A stretch of 64,000 nucleotides of DNA from assembly GCA_036172245.1 (NCBI GenBank), contig JAYWIR010000111.1, positions 1 to 64,000 on the forward strand. Reading direction: 5' to 3'. Positions 1 to 64,000 of this stretch are shown piece after piece. Positions within the stretch are counted from its first letter, which is position 1, and every line of letters starts with the position of its first letter. The notes beneath the pieces were generated by a model. It saw only the letters and a list, made by a program, of their open reading frames with translations, was not told the DNA's origin and searched no databases. A program made the position numbers and the translations under genes. Origin of the DNA: Raillietiella orientalis (taxonomy: Eukaryota).

Positions 1-1752
1 TCACAATAGTGAATGCGGATGCCAAGTTGATAGCTAAGGTTTGGAATGAGCGTTTGGGACGGGTTGCAAACGCCTTCAACAGCCCGGAACAGACGTATGC
101 TGTTCCGGGGCGAAGCATGGAGGCGAACCTGTTCCACGCTTCCACCTGGCTAGAGCTCCAACACGAAAGGGGTTTGATGCGCACCGGGAATTCCGGTGAG
201 TCCGTCAGTCATGCGACGGATGGTCGTATGGAGGTGGGAGCACTTGCGGTCGCTGTCGACTTGCGTAAAGCATTCGACAGCGTCGACCAGAATCTCCGTT
301 GGGGACTTTTGGAACGCTTGGGCGTCCCGGCCTCATTATTGGCCTATCTGCGCTCTAGCTGGCGCGATGCGCAAATCAATGTTACTTTCAGCGGGCATAC
401 TGTTCACGGCGTGCCGGTGCGACGTGGGATCCGGCAAGGAGACAGCCTGAGCCCCTTGCTCTTCAGTACCTACTTTGAGTTGGTACTGAAAGCGTGCAAG
501 GAAACTCTGGCGCACCTGCCACATGAATGCGCCGGACCGCTCGCGGTTTCAGCATATGCGGAGCACCTTCTGCTACTGCACCCTATGTCCTCCCCGGCTT
601 CGGCGATCGAGAAGTTCTTCGACCTGCTGAATCCAAAAACCGGGCTTAGGGTGATCAGGGCGAAGTCGTCCGTGATGCCAGCTGGTGCGGCGTGGGCAGG
701 GCAGCAGGACTGGGTCCGTTTGGGGATCCCCACGGTGAGGTACTTCGAGTACCTTCGTGTGCCGTTGGGGGATTACTCCCCAGCGGAAGCGTGGTCCGCC
801 TGCTTTCAAAAAGTAGAGACGGCTATCAGCCCGTTCCGAGGCGGCAGGTTTTTACTGCCTGAAAGGGCCGCAATTTGGAACCGGTTTGGAACATGTTCGT
901 GGCTCCTCTCCTCTCCGTTCCCTGCTTTTTGTTTGCCCCCCCACAGAGAGGATCAAAAAGCGGACGAAGGACCTCCTCCGTATCGCCCTTTGGGGCAACG
1001 GGAGGGCTCGAGTCCGCTTGAAGGACTTGTGCGCTCCGCGTCGGGACGGTGGTCTCGGCCTCCTGAGATTGGAGCGGTTGGAGCTGCAGCTCCAGTTCCG
1101 GATTTTGGCACTTGTGCCGGAGATGTGGTACACCTGTTGGTGCGGTTCTGCACGTCTCCTCCTTCAGCAAGCCACCGGCAAGACGGGACTTACGTCGTTT
1201 CTTGCAATCCATCGAAGCCGCATCAACCGATGTGGGCTTCAGCTACGGAGAGTTGCTGCGCTGGCAAGGAAAAATCAAGGATGGATCATCTGTCTCCCCG
1301 CGAACGGTAGTGCCTGGTTGCAGGAAACCGTTCGAACGTGGGGACAGTTCGGCATGCAACCCTCCCATCAGGAACGAAGGTTCCTGTTTGGGTGTTACGG
1401 AAGTTGCACGCTTGGTGAGATCCTGGAGGATCCTAAGAAGAGAGCGTGATCAGGAAGAACCTCCTTGCTGCTGCGCTGTTCTCCCTAGTGGGACATCAGG
1501 ACAGCGATGTAGCGGCGTAGTGGAAGGTTATAATAAAAACACTACTGGAAGGAGAGGTAGCAAAGAGAGTGGAAGACGGGCCAGCTAACTGATGCTGCGA
1601 CCCCGAGTACGCCTCCTAATGGACTTCTGCGCTGGGGAGCGCTGCTGAATGTTCCAATTAAACATCTGAAGTGGCCCCCGGTTCTTATGAACACTTCCAT
1701 CCTCCCCTTAAAATGGCAAGAGTCGGCATTCCTGTTGCAGCATTGCTGTCCC
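1..1752 (+). pseudogene. Partial ORF2 (RT and C-terminal region) of an L1/Tx1-like non-LTR retrotransposon, decayed
   Basis: ORFs 9..1310 and 886..1449 contain DLRKAFD and RGIRQGDSLSPLLF. YADD has decayed to YAEH, there is a frameshift near 895, and the fragment ends abruptly against an inverted ORF1. Confidence 0.9.
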
Positions 1753-3340
1753 CTGGTTACCTTCCTCCATTGGAGTCGCCTCCTCGTCGGCTTCCGCACG
1801 TGGGTGATGCCCGACTGGAGGTCCCACGATGCCATCCACTGATGCTTCCTCCATTGGATTTCCCTCGCGCGGAGGCGGAATGCACCTTCGGAGTTTCTGG
1901 GATTTTCGCCCCGCGTTCCTTGGTGGTGCTACCGCAGAGAAGGATGCATTTACGGCCTCCCGGTCCCACTCACCTAAAAGGGCCATTTTAGCCGCTGCCA
2001 TCCTAAGCAGTCCCTTCCGCGAAGGGTTTTCGCGTTCAGCAGCCGTTGCCGCGAGCTCCTCCACAGCCTTCTCGGGGGCTGCGTCTTCCGTTTCGGCGAG
2101 TTTGTCGCCAGGCTGACCCTCTTCGCAAGCAGAGGGTGGGTTTTCGCGCGTATTGTTCGCGGAGGGAAAATCGATTGAAGCCGTATCGCCTCCGGTGTTG
2201 TCGTAGGGAACGTCAATGCGTTCCAGCGTAACCGTTCATTCTCGGAAAGTTTTTTCGCGCGACACGGATTGAGATTTTGTTCCGGACGCCGCCTTCTCTC
2301 CTTTCTTCGTGACATGCTTGTCTTTTTTGTCTTTTTTGGCCTTGACTAGCTACCAGCCCTTTACTCCCTCCGCGGTTTCGGGAAGATTTTTCTCCGAAGC
2401 CGCGCTTGGAGCTTGGGTTATTGGCAGCTTTTCTCGGCCAATTTCCCGGTTTTCCGATTTTTTTTTTCCCGCGCGTTTCCCTTGCGCCTTTTTGGCGGTA
2501 GAAGGAATCAGCGTGATGCGTTTAGTGCACACAAGACGAAAGTGTCCCTTCTCCCCGTACAAGTAGCAGTCGATGTTTGGGCACCGCTTTCGGATGTGTC
2601 CGACCGCATCGCACTAGCCGCAATACTGTGGCTTGCCGGCATACCAGAGGTCTACCGGTTCTCCCGCGACCTCAAGTATGTGGGGAAGCTTCGCATCGTC
2701 TTTTGGGGTTACACGTGACGCGGTAAGGCCCCCGAAGTGGCGCCCGTAGCCCTCAAAGATTGTGAGCTTCGGCCACAGCGCATGTACGTCCCCGTATTTA
2801 CTCAGTTTTTCTTGGACGGCAGTGCGCGTCATGCGCTTAGATATTCCCGTCAAGTGGATCACTTCCGAGTGGTCGATTAACACCGGAAAGATCTTACGGC
2901 CGTCCATGATCAGCGAGGTATTAATCAGGCGATCGGCTAGGCTGATGTTCTTGCACACCAGCTTAACGCGCTGCACCCCGCTGAGCACGCACAGACCTTC
3001 CAGATTTTGCTCACGGACATTAGCATTTTGAAGCGCTCTCCTGAAACAGCGCGCCGTGTTTCCTTCAAACAAAGGGCCTACCTTGTATACAAGCGATGGC
3101 TTGTATCCACAAGCCCGATAGGCGACTTCCTCGGCCAAGGCCTCCGCACTGGGGGCGGCGACCATTTCGCTCCAAGTCTTCGCCAGCTGCGAAGACGGTC
3201 CAGGGCCTGTTGCCCCCACATCTGTAGGTTGTGTGGGTGGACTTGCTTTCCCACGACTACATCCATCGCGGAGGCAGGCCTGGCAATCCAGGTCTGCCTG
3301 CTTATTGGACGAAGAAGGCCAAAAGCACTCATCCCATGCG
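1753..3340 (-). pseudogene. 5' part of an L1/Tx1-like element: decayed gag-like ORF1
   Basis: ORF 2614..3219 (YKPSLVYKVG...VDLWYAGKPQYCG) and ORF 1708..2064 are homologous to the intact ORF1 at 7031-8779. Confidence 0.88.
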
Positions 3341-3344
3341 TAGG

Positions 3345-5497
3345 TTTTTCACTTGGGTGAGCCGGGACTTTTGTTATTAAAATTTTTCAAAATTAAAAAA
3401 AATTTCATAATTTAGTCTTGTTTTGTTTATTTTTTTGTTGTTCTTCTTGTTTTTAGTCGGGACGTATGGCTCGTCTGTATTGAGGCAGTTGTCCTTACGG
3501 ACCGGAAAGCCGATAAGGTCCTAAACAATGGTGATGGGGCGGGGAAAAACAAAAATACACAAAAAAAAAAGAAAACGGCTGGGGGGTAATGTTCTTCGGG
3601 AGGGAAAGGGAAGGGAAGGAATCACGGTACGCCGTGAGGAGGACTCTGCATCCGTTCACGAATGCGGACGTGTGCCTGCAAATGTTTTCCAAGTCGGCGC
3701 CGACGGCAGGCTTTCTCTAAGGAGATGGTTGCCCAGTGGATGGCATTCCGACTGGCATGTCCTCTCTTTGACGCGGTCCACTTGTCCAGTATTCCGCGTA
3801 TGCAACAGAGCACTGCTACACACCCGGAAGCTGGCAAGGCGTCCCGCATCAGGAGTAGAAATATGTTCTTCGGGTCGCCCCGCGGAATGGTGAAGATCGA
3901 CGAGAGTCGGTCCCTCATATCGCGAAGGGCAACGCACTCAATGTTCAAGTGAGGAAAGATTGCTCTTTCCCCACAGTCTGTGCAATTAGCTTCCACACTC
4001 CCCGGTGTCCAGTGAGACAAGCGCGCTCTGCCTAAGAGTCCCCGATGGAGCAGAAGCAACGCCGTCTCCTGCCACTGCAGGGAAAGGTTCCGTTATCCCA
4101 CGACGCCGGAGGCCACTTCCCCTCCTTCGGAGGTACTTCGAGCTGCGCGCCCCAGCGTGAAAGTCCATTCGGCGGGACACTCGGGGTACTAGCGTCGGCT
4201 AGTTCCCGGGACGTCCACGCCTTCAATAATTTTTTCTTGCCTCCGATGAGGCACGACACTTACCACGATGCCTCCTGCTGGGTGTCCACAACTTCCGTGA
4301 GGGAGGGCAGCACTGGGGCAAGGGGGGTAAAGGAGGCCCAAAGAAGCTTCCGTAAGCTGCTGACGAACTCCTGCAGTTGCTGAACAGCGTGCCTCCCTCT
4401 ACGGAGGAAGAAGTCCTCATCGCTGGAGTTGTTGATTTTAGCCCATGCGGAAACGGATTCCTGGAGCCAGATAGTCCAGTCCGCAGGGATGCAGAGATCC
4501 ACGGATTGTCTCTCAACAGGGTAACCAACTCTTGCAGCTGAAAACCACAGTAGTTTAGGCTGCGGTCGTTGGTTACTAGGATTGACGTCAATCCATGACA
4601 GCCGGTTTCCCTGTGAGCCAGAAGTCTTGAAGGTGCACACCAGGGTGCTGTCCAGTACTTTGCCACAAGGGCAAGTTTACGGAATCGAAGCTGTCGCTCC
4701 ATGCGCTCCAGCGTCAGGAGACGAAGTTCTCCGTGCCTGCGTGCATTGCACAGGTCTTTAAGACGGAAGCGGGGACTCCGATTGCCCCAGAGTGCTTTCT
4801 AATAAGTTTCCTTGTCATTTTACGAATTTGGTGAGGGGTGGGAATACTACAAGTAGGATGCGGAGGAAGGGGTTTGCAAAAGCGTCCCACACCGCGACCC
4901 CTTCCCGCAAGTAAAATTTGCCGTCTCGGAACAGGCCGATCGCCAAATCCACCTTTCCGAGACGGTCGAACAAGGCTTCTGCAGCGCACAAGTCCGCCAA
5001 CGGAACGCCCACGTACTTGAAGTATACGCTTGTCGGGGTCCCCAAGCGGCTCCAAGCCGACCGTTCTGCCAACGACGAGTCCGGAGAAATGATTGACGAC
5101 TTCCCCCTGTTTACCACTGAACCCGTCCCACGGTAAAGAAGCCCATAGAAATCTTCGAGCGCCGATGCCGGGGTGGACCCTGGAAGCAGAAGAAGGTCGT
5201 CGGCATGGGACGAAACGGCGGGCGTGACGGGATATGAGCTCGGCAGGGTTGCCAAAGACTCCCTGTATGCCCTCAGCACCAACTCAAAGTAGATGATGAA
5301 GAGAGGGGGATCAGGCTATCACCATGCCGGATGCCGCAACGACTCGGCACGCCGTGCACGTGCCGGCCGCTGAAATTGATGTTAATTAGCGCGAAGCGAA
5401 AGCAGGAGCGCAAGTAAGCCTGGAAGACGGCCGGAAATCGAAAGCGTTCCAGCAGCTCCAGGAGGAGCTCCTGGTCGACGCAATCGAAAGCTTTACG
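3345..5497 (-). mobile_element. 3' half of an L1/Tx1-like element (RT from K-A-F-D, C-terminal CCHC, 3' UTR, terminal hairpin)
   Basis: ORFs 4815..5282 (HADDLLLL) and 3622..4059 (CTDCGERAIFPHLNIEC). Terminal CCCGGCTCACCCAAGTGAAAAA at about 3345-3366. Broken at 5497 by element A. Confidence 0.88.
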
Positions 5498-6940
5498 TTG
5501 GTTAGAGTGGACGTGTTTCCTCGGTGCTCCTCGTGCCGGGAACCGTCCCTAGGTGTAGACTTCGTGTGTGCTGGTGGTCGATCAGGCAGCAATGCCTGAC
5601 ACGGGAAACAGTGCGTGTCAGGGGGCGTTGGCAACGTCGCCTTCTGAAGAAATTGAGTGCCAGTTGGCAGCAGCAACGTCGCCTCTAGAAAAGTTCGAAT
5701 GCCAGGGGGCGGCGGCAACGTCGCCTTTAGTGGCGAAGGAGGTGGGGGCGTCCGCCCAAACACAAACGGTCCACGCTGCAGCGCGGGCGTGGAGCGCTGT
5801 TGTGTCGCCGCCATCGACTGCATCCGCGGCGGATATGTCGGCCTATGTGGAGGAGGAATGTAACCCATCATTGTTCTACAAGGTAGGCAATCTATATTTT
5901 TTAGAAAGCGCTCGCGCCTTTTCGAAGGGGATGCGCGCTCTCGATGTTGAAGAGGAGGAGCTCTGAGCTAGAACCATTCGTAGCGGGGGGCAGTACGTAG
6001 AAGTGATCTGCAAACGCGCAGATCTGGCCCAACGTATGCTCAAAACCCCCGTGGTGATAAGGAGATGCAGGCTCCTTCCCATTGCGGCTGACCACAGTAT
6101 GGTGGTCCACCTTTTAGGAGTTACCGCGCGGATTCGCAAAGAACAGTTACGCGCCGCGTTAGACAAAGAAGGCACGGCACATGCAGTATGGACCAAGCCT
6201 AGTCCTTTCCAAAACTATACCACAGTTGAGTGCGCCTTCATAGCTGCCTGCATAACCTTTCGGGAGGGCTCTACCCTTCCCCACAAACTGGTGGTCGGCG
6301 AAGAAAGCGTCGACCTCTGGTACGTGGGGAAACCCAAATACGGTGGCTTCTGCAAAACGTCAAGACACCTCAAAGGAGGTGTTCCAACGTACAGTGCCAG
6401 GTACAGTGCCAACAACGGGCCAAACGAAAAAAATTTGCTCACAATCCGCTGTGCGCGTGGTTTCCGCGAGGAACTTAAAAAAACGCGCGCGGCTGCTACT
6501 CAAAAGGATGGCGGCGAAGGCTGCTCCTCAAGCTGTGCCAACCACACCCGTGGTTCAGGCCGCAGCCGACATTCCGGCAACGAATGCCGAAAAGATCGAC
6601 AAAATCGGTCAGGTGTCGGAATGGCAAGAAGTCACAGCGACAAAGAAAAAAAAGTCGAAGAAAGAACGACGAATTGAAAAAAAGCTCGCCTACCAAAATA
6701 AAAAACAGCAGGTTAGCGAGAATTTACAAGAATGCAGCGTCGTCGTAAAATGCGTCCCCGCTGAACGGCGCAAGGTAGAAATCGCTGCTAACGACGAGCA
6801 ATCCACTGTAGAAAATGTAAACAGCGTGGGGAGCGAACCGGCGGAAGCGTCCGTCATCGAGACCGTGATCGACGACGCCGCCTTCGAGCGTGCGGCGGAG
6901 GAGCTGGCTGCATCGTTGCAGCCAGAAACCTCCACGGCCA
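5498..6940 (+). mobile_element. Element A: 5' end and decayed ORF1, same subfamily as element C
   Basis: GGACGTGTTT at 5509. ORFs 5568..5966, 6003..6677 and 6343..7011 match the ORF1 of element C (AYVEE-x-CNPS-x-FYKVGNLY). Truncated by element B. Confidence 0.88.
5616..5741 (+). repeat. Three 42-bp tandem coding repeats (CQxAxATSP) in the ORF1 N-terminus
   Basis: Units start at 5616, 5658 and 5700 and share GCAACGTCGCCT. Confidence 0.8.
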
Positions 6941-7030
6941 GTTGGAGGACGTGTTTTTCCTTCAGTCCTCAAAGAGTAGTACGAAAGCGCTTTCTTGTGT
7001 GTGGTGTTTAGTGTACATCGTCGGTGTCCA

Positions 7031-8779
7031 ATGGCCACGACGCCAGAGGACACCGCGATGGAGGTGGGAGTGGGGGAGGCTAGTTCGCCCCCACAGCCTA
7101 CTGGAGCAGGGGCAGCCGCCCAGGAATCATCCCCGGCCACGCCGAGGACATGGAGCGCCATGGTGGCCGCGCCCAGCGCAGAAGCCATGGGGGAGATGGC
7201 CTCATACAAGGCCTCCGGGTACAAGCCATCGCTTGTCTACCAGGTAGGCAAATTGTTCGACGGCCGGACAGCGCGCGCCTTCAGAAAAGCGTTCATGGAC
7301 GCGAATATTAATGAGAAGGATCTGGACGGCCTCTCCGTCCTCAGCGGCGGGCAGCGGGTCGAGGTGCTCGGCAAAGATGTCACCTTGGCTCGCCTAATCC
7401 ATGCGCCGCTGAACGTAGACGGTCGCAAGATCCTGCCAGTATCAATGGACCGCTCCGTGGTGATCCACATGACTGGCATGACCAGCCGCATGACGCCGTC
7501 AGCGGTTGGTGAGGAATTGCGGAAATACGGTGAGGTGCACGCACTGTGGCCGAAACCCTCCATTTTCGACGGCTTCGATAGCCTTTTTGGTGGGCAGGCT
7601 GCAGCGCGGGTCACCGTAAGGGAGAATTGTGGGCTTCCCCACAAACTACAGGTGGCGCAAGAAAACGTCGACCTGTGGTATGTAGGGAAGCCCCGGTATT
7701 GCGGGCATTGTGATACCGTGGGACACCTACGTAAAAGGTGTCCCAATATACAATGCCATTTGTGCGGGGAGGGGGGCCAAGTTCGGCGTGTGTGCCCCAA
7801 ACGCCCCACCCCGGTTCCCCCTGACGCGAAAAAAGCGAAGGGGAAACGCGCTTCAAAGGTCTCTAGACCTAAAGTGGAAAAGGGCCAGCACAAGCAGCCA
7901 ACACCTCAACCTCCGGCGCGTAAGCCGGAGGATAAACCTTCTGAAACGGTGGAAGCCGAAGAGGGATGGCAGCTTGTAGAGGCCAGAAAACCAAGAAAAC
8001 TCCCACCCGCGGAGAGCAAAGAGCGCAAGACGGCCGGAAAGCCGAAAAAACCCGGACCGCGCACGAAAACTCTGCGGGAGTGCACGGTGGCACTAGAACG
8101 AATCGTCGTTCCCGAGATTGCCACCCGGAGCGTCGATGATCCCCTTGCCGTTTCTGCTGCGCCCGAGGCTCACGACGGCGAACCGTCTCTTTACAGAGAG
8201 GGTGAGCCGCGCGACATAGCGAGGGTCGAAGCCGCCGACGCCGCGTTCGCGCAGGCGGCGGAGGAGCTCGCGTTCACGCTGGCCGAGCGTGAGAACCCCT
8301 CGCGCAAGGCCGTGCGAAGGCCGGCTCCGGTAAAGTCGGCACCCACAGGTAAGTTAGACCTGGGGGCCGGAAGCACATCCTCCTCCTCGGAGGCACCCCC
8401 CCGGAAGTCGGGACGCAAGTCCCAGAAGCCCAGGAGGCGCCTCCCCTCCACCAGCGAGGAGGAGAAGACGGAAGCCGTCGCCAGCGTGGGAAATTCGGAG
8501 GAGGAATTCCCACGCTCGGAAGCCGTCGATGCGGCCATCCCCATGGAGGAGGGTGAACAGGGGGGTGAAGTCCCCCCTGCAGGCGCCGACCCTGAACAGC
8601 CCGCCCCCATGGAGGAGGGCGAACAGGTAGGCGCGACTCCACCTGCGGGTGATCCGGCCGACGCGCCGGCACCGATGGAGGAGGGGGACCAGGTGCCTTC
8701 AGCACCTGACCCCTCTCGTCCACCTAGCGTCCCGCCCCACCAGGTGGCGGACGCCGCACTGCCATCTTCGCAGGAGTAA
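7031..8779 (+). CDS. ORF1 (gag-like nucleic-acid-binding protein, CCHC zinc knuckles), open, 582 aa
   Basis: ATG at 7031, knuckles CGHCDTVGHLRKRC and CHLCGEGGQVRRVC, acidic Pro-rich C-terminal repeats, and TAA at 8777-8779 overlapping the ORF2 start position. Confidence 0.88.
   Translation: MATTPEDTAMEVGVGEASSPPQPTGAGAAAQESSPATPRTWSAMVAAPSAEAMGEMASYKASGYKPSLVYQVGKLFDGRTARAFRKAFMDANINEKDLDGLSVLSGGQRVEVLGKDVTLARLIHAPLNVDGRKILPVSMDRSVVIHMTGMTSRMTPSAVGEELRKYGEVHALWPKPSIFDGFDSLFGGQAAARVTVRENCGLPHKLQVAQENVDLWYVGKPRYCGHCDTVGHLRKRCPNIQCHLCGEGGQVRRVCPKRPTPVPPDAKKAKGKRASKVSRPKVEKGQHKQPTPQPPARKPEDKPSETVEAEEGWQLVEARKPRKLPPAESKERKTAGKPKKPGPRTKTLRECTVALERIVVPEIATRSVDDPLAVSAAPEAHDGEPSLYREGEPRDIARVEAADAAFAQAAEELAFTLAERENPSRKAVRRPAPVKSAPTGKLDLGAGSTSSSSEAPPRKSGRKSQKPRRRLPSTSEEEKTEAVASVGNSEEEFPRSEAVDAAIPMEEGEQGGEVPPAGADPEQPAPMEEGEQVGATPPAGDPADAPAPMEEGDQVPSAPDPSRPPSVPPHQVADAALPSSQE
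8541..8710 (+). repeat. 66-bp tandem coding repeat (PMEEGEQ...), about 3 units, in the ORF1 C-terminus
   Basis: ATGGAGGAGGG at 8543, 8609 and 8675. Related arrays near 26215-26375 and 44310-44460. Confidence 0.85.
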
Positions 8780-9147
8780 CACCTGGGCTCGCCAGTCGCC
8801 GTCGGATTCGCGCCGCCAGTTGGAATGTCAACGGGCTCCGCGACGACGGTAACAGGCGATATACAGCCGACACCCTGCAAGAGTTCGACCTGGCCCTGTT
8901 GCAGGAGTTCCACGTGATCACCGCGGCAGACGTCCAGGAGATCGAGACGATCGCGGGGGGTCGTCTGTACTGGCAATGCGGCATCCGCAACACCTGCGGG
9001 GTCGCGTTCTTCGTGAAGCCGGCCATCGACGCTGCCGTGAAGGGCGTGCGCATCGATGACGACGGTCGGGTCGGTCAGCTGACTCTCATCTAGTCCGACT
9101 CGATCGATCTTATCGTCACGAATGTGTACGCCCCAACCAGTCAAAAG

Positions 9148-9559
9148 TGCGGAATAGTGGCGGCTTGGAACGCCACCAGAAGAAGGCGTCAGCCAACCGG
9201 CAACGCCTTACACTGGACTCGCGTTTTCGTGCGAAGTGTCTGCAAGTGGCGCCACTTGAGCGCTGAAAGGACTCAGCTTGTGGGGATCCTGAAAAGGATC
9301 TAGGGGACCTCTCCACGCGCACCGTGATATCTTCCCCGCCCTCCCAACCCTACAACATTTGTTCCCCCCTACATTAAAACTTTTTGTTTCTTTTTGTTTT
9401 TCTTTATTTCCCATCCCCGCGCATCGGAAGGACCTCTCCGGCACGGAGCCGGTAACCAGCAAGCTGTTTTGGAGTGGTGAACCTTCGGGTTCGCCACGCG
9501 ACATTTTCTCTGTTATTTTATTTCTAAGAAATAAATGCCCCGGCACATCCGGGTGTGAA
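9148..9559 (+). mobile_element. 5'-truncated copy (ORF2 end plus 3' UTR) inserted in the APE domain of element B
   Basis: Near-identical to the reverse complement of about 29087-29495. Flanked by CAACCAGTCAAAAG (9134-9147) and CAAGCAGTCAAAAG (9560-9573). Confidence 0.92.
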
Positions 9560-9751
9560 CAAGCAGTCAAAAGGGATACAGCAACCGTACCAGGCTGCTT
9601 GTATCCCTGAAGCGCGACTGGCTGGCGAACACGAGCGTGCGGAAGGCTCACCTGATAGCGGAAGATTTCAATGGAGTGCGGACGTGTTTTTCTTCGCTCT
9701 AGTCTCCGTGCTTTCATCCGCTTCATCTTGGCGTCGTACATTTTGACGACG

Positions 9752-11674
9752 ATGTCGACCCAACTTGAAGCTACTGAAGTTGGAGGAACAGCATCCGGAT
9801 CTGCAATCGCGGAACCGACGGCCGCATCCACTTCGTCTTTCTCGCCAATGGAGAGGAGTTTTGCTGACGTTGCTGCCACAGCAGCCGTCAATGGGAAACC
9901 ACTCGACGAGTCGGAGTTGCGGGCATAGGTAGCCCAAGGCTATTGACCTGCTCTCCGATATAAGGTGAGTGGTTTTCTTTCTGCGCGCGACGGGAATCAG
10001 TTCAACGATGAACTGACCCGTGTTGGCGTGCGGGAGGAAGACCTTCTCGCCATTATGCCCGTACAAGACATGGGCTATTTCAAGGTGCGTTGCAAAGACG
10101 CTGCACTTGTGCAACGCTTGCTGCGCACCCCGTTGTCGATCCGTGGCCAGAAGGTCTTCCCGGCCGCCATGGACGACTCATTTGTGGCGGAGATTTTCGA
10201 CATCGAGTCGGAAATCTCCGATACTGATATTCGGAACGCGTTGGCGAAATTCGCCACGGTCCATGCGCTGTGGAGGGTGCGTAGCAACCTCAAGGACTTC
10301 CCGTCCATACACAGCGGAGTCGCTGGAGTCCGGCTTACAATGCCGGACCGCCGTCTGCTGCCCATCAAACTACAGGTGAAAGACACGGTCGTTCACCTGT
10401 GGTTCGTTTGGAAAGTAAGAACGTGCGAGCAATCCGGGAAGGAGGGGCATTGTTTGGATAAATGCCCCTCTGGAAAATGCCGTTATTGCAAACTATCCGG
10501 GCACCAATTAAAAATTTGCCAGGATCTTTTGCGAAAAAAGGCAGCCGCGGAGCTCCATTTTAAAAAACAAAGCGCGGATAAAAAGAAAAAATCTGCGAAA
10601 ATCCTGGAGACCCCACGGCAGAAATTCCGAAAAATCGCGAGGCGGAATGTCGCCCCAAAGCAGCAGGAAACCTCGCAGGCGAAGCCCTGCGCGCCCCCTC
10701 TCGCGGCAGAGGAGCCGCAAAAGAAAGGGTGCGGGGAATCCGGGGCAATGGTAAGTCCCCCTAGGTGCAATAGCTGTCCTTCCCAAGCACGCCCGGCTCT
10801 TTCGGACTTCGAGCAACCGGCGGGGATGCCAATGGACAACGGCGGTAAGGACACTTCCAGTACCGTCAGATCCATTCCTTCACCTCCTGCAGTGGCTGCG
10901 AAGCCCAAATCGGGTAAGAAGGGTTGTGCCGTGTCGACTTCGGAAGTCGGCAAAAAAAAATCCGCGTCGCGATCCAACACCGCGAAAGCGGAGAAAAATC
11001 TCACGCCGTCGCAGTCGGAGAGCAAGCTCTCGACTGGCGCGGATGCCATGCCAACGAAGGGATTAAAAGCCCTTCCGAAGGCAGCGTCCATGACGAGCGT
11101 GGCGGAGCCATCGAAAGTGCTCCCGTCCAAAGACGCGGATGGCTTCAAAGATGGCCATGGAGCACAATCTCCATTTACGGCGCCACGCGAAGTGAGGAAC
11201 CGTATTGAAGTAAAGAAGACTTCAGCAAAGGTCCCTCGTGCAACTGCGCGTGAGCACGCTGAAAACGCGCGCGCCGGGAAAGCAGCCGTCACCAAAAGCG
11301 ATCCTCTGGTGACGGAAAACGACAACAAGACAGCTGTCAATCCAGCAGAACCTGTCACTGCTTGGCTGAAGGCCGAAACCCGATCGAACATGCGCCGGTC
11401 GGACTCCGAAATGGATGCCGTTCCGATCACCGAGACGAGGACAACTCGTTCGAAAGCGTGTGCGCGCCGATCAAAAGTAGGCAGCCAGGCAACGCTCGCC
11501 GCGAAGCAACGCGAAGTCTCCACGAAACCCGACGGGGTTCATCCTGGCGTGGAGGCATTACATGCATGCAGCACGACAGAGGACGGTGGCGACCGTCCCC
11601 TCCAGCCAGTCGAGCTGCTCGCCGTCTGCTCGCCGGATAAAGCGAGCAAAAAGCTGCCACCTTCCCAGCAGTAA
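9752..11674 (+). pseudogene. ORF1 of element I (two in-frame stops near 9926 and 9944)
   Basis: ORFs 9671..9928 and 9965..11674 are in the same frame. Knuckles CEQSGKEGHCLDKC and CRYCKLSGHQLKIC. Confidence 0.87.
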
Positions 11675-14600
11675 TGCGGGCAATCGCGTCTTCTCGTCGT
11701 CTGTCCGTAACGTGTTGGAACGTGAACGGACTGCAGAACGACGAGAAGAGGCGATTAGTAGCCAACGCCCTGCGCCCCTTCGACCTCGCGTTGCTGCAGG
11801 AGATTCACGTAATCTCCGACGAGCAGGCAGCCGAAATCGAGGAGCGCGCAGGCGGAACGCTACATTGGCGGTGCGGCGGCGCACACACGTGCGGCGTCGC
11901 GTTCCTCTTAAGAGGAAAAATGGCGGAAGCGGTGCGTAGTGTTCGTTTCGATGACAACGGACGGATAGGCCAGCTTGTCATCAAGTGGTCCGAGTCCATC
12001 GATCTCGTCGTTACGAACGTCTACGCGCCGAGTGGCTCTCGCTACCTCGAAGAAAGAGTAGCTTTCTTTGGTGAGGTGCAGAGCCACTGGCTCAACAACT
12101 CCGGTTTTCAAGTGGCGCACCTCGTCGCTGGGGACTTCAACGTCCGCCTGCTCTCCGACGATTGGAGCCGCCCGAGGGAGCGCGCGCTGCCCATCGAGAT
12201 GTGCGCATCCGTGCACGCCGCCAACTTGATGGTCAGCGAACCTGGAATGGAAAGATCGCTCGATCACGTTTTCCTCGATGAAAACCTGCATTCGCGTGTG
12301 GGTAGGTGAGGAAGATTGTTGACTGAGCTTTCTGACCACCACAGGTTGGAGTTTGAGATCCTTCCGCCAGGCAGGGGGCCTCCGTTGCAAAGCTGGAGGA
12401 TGCAGGCGGATTGGCTTAGCCAACCGGAGGCTGCGGAGCATCTACGTGGATACCTCCGAGGCTTTGCCATTCAAGAACTTGCGGACTGGGACGATCTCAA
12501 AAGATCTGTCCGCGAGTTGTGTTGCCAATTCCCCTTGCACCGGCTTCCACGCGGTTTCGGAGAGGGCGTGGCCAACAGTAGAGACTTTCTGCAGGCCCGC
12601 ACGTTTTCGAGACGCGCGGATGTCGGGCGTCTCGCAGAGTACAAGGCGAGGGCCGAGCGCCAGGTCTGGCAGTCCGGAGCAGCATGCCTGTTGGACGACA
12701 AGGGCCAGGAATGTTGGGCCCCAGCCGGAGTACGCCGCATTGTGAGACGCTACAACTCCTCGCTCTACGCGGAATCCCCGACGGAGGATATTCTTTCTAA
12801 GATACTCCTGTCTCAGGATGCTCGTGTTGTCGGCGAGGAGGAACGCGAACGTCTCGACGAGCCCTTCACAGCGGATGAATTTTCGTCCGCCATCGCTGGG
12901 CTGAAGAGACGAAAGGCGCCAGGCGAGGATGTGCTCCCTGCAGAGTTTTATCAGTGCTTTGCAGTATAGCTCATTCCCTTGATGCTTAAACTCGCGACGC
13001 TGATGACTGAATCCGGGAATGTCCCTGATTCCTTCCGCTCAGCGAAGGTGCGTCTCCTGCCGAAAGGCGGAGACTTGCGCCAACTTAACAACTGGCGTCC
13101 GATCACCTTGGTGAACTCGGACGTCAAGTTGTTTTCCAAGCTGTGGGTCGCGCGGTTAAAAAGAATCGCGGAATCTGTGGTGAGCCCGGAACAAACCTAC
13201 GCGGTTCCGGGACGATCCATGGAGGCGAACATCCTTTTCGCGCGTACATGGATGCAGCTGCAGGAAGTTGTGGCGCAGCAAAGCCAGGCTGCTGCGAAAG
13301 TCACTGCCGCAGGCAAAAAGAACAGGCGCCGACGGCAGGAGGGAATGCCAGGTGCCTTGGCGGTCGCGGTCGATCTCCACAAGGCGTTCGACTGCGTAAA
13401 CCAGAAGCTGCTTTTAAAGCTTATGGAACGCCTTGGGTTCCCGGCGCAACTCCTGCTGTATTTGCGCGCGTGCTGGCGCCACGCGCTAGCCTGCATCACT
13501 TTTAGCGGCTGCCGCGTGTATGGTATTCCCGTTCGTAGGGGCATCCGACAGGGCGACAGCTTAAGCCCGTTGCTCTTTAACATCTTCTTTGAGTTGGTGC
13601 TAAGAGCATACAGGCTGACGCTGTCTCACTTGCCAAGCTCCTGCCCGGGAACGCCTGCCGTGGCCGCCTACGCTGATGACCTGCTTCTTCTGCTCCCCAT
13701 GTCCACCCCGGCGTCCAGTGTCGAGGATTTCTTCGACCTGATTCGTTGGGGAGCGGGCGTGAGCGTGAACAGAGAGAAGAGCGTGGTCGTTCCTGTGGGT
13801 ACGTCGTGGGAGGGGCAGTCCGACTGGATCCGCCTGGGGATCCCCACGGGCGGGTACTTTAAGTACCTTGGCATTCCGTTGGGCGCTTTCGGCGCAGCCG
13901 AAGCGTGGGCGGACTGTCTTCAGAAAGCAGAGTTGGCCATCAGCCCGTTCTTTAACGGCAAGTTTACCTTGCAGGAACGGGCGACTATTTGGAACACCTT
14001 TGTGGCCCCCCTCCTCCGTCCCCTGTTTTTTGTTTTGGACCCCCCCTATGCGGCAAAACAGCGGGCTAAACGCCTGCTCAGGAACGCTCTCTGGGGTCCG
14101 GCGAGATCCAGGATCCGCCTTAAAGATTTGTCAGCTCCGCGTCGGGATGCTGGTTTGGGTATCCTGACAATGGAGCGAATCGGACTGCAGGTGCAGTTCC
14201 GACTGCTGGCACTGTGTGCCCAGCTATGGACATCCCCCCTGTGTGTGCCAGCTCGCATTTTCCTGCGGAGATGCGCCGGCAGCGGAGGATTTCTCTCGCT
14301 TTTGCCAGGCACTCAATACAGGAAGCGGGGTTTCGGTTTTCCATTGCGGCAGTTGACCGCACTTCTGGAAGCACACTCTTGGATCTCCTGCCGCCCAATG
14401 AACTTTGAAGCTTGGCGGCAGGAGTCTGTTGAATCCTGGGCGGCGTTCCAAGGAATACGCTTTGAAGATCTTCGCCCCCTGCGCCAATTTTTTCCACGAT
14501 CCTTGGAAGAAGTACTGCAGGACGAGGTGAAGTTTTCTACCCTGGCTGCCACGCCTCTTGCCGCAGCGCTGTCTGTACTCAGGGCAAGAAACGACAGTTA

Positions 14601-15267
14601 TCAACCGGCGAGGTGGGAGGTTTCCTGCACGATAGCGGGAAGAACCAAAGTCCTTGGCACCTGGAAGATAATTGAGTTGGCGGACGCCGCCACTCCTCGT
14701 GTTACTGCAAAGGGACTCCTCCGGTGGGCAGAAGAACTTGCTGTCACCCCCGAAGAACTTGTAGTCCCTCCACAGTGTATGGACAGTTCGCTGCTCCCCC
14801 TTGCTTCGAAAGAAGCCGTGCTGCTTTTCGTTCACTGGGGTTTTCAGTGCAACGAGCGTTGGCATCGTGACTCCGGGGGACTTGCGTCTGCGAACTGCGT
14901 TCAATGCGGATCGACTGAGTCGATTCCGCACCTACTTCTGGACTGCGGTGTCCTACAAAGACTGTGGCGTAGGCTGGCATCAGCACTATTGCATCCCGTG
15001 GACACCGCAAGAGACTTGCTGCGACGATTCTTCACGCCGAGCGGGCTTTCACTAAGCGCAAGGATTGCAACCATCGGTTGCATACGCGCGATAGTTTCCG
15101 TCCGCCAGGCGTTGGTAATCAACGGACAGCACCAAGAGGTAATCAGCAAAGCATCCTTCTACATGGGAGCATCCGCTAGATGGCCTCATTTGACAGAGGA
15201 GACAAAAAGGAATCTCGCCGCAATACACCGCCGGTTTACACACCCTCAGCAGCGGCCAACCCGGTGA
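11674..15267 (+). pseudogene. ORF2 of element I: APE endonuclease, RT and CCHC finger, about 1197 codons with two in-frame stops (12307, 12967)
   Basis: WNVNG, LQE, NVYAP, GDFN, LDH and SDH (APE); NWRPITL, DLHKAFD, RQGDSLSP, YADD and YLG (RT); CVQCGSTESIPHLLLDC. Confidence 0.93.
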
Positions 15268-16832
15268 TCATTGCCCTACCCTCCATAAACTAATTTTGTA
15301 TTTTCTTTTTACACCCGCGTCCCCATAGGCTCCGGAACATTTGAGGTGCTCATCGTTTAAATCCCCGTGAGTACGGAGCCTAACCAAAAACCCTTTTCCC
15401 TTCCCTCCAGTTTTTGATTTTTGTTTGTTTCCCCTCATTCCCTCCACGCTGCGAGCGGTTTGTTTACCAGGCCTGCGTGCCGGTAATTTTTCTATGTTCT
15501 CTGTCGTTCTGTTGGTTGGGGACATTGTCCCTCACCAGTTTATTATTATTAATAAACGCCCCGGCGTGACCGGGTGATAAATTTCAATCTCCGCCTGCTA
15601 ACAGGGGAGCCAGAAACACAAGAGAACGCGATGAACGAGTTGTGCGAAGCCATGCGTGCGCGCAACTTTTTCGCGGGTGAGAAAGGAATGGTCCGCAGCA
15701 TCGACCACGTCTTCCTGGACGCTGACCTGTGTTCACGCGTCGGCAAACGGGGGAGGGTTGTGTCGACGTTGTCGGACCATTCCCGGCTAATTTTCGAGAT
15801 GCGGCCTCGCGACAAAGGACCGCCATCCAGGGATTGGCGTCTGCCGGGGGACTGGACGCGACTCTCAGGTGCGAAGGAACACCTTCGCGAATACCTGAGA
15901 GGCGTCACGCTCCGGAATCTCCAGGACTGGGACCTTTTTAAGGACTCGGTCCGCGAGTTCTGTGAGCAGTTCCCCCTGGATCGCCTGCCCCCCGGTTTCG
16001 GCGAGGGTGCTCGCAACCATCGGGCCTATTTACAGGCTCGTAGGTACGAAAGAACCCCTAATGTCCGTCGCCTGGCCGAGTACCGCGCCGGGGCCGAAAG
16101 CCAAGCCTGGCAATAAGGGTCGGCCAGCTTGCTGGACGACCAGGGCCGGGAATGTTCGTCCCCGGCGTCGGTACGGCATCTCGTGCGGAGTTTTTATTCC
16201 TCCTTTTACGCCAGGGAGCCCCCGGATCGAAACGCCTCTCGACGCTTGCTTCCGGATGGCACCCCGGCAATAGGGGAGGAGGAGGTGGAAAGCCTCGACG
16301 AGCCTTTTACCTCTGGCGAAATTCTTGCCGGTATCAAAAGGCTCAAGAGGCGTAAAGCTCCAGGGGAGGAAGGCTTGCCCGCGGAGTTCTTTCAGAGCTT
16401 CGCGGAAGAGCTGGCTCCCCTGCTGCTTAAGTTAATCAGGCTGATCCTAGACAAAGGCGATGTTCCCGCCTCGTTTCGATCAGCCAGAGTGAGGCTCCTT
16501 CCGAAAGAGGGAGACCTCAGGAATTTAAAGAACTGGCGTCCGATCACGATTGTGAATACGGACGCCAAGTTGATAGCAGGGCTATGGGCTTCGCGTCTGG
16601 GGCAGTTTGCAGAATCCGTAATTAGCCCGGAGCAGACTTATGCTGTTCGCGGGCGAAGTATGGATGCCAACCTCTTCTTCGCAAGCACATGGGTGCACCT
16701 GCAGAGAAAAGAAAAGAAAGGGATAGGGAAAGTCGGCAACCCCACATGGGGGCCGCCAGCCGGGCTGGGAAGGGACCCCCGGGCAGGGAAGGGCGCCCTA
16801 GCGCTCGCAGTTGATCTCCACAAGGCGTTCGA

Positions 16833-19800
16833 TTTTCACCCGGATTTTGCCGGGGCGTTTATAGTAAAACAAACTTTTACGAAGACGTGCGGTGGCGGGA
16901 CCATTGCTCCAGCCACGCACGAAGAAACACAGAGCCTGCCGGGTCACCGGTTCGCAGAACGGTACGGTCCACCACGGCAGCAGGGGGAAGAAGGAAAAAC
17001 AAAAAAAACAAAACAAAAAAGAAAAAGAAAAGTTGGGAGTGTAAGGGAAGGGATCACAGTTGCTGCTGGGGCCGATGCATCCTTTGCAGGATGCCGGCAA
17101 GCCTCTTCTGTATTCCTGGATCCATGTGGGGCCATCGGGACGACCTCCTTAGGAACTGGGAGGCTGGCTGGATGGCACCCTGGTCGCGTTGTCCTCCCGT
17201 AGCCTTGCTCCAAGCGGTGACGATCCCGCGTAGGCAGCACAAAGCTGCTAACGAGGCCGCTGGCCGAAGGGGGTCGGCAACGAAGAGGGCTTTCAGTGCG
17301 TCCCTGGGTTTGCCGCAGGGGATTCCGATGGCCGCGGCAAAGCGAAACCAAAGGGGCCGAAGGGCAACACAATCCACTAGCAGGTGGGGGGGGACTCCCG
17401 TTCCCCACACCTCACGCAATTGGGGTCCACCGCTCCCCAGGTCCAGTGGTGTCGGCGGGCGTTGCAGGGGAGTCCCCAGTGCTGCAACAGGAGAGCCGAC
17501 TCCTGCCATTTTAAGGTGAGGGCGGAAGTGTCCATGAGCACCGGGGGCCACTTCAGATGTTCAATGGGAACATCGAGCAGCGCGCCTCAGCGCAGAAGTC
17601 CATTGGGAGGCGTACTCGGGGTCGCAGCGTCTGTTAACTGGCCCGTCTTCCACTCTCCTATCTTCTTCTTTTTTTCGGAGATTGTTACTGTAACCACCCA
17701 CTTCGCCGCAACAGCGCTTTCCAGATCATCCATCAGGGAGGGCAGCGCAGCAGCGAGGGGGGTTCTTCCTGCCCACGCTCTTTTCTTTAGATCCTCCAGG
17801 ATCTCGCGGACCGTGCAACTTCTGTAACCCCCAAACAGCAACCTTCGTTCCTGTTGGGAGCGTTGCATGCCGAACTGTCCCCACGTTCGAACGGTTTCCT
17901 GCAACCAGGCACTACCGTTAAACGGGCAACAGGTGAGCAATCCTGGGTTTTTCCGATACAGCGCAGCCCCCTCCGTAGCTGGAGTCCGCATCGGTTAACG
18001 CGGCGACGGAGTGCAACAAACGACGTCAGTCCCGTCTTGCCGGTGGCTTGCTGGAGAAGGAGACGTGCAGGGACGCACCAACAGGTGCACCACATCTCCG
18101 GCACAAGTGCCAAAATCCGGAACTGGAGCTGCAGCTCCAACCACTCCAATGTCAGGAGGCCGAGACCAGCGTCCCGACGCGGAGCGCACAAGTCTTTTAA
18201 GCGGAATCGGGCCCTCCCGTTGCCCGAAAGGCCGATACGGAGGAGGTCCTTTGTCCGCTTTTTAATCCTCTCTGGGGGGGAACAAACAAAAAGCAATGAG
18301 CGGAGGAGAAAAGCCGCGAACGTGTTCCAAACCGCGGCCCGTTCAGGCAGGAAAAACCTGCCGCCTCGGAACGGGCCGATCGCCGTCTCTGCTTTTTGAT
18401 GGCAGCCGGACCACGTTTCCGTAGGGGAGTAGTCTTCCAACGGCACACCAAGGTACTTGAAGTACCTCAACGTGGGGATCCCCAAACGGACTCAGTCTTG
18501 CTGCCCTGCCCACGCCGCACCAACTGGCATCACGGACGACTTCGCCCTGTTCACCGTAAGTCCGGTTCCCCGATGCAGCAGGTCGAAGAACTCCTCGACC
18601 GCCGCAGCCGGGGTGGACATAGGAAGCAGCAGCAGAAGGTCGTCCGCGTATGCTGAAACGGCCGGCGTACCGGCACAGTCGTGCTGCAGGTGCGCCAGAG
18701 TTCCCCTGTACGCTCTCAGTACCAACTCAAAGTAGGTACTGGAGAACAAGGGGCTCAGGATGTCTCCCTGCCGGATCCCACGCCGTGCACGGTCTGCCAG
18801 CTGAAAGTAACATTGATGAGCGCGTCGCGCCAGCAGGAGCGCAGATAGGCCACTAACGAGGCCGGGAAGCCCAAGCGTTCCAGAAGCTCCAGAAGGAGAT
18901 TCTGGTCGACGCAATCGAATGCTTCTCGCAAGTCGATTGCGACCGCAAGGGCTCCCTCCACCACCCGACCATCCAAACCCTTGCCGGCGCACGCACCGGA
19001 ATTCCGGCTGCGCACCAAGCTCCTTTGATGTTGGAGCTCTAGCCAGGTGGAAGCGTGGAACAGCATATGTCTGTTCCGGGCTGATGAAGATGTTGGCAAC
19101 CCGTCCCAGATGCTCTGTCCAAACCTTAGTCACCAACTTAGTGTCCGCATTCACTATTGTGATGGGACGCCAGCTGTTTATGCTCCTCAGATCTCCTCCC
19201 TTAGGAAGGAGCCGCACCTTTGCCGAACAAAACGAGGCGGGAACGTCACCTGTTTCGCGTATCAACAAGGTGAGTTCCCGTACCAGGGGATTAAGCTCAG
19301 CCGCGAAAGTTTGGTAAAACTCCGCGGTCAGGCCGTCCTCCCCTGGAGCCTTCCGCCTCTTGAGCTTTCCGATGGCCGAGAGGATCTCGTCCATCGTGAA
19401 AGGCTCCTCGAGGGTCTTTCTCTGCTCCTCCCCGATCGCTGGAGCGCCTTCCGGAAGCAGGAGTCGTGAGACGTTCCTCTCCGGAGGTGCCCTGGCATAC
19501 AGGGAGGAGTAGTAACTCCGCAGCAGGCCGAGGATTTGCGCAGGTGCCGAGTGCTCCTGGCCCTGATCGTCCAGTAAGCTGGCCGATCCGGACTGCCAGG
19601 CTTGCCTCTCGGCTCCCGCTTTGTATTCCGCCAGCTTGCGGATGTCGGGGGTCCTGGCGTAACGACGGGTCTGCAGGTAGGCTCGTTCTTTACGGACCCC
19701 GGTCCCAAAACCCGTAGGTAGGCGGTGCAGAGGGAACTGGTCGCAGAACTCCTAGACCGACCGCTTGAAGCGGTCCCAATCCTGGAGTGTCCGCAGCCTG

Positions 19801-22360
19801 AAGCTCCGTATGAACGTGCGGAGATGTTCGGCCGCGTCCAGGAGCTTCAGCCAGTCCCCTGGGAGACGCCACGCTGACGAGGGGGGGCCCCTGTCGCGCG
19901 GATGGATCTCGAGGACTAGCGGGCGATGGTCGGACAGCTCGCACGGTAACTTGCCGCGCCTGCCCACGCGAGGGCACAGGTGCTCGTCAAGAAACACGTG
20001 GTCAATGCTGTCTTCCATCCCCGGTGCACTGGCCAACAGATAACAGGTGTGCACCGCCATGCACACCTCGTTGACCAGGTCACGCTCGGGATTCTGCTCA
20101 TCTGGTTTCAGGCGAACGTTGAAATCGCCTGCAACCAGATGGGCATTCCGCACGCCTGCTTCGGTCAGCCAGTCTCGCCGTAGGGCAAGGAAAAACTCTT
20201 TCCTCGCCCTCCTGTTCATGAGGTCCTTGCCGCTTGGTGCGTACACGTTCGTGACGATCAGATCGATCGAGTCAGACCACCTGAGAGTCAGCTGGCCGAC
20301 ACGACCGTGATCGTCGAACCGCACGCCCCGAGCCGCGGCCTCGACGGCTGGCCGAAGCAGGTAGGCGACACCGCAACTTTTCGCTCTCCCACACCTGTAC
20401 CATAGCCGCCCTCCGGAGATCCGTTCGATCTCTTGCGCTTGTTCTGCAGAGACCACGTGGATCTCCTGCAGCAGCGCAAGGTCGTAGGACTCGAGAAGGG
20501 CGGCCATGTCTCGTCTCTTGCCGGCGTCTGTCATGCCGTTCACGTTCCAAACGGCGATGCGCAGACGACGGCGGAAGGAGATTCCCGGCATTACTGCTGG
20601 GAAGATTAAGGTGTGGGGGAGCCCTCCTCTTGCGAGGCGGGCGGGATGTCCATGGAGGTTTCGGCCTTCTCAGGCACCTGAGGCACCTGTTCGGCCTCCA
20701 CCCCCTCCATCCCCTCCGTGTCCGTGCGTGAAAGTCTCTCAGGCGACGGGTCCCGAGAGTTTCCCACGCTCATGGCACCCTCGCTTGCGGAAGCCATCTC
20801 TTACCCTTCGACGGGGGAGACGAGCTTCCTTGGCTTTGTGGACTTACGTCCAGCCTTCTTGCGCGGTGCCGTAGAAACGGAGGCTGCGCTTCCGGCCTCC
20901 ACCTCGGGGTCGGAAGTGGGGGACTCCTGAGGGGAGGCCGGACGCCTTACGGCCTTCTTGCCAGCCTTGGAGGGTTCTGGCTGCAACGAGGCTGCCAGCT
21001 CCTCCGCGGCTCGCGCGAAGGCTACGTCATCGATGGTGGTGTCGATGACGGACGCCGCCGCCCGCTCGCTTCCCTCGCTGTTGACTGTGTCAACAGAGGG
21101 GAGGTCGTCGGTAGCGGCGAGTTCTTTCCGGCAGCGTTCGGCAACATCGAGAACGCGTTCGACAACGACGCTGCACTCTTTAATTATCGCGCTACCCTGC
21201 ACTTTCTTCTTCTGTTGGCAGGCGATTTTCTTTTCCATCGTCCTCTCCTTCTTTGATTTTTTTGCCGTTGCCACTTGCCACCCAGTCTCCTAGCCGGCTC
21301 CCTCAACTTTTTCGGCGTTGCTCGCCGGGGTCTCGGGTGGGGCCTGGGTCTTGGGCGCGGGTGGCACAGCCTTCGCGGCAGCTTTCGTCGCCAGTCTTTT
21401 CTGCAGAAGCCGGGCGCGCTTTTTAAGGTTTCTCTTGGAAACCACCCGCACTGCTGCTTTTGGGCACACCTCCCTCGTGTGGCCCATTGTGCCGCATACT
21501 TGGCACTGCACATTGGTACACCTCTTTTTGAGGTGGCCCGACGTTTTGCAGAAGCCACAGTATTTCGGCTTCCACACATACCAGAGGTCGACGGTTTCGC
21601 CTTCGACCACCAGTTTGTGGGGAAAAGTGTAGCCCTCCCGAACGGTCACGCGCGCAGCAGTGAGGCCGTGTTGCAGCCCCGTGTAGTCCTCGGAAGGACT
21701 TACTTTCGTCCACTGCGCGTGTACCGTTCCAAACTGTTCCAAAGCGGCGCGAACCTGTTCTTTGCGCATTCGCGCGGTCACGCCTAACAGGTGGACCACC
21801 ATGCTGCGGTCCGCCGTAGTGGGGAGTAGCCTGCGCGTCCCCATCACAACGGGGGTTTTAAGCAGTGGTTGGGCCAGCTCTGCTTGTTTCAGATGACCTC
21901 AACGTACTGACCCCCGCTGCGGATGGTCATAGCGCTGAGCTCCTCCTCTTTCACATCGAGAGCGCGCATGCCCTTCGAGAAGGCGAGCGCGCTCTATAAA
22001 GAATATAAATTGCCTACCTTGTAGAAAAATGAGGGGTTGCACCCCTCCTCCACATAGGCCGACAATTCCGCCGCGGCTGCAGGCGATGGCGCCGACACAA
22101 CGGCGCTCCACGCCCGCGCTGCAACGGGGACCGATTCTGTGGGGGCGGATGCCCCCACTTCCATCGCCTCTGGGGACGACGTTGCCGCCGCCCCCTGGCT
22201 CTCCATCGACTCTGAGGGCGGCGTTGCCGCTGCCCCCAGGCCATCCCTGGTGGTCGCGTCAGGCCTCGCTGCCTGATCGACCACCGAACCACACGACGCT
22301 TGCACTGGGGTAGACTTCCTGGCACGAGGAGCACCGAGAAAACACGTCCACCCTGGAGCG
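16833..22360 (-). mobile_element. Element C: full-length 5.5-kb element inserted antisense in the RT of element B, with 14-bp TSD
   Basis: CACAAGGCGTTCGA at 16819-16832 and 22361-22374. ORF1 remnants span about 22290-20591. ORF2 runs 20591-17054 with stops and frameshifts (APE 19752..20591, RT 18492..19394 with YADD). Confidence 0.93.
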
Positions 22361-22374
22361 CACAAGGCGTTCGA

Positions 22375-24259
22375 CTGTGTAGACCAGGAACTCCTCTTGG
22401 AGCTCCTGGGTCGCATGGGCTTCCCACCCTCCCTGATTTCCTACCTGCGCTCTTGCTGGCGGAATGCGATGATTACCGTCTGTTTCAGTGGGCAGAAGGT
22501 GTATGGCGTGCCGGTGCACCGGGGCATAAGGCAGGGCGATAGCCTCAGCCCCCTTCTCTTTAGCACCTACATTGAGTTGGTGCTGAGAGCGTACAGGGTG
22601 ACTTTGGCCCCCTTGCCGAGCTCGTGCCCCGGCACGCCCGCCGTAGCAGCGTACGCCGACGATCTTCTGCTCTTGTTGCCAATGTCCACCCCGGCGAAGG
22701 CGGTCGGAGACTTCTTCGATCTGCTCAGCCGCGGGACCGGACTACAGGTTAACAGGGCGAAGTCGTCGGTTGTGCCAATAGCTGCGGCGTGGGCAGGGCA
22801 GCAGGACTGGGTCCGTCTGGGGATCCCCAAGGCGAGGTGCTTCAAGTACCTTGGTGTGCCGTTGGGGGACTACTCAACTGCGGAAGCGTGGTCCAGCTGC
22901 CTCCAAAAAGTCGAGACGGCGATCGGCCCGTTCCTGGAAGGCAAGTTTCACTTGCCGGAACGGGCCGCGGTTTGGAACGTTTTCGCGGCCCCCATCCTCC
23001 TCCCTTTACTTTTTATTTGCCCTCCCACCGTGGAATCCAAGAAGAGGACGAAGGACCTCCTCCGTATCGCCCTTTGGGGCCAAGGGAGGCCCCGAGTCCC
23101 ACTGAAGGACTTGTGCGCTCCGCGTCGGGACGGCGGTCTTGGCCTCGTGACGCTGGAGCGCGTGGAGAAGCAGCTGCGGTGGCGAACCCTCGCCATCGCA
23201 GCGAAGATGTGGTGCACCCCTTGGTGCACTCCAGCCCGCCTCCTGGCCAGCCGTGTGTCCCGGTGCGATGGACTCGCGTCTTTTCTTCTCAGCCGTGGCC
23301 GGAAGATGCGAAGATGCGGCCTACTGCTCGGGCGCATGGCAACATTGGCCAAGGAGAACAGCTGGATGGTTTGCTGCCCCTCCAACTCCCCCGCCTTGCT
23401 GGAAGAGAATATTGAAACGTGGGCAGCGGTTAACCAGAGGAGCCACGAAACGTGGAGTCGTCTCCGATGCAGCCCCTACGCCCGATGCACGCTGCGGAAT
23501 CACCTGGAGATTCCAGCAAGATGCACGTGGGCAGAGACGACATGCCTAGCTACGGTGCTGCTTTTACTGAGGAGGGCACTTCACAGCAGGCGGACGCCAA
23601 GGTGGCAAGTCTCCTGCTGCATCCAGGGACGCGAAAAGTTGATCAGCGGCTGGACAACAGGAGAACTGGCAGACGCCACGACCCGGAGCGTCCAGCCGCG
23701 AGGACTAAAAAGATGGGGCTAGCTGCTGGCCATCCCTGTGGATGTGATGAAGTGGCCCCCGATTCTTCAGGAATCCAGGATCCTGCCCCTTAAGTGGAAA
23801 GAGTCGGCGTTGCTGTTGTTGCATTGGGGTTTACCCTGCAACGCACGAAGCTCTCACTGGTCAATTGGAGTTGGAGATCCTGCGTGTGTCAGGTGCGGAG
23901 AGCGCTAATTGCTCTCACACTTTATTGTGGACTGTGCCGCCCTTGGTATCCTTTGGGAACGGTTTGGGACGATCCTCGGTCTACCTACGGGCAGTTTTCC
24001 TAGAGACGTTCTTCGGCCCCTCTTCGTGAAGGACGCCCTGCAGCTAGCCGCAGCCCTTGCAGCCTTGTGCTGCGTCCGAGGCATCGTGGCGGCATGGAGT
24101 GACGCCAGTAACGAAGGAGTGGGTCAACACGCGAGGGATGTGATCCCATATGCCCAACGCTTTTTGCGGAGAGCTGCTGGATGGCCCCAACTGGGGAATA
24201 TACAGATGGACCTCGAGGGCTTCCTTCAACGGATGGGTCCTCCTCTTAGCGGACAGTGA
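22375..24259 (+). pseudogene. Distal RT and C-terminal part of the element B ORF2
   Basis: ORF 22397..23722 (RQGDSLSP, YADD) continues past stops to the TGA at 24257-24259. Confidence 0.9.
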
Positions 24260-24482
24260 TCCCTTCCCTGCCCCCCAACCTCATTTGTTTGTTTGCATTT
24301 TTGTTATTTTTTTGTTTTTCTCCATCATCTTTCGCTGCCGGGGAGTTCCACGTCGGGCTGCGTCCCGGCGTCCCGGTAGGTCATGTGCATTAGGCCGTGA
24401 GCGGGGCCTGGTACCGCGATTGTAGAGTTATTTTATAAATAAACGCCCCGGGCGTACTTGGGTGGCAACGTTAAATCCCCGC

Positions 24483-27400
24483 TGCGGAGAGAGGACGAGC
24501 TTCTCCTGCGCTCCGCCTGCGTGGCAAAGCGAGTGCTTTTTTTTTCTTGAGTAATTTGTGCGTGCACATCGTCGGTGTAGGATGGCAGCGTTGCCAGAGG
24601 ACACCGCGATTGAAGTAGGCGTGATGGATGCTTGTTCGTCCCCACAGCCTACTGGATCAGGGGCATCCGCTTCGGAATCGTCCCGGCGACGCCGAGGTCA
24701 TGGAGCGCCATGGTGGCCGCGCCTAGCGTGGAAGCCATGGCCGAGATGTAAGCCTACAAGAAAGCGGGGTATAAACCCTCGCTAGTCTACGAGTTAGACA
24801 ACCTTATCGAATGGCGAACTGCAGGCGCCTTTACGAAGGCGCTGCAGAACGCCAATATTTTCGAAAAAGATCTGGACGGCCTCTGCGTCCTCAGCGGCGG
24901 GCATCTGGTCGAGGTGGTATGCAAGGATATCACCTTGGCCCGACACCTGATCACCGACCCGCTGATCGTTGATGGTCGGAAGATCTTGCGGATAACGATG
25001 GACCGCTCGGTGGTGGTCCATCTCACTGGGATCTCCAGTCGCATGACGAGGTCAGCGGTTCGAGAACAGCTACAAAAGCACGGAGAAGTGCACGCGATGT
25101 GGCCCAAGTCCACGATTTTCCGAGGCTACAATAGCCTTTTCGGATGTCAAGCTACGGCGCGTATCACAGTAAAAGAGGGTGGTGCGCTTCCCCACAAGCT
25201 GGAGGTCTGCCAAGAAGCGGTGGACCTCTGGTACGTGGGGAAACGCCAATTTTGTAGCTACTGCAATGCAGTAGGTCATCTACGAAAAAGGTGCCCGAAC
25301 ATTGTGTGCCACCTATGCAGCGAAAAGGGTCACGTTCGGCGCGTGTGCCCTGAGCGCCCCACCCCGGTGCCCCCTGCTGCCAAAAATGCGCAGGGAAAAC
25401 GTGGAAAGCTGGTAGAAACACCAGCTCGCGAAAATTACCGTTCCCAACTGCCAGCCTCCCTTCCTCCCGTACAGACGTCGGAGGAAATAGCTCCCGTGGA
25501 CACGAGAATGGAGGAGGGTTGGCAGCTGGTTCAGGCCAGAAAAGAGAATAAAATTAAAGTGATGCGAGATGTAAAGTCGGAGAAGAAAACTGCCGGCAAC
25601 AAGAAAAAAGCCGCGCCGCTTTCAAGAAAACAACTCCGCGAATGCTCGGTGGTACTCGAACGCTTAGCCGTTCCTGCCGAGTCCGCCCGCGGCAATGTTT
25701 GCGGAACAGCTGATGCGGACGCGATGAATACTCGCGTGGAGGAGCCCATTCTACGTTTAGAGGGTGAGACGCGAGACTCGTGCGCCGACAGCCAGGACGC
25801 CGCGCTCGATAAAGTCGCGGAGGAGCCAGCGGCAACGTTCGCCGTCAGCGATGACGCCGCGCTCGATAAGGTCGCGGAGCAGCCCGCGGCAACGGTCGCC
25901 GCTGGCGAAGACGCTGCCTTCGAGAAAGCGGCGGAGGAGCTCGCAGCAACGCTCGCCGAGCGGGAAACCTCGTCGCGCAAGGGCGTGCGCAGGTCGGCTC
26001 CGACGAAGAGGGCCCCCGCAGGTGGATGCGACCTGAAGGCCGGGAGCGGATCCTCCTCCTCGGAGGCACCCCCCAGGAAGTCGGGACGCAAGTCCCAGAA
26101 ACCCAGCAGGCGCCTCCCCTCCACTAGCGAGGAGGAGAAGCCGGAAGGAAGCGGCAGCGTGGGAAACCCGGAAGGGGGATACCCACGCCCGGAAGCCGTC
26201 GAGTCGGCCACCTCCATGGAGGAGGGTGAGCAGGGGGGGTGAAGTCCTCCCTGCAGTCGCGAAACCTGAGCAGCTTGAACCCATGGAGGAGGGCGAACAG
26301 GTATGCGCGACTCCACCTGCGGGTGATACGGCCGACCCGCCGGCACCGATGGAGGAGGAGGAACAGGTGCCTTCAGTACCTGTAGGCCCTCCCCCTCCAC
26401 CTAGCGTCCCGCCTTAGCAGGTGGCGGACGCTAGGTGCATAACCGTTCGGTGCATTCCGGATCTGCTCCTGGCCAGGCGTGTGTCCCGCTGGGAAGGACT
26501 CGCATCGTTTCTTCTGTGCCCTGGCCTGAAGATTCGAAGATGCGGTCTAATGCTCGGCCGCATTGCAACCCTGGCAAAGCAGAACGACTGGATGGTTTGT
26601 GGCCCTGCCAACTCGTCCGCTTGGCTGGAAGAGACTGCTGGCACCTGGGCTAAGCAGAACCAGAGGTGCGAAGACCGGATGAACTGCCTGCGAGTCGGCT
26701 TATACGCCCGCCGCACTCTCTTTGAAATTCTTCAATTTCCACCGAGTTGCACGTGGGCGGAAGGCACACTGCTTGCTACGGCGATGCTCTTCCTTCAAAG
26801 GGCGCTTCACGGAAGCCGGAAGCCAAGGTGGCATGTCTGCTGCCGTATCGCATGCAGACAGAAGATGATGAGCGGCTGGACCATGGGAGGGTTGACAGAT
26901 GCAACGACCCCTAGTCTCCAGCCGCGTGGATTAAGAAGATGGGGCGAGCTGCTCGGCATTCGATTGGATGACCTGAAGCCGCCTCCGGTTCTACTTGGAA
27001 CCAGGATTCTCCCCCTGAAGTGGCAAGAATCGGCGCTTCTGTGGCTGCATTGGGGTCTACCCTGCAACGCGCGCCGCTTCCACTGGACGCGGGAAAGAGT
27101 AAATCCTGCGTGTGCCAGGTGTGGGGAGCGGGAGTCGCTCCCCCACCTCTTAGTTGAATGCCCTGCCGTCCAGATTCTTTGGAATCGTCTGAAAACGGCC
27201 CTATGGATACCGGATGGTAACAATGTTGAATGTATCTTCAGTCTTGTCTTCGTGCGGGACGCCCTCTGTCCAGCCGCAGCCCTGGCAGCACTTTGCTGCA
27301 TTCGTGGTATCGTGGCGGCCTCGAGTGATGCCGAAGATGAAGTCTGCATCGTGAGGGACGTCATCGAGTATGCTTCTCGCTTCCTGCAGAGAGCTACCCG

Positions 27401-27707
27401 ATGGCCCCATCTAGGAAAGCTGAAAATGGAACTAGAAGGCATCCTGCAAAGAATGGGCGCTCCCAGCAGTTTTCTGTGATCCCTTCCCGGCCCTCCAAAC
27501 TTTTTTTTTTGTGGTTTGTTTCTCTCTTTTATTTTATTTTTGTTTTTTCCCTCATCCCCCTCCACTGCCGAGGAGTGCCACACCGGGCTGCGTCCCGGTG
27601 TCCCGGCAGTTCCGTTATCCCGTGGCCGTCAGTGGGGCCTTGTACCACGTTTTGTATTGACCGTTGAAATGTTTTTAATAAACTTCCCGGCGTATCCGGG
27701 TGGCATC
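24483..27707 (+). mobile_element. Element D: internally deleted or chimeric element (ORF1 joined to the ORF2 C-terminus, no APE or RT)
   Basis: ORF1 runs from ATG 24582 (ORF 24914..26242, two knuckles). Junction near 26431, then ORF 26421..27479 with CARCGERESLPHLLVEC, and the hairpin at 27686-27700. Confidence 0.87.
25796..25960 (+). repeat. Three 57-bp tandem coding repeats (DAALDKVAE-x-PAAT)
   Basis: Units start at 25796, 25853 and 25910. Confidence 0.85.
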
Positions 27708-29086
27708 GCCGAAACCTGGAGGGAGACGGTTCAGGGGAAACTGGTCGCAGAACTCGCGGACTGAGCCCTTCAAGTCGTCCCAGTTCGCGAGCGATTGCAG
27801 ATGGAAGCCTTTCAGGAACGAGCGAAGATGTTGCGCTGCTCCTGCGAGGCGCAACCAGTCCCCTGGTAAGCCACGCTGTGGAGGGTGGACCTCTACCGCA
27901 CGGGTGTATTTCTAGCACGAGCCGGGGATGGTCGGAAAGTTCGGATGGCACTGCCCCTCGATTTCCCACCCGCGAACACAGGTGGTTGTCGAGGAACATG
28001 TGGCGATCCTCGTCTCCGTCCCGGCGTCACCGGCCAACAATTTGCGCGCGTGTATAGCAGCGCACATCTCGTTGACCAGCTGTGCGCGAATGTCGGGCGC
28101 ACCTGCCTGCAGGCGGACGTTAAAGTTTCCGGCAATGAGGTGCGCCTTTCGCATGTCTGCTTCGGCCAGCCAATCTCGCCGCAGGCCTTCGAAGAACGCA
28201 GTGCGTTCCCTGCGCCTGTGGCTCGTGCCGGGCGCGTACACGCTGCTCACGACGAGGTCGATCGTGTCGGACCACTTGGCAACAAGCTGCCCGATTTGAC
28301 CTTCGCCGTCGAAGTGCACGTCGCGCAGCGCATTAACGACGGCTGGCTTCAGCATGAAAGCCACACCGCGGGTGTGGTCTCTCCCGTTATGGTATACGAG
28401 CCGCCCGCCTGCGATCCTTTCGATTTCCTGGGCCTCCCCTGCGTGGAGCACGTGCGTCTCCTGCAGAAGCGCCATGTCGAACTCCCGCAGGCTGGCGGCC
28501 ACTTCTCTCCTCTTGCCTTCGTCGCGCAACCCGTTGACGTTCCAACAGATTACGCGCAGTCGCCGGCAGAAGGAGAGTCCACGCGTTAGTGTGTTTATTG
28601 TGTTTGCTTACCGTCCTCCGCCTGCTGTTCAGCAGGCGGGAGTTGTGTATCCACTGCGATGGGCTGTTCCTCGCAAGGAGGCGGTCCGTCGGTGGTTGTG
28701 GTGCTGGTTGGAGGATCCTGCTTGGCCAAGGCCGCCTCCGGCGAGGAGTCGCGAGACCTCGCGGACATCGCCTCCCCGTCGTAGTGGTCCGACCGCATTT
28801 CCTCCTTCGCCGGTGGAGGTGCGAAGCGCCGCGGGTTGCCTACCTTGCGGCCCGCTTTGCGCTTCGGGAGAGCGACAGCCGGAGCGTCGCCGGCTTCGGC
28901 TTCGGACTCGGAAGTCTCCGGTCCTTTCGCCTCAACCGGACGCCTCAAGGCCTTCTTCTGGGCCTTGGGAGGTTGCTGGAGCATGGCTGCCAACACTTCC
29001 GCCGCCTTGTTGAAGTCCCGGTCGTCGCTGCTCACGCTGGGATCGCGACTTTGTCGCAGCGTCGGCGTTCCCGCAGCGGCGGGTTG

Positions 29087-32000
29087 TTCACACCCGGATG
29101 TGCCGGGGCATTTATTTCATAGAAATAAAATTACAGAAAAATGTCGCGTGGCGAACCCGAAGGTTCACCACTCCAAAACAGCTTGCTGGTTACCGGCTCC
29201 GTGCCGGAGAGGTCCTTCCGATGCGCGGGGATGGGAAATAAAGAAAAACAAAAGGAAACAAAAAGTTCAAATGTGGGGGGGAACAAATGTTGTAGGGGTG
29301 GGAGGGCGGGGAAGGGATCACGGTGCGCGTGGAGAGGTCCTCTAGATCCTATTCAGGATCCGAACAAGCTGAGTCCTTTCAGCGCCCAAGTGGCGCCACT
29401 TGCAGACACTTCGCGCGAAAACGCGAGTCCAGTGTAAGGCGTTGCCGGTTGGCTGACGCCTTCTTCTGGTGGCGTTCCAAGCGGCCACTATTCCTCTGAT
29501 GCAGCAGAGGACTGCTACACTAGCGGGCGGGGACAAGGCGTCACTACAGAAGAGGCGCCTGAAAACGTCCTTTGGGCCGCATCCGCGCAAGTCCAGGATC
29601 GCCGCGAGACGATCCCATAAAGGGCGGATGGCACTGCACTCGATGAGAAGGTGGGGGAAGGTCTCTTTTTCCCTGCACCGGTCACAATAAGGATCCACAG
29701 CCCCCCGGGTTGTGTGATGAAGGCGTGCTTTGAATGGGAGTCCCCAGAAAACCACAAGCAACGCCACATCCTGCCATTTCAGGGGGAGAGATGCACTGTT
29801 CCAGGACGCTGGGGGCCACTTCATCTCCTCCGGAGATAGTTCAAGTAGCTCGCCCCAGCGTCGAATTCCGTTTGGCGAGACACTCGGCGTCGCAGCGTCA
29901 GCTAGCTGCCGAGATGTCCACGCCTTTATCGATTGTGTCCTGCCGCCTATAGTGCAGGACACGGTCGATTTCCCCTGCTCGCTACTGTCCCTGGCATTCA
30001 CAAGGAAGGGCAGCACTGGGGCGAGGGGGGTTATCAAGGCCCACAGAAGCTTGTCGTGGGACTCCACGATCTCCTGCAGCGTCCAGCGGGCGTGCCTTTT
30101 CATACAAGTGTTCCTTGTGTCCGCCGGAACGTGGATCTTTACCCAGGTGGAGACTGACTCGTGCAACCAGGTAGGGTAGTTCCCTGGGAGGCAGGAGATC
30201 CAGGCGTTGTCCCGAAACGCAACAAAGATGCGTCGCAGCATAGAGTCACAGTATGGTCTTCTGCATACGCGCGCAGACAGAAACGACAAAAGTCCGCCGA
30301 TTCCGCAGGCTCGTTGGGCCAGTAGGCGTGCTGGAACGCACCAAGGCGTGTCCCAGAATTCCGCCGCAAGGGCGAGAGTCCCCAATCGAAGTTGGAGTTC
30401 CATGCGCTCCGGCGTAAGTACGCCAAGTCCACCGTCCTTACGTGGAGCGCACAAGTCTTTGAGCCTCACACGGGACCTCCCTTTGCCCCAAAGGACTGTC
30501 CTCAGGAGGCCCGCTGCTCGTTTCCGAATAAAATAAGGGGCGGGGCAAACAAAAAGTAGGGGGCGAAGGAGGGGAGCCGCAAACGCGTTCCACACCGCGG
30601 CCCGTTCCTGCAAGTAGAACTTGCCTTCTTGGAACGGACCGATCGCCAACGCTGCCTTTTGGAGACGGTCGGACCAGGCTTCTGCTGCGCAGAAGTCCCC
30701 CAACGGTACGCCGAAGTACTTGAAGCACCTGCCCGTGAGGATCCCCAAGCGGATCCAGTCCGACCGTCCAGCCCACGCCGAACCGACGAAGGCCATGGAC
30801 GACTTCGCCCTGTTCACCTCCAGGCCCGTCCCGCGGCGCAGCAACTCGAACAAGTTCTCGAGTGCACTCCCTGGGGTGGACCCGGGAAGCAGCAGCAGAA
30901 GATCGTCTGCATAGGCCGACACGGCAGGCGTGCCGGCACACGAGCTCGGCAGGGTTGCCAGAGTTACCCTGTATGCCCTCAGTACCAACTCGAAGTAGAT
31001 GCTGAAGAGCAAGGGGCTCAGGCTGTCACCCTGCCGGATGCCGCGGCGTACGGGCACGCCGTACACGTGCCGGCCGCTGAAACCGATATTGATTGACGCG
31101 TTGCGCCAGCAGGAGCGCAGGTAAGATTGAAGAACGGCAGGGAAACCCATGCGTTCCAGGAGCTCCAGAAGGAGATCCTTGTCGACGCAGTCGAATGCTT
31201 TGCGCAAATCGACCGCGACGGCAAAGGCTCCCGCCGAGTCCATCCCACCCTCTGCCCGATCTTCTTGGTCAGAGGGGGGCGCGAGGCTCCCTTGACCGTC
31301 CTGTGCAACGCGTTGTCGCAACTGCCACCATGAGCTGGCGAGGAGCAGGTTGGCCTCCATGGTTCGTCCGGGAACAGCATAGGTCTGCTCGGGACTCACC
31401 ACGGAAGCGGCCACCCGCCCCAAACGCTCAGCCCACAACTTGGCATAACACTTTGCGTCCGCATTCACTACTGTGATGGGACGCCAGTTGCCAATGTTGC
31501 GTAAGTCTTCTGATTTCGGCAGGAGACGTACTTTAGCTGACCGGAACGAGGCGGGAACTTCGCCGTGTTCGCGGATCAGCGCACTTAACCTGAGCACCAG
31601 GGGGGCCAGCTCTGGCGCGAAGCGATGGTAAAACTCCGCGGGCAGGCCGTCCTCCCCTGGTGCCTTCCTTCTCTTGAGCCTGTTGATGGCGGAGATGATC
31701 TCCGCCATCGTGAACGGTTCCGCCAATCTGGAACGGTCCTCCTCCTTGAGCGCGGGAGCGCCATCCGGCAGCGGGCGCTGCGCGAAATGGCGCTCAGGTG
31801 TTAGTGGCGCGTACAAGGAGGAATAAAACTCCCGCACGATGCGGCTTACCTGGGCTGGGCTGGAGCGTTCTTGGCCCTGATGATTTAGCAGGCAGGCCGA
31901 GCCTGACTGCCAGGCCTGCCTCTCCGCCTCAGCCTTGAATTCAGCCAGGCGACGGACGTCGGGACGCCGGGAATAACGGCGCGCCTGGAGGTACGCCCGC

Positions 32001-32735
32001 TCGTTCCTGACACCCTCACCGAAGCCCGGCGGAAGACGTTCCAGCGGAAAGTGGTTGCAAAACTCACGGACTGAGCACTTTATTTCGTCCCAGTCCGCGA
32101 GCGTCTGAAGCTGGAATCCTCGCAGGAAACAGCGTGGATGTTCCGCCGCTCCTGCGAGGCGCAACCAATCCCCTGGCAGGCGCCATGTTTTCAGGATAGG
32201 GCCCTTATTGCGCGGATGTAACTCGAGCACGAGCCGTGGATGGTCGGACAGCTCTGCCGAGAGCGTTCCTCGAATTCCCACTCGCGTGCACAGGTGGTTG
32301 TCGAGGAACATGTGGTCGATGTTCCGATCTCTCCCGGCATCGCCGGCCAACAAGTTGCGCGCATGCATGGCTGCGCACAACTCGTTGACCAGCTGTGCTC
32401 GTCCGCTGGGCGCACCTGCCAGTAGGCGGAGATTGAAATCGGGCGCAATGAGTTGCGCCCTTCGCACGCCTGCTTCGGCCAACCAGTCTCGCCGCAAGGT
32501 TTCGGAGAACGCAGTGCGTTCCTCGGCCCTGTGGCTGCTCACCGGAGCGTACAGGTTCGTGACTACGAGGTCGATCGAGTCGGACCACTTGAACACATGC
32601 TGCCCAACTCGACCATCCCCGTCGAACCGTGCACTGCGCAGTGAGTTGTCGACGGTTGGCTTTAGCAGAAAGGCCACTCCGCAGGAGTTGTCCGTTCCGT
32701 TCTTCCACAGTAGCCGCCCTCAGGGAACACGGTTG
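29087..32735 (-). mobile_element. 5'-truncated element, tandem unit 1
   Basis: Contains ORF 29342..32677, the 3' UTR, and hairpin CCCGG-CACAT-CCGGG followed by TGTGAACAAC. Confidence 0.92.
29342..32677 (-). CDS. ORF2 lacking its N-terminus (partial APE, RT, CCHC), open for 1111 codons
   Basis: NLYAP, DFN, IDH, SDH, NWRPIT, DLRKAFD, YADD and CDRCREKETFPHLLIEC are present. It lacks WNV and LQE, so the endonuclease is incomplete. Confidence 0.85.
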   Translation of the reverse strand: MAFLLKPTVDNSLRSARFDGDGRVGQHVFKWSDSIDLVVTNLYAPVSSHRAEERTAFSETLRRDWLAEAGVRRAQLIAPDFNLRLLAGAPSGRAQLVNELCAAMHARNLLAGDAGRDRNIDHMFLDNHLCTRVGIRGTLSAELSDHPRLVLELHPRNKGPILKTWRLPGDWLRLAGAAEHPRCFLRGFQLQTLADWDEIKCSVREFCNHFPLERLPPGFGEGVRNERAYLQARRYSRRPDVRRLAEFKAEAERQAWQSGSACLLNHQGQERSSPAQVSRIVREFYSSLYAPLTPERHFAQRPLPDGAPALKEEDRSRLAEPFTMAEIISAINRLKRRKAPGEDGLPAEFYHRFAPELAPLVLRLSALIREHGEVPASFRSAKVRLLPKSEDLRNIGNWRPITVVNADAKCYAKLWAERLGRVAASVVSPEQTYAVPGRTMEANLLLASSWWQLRQRVAQDGQGSLAPPSDQEDRAEGGMDSAGAFAVAVDLRKAFDCVDKDLLLELLERMGFPAVLQSYLRSCWRNASINIGFSGRHVYGVPVRRGIRQGDSLSPLLFSIYFELVLRAYRVTLATLPSSCAGTPAVSAYADDLLLLLPGSTPGSALENLFELLRRGTGLEVNRAKSSMAFVGSAWAGRSDWIRLGILTGRCFKYFGVPLGDFCAAEAWSDRLQKAALAIGPFQEGKFYLQERAAVWNAFAAPLLRPLLFVCPAPYFIRKRAAGLLRTVLWGKGRSRVRLKDLCAPRKDGGLGVLTPERMELQLRLGTLALAAEFWDTPWCVPARLLAQRACGIGGLLSFLSARVCRRPYCDSMLRRIFVAFRDNAWISCLPGNYPTWLHESVSTWVKIHVPADTRNTCMKRHARWTLQEIVESHDKLLWALITPLAPVLPFLVNARDSSEQGKSTVSCTIGGRTQSIKAWTSRQLADAATPSVSPNGIRRWGELLELSPEEMKWPPASWNSASLPLKWQDVALLVVFWGLPFKARLHHTTRGAVDPYCDRCREKETFPHLLIECSAIRPLWDRLAAILDLRGCGPKDVFRRLFCSDALSPPASVAVLCCIRGIVAAWNATRRRRQPTGNALHWTRVFARSVCKWRHLGAERTQLVRILNRI

Positions 32736-35700
32736 TTCACACCCGGATGTGCCGGGGCATTTATTTCTTAGAAATAAAATAACAGGAAAATGTCGCGTGG
32801 CGAACCCGAAGGTTCACCACTCCAAAACAGCTTGCTGGTTACCGGCTCCGTGCCGGAGAGGTCCTTCCGATGCGCGGGGATGGGAAATAAAGAAAAACAA
32901 AAAGAAAAAAAAGTTCAAATGTGGGGGGGAACAAATGTTGTAGGGGTGGGAGGGCGGGGAAGGGATCACGGTGCGCGTGGAGAGGTCCTCTAGATCCTAT
33001 TCAGGATCCGCACAAGCTGAGTCCTTTCAGCGCCCAAGTGGCGCCACTTGCAGACACTGCGCGCGAAAAGGCGAGTCCAGTGTGAGGCGTTGCCGGTTGG
33101 CTGACGCCTTCTTCTGGTGGCGTTCCAAGCCGCCACTATTCCTCTGATGCAGCAGAGGACTGCTACACTAGCGGGCGGGGACAAGGCGTCACTACAGAAG
33201 AGGCGCCTGAAAACGTCCTTTGGGCCGCATCCGCGCAAGTCCAGGATCGCCGCGAGACGATCTTATAAAGGGCGGATGGCACTGCACTCGATGAGAAGGT
33301 GGGGGAAGGTCTCTTTTTCCCCGCATCGGTCACAATAAGGATCCACAGCCCCCCGGGTTGTGTGATGAAGGCGTGCTTTGAATGGAAGTCCCCAGAAAAC
33401 CACAAGCAACGCCACATCCTGCCATTTCAGGGGGAGGGATGCACTGTTCCAGGACGCTGGGGGCCACTTCATCTCCTCCGGAGATAGTCCGAGTAGCTCG
33501 CCCCAGCGTCGAATTCCGTTGGGCGGGACACTCTGCGTCGCAGCGTCAGCTAGCTGCCGAGATGTCCACGCCTTTATCGATTGTGTCCTGCCGCCTATAG
33601 TGCAGGACACGGTCCATTTCCCCTGCTCGCTACTGTCCCTGGCATTCACAAGGAAGGGCAGCACTGGGGCGAGGGGGTTATCAAGGCCCACAGAAGCTTG
33701 TCGTGGGACTGCACGATCTCCTGCAGCGTCCAGCGGGCGTGCCTTTTCATACAAGTGTTCCTTGTGCCCGCCGGAACGTGGATCTTTACCCAGGTGGAGA
33801 CTGACTCGTGCAACCAGGCGGAGTAGTTCCCTGGGAGGCAGGAGATCCAGGCGTTCTCCCGAACCGCAACAAAGATGCGTCGCAGCATAGAGCCACAGTA
33901 TGGTCTCCTGAAGACGCGCGCAGACAGAAACGACAAAAGTCCGCCGATTCCGCAGGCTCGTTGGGCCAGGAGGCGTGCTGGAACGCACCAAGGCGTGTCC
34001 CACAATTCTGCCGCAAGGGCGAGAGTCCTGAATCGAAGTTGTATTTCGATGCGCTCCAGCGTAAGTAAGCCAAGTCCACCGTCCTTACGTGGAGCGCACA
34101 AGTCTTTGAGCCTCACACGGGACCTCCCTTTGCCCCAAAGGACTGTCCTCAGGAGGCCCGCTGCTCGTTTCCGAATAAAATAAGGGGCGGGGCAAACAAA
34201 AAGTAGGGGGCGAAGGAGGGGAGCCGCAAACGCGTTCCACACCGCGGCCCGTTCCTGCAAGTAGAACTTGCCTTCTTGGAACGGACCGATCGCCAACGCT
34301 GCCTTTTGGAGACGGTCGGACCAGGCTTCTGCTGCGCAGAAGTCCCCCAACGGTACGCCGAGGTACTCGAAGCACCTGCCCGTGGGGATCCCCAAGCGGA
34401 TCCAGTTCGACCGTCCAGCCCACGCCGAACCGACGAAGACCATGGACGACTTCGCCCTGTTCACCTCCAGGCCCGTCCCGCGGCGCAGCAACTCGAAGAA
34501 GTCCTCGAGTGCACTCGCCGGGTTGGACCCGGGAAGCAGCAGCAGAAGATCGTCTGCATAGGCCGACACGGCAGGCGTGCCGGCACACGAGCTCGGCAGG
34601 GTTGCCAGAGTTACCCTGTATGCCCTCAGCACCAACTCGAAGTAGATGCTGAAGAGCAAGGGGCTCAGGCAGTCACCCTGCCGGATGCCGCGGCGTACGG
34701 GCACGCCGTACACGTGCCGGCCGCTGAAACCGATATTGATTGACGCGTTGCGCCAGCAGGAGCGCAGGTAAGATTGAAGCACGGCAGGGAAACCCATGCG
34801 TTCCAGGAGCTCCAGAAGGAGATCCTGGTCGACGCAGTCGAATGCTTTGTGCAAATCGACCGCGACGGCAAAGGCTCCCGCCGAGTCCATCCCACCCTCT
34901 GCCCGATCTTCTTGGTCAGAGGGGGCGCGAGGCTCCCTTGACCGTCCTGTGCAACGCGTTGTCGCAACTGCCACCATGAGCTGGCGAGGAGCAGGTTGGC
35001 CTCCATGGTTCGTCCGGGAACAGCATAGGTCTGCTCGGGACTCACCACGGAAGCGGCCACCCGCCTCAAACGCTCAGCCCACAACTTGGCATACAACTTT
35101 GCGTCCGCATTCACTACTGTGATGGGACGCCAGTTGCCAATGTTGCGTAAGTCTCCTGACTTCGGCAGGAGACGTACTTTAGCTGACCGGAACGAGGCGG
35201 GAACTTCGCCGTGTTTGCGGATCAGCGCACTTAACCTGAGCACCAGGGGGGCCAGCTCTGGCGCGAAGCGATGGTAAAACTCCGCGGGCAGGCCGTCCTC
35301 CCCTGGTGCCTTCCTTCTCTTGAGCCTGTTGATGGCGGAGATGATATCCGCCATCGTGAACGGTTACGCCAATCTGGAACGGTCCTCCTCCTTGAGCGCG
35401 GGAGCGCCATCCGGCAGCAGGCGCTGCGCGAAATGGCGCTCAGGTGTTAGTGGCGCGTACAAGGAGGAATAAAACTCCCGCACGATGCGGCTTAACTGGG
35501 CTGGGCTGGAGCGTTCTTGGCCCTGATGATCCAGCAGGCAGGCCGAGCCTGACTGCCAGGCCTGCCTCTCCGCCTCAGCCTTAAATTCAGCCAGGCGACG
35601 GACGTCGGGACGCCGGGAATAACGGCGCGCCTGGAGGTACGTCCGCTCGTTCCTGACACCCTCACCGAAGTCCGGCGGAAGACGTTCCAGCGGAAAGTGG

Positions 35701-36375
35701 TCGCAAAACTCACGGACTGAGCACTTCATTTCGTCCCAGTCCGCGAGCGTCTGAAGCTTGAATCCTCGCAGGAAACAGCGTAGATGTTCCGCCGCTCCTG
35801 CGAGGCGCAACCAATCCCTTGGCAGGCGCCATGTTTTCAGGGGAGGGCCCTTATTGCGCGGATGTAACTCGAGCACGAGCCGTGGATGGTCGGACAGCTC
35901 TGCCGGGAGCGTTCCTCGAGTTCCCACCCGCGTGCACAGGTGGTTGTCGAGGAACATGTGGTCGATGTTCCGATCTCTCCCGGCATCGCCGGCCAACCAG
36001 TTGCGCGCATGCATGGCTGCGCACAACTCGTTGACCAGCTGTGCTCGTCCGCTGGGCGCACCTGCCAGCAGGCGGAGATTGAAATCGCCCGCAATGAGGT
36101 GCGCCCTTCGCACGCCTGCTTCGGCCAACCAGTCTCGCCGCAAGGTTTCGAAGAACGCAGTGCGTTCCTCGGCCCTGTGGCTGCTCACCGGAGCGTACAG
36201 GTTCGTGACTACGAGGTCGATCGAGTCGGACCACTTGAACACAAGCTGCCCAACTCGACCATCCCCGTCGAACCGTGCACTGCGCAGTGAGTTGTCGACG
36301 GTTGGCTTTAGCAGAAAGGCCACTCCGCAGGAGTTGTCCGTTCCGTTCTTCCACAGTAGCCGCCCTCAGGGTACA
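32736..36375 (-). mobile_element. 5'-truncated element, tandem unit 2 (frameshifted copy of unit 1)
   Basis: ORFs 35364..36323, 34665..35354, 33646..34977 and 33263..34003 closely match unit 1, with the same 5' breakpoint. Confidence 0.92.
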
Positions 36376-37597
36376 GGGTTGAACAGCTGGCGTGTCTTTA
36401 CATCGCATCGATCCGTCACCGGAGCCAGTATCGATCGCCGGCATGCGCTTGATGGCCACGCTGGACGCTTTGATGGTTGGGCGTGGCGCTACCTTCCCCT
36501 TGCCCTCCACCACTTTCGCCGATGCGGCCGCGGTTTTTTTGGCGATTTTTACTTTACGGGTGACCAGCTGCCAGCCTTTCTCGTCGGCAGTCTTTTCCGG
36601 GAGCTCCTGTACCGAGTCCCTTTCTTGCTGCGCGACTTTTGTCGGAGCCGACGGCTGATCCCCTTTTGTGGAGTTTATTACTGGTTTTGCCTTCCCTTCC
36701 TTCTTTTGCGGAAGTTTTGGCGTTGGAGCGACGTTCATCGGGCACACCACTTTGGTGTGGCCCTTCGCGCCGCACGTTGGGCAAACTGCGTCCGGGCACC
36801 GCTTTTTCAAATGCCCGAACGACTTACAGTTTCCACAAAATTTAGCTTTCCCCACAAACCAAATGTCGACAAACTGGTCGCCAATTTGGAGCTTGTGGGG
36901 AAGCTGTACGCTTTCTCGAAGCGTCACGCGCGCGCCTACTCGCCCACTAAATGCACCGTTCACTCCGATGGTGTTGGGCTTTCTCCACATCGCGAAAACG
37001 CTTGCGAATTTTTCCAGTTCAGCGCAGATGGCGTTCTCATCCATCCGTACTGTTGTCCCTGTTAGGTGGATCACAATGAAGTGGTCCACCGTGTGTGGGA
37101 GTAAATTCCTGCCCTCAAATTGTACGGGCGTGCAGAGCATGTTGTGGGTAAGAGCTGCATCCTTGAAGATGAGCTCCGCCAACTGCCCTCCGCTCCGTAT
37201 AGAGAGGCAAAGAATTTCATGGTCGGCAATGCCCATCTTTTTAATGGCATTGCAGAACTTTCGCGCCCTTAACGGGGAATATAAATTGCCTACCTTGTAC
37301 AGGAGGGCGGGATTGTAGCCCTTCTGGATGTAGGATTGGATTTCGGCGGCGACATCGGGCGTTTCCGCCGCTGCCACCGCGCTCCAGGCCCTCGCCGTAG
37401 TGGCGGGTTCAGAATTAGTGGTGGGGCGTGATCCCACTTCTTTTGGCTTGGGAGGCGCGGTCTTCCCACCTCCCTCACCTGAAACTGCGGCGTTCACAGG
37501 CATTTCTGCCTGTCAACGGCCGCCAAACTCACACGAAACACCAGAAAAGAAAAACTCCCTATCCACGGAGCGCACAACAATTGCGTTTCCGTTTGCC

Positions 37598-37925
37598 GTT
37601 TGCCACCCGGATATGCCGGGGCATTTATTACTCTAATTTTTTACAAAAATTAGATAATAAAGTCTTTCAAAAGTTAATTGTGGGAAACACTTGGTTTTCC
37701 CACCTTGGTTGACGTGTCTGTTGCCGGTGCATAGACCGGTTAGGTCCATTCCCGAGGCGCATGGTTAGGGAAAACTAGAACAAAAACGAACAAAAAGAGA
37801 GATAACTGAAAGGGAAACAGTTATATGTGGACAAGGGGGGGCAGGGAAGGGATCACTGGGCGCCTGGGTCGGTCCTCTGCATTCTGTTGAGGATGCAGTC
37901 AAGTTCAGTTTTTATTTTCAGTGGT
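37598..37925 (-). mobile_element. Short 3' fragment (last ORF2 codons, 3' UTR, hairpin) head-to-tail with element E
   Basis: LNRMQRTDPGAQ then TGATCCCTTCCC; terminal AATAAATGCCCCGGCATATCCGGGTGGCAAAC. Confidence 0.85.
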
Positions 37926-37929
37926 TCTT

Positions 37930-40145
37930 CTTCCGATTGATGCACCTGTTGTAGACGAGGAGGAATGCGCGCGTCTTGATGAGCCCTTCACGGCAGAGGA
38001 AATTTCCTCGGCCATATCGGGGCTTAAAGGACGAAAAGCGCCAGGCAAAGATGGGCTCCCTCCGGAATTCTTTCAGTGTTTTGCGGCGTAGCTCATCCCC
38101 CTGGTGCTCCAGCTCTCGTCGCTGATGCGAGACTCGGGCTATGTCCCCGCCTCGTTTCCCTCAGCGAAGGTGCGTCTACTGCCAAAAGGCGGAGATTTGC
38201 GCCAACTGAACAACTGTCGACCAATCACATGAGTGAATTCGGAGGTCAAGTTGTTCTCGAAACTTTGGTTGGCGCGGATGGGTAGGCTCGCGAAATTCTT
38301 GGTGAGTACGGAGCAGACGTACGCTGTTCTTGGGTGGTCCATTGACGCGAATCTGTTCTTCATCCGCACATGGCTGCAATTGCAGCAACGTGTGGCGATG
38401 GATCGTCGTGCGGAAGCGACGCCTTCGATCTTTCACCGACACAGGCGTGGGACGCAAACGGAGACACCAAGAGCCTTGGCGTTTGCAGTCGAGCTGCACA
38501 AAGCTTTCGATTGCGTGAACCAAAAGCTTCTTGAGCTTTTGGAACGTCTTGGTCTTCCGGCATCCCTGTTGGCGTACTTACGCTGCTGATGGCGCCACGC
38601 AATTACATCCATTGTTTTCAGAGGCTGTCGCGTATACGGCGTGCCGGTACGACGAGCAATTAGGCAGGGTGATAGCTTAAGCCCGCTGCTCTTCAGCATC
38701 TATTTTGAATTAGTGCTGGAGGCTTACAGGCTAACGCTTGCCCACCTGCCGAGCTCCTGTCCAGGTACGAAGGCCATGGCAGCCTATGCCGACGACCTGC
38801 TTCTCCTGTTGCCCATGTCCACCCCGGCGACATCGCTTGAAGACTTATTTGAGTTGATTCGTCGCAATGCTGGCGTGAGCGTTAACAGGAGTAAGTGTAT
38901 GGTTGTTCCGGTGGGTGCGACGTGGGAGGGGCAGTCCGACTGGATCGGCCTGGGGATCCCCACGGGCAGGTGCCTCAGGTACCTTGGCGTGCCGTTGGGC
39001 GACTTCTGCATCTCAGAAGCGTGGTCGGACTGCCTTCGGAAGGCAGAGCGTGCACTTGGCCCGTTTTCCGGAGCCGAGTTAGTCTTCTCGGAACGGGCCT
39101 GCATCTGGAACACCTTCCTTGCCTTTTCCTTTGCTCCCTGTTTTTTGTTTGTCCACCCCCCCAGGAAGTCATAGTTTGGGCGCAGCGCCTTCTACGCAAA
39201 GCGTTGTGGGGTGCTGCAATATCCCGTGTTAGACTTAAAGAGTTGGTGGCGCCGCGTCAGGATTCAGGCTTGAGCATCCTCGACTTAAACAGCATCGAAC
39301 TGCAGGTGCAGTTTCGCATGCTGCGGCTCTGTGTTAAGCTGTGGTGTACGCCGTGGTGCTTACCCGCACGCCTTATACTGAGGCGCTGCACGGGAAGCGG
39401 AGGTCTGCTTTCGTTGCTACCCCACTCTCGGCACACCAGAATTGGGCTTGGCTTCCCGCTGAGGCAGCTCTCCTCACTGTTGGAAGCCCAAAGCTGGATC
39501 TCCTGCCGCCCCATGAACATTTATGCATAGCGGCAGGAATCTTTTTCATCGTGGGCAGCTTACGAAGGAACGCGCCCGGAAGATCTTCGACGCCTGCGAG
39601 TTATCCTCAGTCATCAAATGTTCGAATTCATGCAGGACAAGAAGATGTCTAATCGTCTGGCCGCCACACTACTCCCCGCAGCGCTGTCTGTCCTCAGGGC
39701 AAGCAATGACGGTTGCCTACCGGCGGAATGGGAGTTCTCGTGCAAAATATCTGGAGTCAGTAAGCTCCTCGGTAGCTGGACGACAAAGGAGCTGGTGCAA
39801 GCCGCCACTCCTCCGAATCGGGCGAAGGGCCTGCTTCGGTGGAGCGAACATTTAAATGTGCCTCTCGAAGAGGTAGTTATTCCCTTCGTTTGTTTGGACA
39901 GCTCCGCGTTCCCCCTAAAGAGGAAAGAAGATGAGCTGCTCTTTTCACATTGTGCATTACGCTATAATAGGCAGCGGAGCATCGTTTCCGGGGGTGCTGC
40001 TTTGGCAAACTGTTTAAGGTGAGGAGAGATCGAGTCTTTTCCGCACATTTTGCTGGACTGCGGTGACCTCCGGGAACTGTAGCGAAGGCTCACTTCGGTC
40101 ATCATGCCACAAGGAGGCACTGCCATTGATGTGCTGCGGCGACGT
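37930..40145 (+). pseudogene. Decayed ORF2 (RT to CCHC finger), related to element I
   Basis: ORFs 38233..38589 (LHKAFD) and 38641..39174 (RQGDSLSP, YADD), with multiple stops. Confidence 0.88.
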
Positions 40146-40690
40146 CATCGAGCGTGGGCTCGAAGACGGACGCCGCCGCCTCGCTCTGCACCTTGTTGAC
40201 TTTGTGAACGGAGGGTTGAGCAGTGGCAGCAGCGAGTGCTTTAGCGTCGTATTCGTCGTTGGCGGGAATTTGCTCTACGACGACGCAGCAGCTTTTGTTT
40301 TTTCGCGGCGGGTAGCGGTTTTGCTCCGTTTCGCGATTTTTTGTGCCTGTATGGCACTTTTTTTTTCAAAGTTCACCTCCTGCCAACCCGACTCTTGGCT
40401 GACGCTTTCGAACTTTTCGACGCTTTTAGCCCTGGTCTCGAGGCTGGCCTTCGCCAGCCTCGAGATCTTGGTGTCGGAAATTATCTTTTTAGATGTAGCT
40501 CGCGCTTGCAGCTTCTTTCTTTACTTTGTCATGTGCTTTCTCGCAATTTTCGCGGATGCGTCGCGGACTGAATTTTGGGGGCACAGCAGACGGGTGTGCC
40601 CCGCTTGTTTACACTGCTGGCACTGAACGCTCGGACACCTCATTTTGAGGTGACCAAAGCTGCTGCGACAGCCCCAGTACTTGGGTTTTT
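40146..40690 (-). pseudogene. ORF1 fragment (knuckle region)
   Basis: The minus strand reads KPKYWGCRSSFGHLKMRCPSVQCQQCKQAGHTRLLCP. Confidence 0.75.
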
Positions 40691-40754
40691 CTGAAATCGG
40701 TTCTTCCTGCAGGAAAAACCTGGCGCCTGGAAAGTGCCTTAAGATTACCTACCT

Positions 40755-41011
40755 ATCCTACCTCATCGGAGGCAGGGAAAAACTCTTAAAAGTGTTGAGG
40801 TCCAAAAAACTAGCAAACGCTAGTACCCCGAGTGTCCCGCCAAACTGACTTTTACGCTGGGGCGCACTACTCGACATACCTCCGGAGGAGGTGAAGTGGC
40901 CTTCAGCGTCATGGGACAAAGGCACCCTTTGCCTACAGTGGCAGGAGACGGCGTTCCTTGTGCTCCATTGTGGATTTCTATTCAGAGAACTTCGCACTGG
41001 ACATCGGGGAA
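40755..41011 (+). pseudogene. ORF2 C-terminal fragment, target of an antisense insertion
   Basis: Homologous to the ASTPSVPPN...LQWQET...HWTSG region of other copies. Confidence 0.75.
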
Positions 41012-42700
41012 TTTTCACCCGTTCACGCCTGGGTGTTTATTAAAAAAACACTATACATTTGCGGTACTAGGCCCCGCTACGGCCAAAATTTCATGGGACC
41101 TGTCAGGAAGCCGGTTCTGAGGCCAGCTTGTGTTCCTCGGCAGTATAGGGGATACGGGGTAAAACAAAAAGAAAAATAAATTAAACATCAAAAAGAAACT
41201 ATTTGGGGGACCGGGAAGGGATCACAATCCGCTAGAGGAAGAGACTATCCTTTCCAAGATGCCGCAAACGCGTTCCACACCGCGGCCCGTTCCGGCAGAA
41301 GGAACTTGCCTTCCAGGAACCGGCCGATCACCGTCTCGACTCTTTGGAGGCAGCTGGACCACGCTTCCGCAGGGAAATAGTCCCCCAACGGCACACCAAG
41401 GTACTTGAAGCACCTCGCCGTGGGGATCCCCAGACGGACCCAGTCCTGCTGCCCTGCCCACGCCGCACCTATTGGCACAACCGATGACTTCGCCTTATTT
41501 ACCCGTAGTCCAGTCCCGCGGCTTTGCAGATCGAAGAAATCCTCGACTGCGGCTGCCGGGGCGGACATAAGCAAAAGGAGCAGAAGATCATCGGCGTAAG
41601 TTGCTTCGGCCGGCGTACCTGGACACGAGCTTGGCAGGGCAGCCAATGTCACCCTGTATGCTCTCACAACCAGTTCGAAATAGGTGCTAAAGAGCTGGGG
41701 AATCAGGCTGTCGCCCTTCCGGATGCCGCGCCTCACCGGCACGCCGAACACGTACTGTCTTCTGAAAAACAAGTTGATGATCGCATTGCGCCAGCAGGCG
41801 CGCAGGTAGACCGTTAAGGTGTCCGGAAAGCCGATGCGATCCAGGAGCCCCAGAAGGATTTCCTGGTCCACGCAATCGAACGCTTTGTGCAAATCGACTG
41901 CGATCGCTAGAGCCCCCGTTTCTCCTTGGTCGTCCCTTACTTGCTGCGCTGGCGCCCTCAAATCATGTTTCTCGACATTCCGTTCTTTTTCCAAATTTTT
42001 CTCGCGTTGTACATGGAACCATGTGCTGACGAAGAACAGGTTCGCTTCCATGCTTCGCTTGGGAACAGCGTACGTCTGTTCTGGACTAACGAAGCTTTCA
42101 GCTACCTGCTCCAGTCGCGCAGCCTACAGTGCAGCCAGCAGCTTGGCGTCCGTGTTCACAATCGTGATCGGACGCCAGTTGCATAATTTTCTGAGGTCTC
42201 CTCCCTTAGGAAGGAGCCTCAACCTTGCTGAACAAAACGAGCTGGGAACATCGCCTTCGTTCCGGGTCTGCCGTGTCAGTTGGAGCACCAGGGGGGTCAG
42301 CTCTGCAGCGAAGCTACTGAAAGCACTCCGGCGGCATGCCGTCCTCCCTTGGCGCCTTACGGCTCTTCAGCCTTTTAATAGCGGTGATGATTTTACCGGT
42401 CGTAGAAGGCTCGTCAAGGCTTTCTTTTTCCTCCTCCTCTATGGCCGGGACTCCATGGGGGAGCAATTGTCGCGAAACGTCTCACTCCACAGCTACTCTG
42501 GTGTAAAGGAAGGAGTAAAATCCACGCACGAGGCGACGTATCGATTCCGGGTGGGAGTATTGCTGGTCCAGGTCGTCCAGCACGCTGAGCGGCTTGGTAT
42601 GCCAGGCTTGACGCTCGGCCCCGGCTTTGTACTCGGCCAAAAGACGGATGTCAGGTTTCCTCGCGGATTGACGAGCGTGCAAACACGCCCTTTCGTTACG
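41012..42700 (-). mobile_element. Internally deleted element: RT fragment joined near 41262 to the last ORF2 codons, 3' UTR and hairpin
   Basis: ORF 41245..42051 (DLHKAFD, YADD). WNAFA is followed directly by sequence reading GILERIVSSSSGL-TGA in another frame. Confidence 0.85.
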
Positions 42701-45700
42701 GAAGGACGTGTTCTTCGTTTGCTGCGTCAACGAGTACCGGAAAGCTGTTTCTTTTTGGGAAGTGTGTGTTTTTTCACATCGTTGGTGTCCGATGGCATCG
42801 CTGTCAGAGGACATCACGATGAAGGTAGGCGTGGGGAAGGCTAGCCTTCCTCACGGTCTACTGGATCAGGGGCGGCCGCCCCGGAATCACCTCCGGCAAA
42901 GTCGAGGACGTGGAGCGCCATGGTGGCAGCGAAGAGCGCGGAAACCTTGGCGGAGCAATCAACCTACAGGGCCTCCGGATATATACCATCACTGGTTTAT
43001 AAGGTAGGACCCCTGTTTGATGGTCGCACCGCGCCGGCCTTTAGCAAGGCGTTACAAGATTTTCCTGTTCGCTACGAGGATATTGACGGTCTTTCCGTAC
43101 ACAGCGAAGGGCAGTGCGTGGAGGGCGTCTGCAAAGACGTAGCCTTAGCACAGCGCTTGATAAACACCCCGCCGAATGTGGATGGCCGGAAAATCCTACC
43201 TTTTAGCATTAACCGCTCCGTAGTGGTCCATCAAACCGGGATAACAAACCGCATGACGTGCTCTGCGGTAAACGACGAACTAAAAAACTACGGCGAAGTA
43301 CACGCGCTATGGCCAATGTCAACCATCTTTGATGCATTTTATAGCCATTCCGCAAGGCAGGCTGCAGCGTGTGTCCCCGTAAATGAGCGTGCTGGGTTGC
43401 CCCAAAAACTGGAGGTCGCAAAAGAATCCGTCGACCTCTGTTACGTAAGGAAACTCCGCTTTTGTGGCTACTGCAATGCAGTAGGGCACTTGAGCAAGCT
43501 GTAACCGAACATTGTGTGCCACCTATGAGTGAGAATGGGCACGTTCGACGCGTGTGCCCTAAGCGCCCCACACCGGCGCCTGATGAAGCCCAAAAGGCAC
43601 AGGGAAAGAGCGGAAAGCTGGTGGAAAGACCAGCACGTGACATTGGCCGGCCCCAGTCGCCATCTCCTCCTCCTCTCACCCAGTCTCATAGGATAAAACC
43701 GCGAAAGACACGGGAGTGGAGGAGGGATGGCAACCGGTTAAGGCCACGAAGGAGAAACAAATGGTGAAAGAACCACTGAAGAAAACGGATAAAAAGAACA
43801 GGGCCGGTAAAAAGAATAAAGCCGCGCCGCTGTGAGAAAATCTCCGCGAGTGCTCGGTAGCTCTGGAGTGCGTAAGCGTTCCTCAGGCTGCCAGCCGAGA
43901 CGACGAGCCTTCCCTCGCCGTTTTCGCGGCGCCCGAGATTCGCGACGACGAACCCTCTGTTTACACAGAGGATGAGCCGCGCGACGCGCGCGACGCTGCA
44001 AGGACACCGCCTTCGCGAAGGCGGCGGAGGAGCTCGCGGTAACGCTGGCCGAGCGTGAGAATCCCTCACGCAAGGTCGTGCGAAGGCCGGCTCCACCGAA
44101 GAAGGCCCCCGAAGGTGAGTTCGATCTGGGGGCCGGAAGGGCATCCTGCTCTCGGAGGCACCTTCCCGGAAGACGGGACGTAAGTCCCAAAAACTGAGGA
44201 GGCGCCTCCACTCCACGAGCGAGGAGGAGAAGCCGGAAGCCGACGCTAGCGTGGGAAATCCGGAGATCAAATTCCCACGCACGGAAGCCGACGAGCAGGC
44301 CACCAACATGAAAGAGGGTGAACAGGGGGGCGAATTCCTTTCTGCGGTCGCCGAACCTGAACAGCTTGCCCCCATGGAGGAGGGCGAACAGGTAGGCGCG
44401 ACCCCACCTGCGGGTGAACCGGCCGACGGGCCGTTACCCATGGAGGAGGGGGACCAGGTGCCTTCAGCACCTGACCCTAGCGTCTCGCCCCAACTGGTTG
44501 CGGACGCCGCACTGCCACTTTCCCAGGATTAACACCTTGGTTCTCCTGTCGCCGTCGGAACCGCGTGTCCAGTTGGAGCGTGAACGGGCTGCGCGACGAC
44601 GGCAACAGACGAGATACGGCCGACACCCTGCGTGACTTCGACCTCGCCCTGCTGCAGGAAATCCACGTAATCACCGCGGCAGACGTCCAGGTGATCGAGA
44701 CGATCGCGGGGGATCGGCTGTATTGGCGATACGTCGCCCGCATCACCTGTGGGGTCGCGTTTTTCGTGAAGACGGCTATCGATGCTGCCGTGAAGGGCGT
44801 GCGGTTTGATGACGACGGTCGGATCGGTCAGCTCATTCTCAGCTGGTCCGACTCGGTGACCTAATCGTCACAAACGTGTATGGCCCCAGCGGCAAACAGG
44901 GTTACCGCGACCGCACCAGGCTGCTGGAAACACTGAAGCGCGACTGGCTGGCGGATACCAATGTGCGAAAGGCTCACCTGATAGCGGGAGATTTCCATCT
45001 CCGCCTGCTAACAGGTGAGCCGGAAACACAAGTGAACGCGATGAACGAGTTGTGCGCCGCCATGCCTGCGCGCAACTTGTTCGCGGGTGAGACAGGAATG
45101 GTCCGCGGCATCGACCACGTCTTCCTGGACGGTGACCTGTGTTCACGCGTCGGCAAACGGGGGAGGGTTGTGTCGACGTTGTCGGACCATTCCCGGCTAA
45201 TTTTCGAGATGCGGCCTCGCGACAAAGGACCGCCATCCAGGGATTGGCGTCTGCCGGGGGATTGGACGCGACTCTCAGGTGCGAAGGAACACCTTAGCGA
45301 AAACCTGACAGGCGTCACGCTCCGGAATCTCGCTGACTGGGACCTTTTTAGGGAATCGGTCCGTAAGTTCTGCGAGGAGTTCCCCTTGCATTGCCTGCCC
45401 CCTGGATTCGGGAAAGAGCTCGCAACCATACGGCCTATTTACAGGCCCGCCGATACGAGAGAACCCACAACTTCCGTCGCCTAGCAAAATACCGAGGCCG
45501 CGGCAAGCACGAGCCAAACAATCCGGATCGGCCATCTTGCTGGACGACCAAGGCCGGGAACGCTCTGCCCCACCAGCGATCAGGCACCTCCTGCGACGGT
45601 TCTACTTCTCCCCTTACGTCAGGGCACCCCAGAGCGTGATGCCTTGAGGCTCCTGCTTCCGAAAGGAGCTTCGGCAATAGGGGAGGAAGAGACGATTAGC

Positions 45701-47735
45701 CTCGACGAGCCTTTTACCACCGGCAAAATTCTTGCCGGTATTAAAAGGTTCAAGAGGCGGAAAGCACGAAGGGAGGGCCTCCTGTCCGCGAAGTTTTTCC
45801 AATGCTTCGCGGCAGAGTTGGCACTCCTGGTGCTTCAGTAAAGCAGGCTGATCCAAGACGAAGGTGACCTTCCCGCCTCGTTTCGGTCAGCCAGAGTGAG
45901 GCTCCTTCCTAAGGGAAAAGACCTGAGAACATTGAACAATTATCGTCCGGTCACAATTGTCAACACGTACGCAAAGCTGATTCCTGGACTGTGAGCTTCG
46001 CGTCTAGGACAGGTGGCAGACTCCATAATTAGCGCAGAGCAGACATACGCTGCTCCCGGGCGAAGTATGGATGCCAACCTGTTCCTCGCGAGCACATGGT
46101 TCCATATGCAATAATGTCAATATGAAACAGCGACAAGGATTAACAACCCGACTTTGAAGCCGCCAGTTGGACTAAGGTCGGACAACGGAGCAGGGAAGGG
46201 AGCCCTAGCGCTCGCAGTCGATCTCCACAAGGCGTTCGACTGCGTGAATCAGGAGCTACTGTTGAAGCTTTCGGGGCGCATGGGCTTCCCACCCTCTCTT
46301 CTCTCATTCCTGGGCTCTTCCTGGCGGAATGCGCTAATCAACGTCTCCTCCAGCGGACAAACAACGTACGGCGTGCCGGTGCGGCAAGTCATACAAAAGG
46401 GAGATAGCCTCAGTCCTCTGCGCTTTAGCACCTACTTTGAGTTGGTGATGAGAGCGTACAGGGTAACATTGGCTGCCTTGACTAGCTCGTGCACCGGCAC
46501 GCCTGCAGTAGCTGCTTTCGCCGACTACCTTCTGCTGATGTTGCCCATGTCCGCCCCGGCAGCCGCAGTCGAAGATTTCTTCGATCTACTAAGCCGTAGG
46601 ACTGGATTGCAGGTTAACAAAGCGAAGTCGTCGGTGATACCGGTGAATGCGACTTGGGCTGGACGGCCTGACTGGATCCGCATGAAGATCCTCACGGCTA
46701 CGAACCTAAAGTACCTGGGTGTCCCGTTGGGGACTTCTGTCTCGTAGAATCCTGGTCAGGTCGTGTCCAAAAGGTAGAGTTGGCAATAGGCCCGCTCCTG
46801 GAAGGCAAGTTCCTTCTGCAGGAAAGGGCCGCGGTGTGGAACGCGTTTGCGGCTCCCATCCTCCGCCCCTTGCTTCTTGTGTGTCCCGTCCCCCGTGACC
46901 TGAAGAAGAGGACAAAAGACTTTCTCCGCATCGCCCTCTGGGGCAGCGGGAGGCCTCGTGTGCCTCTTAAGGACATATGCGCTTTGCGTCGGGACGGAAG
47001 TATTGACATCCTGACGTTGAAGCGCATGGACATACAGCTGCGATGGCGCACCCTAGCCATCGCAGCAAAGACTTGGTACACCTGCTGGTGCGTCCCGGAT
47101 AGCATCCTCGCCAGCCGAGTATCGAGGACGCAAGGACTCGTGTCTTTCCTTCTGTGCCCCGGCCGGAAGGTCAGGAGATGCGGCCTTCTCCTCGGGCGCA
47201 TGGAATCCCTGGTGAGAGAGAACGGCTGGACGGTATGCAGGTTTGCTAACTCCTCCGCTTGTCTGGAGGAATCCGTTGGGACGTGAGCCAAGCTAAACCT
47301 CCAGACTTGACGTGAATGGAACCGCCTGCGACAAGACTGCAACGCCTGCTGCAGCCTACGGACCACACTGGAGTGTCCCGCCTAGAGCACTTGGGCAAAG
47401 ACCACCCCTTATGCTTCGACGCTGCCCTTCCTACGAAGGGCTTCAACCACCTTTCGGACGCCGGAGTGGCACGTCTCCTACCGGATCGCAGGCAGGGAAA
47501 AGAAAATGAGCGGTTGGACAAGGAGTAAACTGGCAGATGCCACGATCCCGAGTGCCCTCCCGCGTGGACTTGTTAGATGGAATGAGCTGCTCGGCATCCC
47601 GACGGATGGCCTGAAGTGGCCCCCAGTGTTAATCGAATCCAAGGTTCTCCCGCTAAAGTGGCAAGAGTGGGCACTGCTGCTGTTTCACTGGGGTTTACCC
47701 TGCAACGCGCGCCGCTTCCACGGGACGCGAGGAAG
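42701..47735 (+). mobile_element. Element F: near-complete decayed element of the B subfamily
   Basis: GGACGTGTTC near 42704, ORF1 remnants 42920..44532, APE 44565..45484 and RT 46154..47286. Interrupted at 47735. Confidence 0.88.
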
Positions 47736-48110
47736 TTTTCACCCGGTCACGCCGGGGCGTTTATTGCTAAACACTATGTTTTCGCGGTACGAGGCCTCGC
47801 TACGGCCAATAGTTTTTTGGACCTGCCGCAGGCTGGCTTGATTCTCATCGGCAGCGGAGGGGGTAGAAGGTAAAAACGAAAAAAAAAATAAAAGAAATAA
47901 ACGAAAAGAAAATATTTGCAGGGCTGGGAAGGGATCACAGCCCGATGGAGAAAGAGACAATCCTTTCTAGGATGCCCTGGAGGTCCCTCTTCATTGTTCC
48001 CAGATGGGACCAGCCGATCGCGATTCGCAGGTATCGACCAGCGTGTACGATGGGATCCCTGTCGATGCTTCCTCTGTTGGCTGCGCTCCACGCGGCCACA
48101 ATCCCTCGGC
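47736..48110 (-). mobile_element. 5'-truncated 3' end inserted antisense in element F
   Basis: AATAAACGCCCCGGCGTGACCGGGTGAAAA on the minus strand; ORF2 end GILERIVSFSIGL-TGA. Confidence 0.87.
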
Positions 48111-48394
48111 TCCAGCTAAAGCAAACGCAGAAGGACCTAGAAAGCATCCTGCGAAGGATGGGCCCTCCTCCTAATAGATAGTGAACCCTCCCCCTCCCTC
48201 CAAACTCCTTTTGTTTTTCTTCATTGCATTTTTTTCGTTTTCTCCCAAACTCCCCTCCACTGCCGCGGAGCGTCACGCAGGGCTGTGTCCCCGCGTCCCG
48301 GCAGGCCCGGTGTTGTGCGGATGTTAGTGGGGCCTCGTACCACGTCTCTGTAGAGTTTTTCTGATAAATGCCTTAGGCGTACACAAGTGGCATC
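48111..48394 (+). mobile_element. 5'-truncated 3' end (GGCATC tail)
   Basis: DLESILRRMGPPP, a 3' UTR like those at 24260 and 27480, and a decayed hairpin at 48369-48394. Confidence 0.82.
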
Positions 48395-51091
48395 ATTAAA
48401 TCCCCGGGGAAGGCCGTGCACAAGGAACTCCTCGCAGAACACGTGGACCGAAACCTTCATGCGGTCCCAGTCTTTAAGTTTCCGGAGGATGAGGCCTCCC
48501 AGTACTTTGTGAAGATCTTTCTCCGCACCTGAGATGCGCGTCCAGTCCCCGGGCAGACGCCACGCCCTGGATGGTGGTCCTCTGTAGCGAGGCATAACCT
48601 CGAATATCAACCGGATTTGGTCCGATAGCGTCGACGGAAGTTTCCCTCGTCTACCGACCCGTGGGCACAGGTCGGCGTCAAGGAAGACGTGGTCTACGCT
48701 TTGGACCATTTCCGGTAGATCCACCAAGAAGTTGCGCGTGCGCATAGCAGCGCACAGCTCGTTAGATGCGTATTTTTGCTTGCACGGCACACCTGTGAGC
48801 AGGAGGATGTTGAATTCCCCACCGATCAGATGCACTTTGCGTACGTTTGTATCCGCCAGCCAGTCGCGCTACAGGGTTTCGAGGAACAAAGAACGTTCCC
48901 CGTACCCGCATCCTCCGCTTGGAGCGTACACATTGGTCACGACAAGGTCGATCGAGTCGGACCACCTAAGGATGAGCTGGCCAACCCGACTGTCGTTCTC
49001 GAAGCGAACGTCCTTGACGAAGGCGGCGACTGATAGCTTCATAAAAAAGGCGACGCCACAGGTGTTGCGAGCGCCGCATTGCTAAAACAGACGACCCCCT
49101 GCGATCCTCTCGATCTCCTGGGCGTTCTCCGCGGTGATCACGTGGATCTCCTGCAGGAACGCCAGGTCGAAGTCACGCAGGGTGTCGGCCGTATCCCACC
49201 TGTTGCCGTCGTCGCGCAGCCCTTTGACGTTCCAGCAGGCTATGCGGGTCCTACGGCGATAGGCGAGCCCAGGTGTTAATCCTGGGAAAGTGGCAATGGG
49301 GCTCCCGTCACCTTGTCGTGCGGGACTCTAATAGGAGGAGGTGCGTCGCGCACCGCTTGTCCCTCCTCCATGGGGGCCGAGTGTTCGTCAGGGACGTGCA
49401 GAGGAAGGGGGGTTTCACCCACCTGTACTTCTTCCTCCATGAGGATAGCCAGCTGCACGGTGTCGAGAAATCAGGGATTCCCACCCTCGCCTCCCATGCT
49501 GCCGTCTTCCCCCTCGGGTGCCAGTTCATCCTTCTCCTTCTTTATCCGTATGCGCCTCCTGGGATTCTGGGACTTGCTCTGTAGTCTTCTTTGCTGGCGC
49601 ATCCGTTGAGGAGGACACACTTCCGGCATCCGATTCGGCCTCACCTGCATCCGGAGCCTTCCTCGCGGGCGGCCGTCGTAAGCCTTTCCTGGAGTTCTTC
49701 TCACGGCCTTGCAGTTCTGCCTCGAGTTCTTCCACTGCCTGCTGGAAAGCGGCATCCCCGATCGCGTCAGACGCGGCGCGCGGTTCATCCTCTGTTTCCC
49801 CAGAGGGTTCGCCATCGACCGTCGCGGCTTCGGCGGACGCGAGGGAGGAAATTGCTCCCCCGGGAGCGGCATCGAGTGCCTCCACACGCTCTTACTTTAT
49901 CGAACAAGCGCGAAGTTTTTCGCGGCACGGGTTTTTACGCTGCGTTTTTGTTTTCCCTGCGCTTCGTTCGGTACTCCAATGCTTTCTTCGGGGCTGTACC
50001 GTCTGTCGGCCTTCGCCGTCGTTAGCGTCGTCGGGAGTGCTCGAAATCGATGTTTGCTGGGATGGCTTAGAGACTGGCATCTGGCTCCTTACGGCCTGCT
50101 TCATGTTATTCGTCTCTCTCGCCCGTTTCCCCTTTGCCTTTTTGGCAGCGGGAGGGAGCGGGATTTCTTGTCTTGGGCACACATTGCGGACGTTGCCCTT
50201 GTTTCCACATAAGTGGCATTGGATGTTAAGGCACCGTTTTTTTTAATTGCCCTGTAGCATCGCAATGGCCACAATATTTGGTCTTTCTCAGTTACCAAAC
50301 AACGAATATTTCCTCGCCGATATTTACTTTGTGGAGAAACCCACCATTCTCTGGTAGTGTGACGCGGGCAGCGGCAATCCCACTGAAGAGCCTTTCGTAC
50401 GTTCGGAAGACATTGGGTTCGGCCCAATACGCGGGCACATTACTGTGTTTTGACAACTCCTCATGGACACTGGTTTTGTCCATTCAAAGTGCTAGGCCAG
50501 TGAGGTGGACCACGAAAGAGCGGTCCTCCATCACAGAAAAGATAATGCGGCCGTCCACCGTAATGGGGGTGTTTAGCAGGCGCTGCACTAGACTCGCTTC
50601 TCTGCAAGTCAGCTCAACTCGCTGGCCCCCACTAAGGACCGAGAGGCCCTCGATGTCTTCCTCTCTCACATTTAGTCTTTGCAGCTCCATTTCAAAGAAG
50701 CGTGCAATTTTCTAGTCGAGCACACTGCCTACCTTGTAGATCCGCGACGGTTCTTAACCGCTGTCCTTGTAGGCAGTCTGCTGCGCTACTGCAGCCGGGG
50801 ATGGTGCAGCAACGACAGCACTTCAACTCGTCGCCGCTGGCGAAGAGGGTCGCGAAGGGGCGGCTGCCCCCAATTCCGATGGGGCAAGCGCCTTGGATTC
50901 CGTGAGGGCGGACGCCCCCACATTCATGGTTGCTGGAGAGCAAGTCGCCTCTTCTCCCTCAATTTCCATCGCGGTGTCCTCAGGCATTTCTGCCATGGGG
51001 CACCGGCGCTCCTACACACCAGACAAAACCTCCGAAATCCTTCGCACTAACTAGACTGCTGAGCAATGCAAACCACCTCTGCTCCCTAGAA
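48395..51091 (-). mobile_element. Element H: decayed 5' half (ORF1 and APE)
   Basis: ORF1 remnants 50484..50690, 49526..49885 and 49276..49458; APE remnants (GEFN, VDH) in ORF 48221..48835. Confidence 0.85.
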
Positions 51092-51756
51092 GGACACGGG
51101 GAAGTGTGTGTGTTAACTGTATAGAGTGCGGGGAAAAGGAAACCTTCCCCCACTTAATCATCGATCGTGTTTCCCTCCGCGTGATGTGGTACTGACTCTC
51201 TTCGATCTTGAACATTCCGGTGGGCGATCCCAGGAACATCTTCAGACGCCTCCTTATGCGGGACGCCTTGAGAACCTCTGGGTGTGTAGCAGTTCTCTGT
51301 TGCATACGTGGAATCCTGTACAAGTGGACCGCGTGACGGAGAGGCCGGACCAGTCGGAATGCCATTCACTGGGCAGCCATCTCCTTAGAGAAGGCCTGCT
51401 GTTGGCGCCTACATCGTCAACATTTACCGACACTGGTTTGCATCCGGAACCGGATGCAGAGGTCTCCTCACGGCGTACCGTGATCCCCTCCTCTCTCCCC
51501 CCAGCCCAGAGAACATTGCCCCCCAGGCGTTTTCTTTTTTTTGTTTTAATTTTGTTTTTCTCGCCCCTGCATCTGTGCAAATTACCTTATAAGGCTGCGA
51601 ATCGGTAAGAAAAAGTGCCATAAGTACGACAAACACAAGTATGCTGAGGAAAAAGACAAACATTATGAACGAAAGACTTTATTGTTGAATTTTTTTCCTT
51701 CTCATGATTGTGAAAGAATTTTAATAATAAAAACCCCGGCTCACCCGGTTGAAAAA
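51092..51756 (+). mobile_element. 3' end of an element (CCHC finger, 3' UTR, hairpin)
   Basis: TRGSVCVNCIECGEKETFPHL; hairpin CCCCGGCTCACCCGGTTGAAAAA at 51734-51756; similar to 3345-4010. Confidence 0.83.
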
Positions 51757-52780
51757 CCTGAAGATTACCTGCCACCGAAGTACTTGAAGTACCTCACCAT
51801 GGGAATCCTTAAAAGGACTTAGTCCTGCTGTTCTGTCCACGCCGCTCCAACTGGCATTACGGACGTCTGAGACCGCAAGAGCTCCCTCCCCCACCCAAAC
51901 ATCTGAACCTCTGCCGGCGCACGCACCAGAATTTCATCTACGCACCAAGCCCTTTCGTTTTTCGAGCTGTAATCAGGTGAAAGCGTAGAACAGTTTTGCC
52001 TCCATGCTTCGCCCGAAAACAGCATATGTCTGTTCCGGTTTGATGAAGTCGTTTGCAACACGTCCCTGGCGCTTTGCCTAAACTTTTGCTGGCAACCTGG
52101 TGTCCGCATACACTATTGTGATGGGCCGCCAGTTGTTCATGCTCGTTACATCTTCTTCCTTAAGAAGGAGCCGCATCCTTGCCGAACGAAACGATGTTGG
52201 AATGCCACTGTCTCGTGTATCAGCAAGGTGAGTTGATGTACCGGGGTGGTAAGCTGAGCCGCGAAACTTTGATGGAACTCCGCGGACAGGCCATCCTTTT
52301 CTGGAACCTTGCATTTCTTACGCTTTTCCATGACCAAGAATATCGCTTCTATCCTGAAGGGCTCTTCGAGGAAATTTTTTTCCTCTTCCCTGATCGCTGG
52401 AGCGCGTTCTGGGCTCAGGCCACTAGGGAGACGTTCTTGCGTACAGGGAGTTATAGAAACACCGCAGGAGGCCGCGGATTTGAGCGGTTGACGAGTACTG
52501 TTGTCCCTGTTCCTCCAGCAAGGTGGCTGATCTGGACTGCCAGGTTTTCCTCTCGGCTCCCGCTTTGTATTCCGGTAGCCTGCGGATGTCGGCGGTCCTG
52601 GCGTAAGGTCAGGCCTGTAGATACGACCTTTCGTATCTACAGGCCGTATGTATCCGTTTCCGGAGGGGGCAGTTTTCAAACTTCTATGGGTTGAGGAGAG
52701 CAGGTCATCTCCCCTTCACCAATCGCCATTGCGGTGTCCTCAGTTATTTCTGCATTTAAAGACTGGCGATGCCACACATA
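51757..52780 (-). pseudogene. Highly decayed element with internal deletions (ORF1 start, linker, RT pieces)
   Basis: EDTAMAIG, AERQTWQS-like sequence, NNWRPITIV and VMPVGAAWTEQQD remnants. Confidence 0.75.
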
Positions 52781-52939
52781 ACGCGAACTTAACAACTGCA
52801 TTTCTCTGACCAGTCCGCGGGGCGATGCGAAAGCACGTTCACCCGCTATAAGTACGCTGAGCAGAGTAAGCCCTGAAAATGCCTGGTACGGGGATTGGGA
52901 TTTACCCCCACATGATCGTTGATTGTCCTGCACTTAAAC

Positions 52940-53452
52940 ACTTTTGGGAATGACTCTTGAGATCCCGGTTGACAGCCTTCCGAGAGTCATTTTTCGGCTC
53001 TTCTTCGTGCAAGATGCCCTGCAGCCAACCTTTGCTGTAGGAGCGCTTTGCTGCTTCCCCGGTATTGTTGCTGCGTGGTGATGATGAGACGAAGAAAATG
53101 ACTACGACAGCAACGTGATCGAGTATGCAGCTCTCTTCTTGTGAACAGCAACTCGTTGGCCCCATCTATAAAGAAATATGCAAGAGGACCTCGAAGGCAT
53201 CCTTCAGTGAATGGACCCTGCACCAAGTAATCAGTGATTTCTTATCAACCCTTCAGAGATGTCTTTTTTTTTCATTGTGGTTTATTATTCATTTTGCTTT
53301 TTCCCCCATCCACTACCGCTGCGAAGGAGAGTCTAGTCGTTCTGCCCACCAACGAACCTCCAGGTCTGTTGTTGTGTTAGCTGTAGAGTGAACCTTGTAC
53401 TGAATCGGCTGTTCCGTTTATAGTAAATTCCTTGCTGTGACCGGGTGGCAAC
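52940..53452 (+). mobile_element. Decayed 3' end (GGCAAC tail)
   Basis: KRTSKASFSEW region homologous to other ORF2 ends; terminal TGACCGGGTGGCAAC. Confidence 0.7.
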
Positions 53453-54560
53453 ATGGAAACGCCAGTTCCGCATGGTCTTTGTCACCTTGTTGCAAACAAC
53501 GAAAGCAATCCTACAGGCATTCTAGGGCTTTGCCGTTAACTGGACGTCCCGCCTGAGCGACCGGCGAGATCGGCGGCTTGCTGTTCGGTGAGAGCGTGTG
53601 TCTCAAGCAACAGCACCAGATCGAACTCGCGCAAGACGTAAAATACAAACTTCCCATTATCATTGTCCTGCAGCCCGTTGACGTTTCAACAGGCCATGTG
53701 GACGCGACGGAAAGATGCAAGCCCACTCATTACTGCTGCAGACATGGCAGAGCTACCTTATCCCCGTCCGGCGAGGCATCAGCCTGAAGCACGGCATAGT
53801 GGGGGGTGCAGAAGCACTCGTTCTTCCCCACGCCACTTGCGGCTCTCTGGAGTCGAGGAGAATCGCCTTGGACTTAAGAGTATCGGGAACCGTTCCCGGC
53901 ATCAGGTTTGCTCCAGGAAACTTTGGGCTTGCGCGCAGCCTAGGGTTTCCCGTGGGCTTGAGGAACCAGAATCGCTGCTGACGGACTTGCTGCCATGGGA
54001 CTCAACCTCGGAGTAACAATTTCGTGTGCATGATAGACGTTCTTTCTACCTACTCTTTTGCTGTCAGCCTGTACCTGCTCCAGCATTCAGCGAGGTTGCC
54101 GCCGTCGCCTATCCCGATTTCAACGTCTCGGCGTCGTCTAGTTCCCTTTCGCTGCGGGCGACAGCGGCAGCGCACATGACCGCAGCGGAGACTTTTTCTT
54201 GCGAATTTCTTGATGCACGGTGCTGCCTCCTCACTCCGCCTACCTCTCTGATGAGGAAATGGGAAGGATCTCTTGTCTTCCACTGTTTATTCTTTTCCTT
54301 CACAAGAGTCCAACCGTATTCATCGTTCTCTATGTTGCCTCGGCTTAATGCAAAAGCTGCAGTATCTTTTGCATCCTTTCGAGGTCCTCCCGCTGGGCGA
54401 TAGGGGCCAATTTCTTCCTCGCCACCTTTGCCTTTTGTATCTCTTTATCGCAAGGTACGGGCAAATTCGAGCAAGGTTTTGCAGTCTTTCCCACGTATCA
54501 AATCTCTGCGGACGGACTGTCTTCACTTTTTACACTTCAAGGAAGTTATATGTGAGGTAG
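53453..54560 (-). pseudogene. Highly decayed ORF1 C-terminus and APE N-terminus at the cluster edge
   Basis: CAGCAG-TAATG junction at 53728-53732, then NVNGLQD and EFDLVLLLETH; eroded knuckle (NLARICP). Confidence 0.7.
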
Positions 54561-55401
54561 ACAAGAAAAGGATACGCGTATGGTGCGTCTTCCTGTACTT
54601 TGTTCAGACTGGAAATGTAGAATTCTATGATGAATTTGCTGAATGGAAGGCAAAGTTTGTGCACATAAGTTCTTGCAAACGGCGTTTGAAATTCATTTGA
54701 AGATTGAATACAGGTATTTTCGAATACTGCTGATAAAGATGGTGTGAATCGCAGTGCAGATTAAGTGCAAAGGAAAGAGTTGAAGGATGAAATGCACAGA
54801 AGCTAGAGATGATTATGGTGATGTTAACTGTAAATAATCGTTGGTAGTGGTGGCGGATGATGCCTATTAATGTTATTGTAAACAAAACTCCATAAGAGAG
54901 ATAGATAATGACGATAAAATATTGCTAGTGGAATGTTTGACATTATGATAACCAATGAACTAATTAATAATTTAAGTAGATCTCTAATTAGATAGTTTAA
55001 TTTGAGTTTCAATGTTCGACATTATATCAACATCCTTAAACAAACCAGTTAACTATTTATCACAAAATGCAAGCACCTAGTTGTTACGAGTACAATTAAA
55101 TAAAGAAAACCAAACTTTTAAAAGGTAAAATTTAGGCAAATCAGAAAATCAAACCCATATTAAAATAGCACAAACACAAGAAATATAGCATTTATATCTT
55201 TGGAATTGATCAGTTTTGTGTGCTATGCGGAATCCTGAATGTATATGAGGATAGAAAAAGTCTACTTACTTGTGCTCTTATAAAGAAAGGATATCTATGC
55301 AATGAGTCTTTTATTCAGGGTTATTCAAATTTTCAAGAACAAAAAACAGCAAAATGCAAAGACTTTATTCTACACTAATCAATTAATAATAAGACTTCTA
55401 G

Positions 55402-56203
55402 TCATTTAAGCCCACTCAACTTCACAGTAACGAGTGTTCCAGGACTCCATGTGCATCGTAGTTTGCCCGGTACAGGAAGCACATTCCGGCCTTGATGTAG
55501 CCTGAAAAATTTCCACGCTTTTGTTCTCAATCGAAAACTTTCCATTGTAATCGTGCCGAGCATTCGAAGAATACAACACCCTGCTTCCGCAAAGTACATT
55601 TCTTCGAGAAGATATGAGAAAGTAGGCGCATGGAAAAGTTTCAAGCAACAAATTGCAAACTCAAACCCTCCGAAACATTCCTCAAACCTGTTGGAATTCA
55701 GCTGAAGATTTCAAATGAGCCAGCTGCACGCATTCCAAAAAGGTATTCGCGATTAAACACTCTGTATAATGAACACAAAGCAACCTAGGCGATTTCTATT
55801 AACTAATTTCAAAGAAGCCATGCACAGCAGTGAAACTCATAAGGTAATAAGGAATCTATTCCAATGCGGGTAGAATCAAAACATTCCAAACTAGAAATAA
55901 GAGTGCTCAAAAATACATACGTTTCAACACTCTGAGAATAAGTTACAGTACAAGAACGGTCTGGTCCTTCAAGGAAGAAATTAATCTGCTCACTTGCACC
56001 AGGACCTTCCACCTGAAATCAGAAAGAAATTCGCACTTCAGGTAGAATTGGCTCACCTCAATGTCGGTACTGCATAGACCTTGACGTCTATTATGTCTAT
56101 CATTAGTAAGCTGTACATCACAATCAGTTAGAGTGTAGTGAAAATAAAGAGAACACGGCCCTGTCAGATGTGTAAAGTACAGCTCTTCTTCAATAACTCT
56201 CTC
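55402..56203 (-). CDS. Last three predicted exons of an unidentified intron-containing gene
   Basis: Exons 56203-56057, 56012-55921 and 55687-55402 splice in frame using GTGAG..TTTCAG (44 nt) and GTATGT..AACAG, ending in TGA. No homology recognised and no start codon found. Confidence 0.5.
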
Positions 56204-56459
56204 CTGAATCAAACTAAGGTTCTTACAAAGAGAGAAACATTCGGTTCCACTAGTAGAGAATAGAACAACAATGGAAACCTACAAATTAAAAATGCTCAGT
56301 TAATTGAAAACATCATGAAAAAATTCAGAAACAGTTTGCGCAACGCTACGTTAGAGCATCTTGAAGCATAGCAAAGATTGATAACACGGCGAAAGGTCGA
56401 AGCAACTGAGTCAAGAGCACTTCTACGAGCGGCACGAACCCACAAAGGATCACGAGATA

Positions 56460-58826
56460 TTTCGGTTGAGCGCATTCCATGCAACTGTAAACATCCAATG
56501 GGCATTCCATCGGGAACCTCATCGGACATGAAAAACACGAAAACATTCGGTGAACGACGTCGAAATTCGCAGAAAACGACGAAAAAACATCCCGGATACC
56601 TGCATATGAAGAGGAGACAACACACGAAAGCAATGCGACATTGAATGCATCGAAACCTAAAAAGGGAGGACAAAACCATCACTTTCCAAGTATGCAGACT
56701 CAGCACCCGTACGCAAGCGCGTTCGATGGACGGAAGAATGCCGAGCGGGCTCGTGCCTCTCTGAGGGTCGAAGATTACGTTCACTGGATCCGCGACTCCG
56801 CATCCAAATTTATTCGAATCTACGCCAGAGCCTTCAGTGAACTACAAGCAGGGTTGCCGCGGAAACGAGCATGGTCAGAAAAGGGACACTGCGCAGTCAA
56901 GCAGATTCCGCAAAGAGTAAGTTGACCATGTCTGAACTTCGGAGCACACGTAACCGCAACAAAAACGCCACTCCACTTTCCAGACGCGCAAAGGAGCAAT
57001 CACTTCTTGAGAACGTACCACGGAGCTAAACTCCATCGAGAAACTCGGCACAGATTGAAAAAATTCTGTTATGCGGCGCGATGAACGCACGCAGAAACGA
57101 TGTGGCGCTTCGACGGAAGCATCCACGGAAAAGCAACGCGCGCAACCCAGAGGAAACCAGACCACATCCTTCCGCAATCGACATGCCAACGAACCGAGAG
57201 CTAAAGAAACGCTCCATTTCCCTCAGTTGTACGATGAAAGTAGACAGCGCGACGCCCGATACAAGAAGCCGCACGCATGAGGAGGAAACGTGGTATGACC
57301 AGGGATGCAATGCCTCTCTCAAAGAATGCTGCTTACGATGGTGAACAAGATGCGCCACAGCATGCTGCTGCCTTCCAGAGCTTTACACGGGGCGAGTCGT
57401 TTCTTGAGCGCTGCACTCAAGAGACGTTCGAACCTTCTCCAGCATTTATACCGACTTACGCACATTGCCAACCAATACCAGCCATGGTGAACACCTGGAA
57501 CCGCACGAGTCAAATGTGTAGAACACTCAACGCTCTCGGAAGCATCGCATCGCAGTATCGGTGATGCAATCCTAAAGGACGGGCAGCTGCAGGAACGTTA
57601 GCTGCAAGTCAGTGCAGCGAAGCAGCGTTACAAAGCTGCGTTTACGATGATCGGCAAAACGCCGTGTAAAGGCACGGATCACTGCAGCCTACCGATCCGC
57701 GAGCCAAAACGGCAAAGAAACACTTGTGGTACACCGAGAATTCTTCCACCGATTGCTGTTGCCACAGTTGTTTCTCACAAGAAATACCTGCGAATCAAAT
57801 GATGCGAAGCGAACGATCTCCGTATCGTAATGAAAAAGGGCCTGGCATGTTGGGATCGACAACTACATGTCCACAGGAATAAAGGAACTTGAAAGACCAA
57901 CAAAAAGCAATGGGAGATCGCAGCGGTTTTTCTGCTCACTAGGGCTGCGATGCGTGAATGATACTAGTCGATTGAGCGCTGCACGAGAGGATTTTCTTGA
58001 ACGAAGACATCCTATCAGACTTTCGCTACGCTCCAAAAACGTACGTCCCTAACGAGTCTAGTTCGCTTTTCGGAATTCTCGCAAAATCTATATCAATAAT
58101 AATGTGGATCCTTCTCAGCTGCGTCGTCTGTCATCCAACACAAGTATGCGGAATTTCTCTTGCAAGTAGGATGATTATGTAGAGAGTGGAAGTGCACGGA
58201 ACTTACATGAAGGCCGTCAACTTTCAAGCAGAATTTGCGGGAATTACGGGATTACGCTTTTTGAACTGCGATCGCTGTTTAAATGCAGAAGCTGTGAAGG
58301 GAAGCGTTCACTGAATGGGACGGAGTCTTCCATGAAGTGAGTCACATGGTAGCTTTAACCGCAAGCACGAGTTGCATCGCGTGACAGTTGAGAAACAAGA
58401 TACGCCAAGCTTCCTCCGTGGACCAGTTGTCAGTCCATTTGTTGTCCTCTGCACCCCCCATGCTGCTGTTTTTGAGCGCAAGCAGCATGCTGTTGGCGAG
58501 GGAGCAGAAGATCTCCTACAAACTGCCAATTCTGGCCTAAAAGAGAACGCCCGTTACGGATGCTTAGTTCAAGATTCTCTTAAAGAAAAGCGCGTGCTTC
58601 GTTCCGCGATGACGGCGCATTCCCTTTTGAAGGAACAAATCGGAACTAAAGAAATACGGAGAAACCTTCGAGAGTAGAGAGAACTCGATCGAGATCAAAA
58701 GAGGAAGAAGAGACTTGGTGGGGAAAAACGCTAGAAAAAAGAAAGTCGTCGTTCGAGAACGCACAAAGGAGAGGATAAAGTTCCTGAACACGGTAATGAT
58801 GGAGAACCCCGACAGCTGGATGGGCA
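56460..58826 (+). repeat. Left arm of a large inverted repeat (may extend further left)
   Basis: Reverse complement of 61629-64000; mirrored ORFs, e.g. 58372..58677 (+) and 61778..62083 (-). Confidence 0.95.
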
Positions 58827-61628
58827 TTTCCTGTGCGCTAACTCGACGGTGCGGGATGCTGATTCCGCTTTCACTGGATTCTGCACGGCTGCGAAGAGCT
58901 CAAATTCGCATCTTTTGTAGAGTAGATTGGATTCGTGTGCCAACTGCTTCTCAGGATCGTCTTCTAATTTTTCTACTGCCCAACTCTTCTTTAAAGATCA
59001 CTCTTTTAGGCACATGGCAAGGATGCCTCCAAACGAGAACTGGTGATCTCAGAAGGACAGAAATTTCTACGAGCGAGTAGTGCGCATCACGAGGATAGAA
59101 GCTTCAGTAAAGGTCGAGAATTGCAGGTCACAAAGAGTCGGTACCCAAGAAGTACGCATTTTTCTTGGATGCAACCGAGAAAAAAAAACGTTTCGCATCC
59201 GCGTTGACAGGATGCTGGATGGAGCATCCAGACACGAATCACGATGCAGCGTCATCACCTGTGACGTAAGTTTGCCACAGCTTCGAAGTTTCCGATCATT
59301 TATTCTTTGGTCCCGGCACGCATGGGCTGGAGGTTTTTTTTCATCTGCAGTCAGTAAACAAGGCACGACTTGGATATGAGCACCGACAGATGTTCGCCGC
59401 GGTTCTGTTCAGAGCTTGAAAGAAAAAAAAGTGCTCCGTATACCAGGCATGGTCATTGCTTGTTCCAGCAAAGCATCGAAGGAACAAAGAAGAGATCGTC
59501 GCCTGGAAGAAATTCAACTGCTTTTGCCTGCAATGGATAATGACGCGACATCCAGCTTAGCTGATCGGTCATTTAATAGCAGTCCGGAGTAGGTGCAACA
59601 TTTTTTCTTGGTCTGGATGAGTTTAAATATCAGTCGGAAATGGCGATGCTGGGTATCATCTACTGACTACCCACTGACGATAAAAATTTAATGTAACTTC
59701 ACCCAATCTAGCAGCGCGGCTGCTATTTCTGATTCGTCTAATTACAATCCATTTACGTGTAATCCCTACATTCCTTTCGAGTTTTCATAGGCCATAGCAA
59801 GAATATATATCAGGCCAAAAAAGATCGATGATACCGGATTAGATCGCGCCTATTTACGCTCATGGTCATTATCAGGAGAAGGAGCTCTTCGAAATGAGGA
59901 GGAATTTTTTTCCTGAAATGATCACCGTGTAAGTATTGGACTAAGATATGTAGTGCTTTCGGTTCTCTTAACCTGCTTCCTTTGCATCAAAAGATTTACG
60001 CTGAAATCGATGTACAAGGATTCTTTCTTTCACTCAGCTCACATAAAGAAAAGTAGGTGTTTCTCTGCATAAAATCCTACATAGAGTCTCTGAAGAATCA
60101 TCTCTGTGGAATTACGTAAGGCACACGTGTCATCTAGAACAATCCAACCCACAACTGTTTATGTTTTACGAGACTGCAGACGATGGCAGTACTACCGCTG
60201 GCAAACACCGGGTGATGATCTCCAGAATATTTTGCTCTTTTTCGGTAGATTATGCATTTTTTCAAAATGCAAAGGTATTTCTCACTGACTCCTCATCAAC
60301 GGGCTTTTCGACTTGCTCTCAAGCGAGATTCTCTCATTCTGTAGAGACGACCTATGAAACGAAAGAGAGCGTTTTACTGATGTCTTTTAAGCATGTTCTT
60401 AGCAAGAATTGCGGAATCTTTTTTTCAACGTTTCTCAACTCTCGCGTCGGTGATGGAACAACGCTCTGAGAAGCATTTGATTCCAATTGGTATCGTACTT
60501 TAGATACACAGAGTTGCAAATACTCACGCAGCTATTAAACCATAACAAAAACTCCAGTAGAATCTGAAGTTTAAAAACTCACAGTGGCCTGTAGCCCTTT
60601 GTTCATACCGCCGTTCCGAAGACAGTCTTCTGATAACCCTTCGATTTCGAGTTGGCGCTCGTCTTACTCGTGAAGCAAGCCGAATGCGTCAGACCAGGTG
60701 TACCGGGATCATTCGGAGTGCTCACGTTTCGGATATTTTGAAGACTCCAACCCGGGAAAGGAAGGGAAGGGCTGAATGAACTTCCTGGTCGACCACGACA
60801 TAAGTGGTTATAAAAACATTCTTCTCCTTTTGCTCCGTCTTTTAGCTTCCCTCTTTACGAAAACATCGACGGAAAGTTGACGGCACGCATCGTCGCCATT
60901 CTTTGCGCGCACGGAGTTATAGCACGCTGGAGCGTATTGTCGCCGTCCGCTTTCCGACTTCCTGGTAGAAAACCTGGCGCGCACGCGTTTTCGCGCTACT
61001 CCCCGGAAAGAAAGTGTGTAAGAAAAGAGAAGGAAGAAGAAAGGGAATGAAACAATGAAAGAATCTTCAAATCCTATTGCTTGAATGCGTAAGAAAAGAG
61101 CAAGGTATGATTAGGAAGAAGAAAGTTTTTCCTGGAGGAGAGGAAAGGGCAACAAAGCATAATGACCTTCAAGGTTTGAACAGTTTCATGGTAGACCTTA
61201 GGATGAAGTGATGTGAAGCGTTAGTATCCCAGGAACTCTACCCAAATGTGAAGGGAGGGCGACGCATTCCTCGCATCACCGCATCCTTGGCGTCTTTTCG
61301 GCACCGCCACCGAGTCTCGGCTTCCTGGGTGTCTGAGAATGCGCCGCGCTTGTGCCATTAAAAACGCGGAGACGCGCAGCTGCTTACGATCTTGTCTCTC
61401 ACGACAGTTGTTCATCGTGCACTCTTCCCGCACGCAAGACACTCTGAGATTACGGAGCAGCCGGCGGAGACCCAAAAATTTCCGGCACAAAGAAACACAT
61501 CAAAGCGTTCGCAGCAGCAGCAGCCCTTCAACAAATCTGGCAGGATCCGGAATCCTGGTCTTTCTGCACCACTGATGAAAGCGTGTGTTGCATGGCATGG
61601 TGCCTTGAGGGATTACGGGGCCGAGTCG

Positions 61629-64000
61629 TGCCCATCCAGCTGTCGGGGTTCTGCATCATTACCGTGTTCGGGAACTTTATCCTCTCCTTTCTGCGTTCTC
61701 GAACGACGACTTTCTTTTTTCTAGCGTTTTTCCCTGCCAAGTCTCTTCTTCCTCTTTTGATCTCGATCGAGTTCTCTCTACTCTCGAAGGTTTCTCCGTA
61801 TTTCTTTAGTTCCGATTTGTTCCTTCAAAAGGGAATGCGCCGTCATCGCGGAACGAAGCACGCGCTTTTCTTTAAGAGAATCTTGAACTAAGCATCCGGA
61901 ACGGGCGTTCTCTTTTAGGCCAGAATTGGCAGTTTGTAGGAGATCTTCTTCTCCCTCGCCAACAGCATGCTGCTTGCGCTCAAAAACAGCAGCATGGGGG
62001 GTGCAGAGGACAACAAATGGACTGACAACTGGTCCACGGAGGAAGCTTGGCGTATCTTGTTTCTCAACTGTCACGCGATGCAACTCGTGCTTGCGGTTAA
62101 AGCTACCATGTGACTCACTTCATGGAAGACTCCGTCCCATTCAGTGAACGCTTCCCTCCACAGCTTCTGCATTTAAACAGCGATCGCAGTTCAAAAAGCG
62201 TAATCCCGTAATTCCCGCAAATTCTGCTTGAAAGTTGACGGCCTTCATGTAAGTTCCGTGCACTTCCACTCTCTACATAATCATCCTACTTGCAAGAGAA
62301 ATTCCGCATACTTGTGTTGGATAGCAGACGACGCAGCTGAGAAGGATGCACCTTATTATTGATATGAATTTTCCGAGAATTCCGAGAAGCGAACTCAACT
62401 CGTTTGGGACGTACGTATTGGGAACTTTGCGAAAGTCTGATAGTATGTCTTCGTTCAAGAAAATCTTCTCTCGTGCATCGCTCAGTCGACTAGCATCATT
62501 CACGCATCGCAGCCCCAGTAAGCAGCAAAACGGCTGCGATTTCCCATTGCTGTTTGTTGGTCTTTCAATTTCCCTTGTTCCTGTGGACATGTAGTTGTCG
62601 ATCCCGACATGCCAGGTCCTTTTTTCCTACGATACGGAGATCGTTCGCTTTGCATCATTTGATTTGCAGGTATTTCTTGTGAGTAGCAACTGTGGCAACA
62701 GCAATCGGTGGTAGAATTTTCGGTTGACCGCAAGTGTTTCTTTGCCGTTTTGCCGCGCGGATCGGTAGGCCGCATTGATCCGTGCCTTTATACAGCGTTT
62801 TGCCGATCATCGTAAACGGAGCTTTGTAGCGCTGCTTCGCTGCTCTGAGTTGCAGCTAACGTTCGTGCAGCTGTTCGTCCTTTAGGATTGCATCACCGAT
62901 ACTGCGATGCGATGCTTCCCAGAGCGATGAGTGTTCTACACATTTGACTCGCGCCGTTCCAAGTGTTCACCCTGGCTGGTATTGGTTGGCAATGTGCGTA
63001 AGTCGGTATAAATGCTGGAGAAGGTTCGAGCCTCTCTTGAGTGCAGCGCTCCAGAAACGACTCGCCCAGTGTGAAGTTCTGGAAGGCAGCAGCATGCTGT
63101 GGCGCATCGTTTTCACCATCGTAAGCAGCATTCTTTGAGACAGGCATTGCATCCCTGGTCGGAGCACGTTTCCTCCTCATGCGTGCGGCTTCTTGTATCG
63201 GGCGTCGCACTGTCTACTTTCATCGTGCAACTTAGGGAAATGGAGCGTTTCTTTAGCTCTCGGTTCGTTGGCATGCCGATTGCGGAAGGATGTAGTCTGG
63301 TTGCCTGTAGGTCGCGCGCGTTGCTTCTCCGTGGATGCTTCCGTCGAAGCGCAACATCGTTTCCGCGTGCGTTCATCGCGCCGCATAACAGAATTTTTCC
63401 AATCTGTGCTGAGTTTCTCGATGGAGTTGAGCTTCGTGGTACGTTCTAAAGAAGTGATTGCTTCTTTACGCGTCTGGAACGTGGAGTTGCGTGTTTGTTG
63501 CAGTTACGTGTGCTCCGAAGTTCAGACATGGTCAACTTACTCTTTGCGGAATCTGCGTGACTGCGCAGTGTCCCTTTTCTGACCATGCTCGTTTCCGCGG
63601 CAACCCTGCTTGCAGGTCACTGAAGGCTTTTTGCGTTGACTTGAATAAATTTGGATGCGGAGTCGCGGATCCAGTGAACGTAAGCTGCGACCCTGAGAGG
63701 GGCAAGAGCCTGCTTGGCATTGTTCCGTCTATCGATCGCGCTTGCATACGGGTGGTGAGTCTGCATACTTGAAAAGTAATGCTTTCGTCCTCCCTTTTTA
63801 AGTTTCTATGCATTTAATGTCGCATTGCTTTCGTGTGTTGTCTCCTTTTCAAATGAAGGCATCCGGGTTTTTTTTTCCTGTCGTTTTCTGCGAATTTCGA
63901 CGACGTTCAACGAATGTTTTCGTGTTTCTCATGTTCAATGAGGTTCCCGATGGAATGCCCATTGGATGTTTACAGTTGCATGGAATGCGCTCAACCGAAA
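61629..64000 (-). repeat. Right arm of the inverted repeat, truncated by the window end
   Basis: Position 64000 pairs with 56460 (TTTCGGTTGAGCGCATTCC) and 61629 pairs with 58826 (CAGCTGGATGGGCA). Confidence 0.95.

Follow-up and report, generated by a model that had tools for sequence, protein, structure and literature searches.

The first 54,560 nucleotides of contig JAYWIR010000111.1 from Raillietiella orientalis (GCA_036172245.1) are densely packed with nested L1-like non-LTR retrotransposons, diverged from one another, that encode an APE endonuclease and a reverse transcriptase (RT). Insertion sites lie within ORF2, and once within ORF1, of older related copies, and three lineages reuse one nucleotide position across hosts, i.e., PGF|G and VRF|D in lineage I, HxTRG in lineage II, and KAF|D in lineage III. 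We consider it likely that in this stretch at least six diverged LINE lineages of the L1 superfamily form a self-nesting cluster, inserting by target-primed reverse transcription (TPRT) at sequence-defined, lineage-linked sites.

We analyzed positions 1–64,000 of the forward strand (the window), with the nest at 1–54,560, and every count given below refers to this one 64-kb window. Elements were mapped with tblastn, domains were assigned with Pfam, and host flanks were identified with blastx. A search for 3′ ends with nhmmer and a profile of the 3′ terminus gave 23 matches in the window, 14 of which were accepted as real ends at E ≤ 0.01; the other nine (E 0.25–18) were discarded as noise.

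Elements and lineages

The elements belong to the L1 superfamily of APE-type non-LTR retrotransposons, as supported by the order of APE and RT, the likeness to LINE-1 ORF2p, and the CCHC motifs of ORF1. ORF2 has an APE-RT layout with a putative zinc finger, in which an N-terminal APE endonuclease (Exo_endo_phos, E 6e-14) is followed by the RT (RVT_1, E 2e-21 to 8e-23), both past the Pfam cut-offs, with a weak zf-RVT match (21.7 bits against a cut-off of 27.5) and a conserved C..C pattern downstream of HxTRG. ORF1 carries CCHC zinc knuckles (zf-CCHC, 23.7 bits, cut-off 20.8). The nearest solved protein is human LINE-1 ORF2p (E 3e-39), with R2 behind it (E 3e-18 or weaker); no named Zepp/ZeppL protein is present among the 15 database matches, and none of the named matches is a Tx1 element.

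The 3′ ends consist of AATAAA, a short hairpin, and a tail of 5–8 nt, and none of the 14 hairpin 3′ ends carries a poly(A) or A-run. Four pairs are predicted for the hairpin common to the 14 conserved ends, and for two of these pairing is kept in one sequence despite changes on both sides. At least six lineages, whose APE domains are 45–84% identical, co-occur in the cluster: lineage I (E, T, V2; tail GGCA[A/T]C), II (M/N, #11; GAAAA(C)T), III (X, D, A1; GAAAATC in X), IV (W, K; GATAAA in W), V (U1, U2, Z; GTGTGAACA in U1/U2), and VI (C, HP; GAAAAAC). Clustering of the 3′ UTRs agrees with the APE grouping of lineages; copy #9 has a tail of the lineage I type, yet the body of its 3′ UTR is nearest to lineage VI. 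E and T, both users of PGF|G, have APE domains that are 84% identical to each other and 63–64% identical to that of the HxTRG user M/N.

Structure of the nest

The left part of the nest starts with A1 (1–1745, + strand; ORF2 aa 416–990), an X-like lineage III element that is cut by the window start and is 83% identical to X in nucleotides and 73–76% in amino acids. Its right end meets B (1746–3271, −; 5′ UTR and complete ORF1, without an ORF2 part) through a rearrangement rather than an insertion junction, and the D–E1 and V1–V2 junctions are likewise rearrangements. Between the 5′ end of B and the 3′ end of C, blastx identified a host fragment (3272–3343, +; ORF2 aa ~264–289), which C (3344–5508, −; lineage VI, tail GAAAAAC; ORF2 aa 501 through the 3′ end) entered antisense at aa 289. 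C is itself interrupted at KAF|D by the antisense lineage III element D (5509–6945, +), which retains its 5′ end (GGACGTGTT) and part of ORF1, has lost its 3′ part, and runs directly into the 5′ end of E.

The lineage I element E (+) is split into four parts: 6946–9147 (5′ end, ORF1, and ORF2 aa 1–~64), 9564–9672 (aa ~62–96), 15581–16832 (aa 96–510), and 22361–24470 (aa 507 through the 3′ end, tail GGCAAC), the last ending in the 3′ end referred to as E3. The interrupting elements are Z (9148–9563, +; lineage V), a 5′-truncated copy 96% identical to U1/U2 that was inserted in sense just past YAP with a 10-bp TSD (CAGTCAAAAG); W (9673–15580, +; lineage IV, tail GATAAA), full-length and in sense at GDFN with an 8-bp TSD (ATTTCAAT); and X (16833–22360, −; lineage III), full-length and antisense at KAF|D, with a 14-bp TSD (TCGAACGCCTTGTG) at 16819–16832 and 22361–22374. 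An 11-nt remnant of a PGF site (24471–24481) directly follows E3.

Further to the right, V1 (24492–26431, +; lineage I-like), which comprises a 5′ end and the complete ORF1 used as the reference, precedes V2 (26449–27708, +; lineage I, tail GGCATC; ORF2 aa 794 through the 3′ end), whose 3′ junction lies antisense at PGF|G of G. G (−) consists of a lower part (27709–29084; ORF2 aa 1–233, inter-ORF region, and ORF1 C-terminus) and an upper part (36382–37565; N-terminal half of ORF1 and 5′ UTR), separated by the tandem 3.65-kb lineage V copies U1 (29085–32735, −) and U2 (32736–36381, −), which were inserted in sense in the ORF1 C-terminal region at ..CAACC|. U1 and U2 start at the identical nucleotide inside the APE domain and are 97.4% identical (dN 0.028, dS 0.033, dN/dS about 0.85); the GRFF-like site that had been counted twice in the initial annotation is this common 5′ boundary (GGRLLW) and not a host site. 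Next to G lies #9 (37598–37900, −, its 5′ limit being approximate), a 5′-truncated copy of ~300 bp with the tail GGCAAAC and a 3′ flank (37566–37597) that holds a remnant resembling the VRF|D site, followed by K (37915–40136, +; lineage IV, W-like; ORF2 aa 312–1053, without a 3′ end) and an isolated, diverged ORF1 fragment (40129–40688, −).

The remainder is built on HP (+; lineage VI), the left part of which (40747–41010; ORF2 aa 918–1005) stops at HxTRG and the right part of which (51092–51757; aa 1004 through the 3′ end, tail GAAAAAC) resumes beyond M/N, a lineage II element inserted antisense at this motif with a TSD of 11–12 bp. The 3′ part of M/N, M (41011–42702, −; tail GAAAAT; 3′ end and ORF2 aa 238–715), is separated from its 5′ part, N (48396–51091, −; ORF2 aa 1–233, ORF1, and 5′ UTR), by the lineage I element T (42703–47733, +, with a 3′ remainder at 47977–48395 and tail GGCATC), which is full-length from its 5′ end and antisense at PGF|G of M/N. 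T is in turn interrupted at HGTRG by the antisense, 5′-truncated copy #11 (47734–47976, −; ~240 bp, lineage II, tail GAAAACT), at whose 5′ junction about 75 nt of T were lost. HP has its 3′ junction, in antisense orientation, at KYFG (aa 670) of a strongly diverged host, Q (51758–52638, −; ORF2 aa 238–470 and 625–670). R (52640–53453, +; lineage I-like, tail GGCAACA) is 5′-truncated with a complex, palindrome-containing 5′ junction, and its 3′ junction, in antisense orientation, falls on VRF|D (aa 32/33) in Q′ (53454–53775, −), the N-terminal APE part of a host element and the right edge of the cluster.

Reused insertion sites

Nine of the 14 independent events in the window have both site (to the exact nucleotide) and orientation in common with another event. 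Simulations placed 14 events at random along a 5.6-kb element, in either orientation, and counted those within 3 nt as shared; none of 200,000 gave nine or more sharing events (maximum six). The flanks are not evenly spread. PGF|G was used three times, by T (48395), V2 (27708), and E3 (24470), and the E3 flank has an 11-mer in common with the T flank at equal offset; this 11-mer is present once more, in the 3′ region of W. KAF|D was used by X and by D, for which the 5′ junction alone is visible at a nucleotide identical to the X site. VRF|D, absent from the initial annotation, was used by R and probably by #9 (for E3 and #9, the site is deduced from a remnant of 11–25 nt). The HxTRG motif, previously thought to have been hit three times, was used by M/N at 41011 and by #11 at 47734, and position 51092, the supposed third junction, marks the opposite boundary of the M/N insertion. 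A further case beyond the window comes from public run X1, in which one contig has a 3′ end of the #11 type fused to an HP-like HxTRG site; the 17-mer of this contig is not found in the window. GDFN and the YAP region were each entered once, as had been described along with the repeated use of KAFD and PGFG. The predominance of antisense insertion also stands (11 of the 14 events in a tally of the mapped junctions), and all four reused sites were entered antisense. The 3′ junctions are exact; at the 5′ junctions there is a TSD (8–14 bp), a small number of added bases, or loss of host sequence, and the tail ends overlap the start of the TSD by 1–3 nt.

The data support that site choice tracks both lineage and 3′ tail in lineages I, II, and III. 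A clean partition with one motif per subfamily is unsupported, and the partition is incomplete, as lineage I uses two positions and lineages V (Z, U) and VI (C, HP) two unrelated positions each. Around PGF|G and VRF|D, the local DNA has only about NNN-RAA-WC-S in common, a core that occurs 14–35 times per element. A further correction to the first reading concerns its placement of the sites in the most conserved DNA, a tie that is unsupported for the eight ORF2 sites (mean conservation percentile 0.60, p = 0.17). A restriction to relatives is not supported either, since E and T bear the target site of their own lineage intact.

Independence of the insertions and alternative explanations

Differing insert lengths, the presence of TSDs, dN/dS values of 0.2–0.5, and unequal divergence of hosts and inserts support the recurrent junctions as separate, site-specific insertions into related elements. 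At PGF|G, T and E are full-length and V2 is 1.26 kb long; at HxTRG, M/N is full-length and #11 is 0.24 kb long. The dN/dS is about 0.33 for C–E3, 0.30 for D–X (dN 0.22, dS 0.74), 0.29 for E3–T, and 0.32 for E3–V2, so that hosts and inserts alike diverged while they were active elements under selection. A single ancestral insertion, spread by segmental duplication or as a co-mobilised host-insert chimera, might be read from the continuous alignment of C–D and E–X through the junction (71.6% identity), and U1/U2 truly are a tandem pair of DNA-level or same-master origin. This explanation is largely refuted and highly improbable, however, because 5′ truncation points differ among inserts at one site, X has its own TSD in E, the hosts at KAF|D come from different lineages (E from I, C from VI), and the host pair C–E3 has a dS of 1.35, about twice that of the insert pair D–X. 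Random nesting with chance coincidences, which has in its favor just the general tendency of transposons to collect in repeat clusters, is refuted by the simulations and retains virtually no probability.

Loose hot spots are an unlikely alternative, in which a short, low-information preference (for example, RAAWCS in lineage I and CAACC in lineage V) combines with pairing between RNA tail and nick, and the motif-per-subfamily pattern is small-sample clustering on a few favored matches in a GC-rich repeat. The two lineage I positions with just a 6-nt core in common, the unrelated positions in lineages V and VI, the overlap of tail ends with the TSD start, and the absence of significant site enrichment in conserved segments would all agree with this. 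Yet with so many copies of the core in each element, five lineage I events fell on two positions, an outcome that we calculate at roughly 1 in 1,000 if about 25 sites are equally available; moreover, KAF|D and HxTRG were reused to the nucleotide in hosts from different lineages, and HxTRG recurs in the contig beyond the window.

Proposed mechanism

Judged from sequence, the nest reflects real site-specific self-targeting by TPRT. New copies enter at sequence-defined putative nick sites, with the APE endonuclease of each lineage presumably having its own nicking preference. Recognition by the RT may be of the “stringent” type, directed at the conserved 3′ end of AAUAAA, hairpin, and tail; this would account for the absent poly(A). 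Pairing between the nicked target and the final 1–3 bases of the tail may also occur. When one site, or its TSD copy, is hit repeatedly, head-to-tail pairs like those in the window could arise, and insertions would accumulate in one place because targets seem almost confined to copies of the family. It is possible, though we hold this only tentatively, that the cluster houses a guild of co-resident LINE lineages with private ORF2 landing sites in one self-attracting, perhaps centromeric cluster; the endonuclease and 3′ tail of each would be tuned to a different ORF2 position of the others, and the lineages would therefore parasitise and disable one another while jointly building and maintaining the cluster. 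If true, this would offer a sequence-level mechanism for the Zepp-type “one cluster per chromosome” behavior. The ideas that relatives serve as a safe harbour and are inactivated upon insertion, raised in the initial annotation, would be evolutionary interpretations compatible with the data.

Comparison with known systems

Nesting by Zepp and Tx1 families aimed at other transposons are known already, and the window is a variant of these kinds. In several green algae, self-targeting LINE clusters are considered to form the centromeres. Like the window elements, Zepp of Coccomyxa subellipsoidea C-169 and ZeppL of Chlamydomonas are L1-clade LINEs nearly confined to nested-copy clusters; further likenesses are clusters that are GC-rich relative to their flanks and that arise through insertion into existing copies, a pattern that the reconstructed nest shows as well. 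Unlike Zepp and L1-1_CR/ZeppL, which are listed with (A)n 3′ ends (PMC3747384 Table 3), the window elements have a hairpin and a short tail, and instead of the one ZeppL family given for Chlamydomonas in the consulted part of PMC9940879, at least six lineages with 45–84% APE identity share one cluster. Within the portions of the Zepp/ZeppL literature compared, self-cluster targeting is described just as “nested insertion” and nucleotide-exact, lineage-specific targets are not described.

The Tx1 clade, presented as an animal group in the sections of PMC4494074 consulted, likewise comprises APE-type L1-superfamily LINEs in which each related family has a specific target, some of them inside transposons: Tx1 inserts into Tx1D, Tx1-Mar into Mariner-N4_AMi, Keno into U2 snRNA genes, and Tx1-8_Crp and Tx1-4_AMi into LTR retrotransposons, with target choice ascribed mainly to the endonuclease (PMC4494074). 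Those targets are RNA genes or transposons unrelated to the inserting family; in the window, the elements enter the coding sequence of their own relatives, with mutual nesting. The window adds nucleotide-exact, lineage-linked ORF2 landing sites with TSDs, which turn endonuclease specificity into a testable question. Its related APE domains with differing targets also form a naturally occurring panel of interest for efforts to understand, and possibly to redirect, how LINEs integrate. Exact site reuse may also help to account for the self-building of LINE clusters.

R1/R2, TRAS/SART, and other site-specific non-LTR elements insert into multicopy genes of the host or into telomeric repeats and not into their own copies. 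Their 3′ junctions are precise, their insertions come with defined TSDs or small deletions, priming needs a structured 3′ UTR, and head-to-tail arrays result where one site is hit repeatedly. The window elements resemble them in junctions, TSDs or deletions, structured 3′ ends, and head-to-tail pairs, and differ in targeting self-copies. A conserved 3′ stem-loop without reliance on poly(A) is described for a “stringent-type” plant L1 lineage in the consulted part of PMC3747384; sequence and host differ, and here the hairpin lies directly 3′ of AATAAA. Tandem transposon dimers formed by double insertion have been described for Drosophila elements in connection with satellite origin (in the portion consulted of bioRxiv 10.1101/158386), and comparable head-to-tail pairs with a TSD-sized spacer occur in the window, namely E–V1 (about 22 nt), #9–G (32 nt), and U2–U1 (4 nt).

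Composition of the nest

From position 1 to ~54,560 the G+C content is 52–62%, and in this GC-rich part a single kind of non-LTR retrotransposon, as fragments or as full copies, takes up nearly all of the sequence. About 30 pieces (denoted by letters, or #9 and #11) were ordered and oriented by tblastn, for which an ORF1 and an ORF2 of the window served as references. Pfam searches of the long frames identified RVT_1, Exo_endo_phos and a weak zf-RVT match, with the CCHC knuckles on a separate ORF upstream. For a 1125-aa ORF2 (29342–32719, minus strand) the top solved relative was human LINE-1 ORF2p (E 3e-39), and R2 proteins ranked far behind. DNA identity between copies is 63–83%, with the exception of one tandem pair (97.4%). 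Protein database searches returned 15 matches, the top one 63% identical and from a metagenome contig and the others at most 31%, while the ESM Atlas matches were LINE-like clusters. No Rfam match was obtained for the whole window, and ORF2 had no match in viral contigs. From 54 kb to the window end, G+C is 40–49%; this flank carries a 2.37-kb inverted repeat (56460–58826 and 61629–64000, 93.8% identical), and Pfam searches of 12 ORFs of 53.6–64 kb gave no match above the cut-off and one below it.

Element ends

Full-length copies start with GGACGTGTT and share a 3′ end consisting of AATAAA, a 4–6-bp hairpin (CCCGG..CCGGG), GTG and a tail of 5–8 nt, with poly(A) absent in every copy. A profile of this terminus recovered 14 ends in the window at E ≤ 0.01, the remaining 9 of the 23 listed rows having E ≥ 0.25. 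The hairpin is short, with 4 predicted pairs, 2 of which stay paired in one sequence despite changes on both sides. The tail classes are GGCA[A/T](A)C, GAAAA plus T, TC or CT, GAAAAAC, GTGAACA and GATAAA. In all 14 3′ ends (e.g., 9531–9561) AATAAA lies immediately 5′ of the hairpin, ~20–25 nt before the end, and an A-tail follows in none; reverse transcription apparently initiates internally, at a constant position.

At the opposite end, copies X and D have exactly 11 extra nucleotides that separate the target site duplication (TSD) from GGACGTG, the conserved 5′ start (5498–5508 and 22350–22360), both stretches finishing in AG(G/A)GT, and other full-length copies have 7–11 nt there, which may be a true 5′ leader or an untemplated addition. 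The 5′ UTR/ORF1 of D, X and V1 contains short tandem repeats (42 and 57 nt; 5631–5727, 22160–22241 and 25779–25959).

Insertion sites

To locate the junctions, 300 nt past each end were placed on the reference proteins, on which all positions are counted, and the placement was refined by eye. This gave 14 events in the one window, of which two were assigned through short remnants, with the adjacent units U1 and U2 taken as one event and D added from its 5′ junction alone. The junctions A1|B, D|E1 and V1|V2 are not 3′ ends and were left out; they look like rearrangements or 5′-junction deletions.

Four positions, named after the ORF2 motif of the host with a bar at the junction, were used repeatedly, always antisense. 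At PGF|G (aa 233/234) T entered M/N and V2 entered G, and the 3′ portion of E (E3, ending at 24470) lies beside a remnant of 11 nt that matches T's flank exactly and at the corresponding offset. VRF|D (aa 32/33) received R in Q′ and, judging from a remnant, probably #9. X in E and D in C share the same nucleotide at KAF|D (aa 509), and HxTRG (aa 1005/6) was entered by M/N in HP and by #11 in T. The other insertions are those of W into E at GDFN (aa 96, sense), Z into E directly past YAP (aa ~62, sense), U into G in the ORF1 C-terminal region (sense), C at aa 289 (antisense) and HP into Q at KYFG (aa 670, antisense). A reading of R's flank as a PGFG-equivalent site was rejected, as this flank corresponds to APE aa 11–32.

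The TSD of X is 14 bp long, and the identical 14-mer is uninterrupted in T and W; those of W, Z and M/N measure 8, 10 and 11–12 bp, no clear TSD was seen at the junctions of T, and #11 has a deletion of ~75 nt in place of one. At several 5′ junctions (6938–6946, 26431–26449, 1745–1750 and 47977) the insert abuts distant host sequence and hundreds to thousands of bases have been lost, whereas the 3′ junctions are exact, which suggests frequent target deletion at second-strand joining, or later recombination. Between Q and Q′, host aa 33–237 are gone and one endpoint lies ~4 codons off the PGF|G site, pointing to either a pair of nicks or recombination involving two inserts of lineage I (see below). 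A perfect palindrome of ~34 nt, GGCCTGTAGATACGA..TCGTATCTACAGGCC, is located at the Q|R 5′ junction (52600–52650).

Independent origin of the shared sites

Nine of the 14 events match another in both site (within 3 nt) and orientation. Of 200,000 simulations, each placing 14 events at random on an element of 5.6 kb in two orientations, none gave nine or more and the highest number was six; the flanks are not evenly spread. Shared junctions could also arise if they were copies of one ancestral event, yet the inserts at one site are unequal in length: T and E are full length at PGF|G versus 1.26 kb for V2, and M/N is full length at HxTRG versus 0.24 kb for #11. X is flanked by its own TSD in E, and at KAF|D the hosts belong to different lineages and have diverged about twice as much as the inserts. 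Codon-based comparison of host pairs and insert pairs gave dN/dS of 0.2–0.5 (dN and dS of 0.45 and 1.35 for C–E3, 0.22 and 0.74 for D–X, 0.25 and 0.88 for E3–T, 0.28 and 0.88 for E3–V2, and 0.52 and 1.00 for G–N), which indicates that the partners diverged as active lineages and not as dead duplicated DNA. The repeated junctions therefore do not stem from one ancestral event.

The exception is U1/U2 (29085–36381, minus strand), two tandem 3.65-kb units that are 97.4% identical (dN 0.028, dS 0.033). Both begin at the same nucleotide within the APE domain, before GGRLLW, and hence lack the catalytic N-terminus, and the short repeat AACC(C/G) precedes, separates and trails the units. The pair arose by tandem duplication, or else one truncated, non-autonomous form inserted two times; possibly a non-autonomous derivative of constant 5′ end entered a single site twice, or the duplication took place at the DNA level. 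The pair gives no evidence for the "GRFF-like" target proposed in the initial annotation.

Site choice by lineage and conservation of the targets

Six lineages were drawn from identity matrices of three ORF2 segments and the last 240 nt: I (E, T, V2 and, loosely, R), II (M/N and #11), III (X, A1 and D), IV (W and K), V (U1, U2 and Z) and VI (C and HP), with Q alone outside them. In the APE domain, E and T share 84% identity, versus 63–64% between either and M/N. The initial annotation had assigned each subfamily its own site, which holds for lineages I, II and III insofar as site tracks lineage and tail, but lineage I uses two positions and lineages V and VI each entered two unrelated places, in lineage V after ..CAACC. 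The two positions of lineage I have only about NNN-RAA-WC-S in common, and since this core occurs 14–35 times per element, recognition by lineage I exceeds what is visible in it. Fragment #9 combines a tail of lineage I type with a UTR body resembling lineage VI. Intact PGFG sites are present in E and T themselves, so nothing suggests that a lineage avoids its own copies; none of the 11 events with known host lineage was a same-lineage insertion.

Conservation around eight ORF2 sites was scored over windows of ±3 aa, with as many as 13 elements compared. Five sites (VRFD, GDFN, PGFG, KAFD and KYFG) fall in the 71st–93rd percentile and three (YAP+3, aa 289 and HxTRG) in the 11th–22nd. The proposal that the insertions seek the most conserved DNA of relatives was thus not borne out (mean percentile 0.60, p = 0.17, eight sites).

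Putative mechanism

With exact 3′ junctions, TSDs or deletions on the 5′ side and positions reused by lineage, nicking by the APE endonucleases would be lineage-specific, and the reverse transcriptase would recognize the hairpin terminus in a "stringent" manner. Tail bases could pair with the nick; the tails overlap the TSD start by 1–3 nt. The head-to-tail pairs E–V1, #9–G and perhaps U2–U1 would result when a site, or the copy of it in the TSD, is struck a second time. The targets would be almost confined to the family, so the cluster would attract its own growth.

Relation to known systems and to external sequences

Clusters of Zepp and ZeppL have been attributed to nested insertion aimed at existing copies (PMC8226300, PMC3446292), and Tx1-clade families are described as targeting set sequences within other transposons (PMC4494074). 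Unlike the elements of the window, which have a hairpin and short tail, Zepp and ZeppL carry (A)n at the 3′ end (PMC3747384, Table 3), and ZeppL is a single family in Chlamydomonas (PMC9940879). Word searches with incomplete coverage of the literature found no account of several related LINE lineages each using fixed positions in one another's coding sequence.

The hairpin-terminus pattern was found at no fewer than 119 loci in metagenome contigs. Because none of the 119 matches listed had tblastn similarity to ORF1 or ORF2, these are matches by chance; one of the listed loci gave a marginal 27-nt blastn match. Of the words sampled, one in ten is present in a public DNA run, X1, and no RNA run was listed for them. 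Comparison of X1 with 34600–54560 yielded 524 contigs, mostly <90% alike. In one low-depth X1 contig, whose hairpin sequence does not occur in the window, a #11-type 3′ end is joined to an HP-like ...TRG site, and we take this as a putative third, external HxTRG event. An X1 joint of 36085 to 47739 ("TTA") was rejected as an independent event, as it has the same structure as the window's W|E2 junction (E2, part 2 of E). In a further X1 joint, 44712 to 47739, a hairpin end (tail GATAAACAACC..) abuts a T-like element in antisense orientation at ..IAGG|RL, which coincides with the U1/U2 5′ boundary; AGG|RL may be a further reused antisense site.

Follow-up and report, generated by a model that had tools for sequence, protein, structure and literature searches.

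How do two LINEs come to lie at one and the same nucleotide of the RT coding sequence of two other LINEs? The question is posed by a stretch of 64,000 nucleotides from Raillietiella orientalis (assembly GCA_036172245.1, contig JAYWIR010000111.1, positions 1 to 64,000; the whole stretch is hereafter called the window), in which a preliminary description had recognised two independent insertions of one subfamily, both antisense, within the codons for the RT motif D-L-x-K-A-F-D. The central observation, that members of one lineage (A/C) occupy the same nucleotide in two hosts and are antisense in both, is confirmed.

Anatomy of the cluster and of insertion site 1

The LINE cluster is at least 53 kb long and has a GC content of 52-61% (mostly 55-61%), against 40-49% in the flanking DNA, where 14 ORFs gave no Pfam family above the cut-off. 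According to Pfam, the ORF2s of the cluster have the APE, RT and zf-RVT architecture of APE-type, L1-like LINEs, with Exo_endo_phos (6e-14) and RVT_1 found in element C and RVT_1 and zf-RVT in the 1125-aa ORF2 of T1. The fixed 3' end, variable 5' truncation and target duplications (TSDs) of such LINEs are also present. A shared hairpin is found at nine 3' ends in the window and is followed by a tail of 4-12 nt (e.g., GTGAAAA or GTGGCAAC), 5'-truncated copies are present (the T fragment, J3, X and Q), and TSDs of 14, 9 and 8 bp flank C, the T fragment and G, respectively. The following elements bear on the two insertions:

1..1755, plus strand: E1, the RT part of a third copy from the A/C lineage, with 83% identity to C 19162-17465
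3343..5497, minus strand: host A, a T-lineage LINE of which the 3' part is present here, broken off within the K-A-F-D codons (placed by tblastn and the tree), with ORF2 reference aa 507-1125 and a 3' UTR ending …GTGAAAAACCT
5484..5497, minus strand: target 14-mer, CGTAAAGCTTTCGA (R-K-A-F-D), where host A meets the 5' end of A
5498..6941, plus strand: element A, the 5' stump (1.44 kb) of an A/C-lineage LINE, with 11 nt, GGACGTG at 5509, a 5' UTR and the N-terminal part of ORF1
6942..24469, plus strand: H, a full-length LINE colinear with H' 42703-47724, in pieces (6942-9147, 9565-9672, 15581-16832, 22361-24469) interrupted by the T fragment, G and C
9148..9564, plus strand, sense in the APE region of H: 5'-truncated T-lineage fragment with a 9-bp TSD, AGTCAAAAG
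9673..15580, plus strand, sense in H: G, a full-length LINE of another lineage with an 8-bp TSD, ATTTCAAT
16819..16832, plus strand: first TSD copy of C, CACAAGGCGTTCGA (H-K-A-F-D of H)
16833..22360, minus strand, antisense in H: element C, a full-length A/C-lineage LINE of 5528 bp, starting with 11 nt and GGACGTG, with APE and RT as well as a broken ORF1, and bearing the 3' hairpin CCCCGGCAAAATCCGGGTGAAAA
22361..22374, plus strand: second TSD copy of C
27707..28406, minus strand: K, aa 1-236 of a T-lineage ORF2, broken off at site 2 (…GGTTTCGGCG^)
42701..48393, plus strand: H', an uninterrupted relative of H with an empty site 1 at 46226-46239

H carries GGACGTG at 6947 and the 3' hairpin at 24464, and it starts inside A, which it cuts. 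The homology between A and C ends where the 5' end of H begins; up to that point A aligns to C 22360-20964 with 76% identity (1050/1379 aligned bases), which makes the two members of one lineage and not of one tight subfamily. The junctions first described for this locus hold good, whereas "element A" is reduced to its 1.44-kb stump and the former "host C", which is H, begins at 6942 within it. The T fragment is 96% identical to the 3' ends of T1 and T2. Element C is a decayed copy, its ORF2 being recovered in five tblastn pieces, and E1, of which both ends are missing, is uninformative on the target. H is without a TSD, and other rearranged junctions are seen in the window between E1 and F at 1755 and, with a palindrome, between J and J3 at 26440.

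Element C lies inside the K-A-F-D codons of H, flanked by an exact 14-bp duplication of CACAAGGCGTTCGA (16819-16832 and 22361-22374) that encodes H-K-A-F-D of this plus-strand LINE. To the left of C, H is colinear with H' over 15581-16832 (44991-46239 in H') and to the right over 22361-23860 (46226-47724). These matches have the 14-mer and nothing more in common, and H' carries it in a single copy. C begins with the 5' motif common to these elements and ends with their 3' hairpin and GTGAAAA. Element A starts against the homologous 14-mer CGTAAAGCTTTCGA of a different host, read on the minus strand from 5497 to 5484. In both elements GGACGTG is found 11 nt past the 14-mer (5509 on the plus strand and 22349 on the minus strand), the intervening 11 nt being identical at only 4/11 positions, and each element is antisense to its own host (2/2). 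The A/C-type 5' end, GGACGTGTTTYCTCGGTGC…, is at site 1 in 2/2 cases in the window, and the single A/C 3' end is there too. The two 14-mers, the 11-nt offset, the antisense orientation and the difference between the 3' ends of the hosts (…CCAAGTGAAAAACCT in host A vs …TTGGGTGGCAAC in H) are as originally reported.

The host RT is indeed broken by the insertion, which splits it between Pfam RVT_1 positions ~62 and 76. The site had been placed next to a catalytic Asp, and this detail needs correction because the Asp cut by the nick is the second D of D-L-x-K-A-F-D, the metal-binding residue presumably being the D of V-D-L in RT motif A, five codons upstream.

The junction between host A and A is the less complete of the two. 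No 3' end of A, second TSD copy or upstream half of host A is recognisable in the window, so that the 14-bp TSD is established for C only. It could therefore be argued that host A was truncated at its 5' end, or marks the limit of a rearrangement, and came to face the start of A head to head, its match to the site of C being due to chance; a TSD and the remaining parts of the two elements cannot be demonstrated side by side, and the window has other rearranged junctions (E1/F, J/J3, and H, which is without a TSD). We consider this improbable. The break occurs at the nucleotide homologous to the insertion point of C, the orientation agrees, GGACGTG is again 11 nt away, and a random second match on one of the ~10 copies of the site, in the right orientation, is expected with a frequency of ~1e-4 within 53 kb. 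Moreover, K, the 5' part of a T-lineage ORF2 whose branch is about as long as that of host A, is a candidate for the missing 5' half, which later insertions and a deletion would have separated from the rest of host A.

The region 4500-23500 was also compared, at 80% likeness, with the contigs of one public run (0.21 of words). One contig joins 9139 to 9566, across the T fragment, and another match joins 9664 to 15581, across G; among the matches listed, none of the joints and loose ends falls at 16832, 22361 or 5497 (a further 25 joints and 427 loose ends lie beyond those matches). Joints leading from 5494 to RT positions of C and G were set aside, as they look like cross-matches of uninterrupted RTs resembling that of host A.

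Independence of the two insertions

Two copies at one nucleotide could in principle descend from one ancestral insertion, the composite of host and insert having later been copied by segmental duplication or by retrotransposition in trans. A single BLAST alignment does cross both junctions (4686-6938 = 23178-20964, 71.7%), and dS is nearly equal for the host pair (0.85) and for the ORF1s of the insert pair (0.81). This reading is nevertheless highly improbable given the phylogeny of the hosts, in which host A groups with T1 and T2 (97/96) and H with L, H', C and E1 (96/95), E1 being the sister of C (100/100). A clade of host A and H is rejected (p-AU 2e-5), and the uninterrupted T1 and T2 on one side, and L and H' on the other, are nearer to each host than the hosts are to one another. 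A dN/dS of 0.34 between the hosts is likewise at odds with an RT that has supposedly been dead since the insertion; with the value of 0.29 for A vs C it indicates that most of the divergence in both pairs arose while the elements were coding and under purifying selection. Finally, H is itself inserted into A, which means that H with C cannot be a copy of host A with A.

The insertions of A and C are therefore independent, as the preliminary description had maintained. Since H cuts A and C cuts H, the four elements arrived in the order host A, A, H and C. A target-specific LINE is expected to leave independent copies at one nucleotide and in one orientation, and two such events are observed here.

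Target recognition and a second lineage

The A/C lineage is probably a sequence-specific APE LINE that uses target-primed reverse transcription to enter ORF2 of sibling LINEs already in place. In such a scheme the endonuclease would first nick the sense strand of the host at 5'-GCNTTCGA^, within the K-A-F-D codons of RT motif A, and the freed 3' OH would prime copying of the RNA from its 3' hairpin and short tail (…CCGGGTGAAAA). The opposite strand would then be cut 14 nt upstream, giving rise to the 14-bp duplication, and the new copy would come to lie antisense to the host with the host RT split. It is the endonuclease, and not pairing of the RNA, that would read the site. Pairing of the 3' tail with the target, sought by eye, was not found, the C tail AAAA meeting …TTCGA and the tail GGCAT meeting …AATG with no bases shared. 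The target is among the most conserved stretches of every LINE in the cluster, the RT of the A/C lineage included, so each insertion supplies a new target and the elements consequently pile up as a nest.

Several features count against this explanation, namely that it is based on two events, that A is without a 3' junction, that the 11 nt next to the target are poorly conserved and that site 1 is occupied in only 2/11 copies in the window, from which the whole sample of A/C copies is drawn. The nine empty copies include those of H', L, G, T1, T2, M, C and E1, and the nearer relatives of either host are uninterrupted at this point. The empty sites would also be expected if the enzyme had a loose preference for a short motif anywhere (from TTCGA up to GCNTTCGA), comparable to that of L1 for TTTT/AA, and the RT motif were simply its commonest carrier in a LINE-rich region, with no homing to RT genes. 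The 53-kb cluster contains 24 occurrences of GCNTTCGA, 11 of which are copies of site 1, and a full-length element has 1 to 3 such octamers, both strands together; the second lineage described below also uses two ORF2 sites that have only a short core in common. On the other hand, the position of the first-strand cut and the 5' junction 14 nt upstream agree to the base in both events, as would be expected if the two strands were cut precisely, in the manner of strictly site-specific LINEs. If TTCGA alone were needed (121 sites in the cluster), the coincidence would be expected with a probability of ~8%, or about 1 in 12, a figure that rises to ~40% if GCNTTCGA were needed (24 sites). On balance we regard a loose preference of this kind as unlikely. 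As to the length of the sequence that the endonuclease would recognise, a preference for the 8 nt of GCNTTCGA fits the data as well as a long recognition site does, and two events cannot separate them.

A parallel habit in a second lineage, distinguished by its GGGTGGCA tail, counts in favour of integration into sibling ORF2s. The 3' ends of all five GGGTGGCA-tailed elements (5/5) are at two other x-F-D/G codon sites of ORF2, and in each case the adjoining host, which is antisense, reads GNTTY…G^ on its sense strand. Site 2 (P-x-G-F-G) is occupied in K at 27707, where the 3' end of J3 (26449-27706, plus strand) cuts it, in N at 48394, where H' is inserted antisense into the LINE N/L, and in a 23-nt remnant at 24470-24493. 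For site 3 (R-F-D) the two cases are at 53453 and, near 37590, in a remnant of 33 nt. As hosts, K and N represent different lineages, a joint clade being rejected (p-AU 9e-14).

Two further candidates for site 2 were rejected. Element O (51634-52638, minus strand) had looked cut since the tblastn match with T1 began at codon 238, and searches with C and H' show that it continues past the site. The 3' flank of X, by its colinearity with the ORF2 start of G and H, is assigned to reference aa ~33, that is, to site 3.

The two lineages invite a wider, tentative interpretation. They may belong to a guild of LINEs whose endonucleases are each tuned to a different conserved x-Phe-Asp/Gly stretch (…TTCGA^ or …TTYGRYG^) of sibling ORF2s, and which home into, and kill, one another's endonuclease/RT genes. 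Such hyperparasitism might build and confine an island made up of LINEs only, perhaps a centromere-like one, and could also be the nucleotide-level rule behind nests of the Zepp type.

Relation to known target-specific and cluster-forming LINEs

The targets on which LINEs are known to specialise comprise rDNA, the genes for snRNA and tRNA, telomeres, microsatellites and a small number of transposons; R1 in 28S rDNA and Tx1L in the Tx1D transposon are examples. Like the LINEs of the Tx1 and R1 clades, the elements described here combine APE and RT, enter a repeated target at a single nucleotide and always in one direction, and have a short TSD, and in both cases the target is multicopy, so that insertions do little harm. 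They differ in that the presumed target of the A/C lineage (two events) is the RT coding sequence of sibling LINEs, possibly of its own family, and that of a second lineage (five events) APE-proximal ORF2 motifs. Target-specific APE LINEs with transposons among their targets are on record in the portions of the literature covered here (PMC4640811; PMC3747384). For LINEs that insert into other LINEs, nothing pertinent was found in the full-text literature among the matches listed.

In mammals, including humans, L1 integrates by target-primed reverse transcription after an APE nick at a short motif (TTTT/AA) and generates TSDs of ~7-20 bp. The kind of nick, the mode of priming and the TSDs would thus be common to L1 and the present elements, but L1 sites are degenerate and genome-wide, whereas the sites considered here are base-exact in homologous coding motifs and always antisense.

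The Zepp and ZeppL clusters of the green algae Coccomyxa and Chlamydomonas, as far as they are treated in the portions of the literature covered, are likewise nests of LINEs within LINEs that form GC-rich clusters, and the cluster in the window shares the trait of nested LINEs that are GC-richer than their flanks. Those portions give no nucleotide-level target for Zepp or ZeppL. The 3' end of Zepp is a poly(A), which differs from the hairpin with a 4-12 nt tail found here, and no Zepp or algal protein is among the 43 database matches.

If the favoured reading is correct, a LINE aimed at the coding sequence of a catalytic motif of other LINEs would be exploiting a new kind of safe harbour, one that is renewed by every insertion, is free of cost to the cell and disables a competitor. 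It would provide a simple mechanism by which Zepp-like clusters grow as closed nests, possibly serving as centromeres, and would make natural APE endonucleases with defined targets of 8-14 nt available for study.

Exact-pattern scans gave no matches; the A/C 5' 29-mer was sought in metagenome contigs, and the common 3' hairpin in contigs of metagenomes, genomes and viruses. At the protein level, one match of 64% was obtained from a metagenome; all others are at most 35% identical, the best named proteins among them being 24-32% identical.

The retrotransposon nest and insertions at site 1

Bases 1 to about 53,800 of the window form a closed nest of non-LTR retrotransposons of 52-61% GC (mostly 55-61%); to its right lies DNA of 40-49% GC in which no recognisable genes were found. 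Long frames in the nest match Pfam Exo_endo_phos, RVT_1 and zf-RVT, and these matches identify them as APE-type, L1-like ORF2. About 20 element pieces were resolved on both strands by self-BLAST and by tblastn with the 1125-aa ORF2 of T1, a T-lineage copy. In a protein search the closest database protein (64% identity) comes from a metagenome, the remaining matches reaching 35% or less. All lineages have in common the 5' start GGACGTGTT (5509, 6947, 9680, 42704 and, on the minus strand, 22349) and the 3' end AATAAAYGCCCCGGC-N4-CCGGGTG, followed by a short lineage-specific tail. In every lineage a stem-loop, CCCGG-N-CCGGG, follows AATAAA (e.g., 15550-15580, 16833-16863) and poly(A) is absent from the 3' ends in the window, a resemblance to 'stringent' LINEs, in which RT recognises the 3' structure.

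Principal features of the nest
29342-32719, minus: intact ORF2 of T1, 1125 aa, the sole intact one in the window
16833-22360, minus: C, full-length LINE, 5528 bp, with 11 nt + GGACGTG at its 5' end and a hairpin + GTGAAAA at its 3' end
16819-16832 and 22361-22374: the 14-mer flanking C, CACAAGGCGTTCGA, a 14-bp TSD
6946-9134, 9569-9672, 15581-16832 and 22361-23860, plus: four blocks of H, the LINE cut by C, colinear with its uninterrupted relative H'
3343-5497, minus: host A, the 3' part of a T-lineage LINE, a second ORF2 broken at the place homologous to the site of C
27707-28406, minus: K, T-lineage piece, ORF2 aa 1-236, similar to host A in branch length

C splits a single plus-strand ORF2 (…A-V-D-L-H-K-A-F / D-C-V-D-Q-E-L…), of which RVT_1 positions 2-62 (Pfam) lie to the left of C and 76-204 to the right. 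H' matches both halves, the matches overlap by exactly the 14-mer, and this 14-mer occurs once in H', at 46226-46239. In the second ORF2 the minus strand from 5497 to 5484 reads CGTAAAGCTTTCGA and then D-C-V-D-Q-E-L, the same place as the site of C, and the plus strand from 5498 reads 11 nt + GGACGTG of A, the 5' stump of a LINE of the same lineage. From GGACGTG onward A and C are 76% identical (1050/1379 aligned bases). Every sequence that the preliminary description had reported for A and C was found where it had been placed, and the observation that both sit at the same site (site 1, the K-A-F-D codons of RT) is confirmed. A fuzzy search of the window recovered only two 5' ends and one 3' end of the A/C type. 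The window does not show the upstream half of host A next to the remainder of A; K may be that missing half.

Independence and order of the two insertions

That A and C represent separate events had been argued from differences between their hosts, and the claim is borne out by the host tree, by dN/dS and by the nesting of H within A. In a codon-aligned ML tree of RT downstream of site 1 (10 copies, 627 columns), host A is placed with T1/T2 (97/96), and H falls in a group with L, H', C and the third A/C-lineage copy E1 (96/95). A tree constrained to hold host A and H as one clade is worse by 64.7 log-likelihood units (p-AU 2e-5). Site 1 carries no insert in T1, T2, L and H', so a single insertion would also need several precise losses. 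Moreover, a host RT dead since a shared insertion should show a dN/dS of about 1, whereas dN/dS is 0.34 between host A and H (dS 0.85) and 0.29 between the ORF1 of A and C (dS 0.81, 231 codons; four ungapped blocks of at least 60 nt wholly within 5830-6945, with ORF1 blocks 5666-6010 and 6760-6950 omitted). The recent duplicates T1 and T2 give 1.2, on very few changes. Finally, H + C cannot have been copied from host A + A, since H sits inside A. A single event is in effect excluded, and the analysis shows INDEPENDENCE of the two events, A into host A and C into H.

The LINE described beforehand as 'host C' is indeed interrupted by C, but its anatomy is different, being a full-length LINE, H (6942-24469), inserted in ORF1 of A. 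Homology of A to C ends at 6941 and a new 5' end, TTGGA + GGACGTG, follows at 6942-6947. Three later inserts interrupt H, namely a 417-bp T fragment (9-bp TSD), a full-length G (8-bp TSD) and C (14-bp TSD). For the first two, contigs of a public sequencing run connect the H sequence on one side of the insert directly to that on the other. The nesting, H inside A and C inside H, dates the elements from oldest to youngest as host A, A, H, C.

A second lineage and sequence preference

All five elements with the 3' tail GGGTGGCA(T/AC/AAC) run antisense to their host and abut its sense strand with their 3' ends, and at their junctions a T-rich core precedes the nick.

Junctions of the GGGTGGCA-tail elements (host strand; ^, nick)
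27707 (27698-27716): J3 into K, …CCAGGTTTCGGCG^
48394 (48385-48403): H' into N, …GGGGATTTAATG^
24470-24493 (24460-24493): H into a 23-nt remnant, …GGGGATTTAAC^
53453 (53443-53461): X, …CTGGCGTTTCCAT^
near 37590 (37584-37608): Q into a 33-nt remnant, …TTGCGTTTCCG^

The junctions of J3, H' and H fall at site 2, the P-x-G-F-G codons that lie where the APE domain ends (GGCTTCGGTG^AG in intact elements), and the same host (L) resumes at the 5' end of H', 5-6 nt further on. Hosts K and N come from different lineages (joint clade rejected, p-AU 9e-14). The X junction is site 3, the R-F-D codons at reference aa about 33 (CGGTTCGACG^GG in T1), so placed because the X flank is colinear with the ORF2 start of G and H; this flank and the short spacer of Q have GCGTTTCC in common. 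The GGGTGGCA-tail elements make up a second lineage that has a target of its own. No recurrent site was seen among the few available junctions of the T, G and host-A/S lineages. The codons of sites 1, 2 and 3 all encode x-Phe-Asp/Gly with a TTCG core, so the specificities of the two lineages may be related but shifted: one nicks 2 nt downstream of TTC, the other 3-5 nt downstream of the T run.

If junctions fell at random, the odds that a second one would hit the homologous base, on the matching strand, in any of about 10 site copies within 53 kb would be near 1e-4. In the cluster TTCGA occurs 121 times on both strands and GCNTTCGA 24 times, 11 of these being site-1 copies (duplicated TSD included). 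Since the chance of coincidence is about 8% under a 5-nt preference and about 40% under an 8-nt preference, two events establish that insertion is sequence-directed but not how much sequence is recognised. The first-strand position and the 5' junction 14 nt upstream of it both agree to the base, which favours precise cutting of both strands. Within the window there is good support for antisense insertion directed by sequence into conserved codons of ORF2, a behaviour that a second lineage repeats.

Proposed mechanism, known systems and other junctions

Integration would start with a nick made by APE at a specific sequence and proceed by target-primed reverse transcription. In the case of C, the primer strand would be the host sense strand, …AAGGCGTTCGA-3'OH, the cDNA would start with the complement of …GGGTGAAAA, and a second nick would fall on the other strand, 14 nt upstream. 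Inspection by eye showed no base pairing of the RNA tail with the target, so specificity would reside in the protein, as in the R1 and Tx1 clades (PMC4640811). Target-specific APE LINEs, and transposons as targets, are already recorded (PMC4640811; PMC3747384), and Zepp/ZeppL form LINE nests that 'target existing copies', the relevant passages giving no nucleotide-level target rule (PMC8226300; PMC3446292). Among the papers listed in limited full-text searches, none described a LINE that homes to the coding sequence of an RT motif in other LINEs, which leaves absence unproven.

Head-to-tail LINE pairs 7-33 nt apart occur at 3343 (host A to F), 24470-24493 (H to J), 37566-37597 (Q to T2) and 32731-32740 (T2 to T1). 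Two of the spacers (H to J; Q to T2) resemble target-site leftovers, and these host remnants look like the product of repeated insertion into a TSD-regenerated site; such repeated hits may explain the head-to-tail pairs. A palindrome (CCTAGCGTCC…GGACGCTAGG, 26400-26440) lies exactly at the joint of J (ORF1 piece) and the unrelated J3 (ORF2 3' piece) and may be a scar of foldback repair or deletion. E1 (plus) lacks its last ~630 bp and joins F, an ORF1 piece (3252-1750, minus) also without its 3' part, at 1750-1755; this joint is a deletion or rearrangement, not an insertion site.

In the low-GC DNA outside the nest there is a 2.4-kb inverted repeat (56460-58826 and 61629-64000, 93.8% identity), whose frames gave no Pfam match. 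R, a short LINE 3' fragment (47735-48127, minus) with a G-like hairpin and the tail GTGAAAAC, has inserted into H' in antisense orientation, close to the end of its ORF2 and away from any recurrent site. The 5' UTR of A holds a 42-nt additional copy of a GGCAACGTCGCC-containing unit (5624-5665) that C lacks. A tandem T-lineage pair (29082-32735 and 32731-36381) is 97.4% identical and one member carries the intact ORF2, so the T lineage may be the youngest.

What the first reader, a model, noticed from the sequence alone, without database searches (positions are those of the whole stretch)
24464..53463. Elements with a GGCA(A/T)C tail target the P-x-G-F-(G/N) codons just after the APE domain
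3' junctions: 27707 GGCATC|GCCGAAACCTGG (host antisense L-P-P-G-F-G), 48394 GGCATC|ATTAAATCCCCG (L-P-R-G-F-N) and 24469 GGCAAC|GTTAAATCCCCG (same sequence, surviving only as a 13-nt remnant). At 53452 (|ATGGAAACGC) and near 37592 (ACGGAAACGC) a similar NNNAAA(C/T) site is used. The 5' end of element F (42701) lies a few codons away at R-N-E-R, also antisense.
Basis: seen in the sequence. Interest (0 to 1): 0.7.

Follow-up and report, generated by a model that had tools for sequence, protein, structure and literature searches.

The report
LINEs targeting sister LINEs' coding motifs
One lineage of LINE jumping genes in this genome inserts again and again, backwards, at one exact base of a conserved coding motif in related jumping genes, and sister lineages do the same at other motifs, so the parasites pile into one another instead of into host genes.

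Summary
The hotspot is real and holds genome-wide. The elements are L1/Tx1-type LINEs without a poly(A) tail. Of 90 distinct GGCA(A/T)C tails, 31 sit antisense at one codon boundary of ORF2 (G-F-G^E-G, EN-RT linker) in 13 host types, and 10 sit directly before another copy's head. For a sister family, 17 of 20 sampled tails and 28 of 28 informative full-length heads are on target. Off-target copies (10-15 bp TSDs) give a core, CC(T/C)(T/A/C)C^GCC(G/C), that ranks this site in the top 10 of ~7,000-11,800 positions in 6 of 7 hosts. Corrections: the 24470 'remnant' is the element's own head, which carries a target copy and seeds tandem arrays; 42701 and 48394 are the two ends of one insertion; 53452 and 37592 are other sites. 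Other lineages hit D-L-x-K-A-F-D (23 of 40) and H-W-T-R-G (6 of 20), also antisense. Best reading: inherited endonuclease preference plus head-target annealing. The scan noted this hotspot in other windows of this genome; the genome-wide counts are new here. No paper found describes it; Tx1 TE-targeting and Zepp nesting are precedents.

The parts
24470..24481 (+). 12-nt target copy at the head of the H1-family element (genome consensus GCCGAATCCCCG; here 3 transitions away)
   Evidence: 28 of 28 informative H1 heads begin with this 12-mer whatever the host
24482..26431 (+). H1-family 5' UTR and ORF1 (CCHC knuckles)
   Evidence: 93% to full-length L155; Pfam zf-CCHC
26442..27707 (+). 3' part of an H2/X-family element fused to the H1 head (chimera or deletion); ends AATAAA, CCCGG/CCGGG hairpin, GGCATC, no poly(A)
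   Evidence: 92% to L143; fold
27708..28658 (-). host LINE APE and linker, cut after L-P-P-G-F-G (codon 234)
22361..24469 (+). 3' part of an H1-type element, in tandem upstream of the 24470 head; its other pieces lie at about 6946-9147, 9562-9672 and 15581-16832
15982..16007 (-). empty target (ACCCTC^GCCGAAACCGG, antisense of G-F-G-E-G) in that element's own ORF2
42701..48394 (+). element F, near full length, antisense at codon 234 of one host; about 8 nt of target deleted, head shortened, no TSD
41260..42700 (-). downstream half of F's host (resumes at R-N-E-R, codon 238)
48395..49324 (-). upstream half of F's host (APE to L-P-R-G-F-N)
16833..22360 (-). B-family element inserted antisense at RT motif D-L-H-K-A-F-D with a TSD; its own linker reads G-F-G-T-G
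5509..5560 (+). second B-type head joined antisense to a K-A-F-D motif
9673..15581 (+). C-family element inserted in sense at the APE x-D-F-N codons (aa 95/96), TTTCAAT duplicated
47733..47990 (-). E-family 3' stub inserted antisense in F at H-W-T-R-G (aa 1006)
53413..53452 (+). divergent GGCAAC tail joined to the antisense of an APE C-G-x-G-V segment; not the hotspot
37575..37634 (-). GGCAAAC tail in tandem before another family's head; not the hotspot
12545..12580 (-). empty codon-234 site; further empty ones at 19703 (G-F-G-T-G), 32017, 35663, 45413

Best explanation
A clade ('A') of L1/Tx1-type LINEs integrates by target-primed reverse transcription at the DNA word CCYTC^RCCGAA(A/T)CC. The most abundant conserved source of that word is the antisense strand of the G-F-G-E-G codons in the EN-RT linker of sister LINEs, kept alike across diverged families by protein constraint. 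SHOWN: the site, the orientation, many host families, 9-15 bp TSDs, a short core motif also used off target, a family-specific target copy at each element's 5' head, tandem growth upstream of older heads, recursive nesting, and different sites for other lineages. INFERRED: (1) the APE endonuclease nicks at the core CC(T/C)(T/A/C)C^GCC(G/C); (2) the target copy in the head lets the cDNA 3' end anneal to the cut upstream flank, so full-length insertions finish best at matching sites and regenerate a target in front of themselves; (3) landing in other LINEs is tolerated by the host and so persists. The cut could lie one base further left, because the tail's last C and the site's -1 C coincide.
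For: 31 of 90 tails at the codon in 13 host types, plus 10 before heads. H1 family: 77 of 99 with the motif, 17 of 20 on target in a sample, 28 of 28 heads on target. Seven truncated copies with host on both sides and distinct 5' ends, six with a 9-13 bp TSD. A matrix from off-target sites only ranks the site 1, 2, 2, 4, 5 and 10 of 7,272-11,770 positions in 6 of 7 hosts. Head 12-mer matches the family consensus better than the host's own 12-mer in 6 of 14 classified heads, all 6 in the two host types that differ most (L063, L070; L066, L075, L084, L085); the other 8 do not discriminate. L137 and L124 TSDs include bases of an older head, fixing the order of tandem growth. 37 of 38 A-tailed rows form one branch (SH-like 100). 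B and E families use other motifs. APE determining the target, and cDNA association with upstream target, are proposed for other LINEs (PMC4494074, PMC1950540, PMC6895275; passages read).
Against: 49 of 90 tails (46 after removing near-duplicates) are off target, so specificity is a preference, not stringent. The core carries only about 6.4 bits, and equally scoring sites in the same hosts are not hot, so a further determinant is needed and is not shown. One host type accounts for 17-18 of the 31 and may be a few events amplified; its own continuation is seen at the 5' side in only 1. Some loci are segmental duplicates. No biochemistry. The tree is FastTree only.
Confidence: 0.78

Rival explanations
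1. A few old insertions were multiplied as composites (segmental duplication or co-retrotransposition), giving a false hotspot.
For: 17-18 of 31 share one host type at 87-100% identity; near-identical pairs exist (L125/L134, L147/L148, L216/L221, L217/L220, L218/L219); the C insertion at aa 96 recurs in 9 of 19 H1 copies read and may travel as a composite.
Against: 13 host types in set 1, 7 in the H1 sample, 14 for B, 6 for E; seven both-sided truncated copies with different ends; at least five head families use the same base.
Confidence: 0.04
2. Only a short endonuclease or 3'-priming preference plus purifying selection and heterochromatin clustering; the match to ORF2 codons is incidental and the head copy is a passive relic.
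For: The off-target core alone ranks the site near the top. On-target copies concentrate on small contigs: 26 of 32 records on C53-C136 against 7 of 30 on C1-C21. All 17 TSD-defined off-target copies are truncated (120-3,301 bp), as selection against long off-target copies would also give.
Against: Sites scoring as well or better in the same hosts and the same nests are hit at most once each (9 other ORF2 positions), against at least 13 events at one base. Three separate lineages each fall on a conserved ORF2 motif, all antisense.
Confidence: 0.13
3. RNA-guided homing: the element RNA (head or read-through 3' end) pairs with the target and selects it, with the endonuclease playing a minor role.
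For: Each family's head is a target copy, and H1's equals the H2/X family's site, which is mostly occupied (13 filled, 5 empty) while H1's own site is mostly empty (2 filled, 38 empty). There is no poly(A), and nearly all flanks begin RCC.
Against: 5'-truncated copies lacking the head also land on the site with host-specific TSDs. Occupancy differences can reflect family age. RNA ends were not observed.
Confidence: 0.05

Closest known systems
Tx1-clade target-specific LINEs: Tx1L in Tx1D; crocodilian Tx1-Mar/SINEU-3 in Mariner-N4_AMi; Tx1-8_Crp and Tx1-4_AMi in LTR retrotransposons; Tx1-9_AMi in Harbinger (PMC4494074: passages and section 15 read; its Fig. 3 and supplements not seen)
   Same: APE-type two-ORF LINEs that prefer a site in another transposon; opposite orientation and tandem insertions flanking a TSD are reported for SINEU-3.
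   Different: Here the target is a protein-coding motif of LINEs of the same group, shared by many host families; several lineages divide ORF2 among them; hosts and invaders swap roles recursively.
Zepp / ZeppL L1 LINEs of green algae (PMC3446292, PMC8226300, bioRxiv 10.1101/2025.03.28.645958: passages read)
   Same: L1-type, GC-rich, nested insertion into existing copies that builds clusters.
   Different: Zepp forms tandem arrays of 3' ends of one family, one cluster per chromosome, and has poly(A) (table in PMC3747384). Here insertion is antisense at a fixed ORF2 codon across families, with no poly(A) and many places per contig.
Mammalian L1 ORF2p
   Same: Best solved-structure match (E 3e-39 against 3e-18 for R2); EN-RT-zinc finger order; 5' truncation; 10-20 bp TSDs.
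   Different: L1 nicks T-tract/A junctions loosely (PMC1950540, passages) and has a poly(A) tail (recalled).
R1/R2-type site-specific LINEs using target sequence at RNA ends (PMC6895275, passages); CNL1 arrays (PMC12810828, passages)
   Same: cDNA-upstream-target association proposed for 5' junctions; arrays.
   Different: Targets are rDNA or telomere repeats; R2 and CNL1 belong to the R2 group rather than APE LINEs.

Membership tests
L1 group sensu lato (L1 + Tx1) non-LTR retrotransposon | ORF1 with CCHC knuckles, ORF2 with APE, RT and C-terminal zinc motif | tested here: met
   Pfam zf-CCHC, Exo_endo_phos, RVT_1, zf-RVT (weak, below cut-off); same family set in Atlas neighbours
L1 group sensu lato (L1 + Tx1) non-LTR retrotransposon | RT closer to L1 than to other LINEs | tested here: inconclusive
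   L1 ORF2p 3e-39 against R2 3e-18; only these two groups appeared among the solved-structure hits; no clade-wide tree
L1 group sensu lato (L1 + Tx1) non-LTR retrotransposon | 5' truncation and 10-20 bp TSD (TPRT footprint) | tested here: met
   17 of 46 off-target copies with a TSD found, nearly all 10-16 bp by a mismatch-tolerant search
L1 sensu stricto | 3' poly(A) tail | tested here: not met
   no poly(A) at any of 94 tail records; ends are AATAAA, hairpin, GGCA(A/T)C
Tx1 clade | target preference (over 20% of flanks in one sequence, the criterion of PMC4494074) | tested here: met
   41 of 90; 17 of 20; B 23 of 40; E 6 of 20
Tx1 clade | RT phylogeny groups with Tx1/Keno/Kibi | not testable with these tools
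   no named Tx1 protein was returned; database relatives are 21-31% identical and mostly unnamed, apart from one unnamed 63% hit
Zepp/ZeppL | nested insertion into existing copies | tested here: met
Zepp/ZeppL | one cluster per chromosome, at the centromere | tested here: inconclusive
   copies at several separate places on single large contigs, but on-target copies concentrate on small contigs; contig-level assembly, no centromere data
Zepp/ZeppL | poly(A) tail | tested here: not met
   no poly(A) here; Zepp listed with (A)n in PMC3747384
Zepp/ZeppL | phylogenetic grouping with Zepp | not testable with these tools
   no Zepp protein available

The most novel reading that the evidence does not exclude
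A guild of mutually predatory LINEs: each lineage has evolved an endonuclease, helped by a target copy in its own 5' head, to hit a protein-constrained motif of its relatives' ORF2 (linker G-F-G-E-G, RT K-A-F-D, zinc-finger H-W-T-R-G, perhaps APE x-D-F-N). Victims cannot easily mutate away, are knocked out and overlaid with antisense sequence, and some escape by recoding (the B family's G-F-G-T-G scores at rank 4,598 and was never seen hit). This would be an arms race among retrotransposons, and a natural panel of closely related APE nucleases with different specificities.
Probability: 0.3. Interest if true: 0.82.

Novelty: new variant of a known kind. Interest (0 to 1): 0.62.

Why it matters
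Site-specific LINEs are known to aim at rDNA, snRNA and tRNA genes, microsatellites, DNA transposons, LTR elements or their own copies. Aiming at conserved codons of sister LINEs solves the problem of finding a harmless target that stays recognisable across diverged families, and it explains how dense nested islands grow from the inside. Three or more related lineages with different sites, each with dozens of natural insertions and off-target sets, make the open question of how APE endonucleases change specificity (raised in PMC1950540) directly testable by domain or loop swaps. It also warns annotators that such nests yield chimeric consensus sequences.

Tried and rejected
Rfam at gathering threshold on the window: 0 matches, so no RNA-gene target here; off-target flanks were not scanned against Rfam. 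'Remnant of a host' for 24470 rejected. 53452 and 37592 as the same site rejected. Escape by mutation: all 5 empty H2/X sites carry one substitution, but most occupied 5' junctions of that family do too, so this is not used as evidence. The IQ-TREE run did not finish; FastTree was used, on 51 of 84 rows after thinning at 88% identity plus 5 database proteins; no E-family row was long enough. Sequencing runs: one DNA holder with a small share, no RNA holder listed; laying its contigs showed related sequence but nothing decisive on junctions. The metagenome scan gave 5 distant relatives (26-41%), not examined further. The host organism was not identified: long non-LINE ORFs in the loci were listed but not searched, and names of cluster members could not be obtained. 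Literature searches on Tx1, target specificity, self-insertion or self-targeting, nested LINEs, Zepp and upstream target sequence found no description of LINEs targeting ORF2 motifs of other LINEs, judged from listings and abstract starts. The library lacks most subscription papers and Repbase Reports; Kojima & Fujiwara 2004, Fujiwara 2015 and Higashiyama 1997 were seen only as citations, and no supplements were read.
Full report
Setting. The window is G000:C111:1-64000 of a 210-Mb eukaryotic assembly in 491 contigs; the organism was not identified. Bases 1 to about 54,000 are a nest of related non-LTR retrotransposons on both strands: ORF1 with CCHC knuckles; ORF2 with APE, RT and a weak zf-RVT match. 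The best solved relative is L1 ORF2p (E 3e-39; R2 3e-18). All families end without poly(A) in AATAAA, a CCCGG/CCGGG hairpin with a family-specific loop, and a short tail; heads share GGACGTG. Codon numbers refer to frame 29345-32719(-). Family labels (A, H1, H2/X, B, C, E) are mine.

Observation. The quoted junctions exist. 27707 and 48394 both fall at codon 234/235, antisense. Element F (42701-48394) is one insertion: its host resumes at R-N-E-R with about 8 nt lost and no TSD (size of the loss inferred from a related host). The 12 nt at 24470 are the head of the next element (below). 53452 joins the antisense of an APE C-G-T-G-V-S segment, and 37602(-) is a GGCAAAC tail before another family's head. 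The window thus holds two independent events at the site, and six empty sites (12562, 16003, 19703, 32017, 35663, 45413).

Genome-wide test, set 1. An exact 29-nt tail pattern gave 104 matches, 100 listed. I read 93 of them (94 records, one fetched twice) and dropped that repeat and three pairs identical over 200 nt each side, leaving 90. 31 lie at codon 234 antisense (four assigned by hand: L095 without a blastx hit; L044, L106, L114 with small indels), 10 lie directly before another element's head, and 49 are elsewhere (46 after removing near-duplicates). The 31 fall into 13 host types at 85% identity; one type holds 17-18 records and may be a few amplified events, since its continuation is seen at the 5' side only in L123. 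Counting one event per host type, 13 of 22 ORF2-landing events are at one base; the other nine are at nine different positions (P about 6e-41). Independence is shown directly by seven truncated copies with host on both sides and different 5' ends (L041, L095, L106, L114, L123, L124, L137), six with a 9-13 bp duplication; 3 of the 11 loci tested showed no host upstream, and one (L139) is full-headed. On-target records are 7 of 30 on contigs C1-C21 but 26 of 32 on C53-C136.

Set 2, the H1 family (tail as at 24469, head as at 24482). 77 of 99 exact tails are followed by NYNRAAD against a 1.2% background. Every fifth tail was read: 11 of 20 at codon 234 in 7 host types, 6 before a head, 3 elsewhere. 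Of the 30 best matches to the head, searched without its first 12 nt, 28 had flank: 12 abut host codon 235 and 16 abut another A-type tail (includes the window's own copy and about three likely duplicate pairs). Across all sequence in hand, 46 of 47 hits for five head families are on target or tandem; the exception looks like a false pattern match, and this larger set is biased by how the loci were chosen.

The target. Off-target copies give CC(T/C)(T/A/C)C^GCC(G/C): -1 C in 17 of 17 TSD-defined sites, +3 C in 42 of 46, about 6.4 bits, and nothing beyond +5. A matrix built from these alone ranks the codon-234 antisense site 2, 4, 5, 2, 1 and 10 among 7,272-11,770 positions in six host copies, and 4,598 in the B-family copy whose linker reads G-F-G-T-G. 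Other sites score as well and are not hot, so the core is not the whole story. Empty sites of many families share CCYTC^NCC(G/A)AA(A/T/G)CC because they encode G-F-G-E-G (38 of 40 contexts are empty). Exact-pattern counts, all lower bounds: H2/X site 13 filled, 5 empty; H1's own site 2 filled, 38 empty; 6 empty sites of the 27708-type host. Age may explain the contrast.

The head carries the target. All 28 H1 heads start with GCCGAATCCCCG or a variant (23-28 of 28 per position). In hosts whose own 12-mer is ACCGAAGCCCGG or GCCGAAACCTGG the head still has the H1 form (6 of 14 classified heads; the other 8 do not discriminate, and L078 and L089 keep the host's A at +4). H2, H3 and H4 have their own versions, and L124 keeps both the host copy and TTC plus the head copy. 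A full-length insertion therefore leaves an intact target in front of itself. L137 and L124 are truncated copies whose TSDs include bases of the older head, proving later insertion upstream of it. This gives the tandem at 24469/24470. Recursion also occurs: H2/X copies sitting in a host are themselves cut at their own codon 234 by antisense H1 or H4 copies in 10 loci.

A guild. B-type tails (first 40 of that type): 23 antisense at D-L-x-K-A-F-D in 14 host types, three pairs of them duplicates; 5 of 6 B heads abut the same motif; 88 exact tails are followed by ATCRAA, though those bases may be partly the tail's own. E-type: 6 of 20 antisense at H-W-T-R-G in 6 host types. Weaker, possibly single events: C in sense at x-D-F-N (aa 95) and D antisense at aa 207. 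In a FastTree of RT/C-terminal rows, 37 of 38 A-tailed rows form one branch (SH-like 100), apart from B, C, D and F; the outlier L118 is a 515-bp stub whose upstream ORF2 is probably its host's.

Mechanism. Shown: site, orientation, TSDs, core motif, head copy, order of tandem growth, lineage-specific targets. Inferred: APE-determined nicking, as argued for Tx1 and L1 (PMC4494074, PMC1950540; passages); annealing of the cDNA end to the upstream flank, as hypothesised for R1 and L1 5' junctions (PMC6895275; passages); tolerance of insertions into other LINEs. Whether the antisense orientation is selected or follows from the motif is open.

Known and new. Tx1 families that prefer DNA transposons or LTR elements, with tandem insertions, are in print (PMC4494074, passages and section 15), as is Zepp nesting (PMC3446292, PMC8226300, passages). 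Nine searches found nothing on LINEs that target conserved ORF2 codons of sister LINEs; coverage is limited. Tx1 membership cannot be tested; L1 sensu stricto and Zepp fail on poly(A). I file it as a new variant of target-specific APE LINEs. Earlier notes of this scan reported the same hotspot and the K-A-F-D site from other windows of this genome; I consulted them after reaching this reading, and they are not independent support. Interest 0.62.

Noticed in passing
window 16833-22360(-), 5509(+); L193-L230: B family inserts antisense at the RT motif D-L-x-K-A-F-D (23 of 40 sampled tails, 14 host types); L052 hits the same motif in a more distant element.
   Followed up: yes
window 47733-47990(-); L234, L236, L237, L247, L249, L250: E family inserts antisense at H-W-T-R-G just before the C-terminal zinc motif (6 of 20).
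   Followed up: partly
window 9673-15581(+); L152, L156, L160, L161, L163-L165, L168, L170: C family in sense at the APE x-D-F-N codons; the H1+C composite recurs at different landing sites and may retrotranspose as one unit of about 11 kb.
   Followed up: partly
L115, L151, L166: D family tail antisense at ORF2 aa 207, three loci.
   Followed up: no
window 19703; L121, L128, L141: B family linker reads G-F-G-T/S-G, loses the upstream CTC, scores poorly and was not seen occupied; only 4 copies.
   Followed up: partly
window 29082-36381: Two tandem copies 97% identical (29082-32735, 32731-36381) with TGAACAA tails; a 412-bp 3' stub of the same family at 9151-9562.
   Followed up: no
window 56460-58826 and 61629-64000: Inverted repeat, 94% over 2.4 kb or more, lower GC, no match in the fetched loci; nature unknown.
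   Followed up: no
window 24474-27707: Chimera of H1 head and ORF1 with an H2/X 3' end, junction near 26431-26442.
   Followed up: partly
G000 small contigs and contig ends: On-target nests concentrate on small contigs and near contig ends; centromeric or subtelomeric location untested.
   Followed up: no
window 3342, 51751; L103, L109, L123, L142: F-type tails (GGGTGAAAAACC) land at varied positions; no hotspot seen.
   Followed up: no
window 6920-6946; L007/L046: Two junctions at the ORF1 segment A-A-F-E-x-x-A-E-E-L-A-A, one sense 5' end and one antisense 3' end.
   Followed up: no
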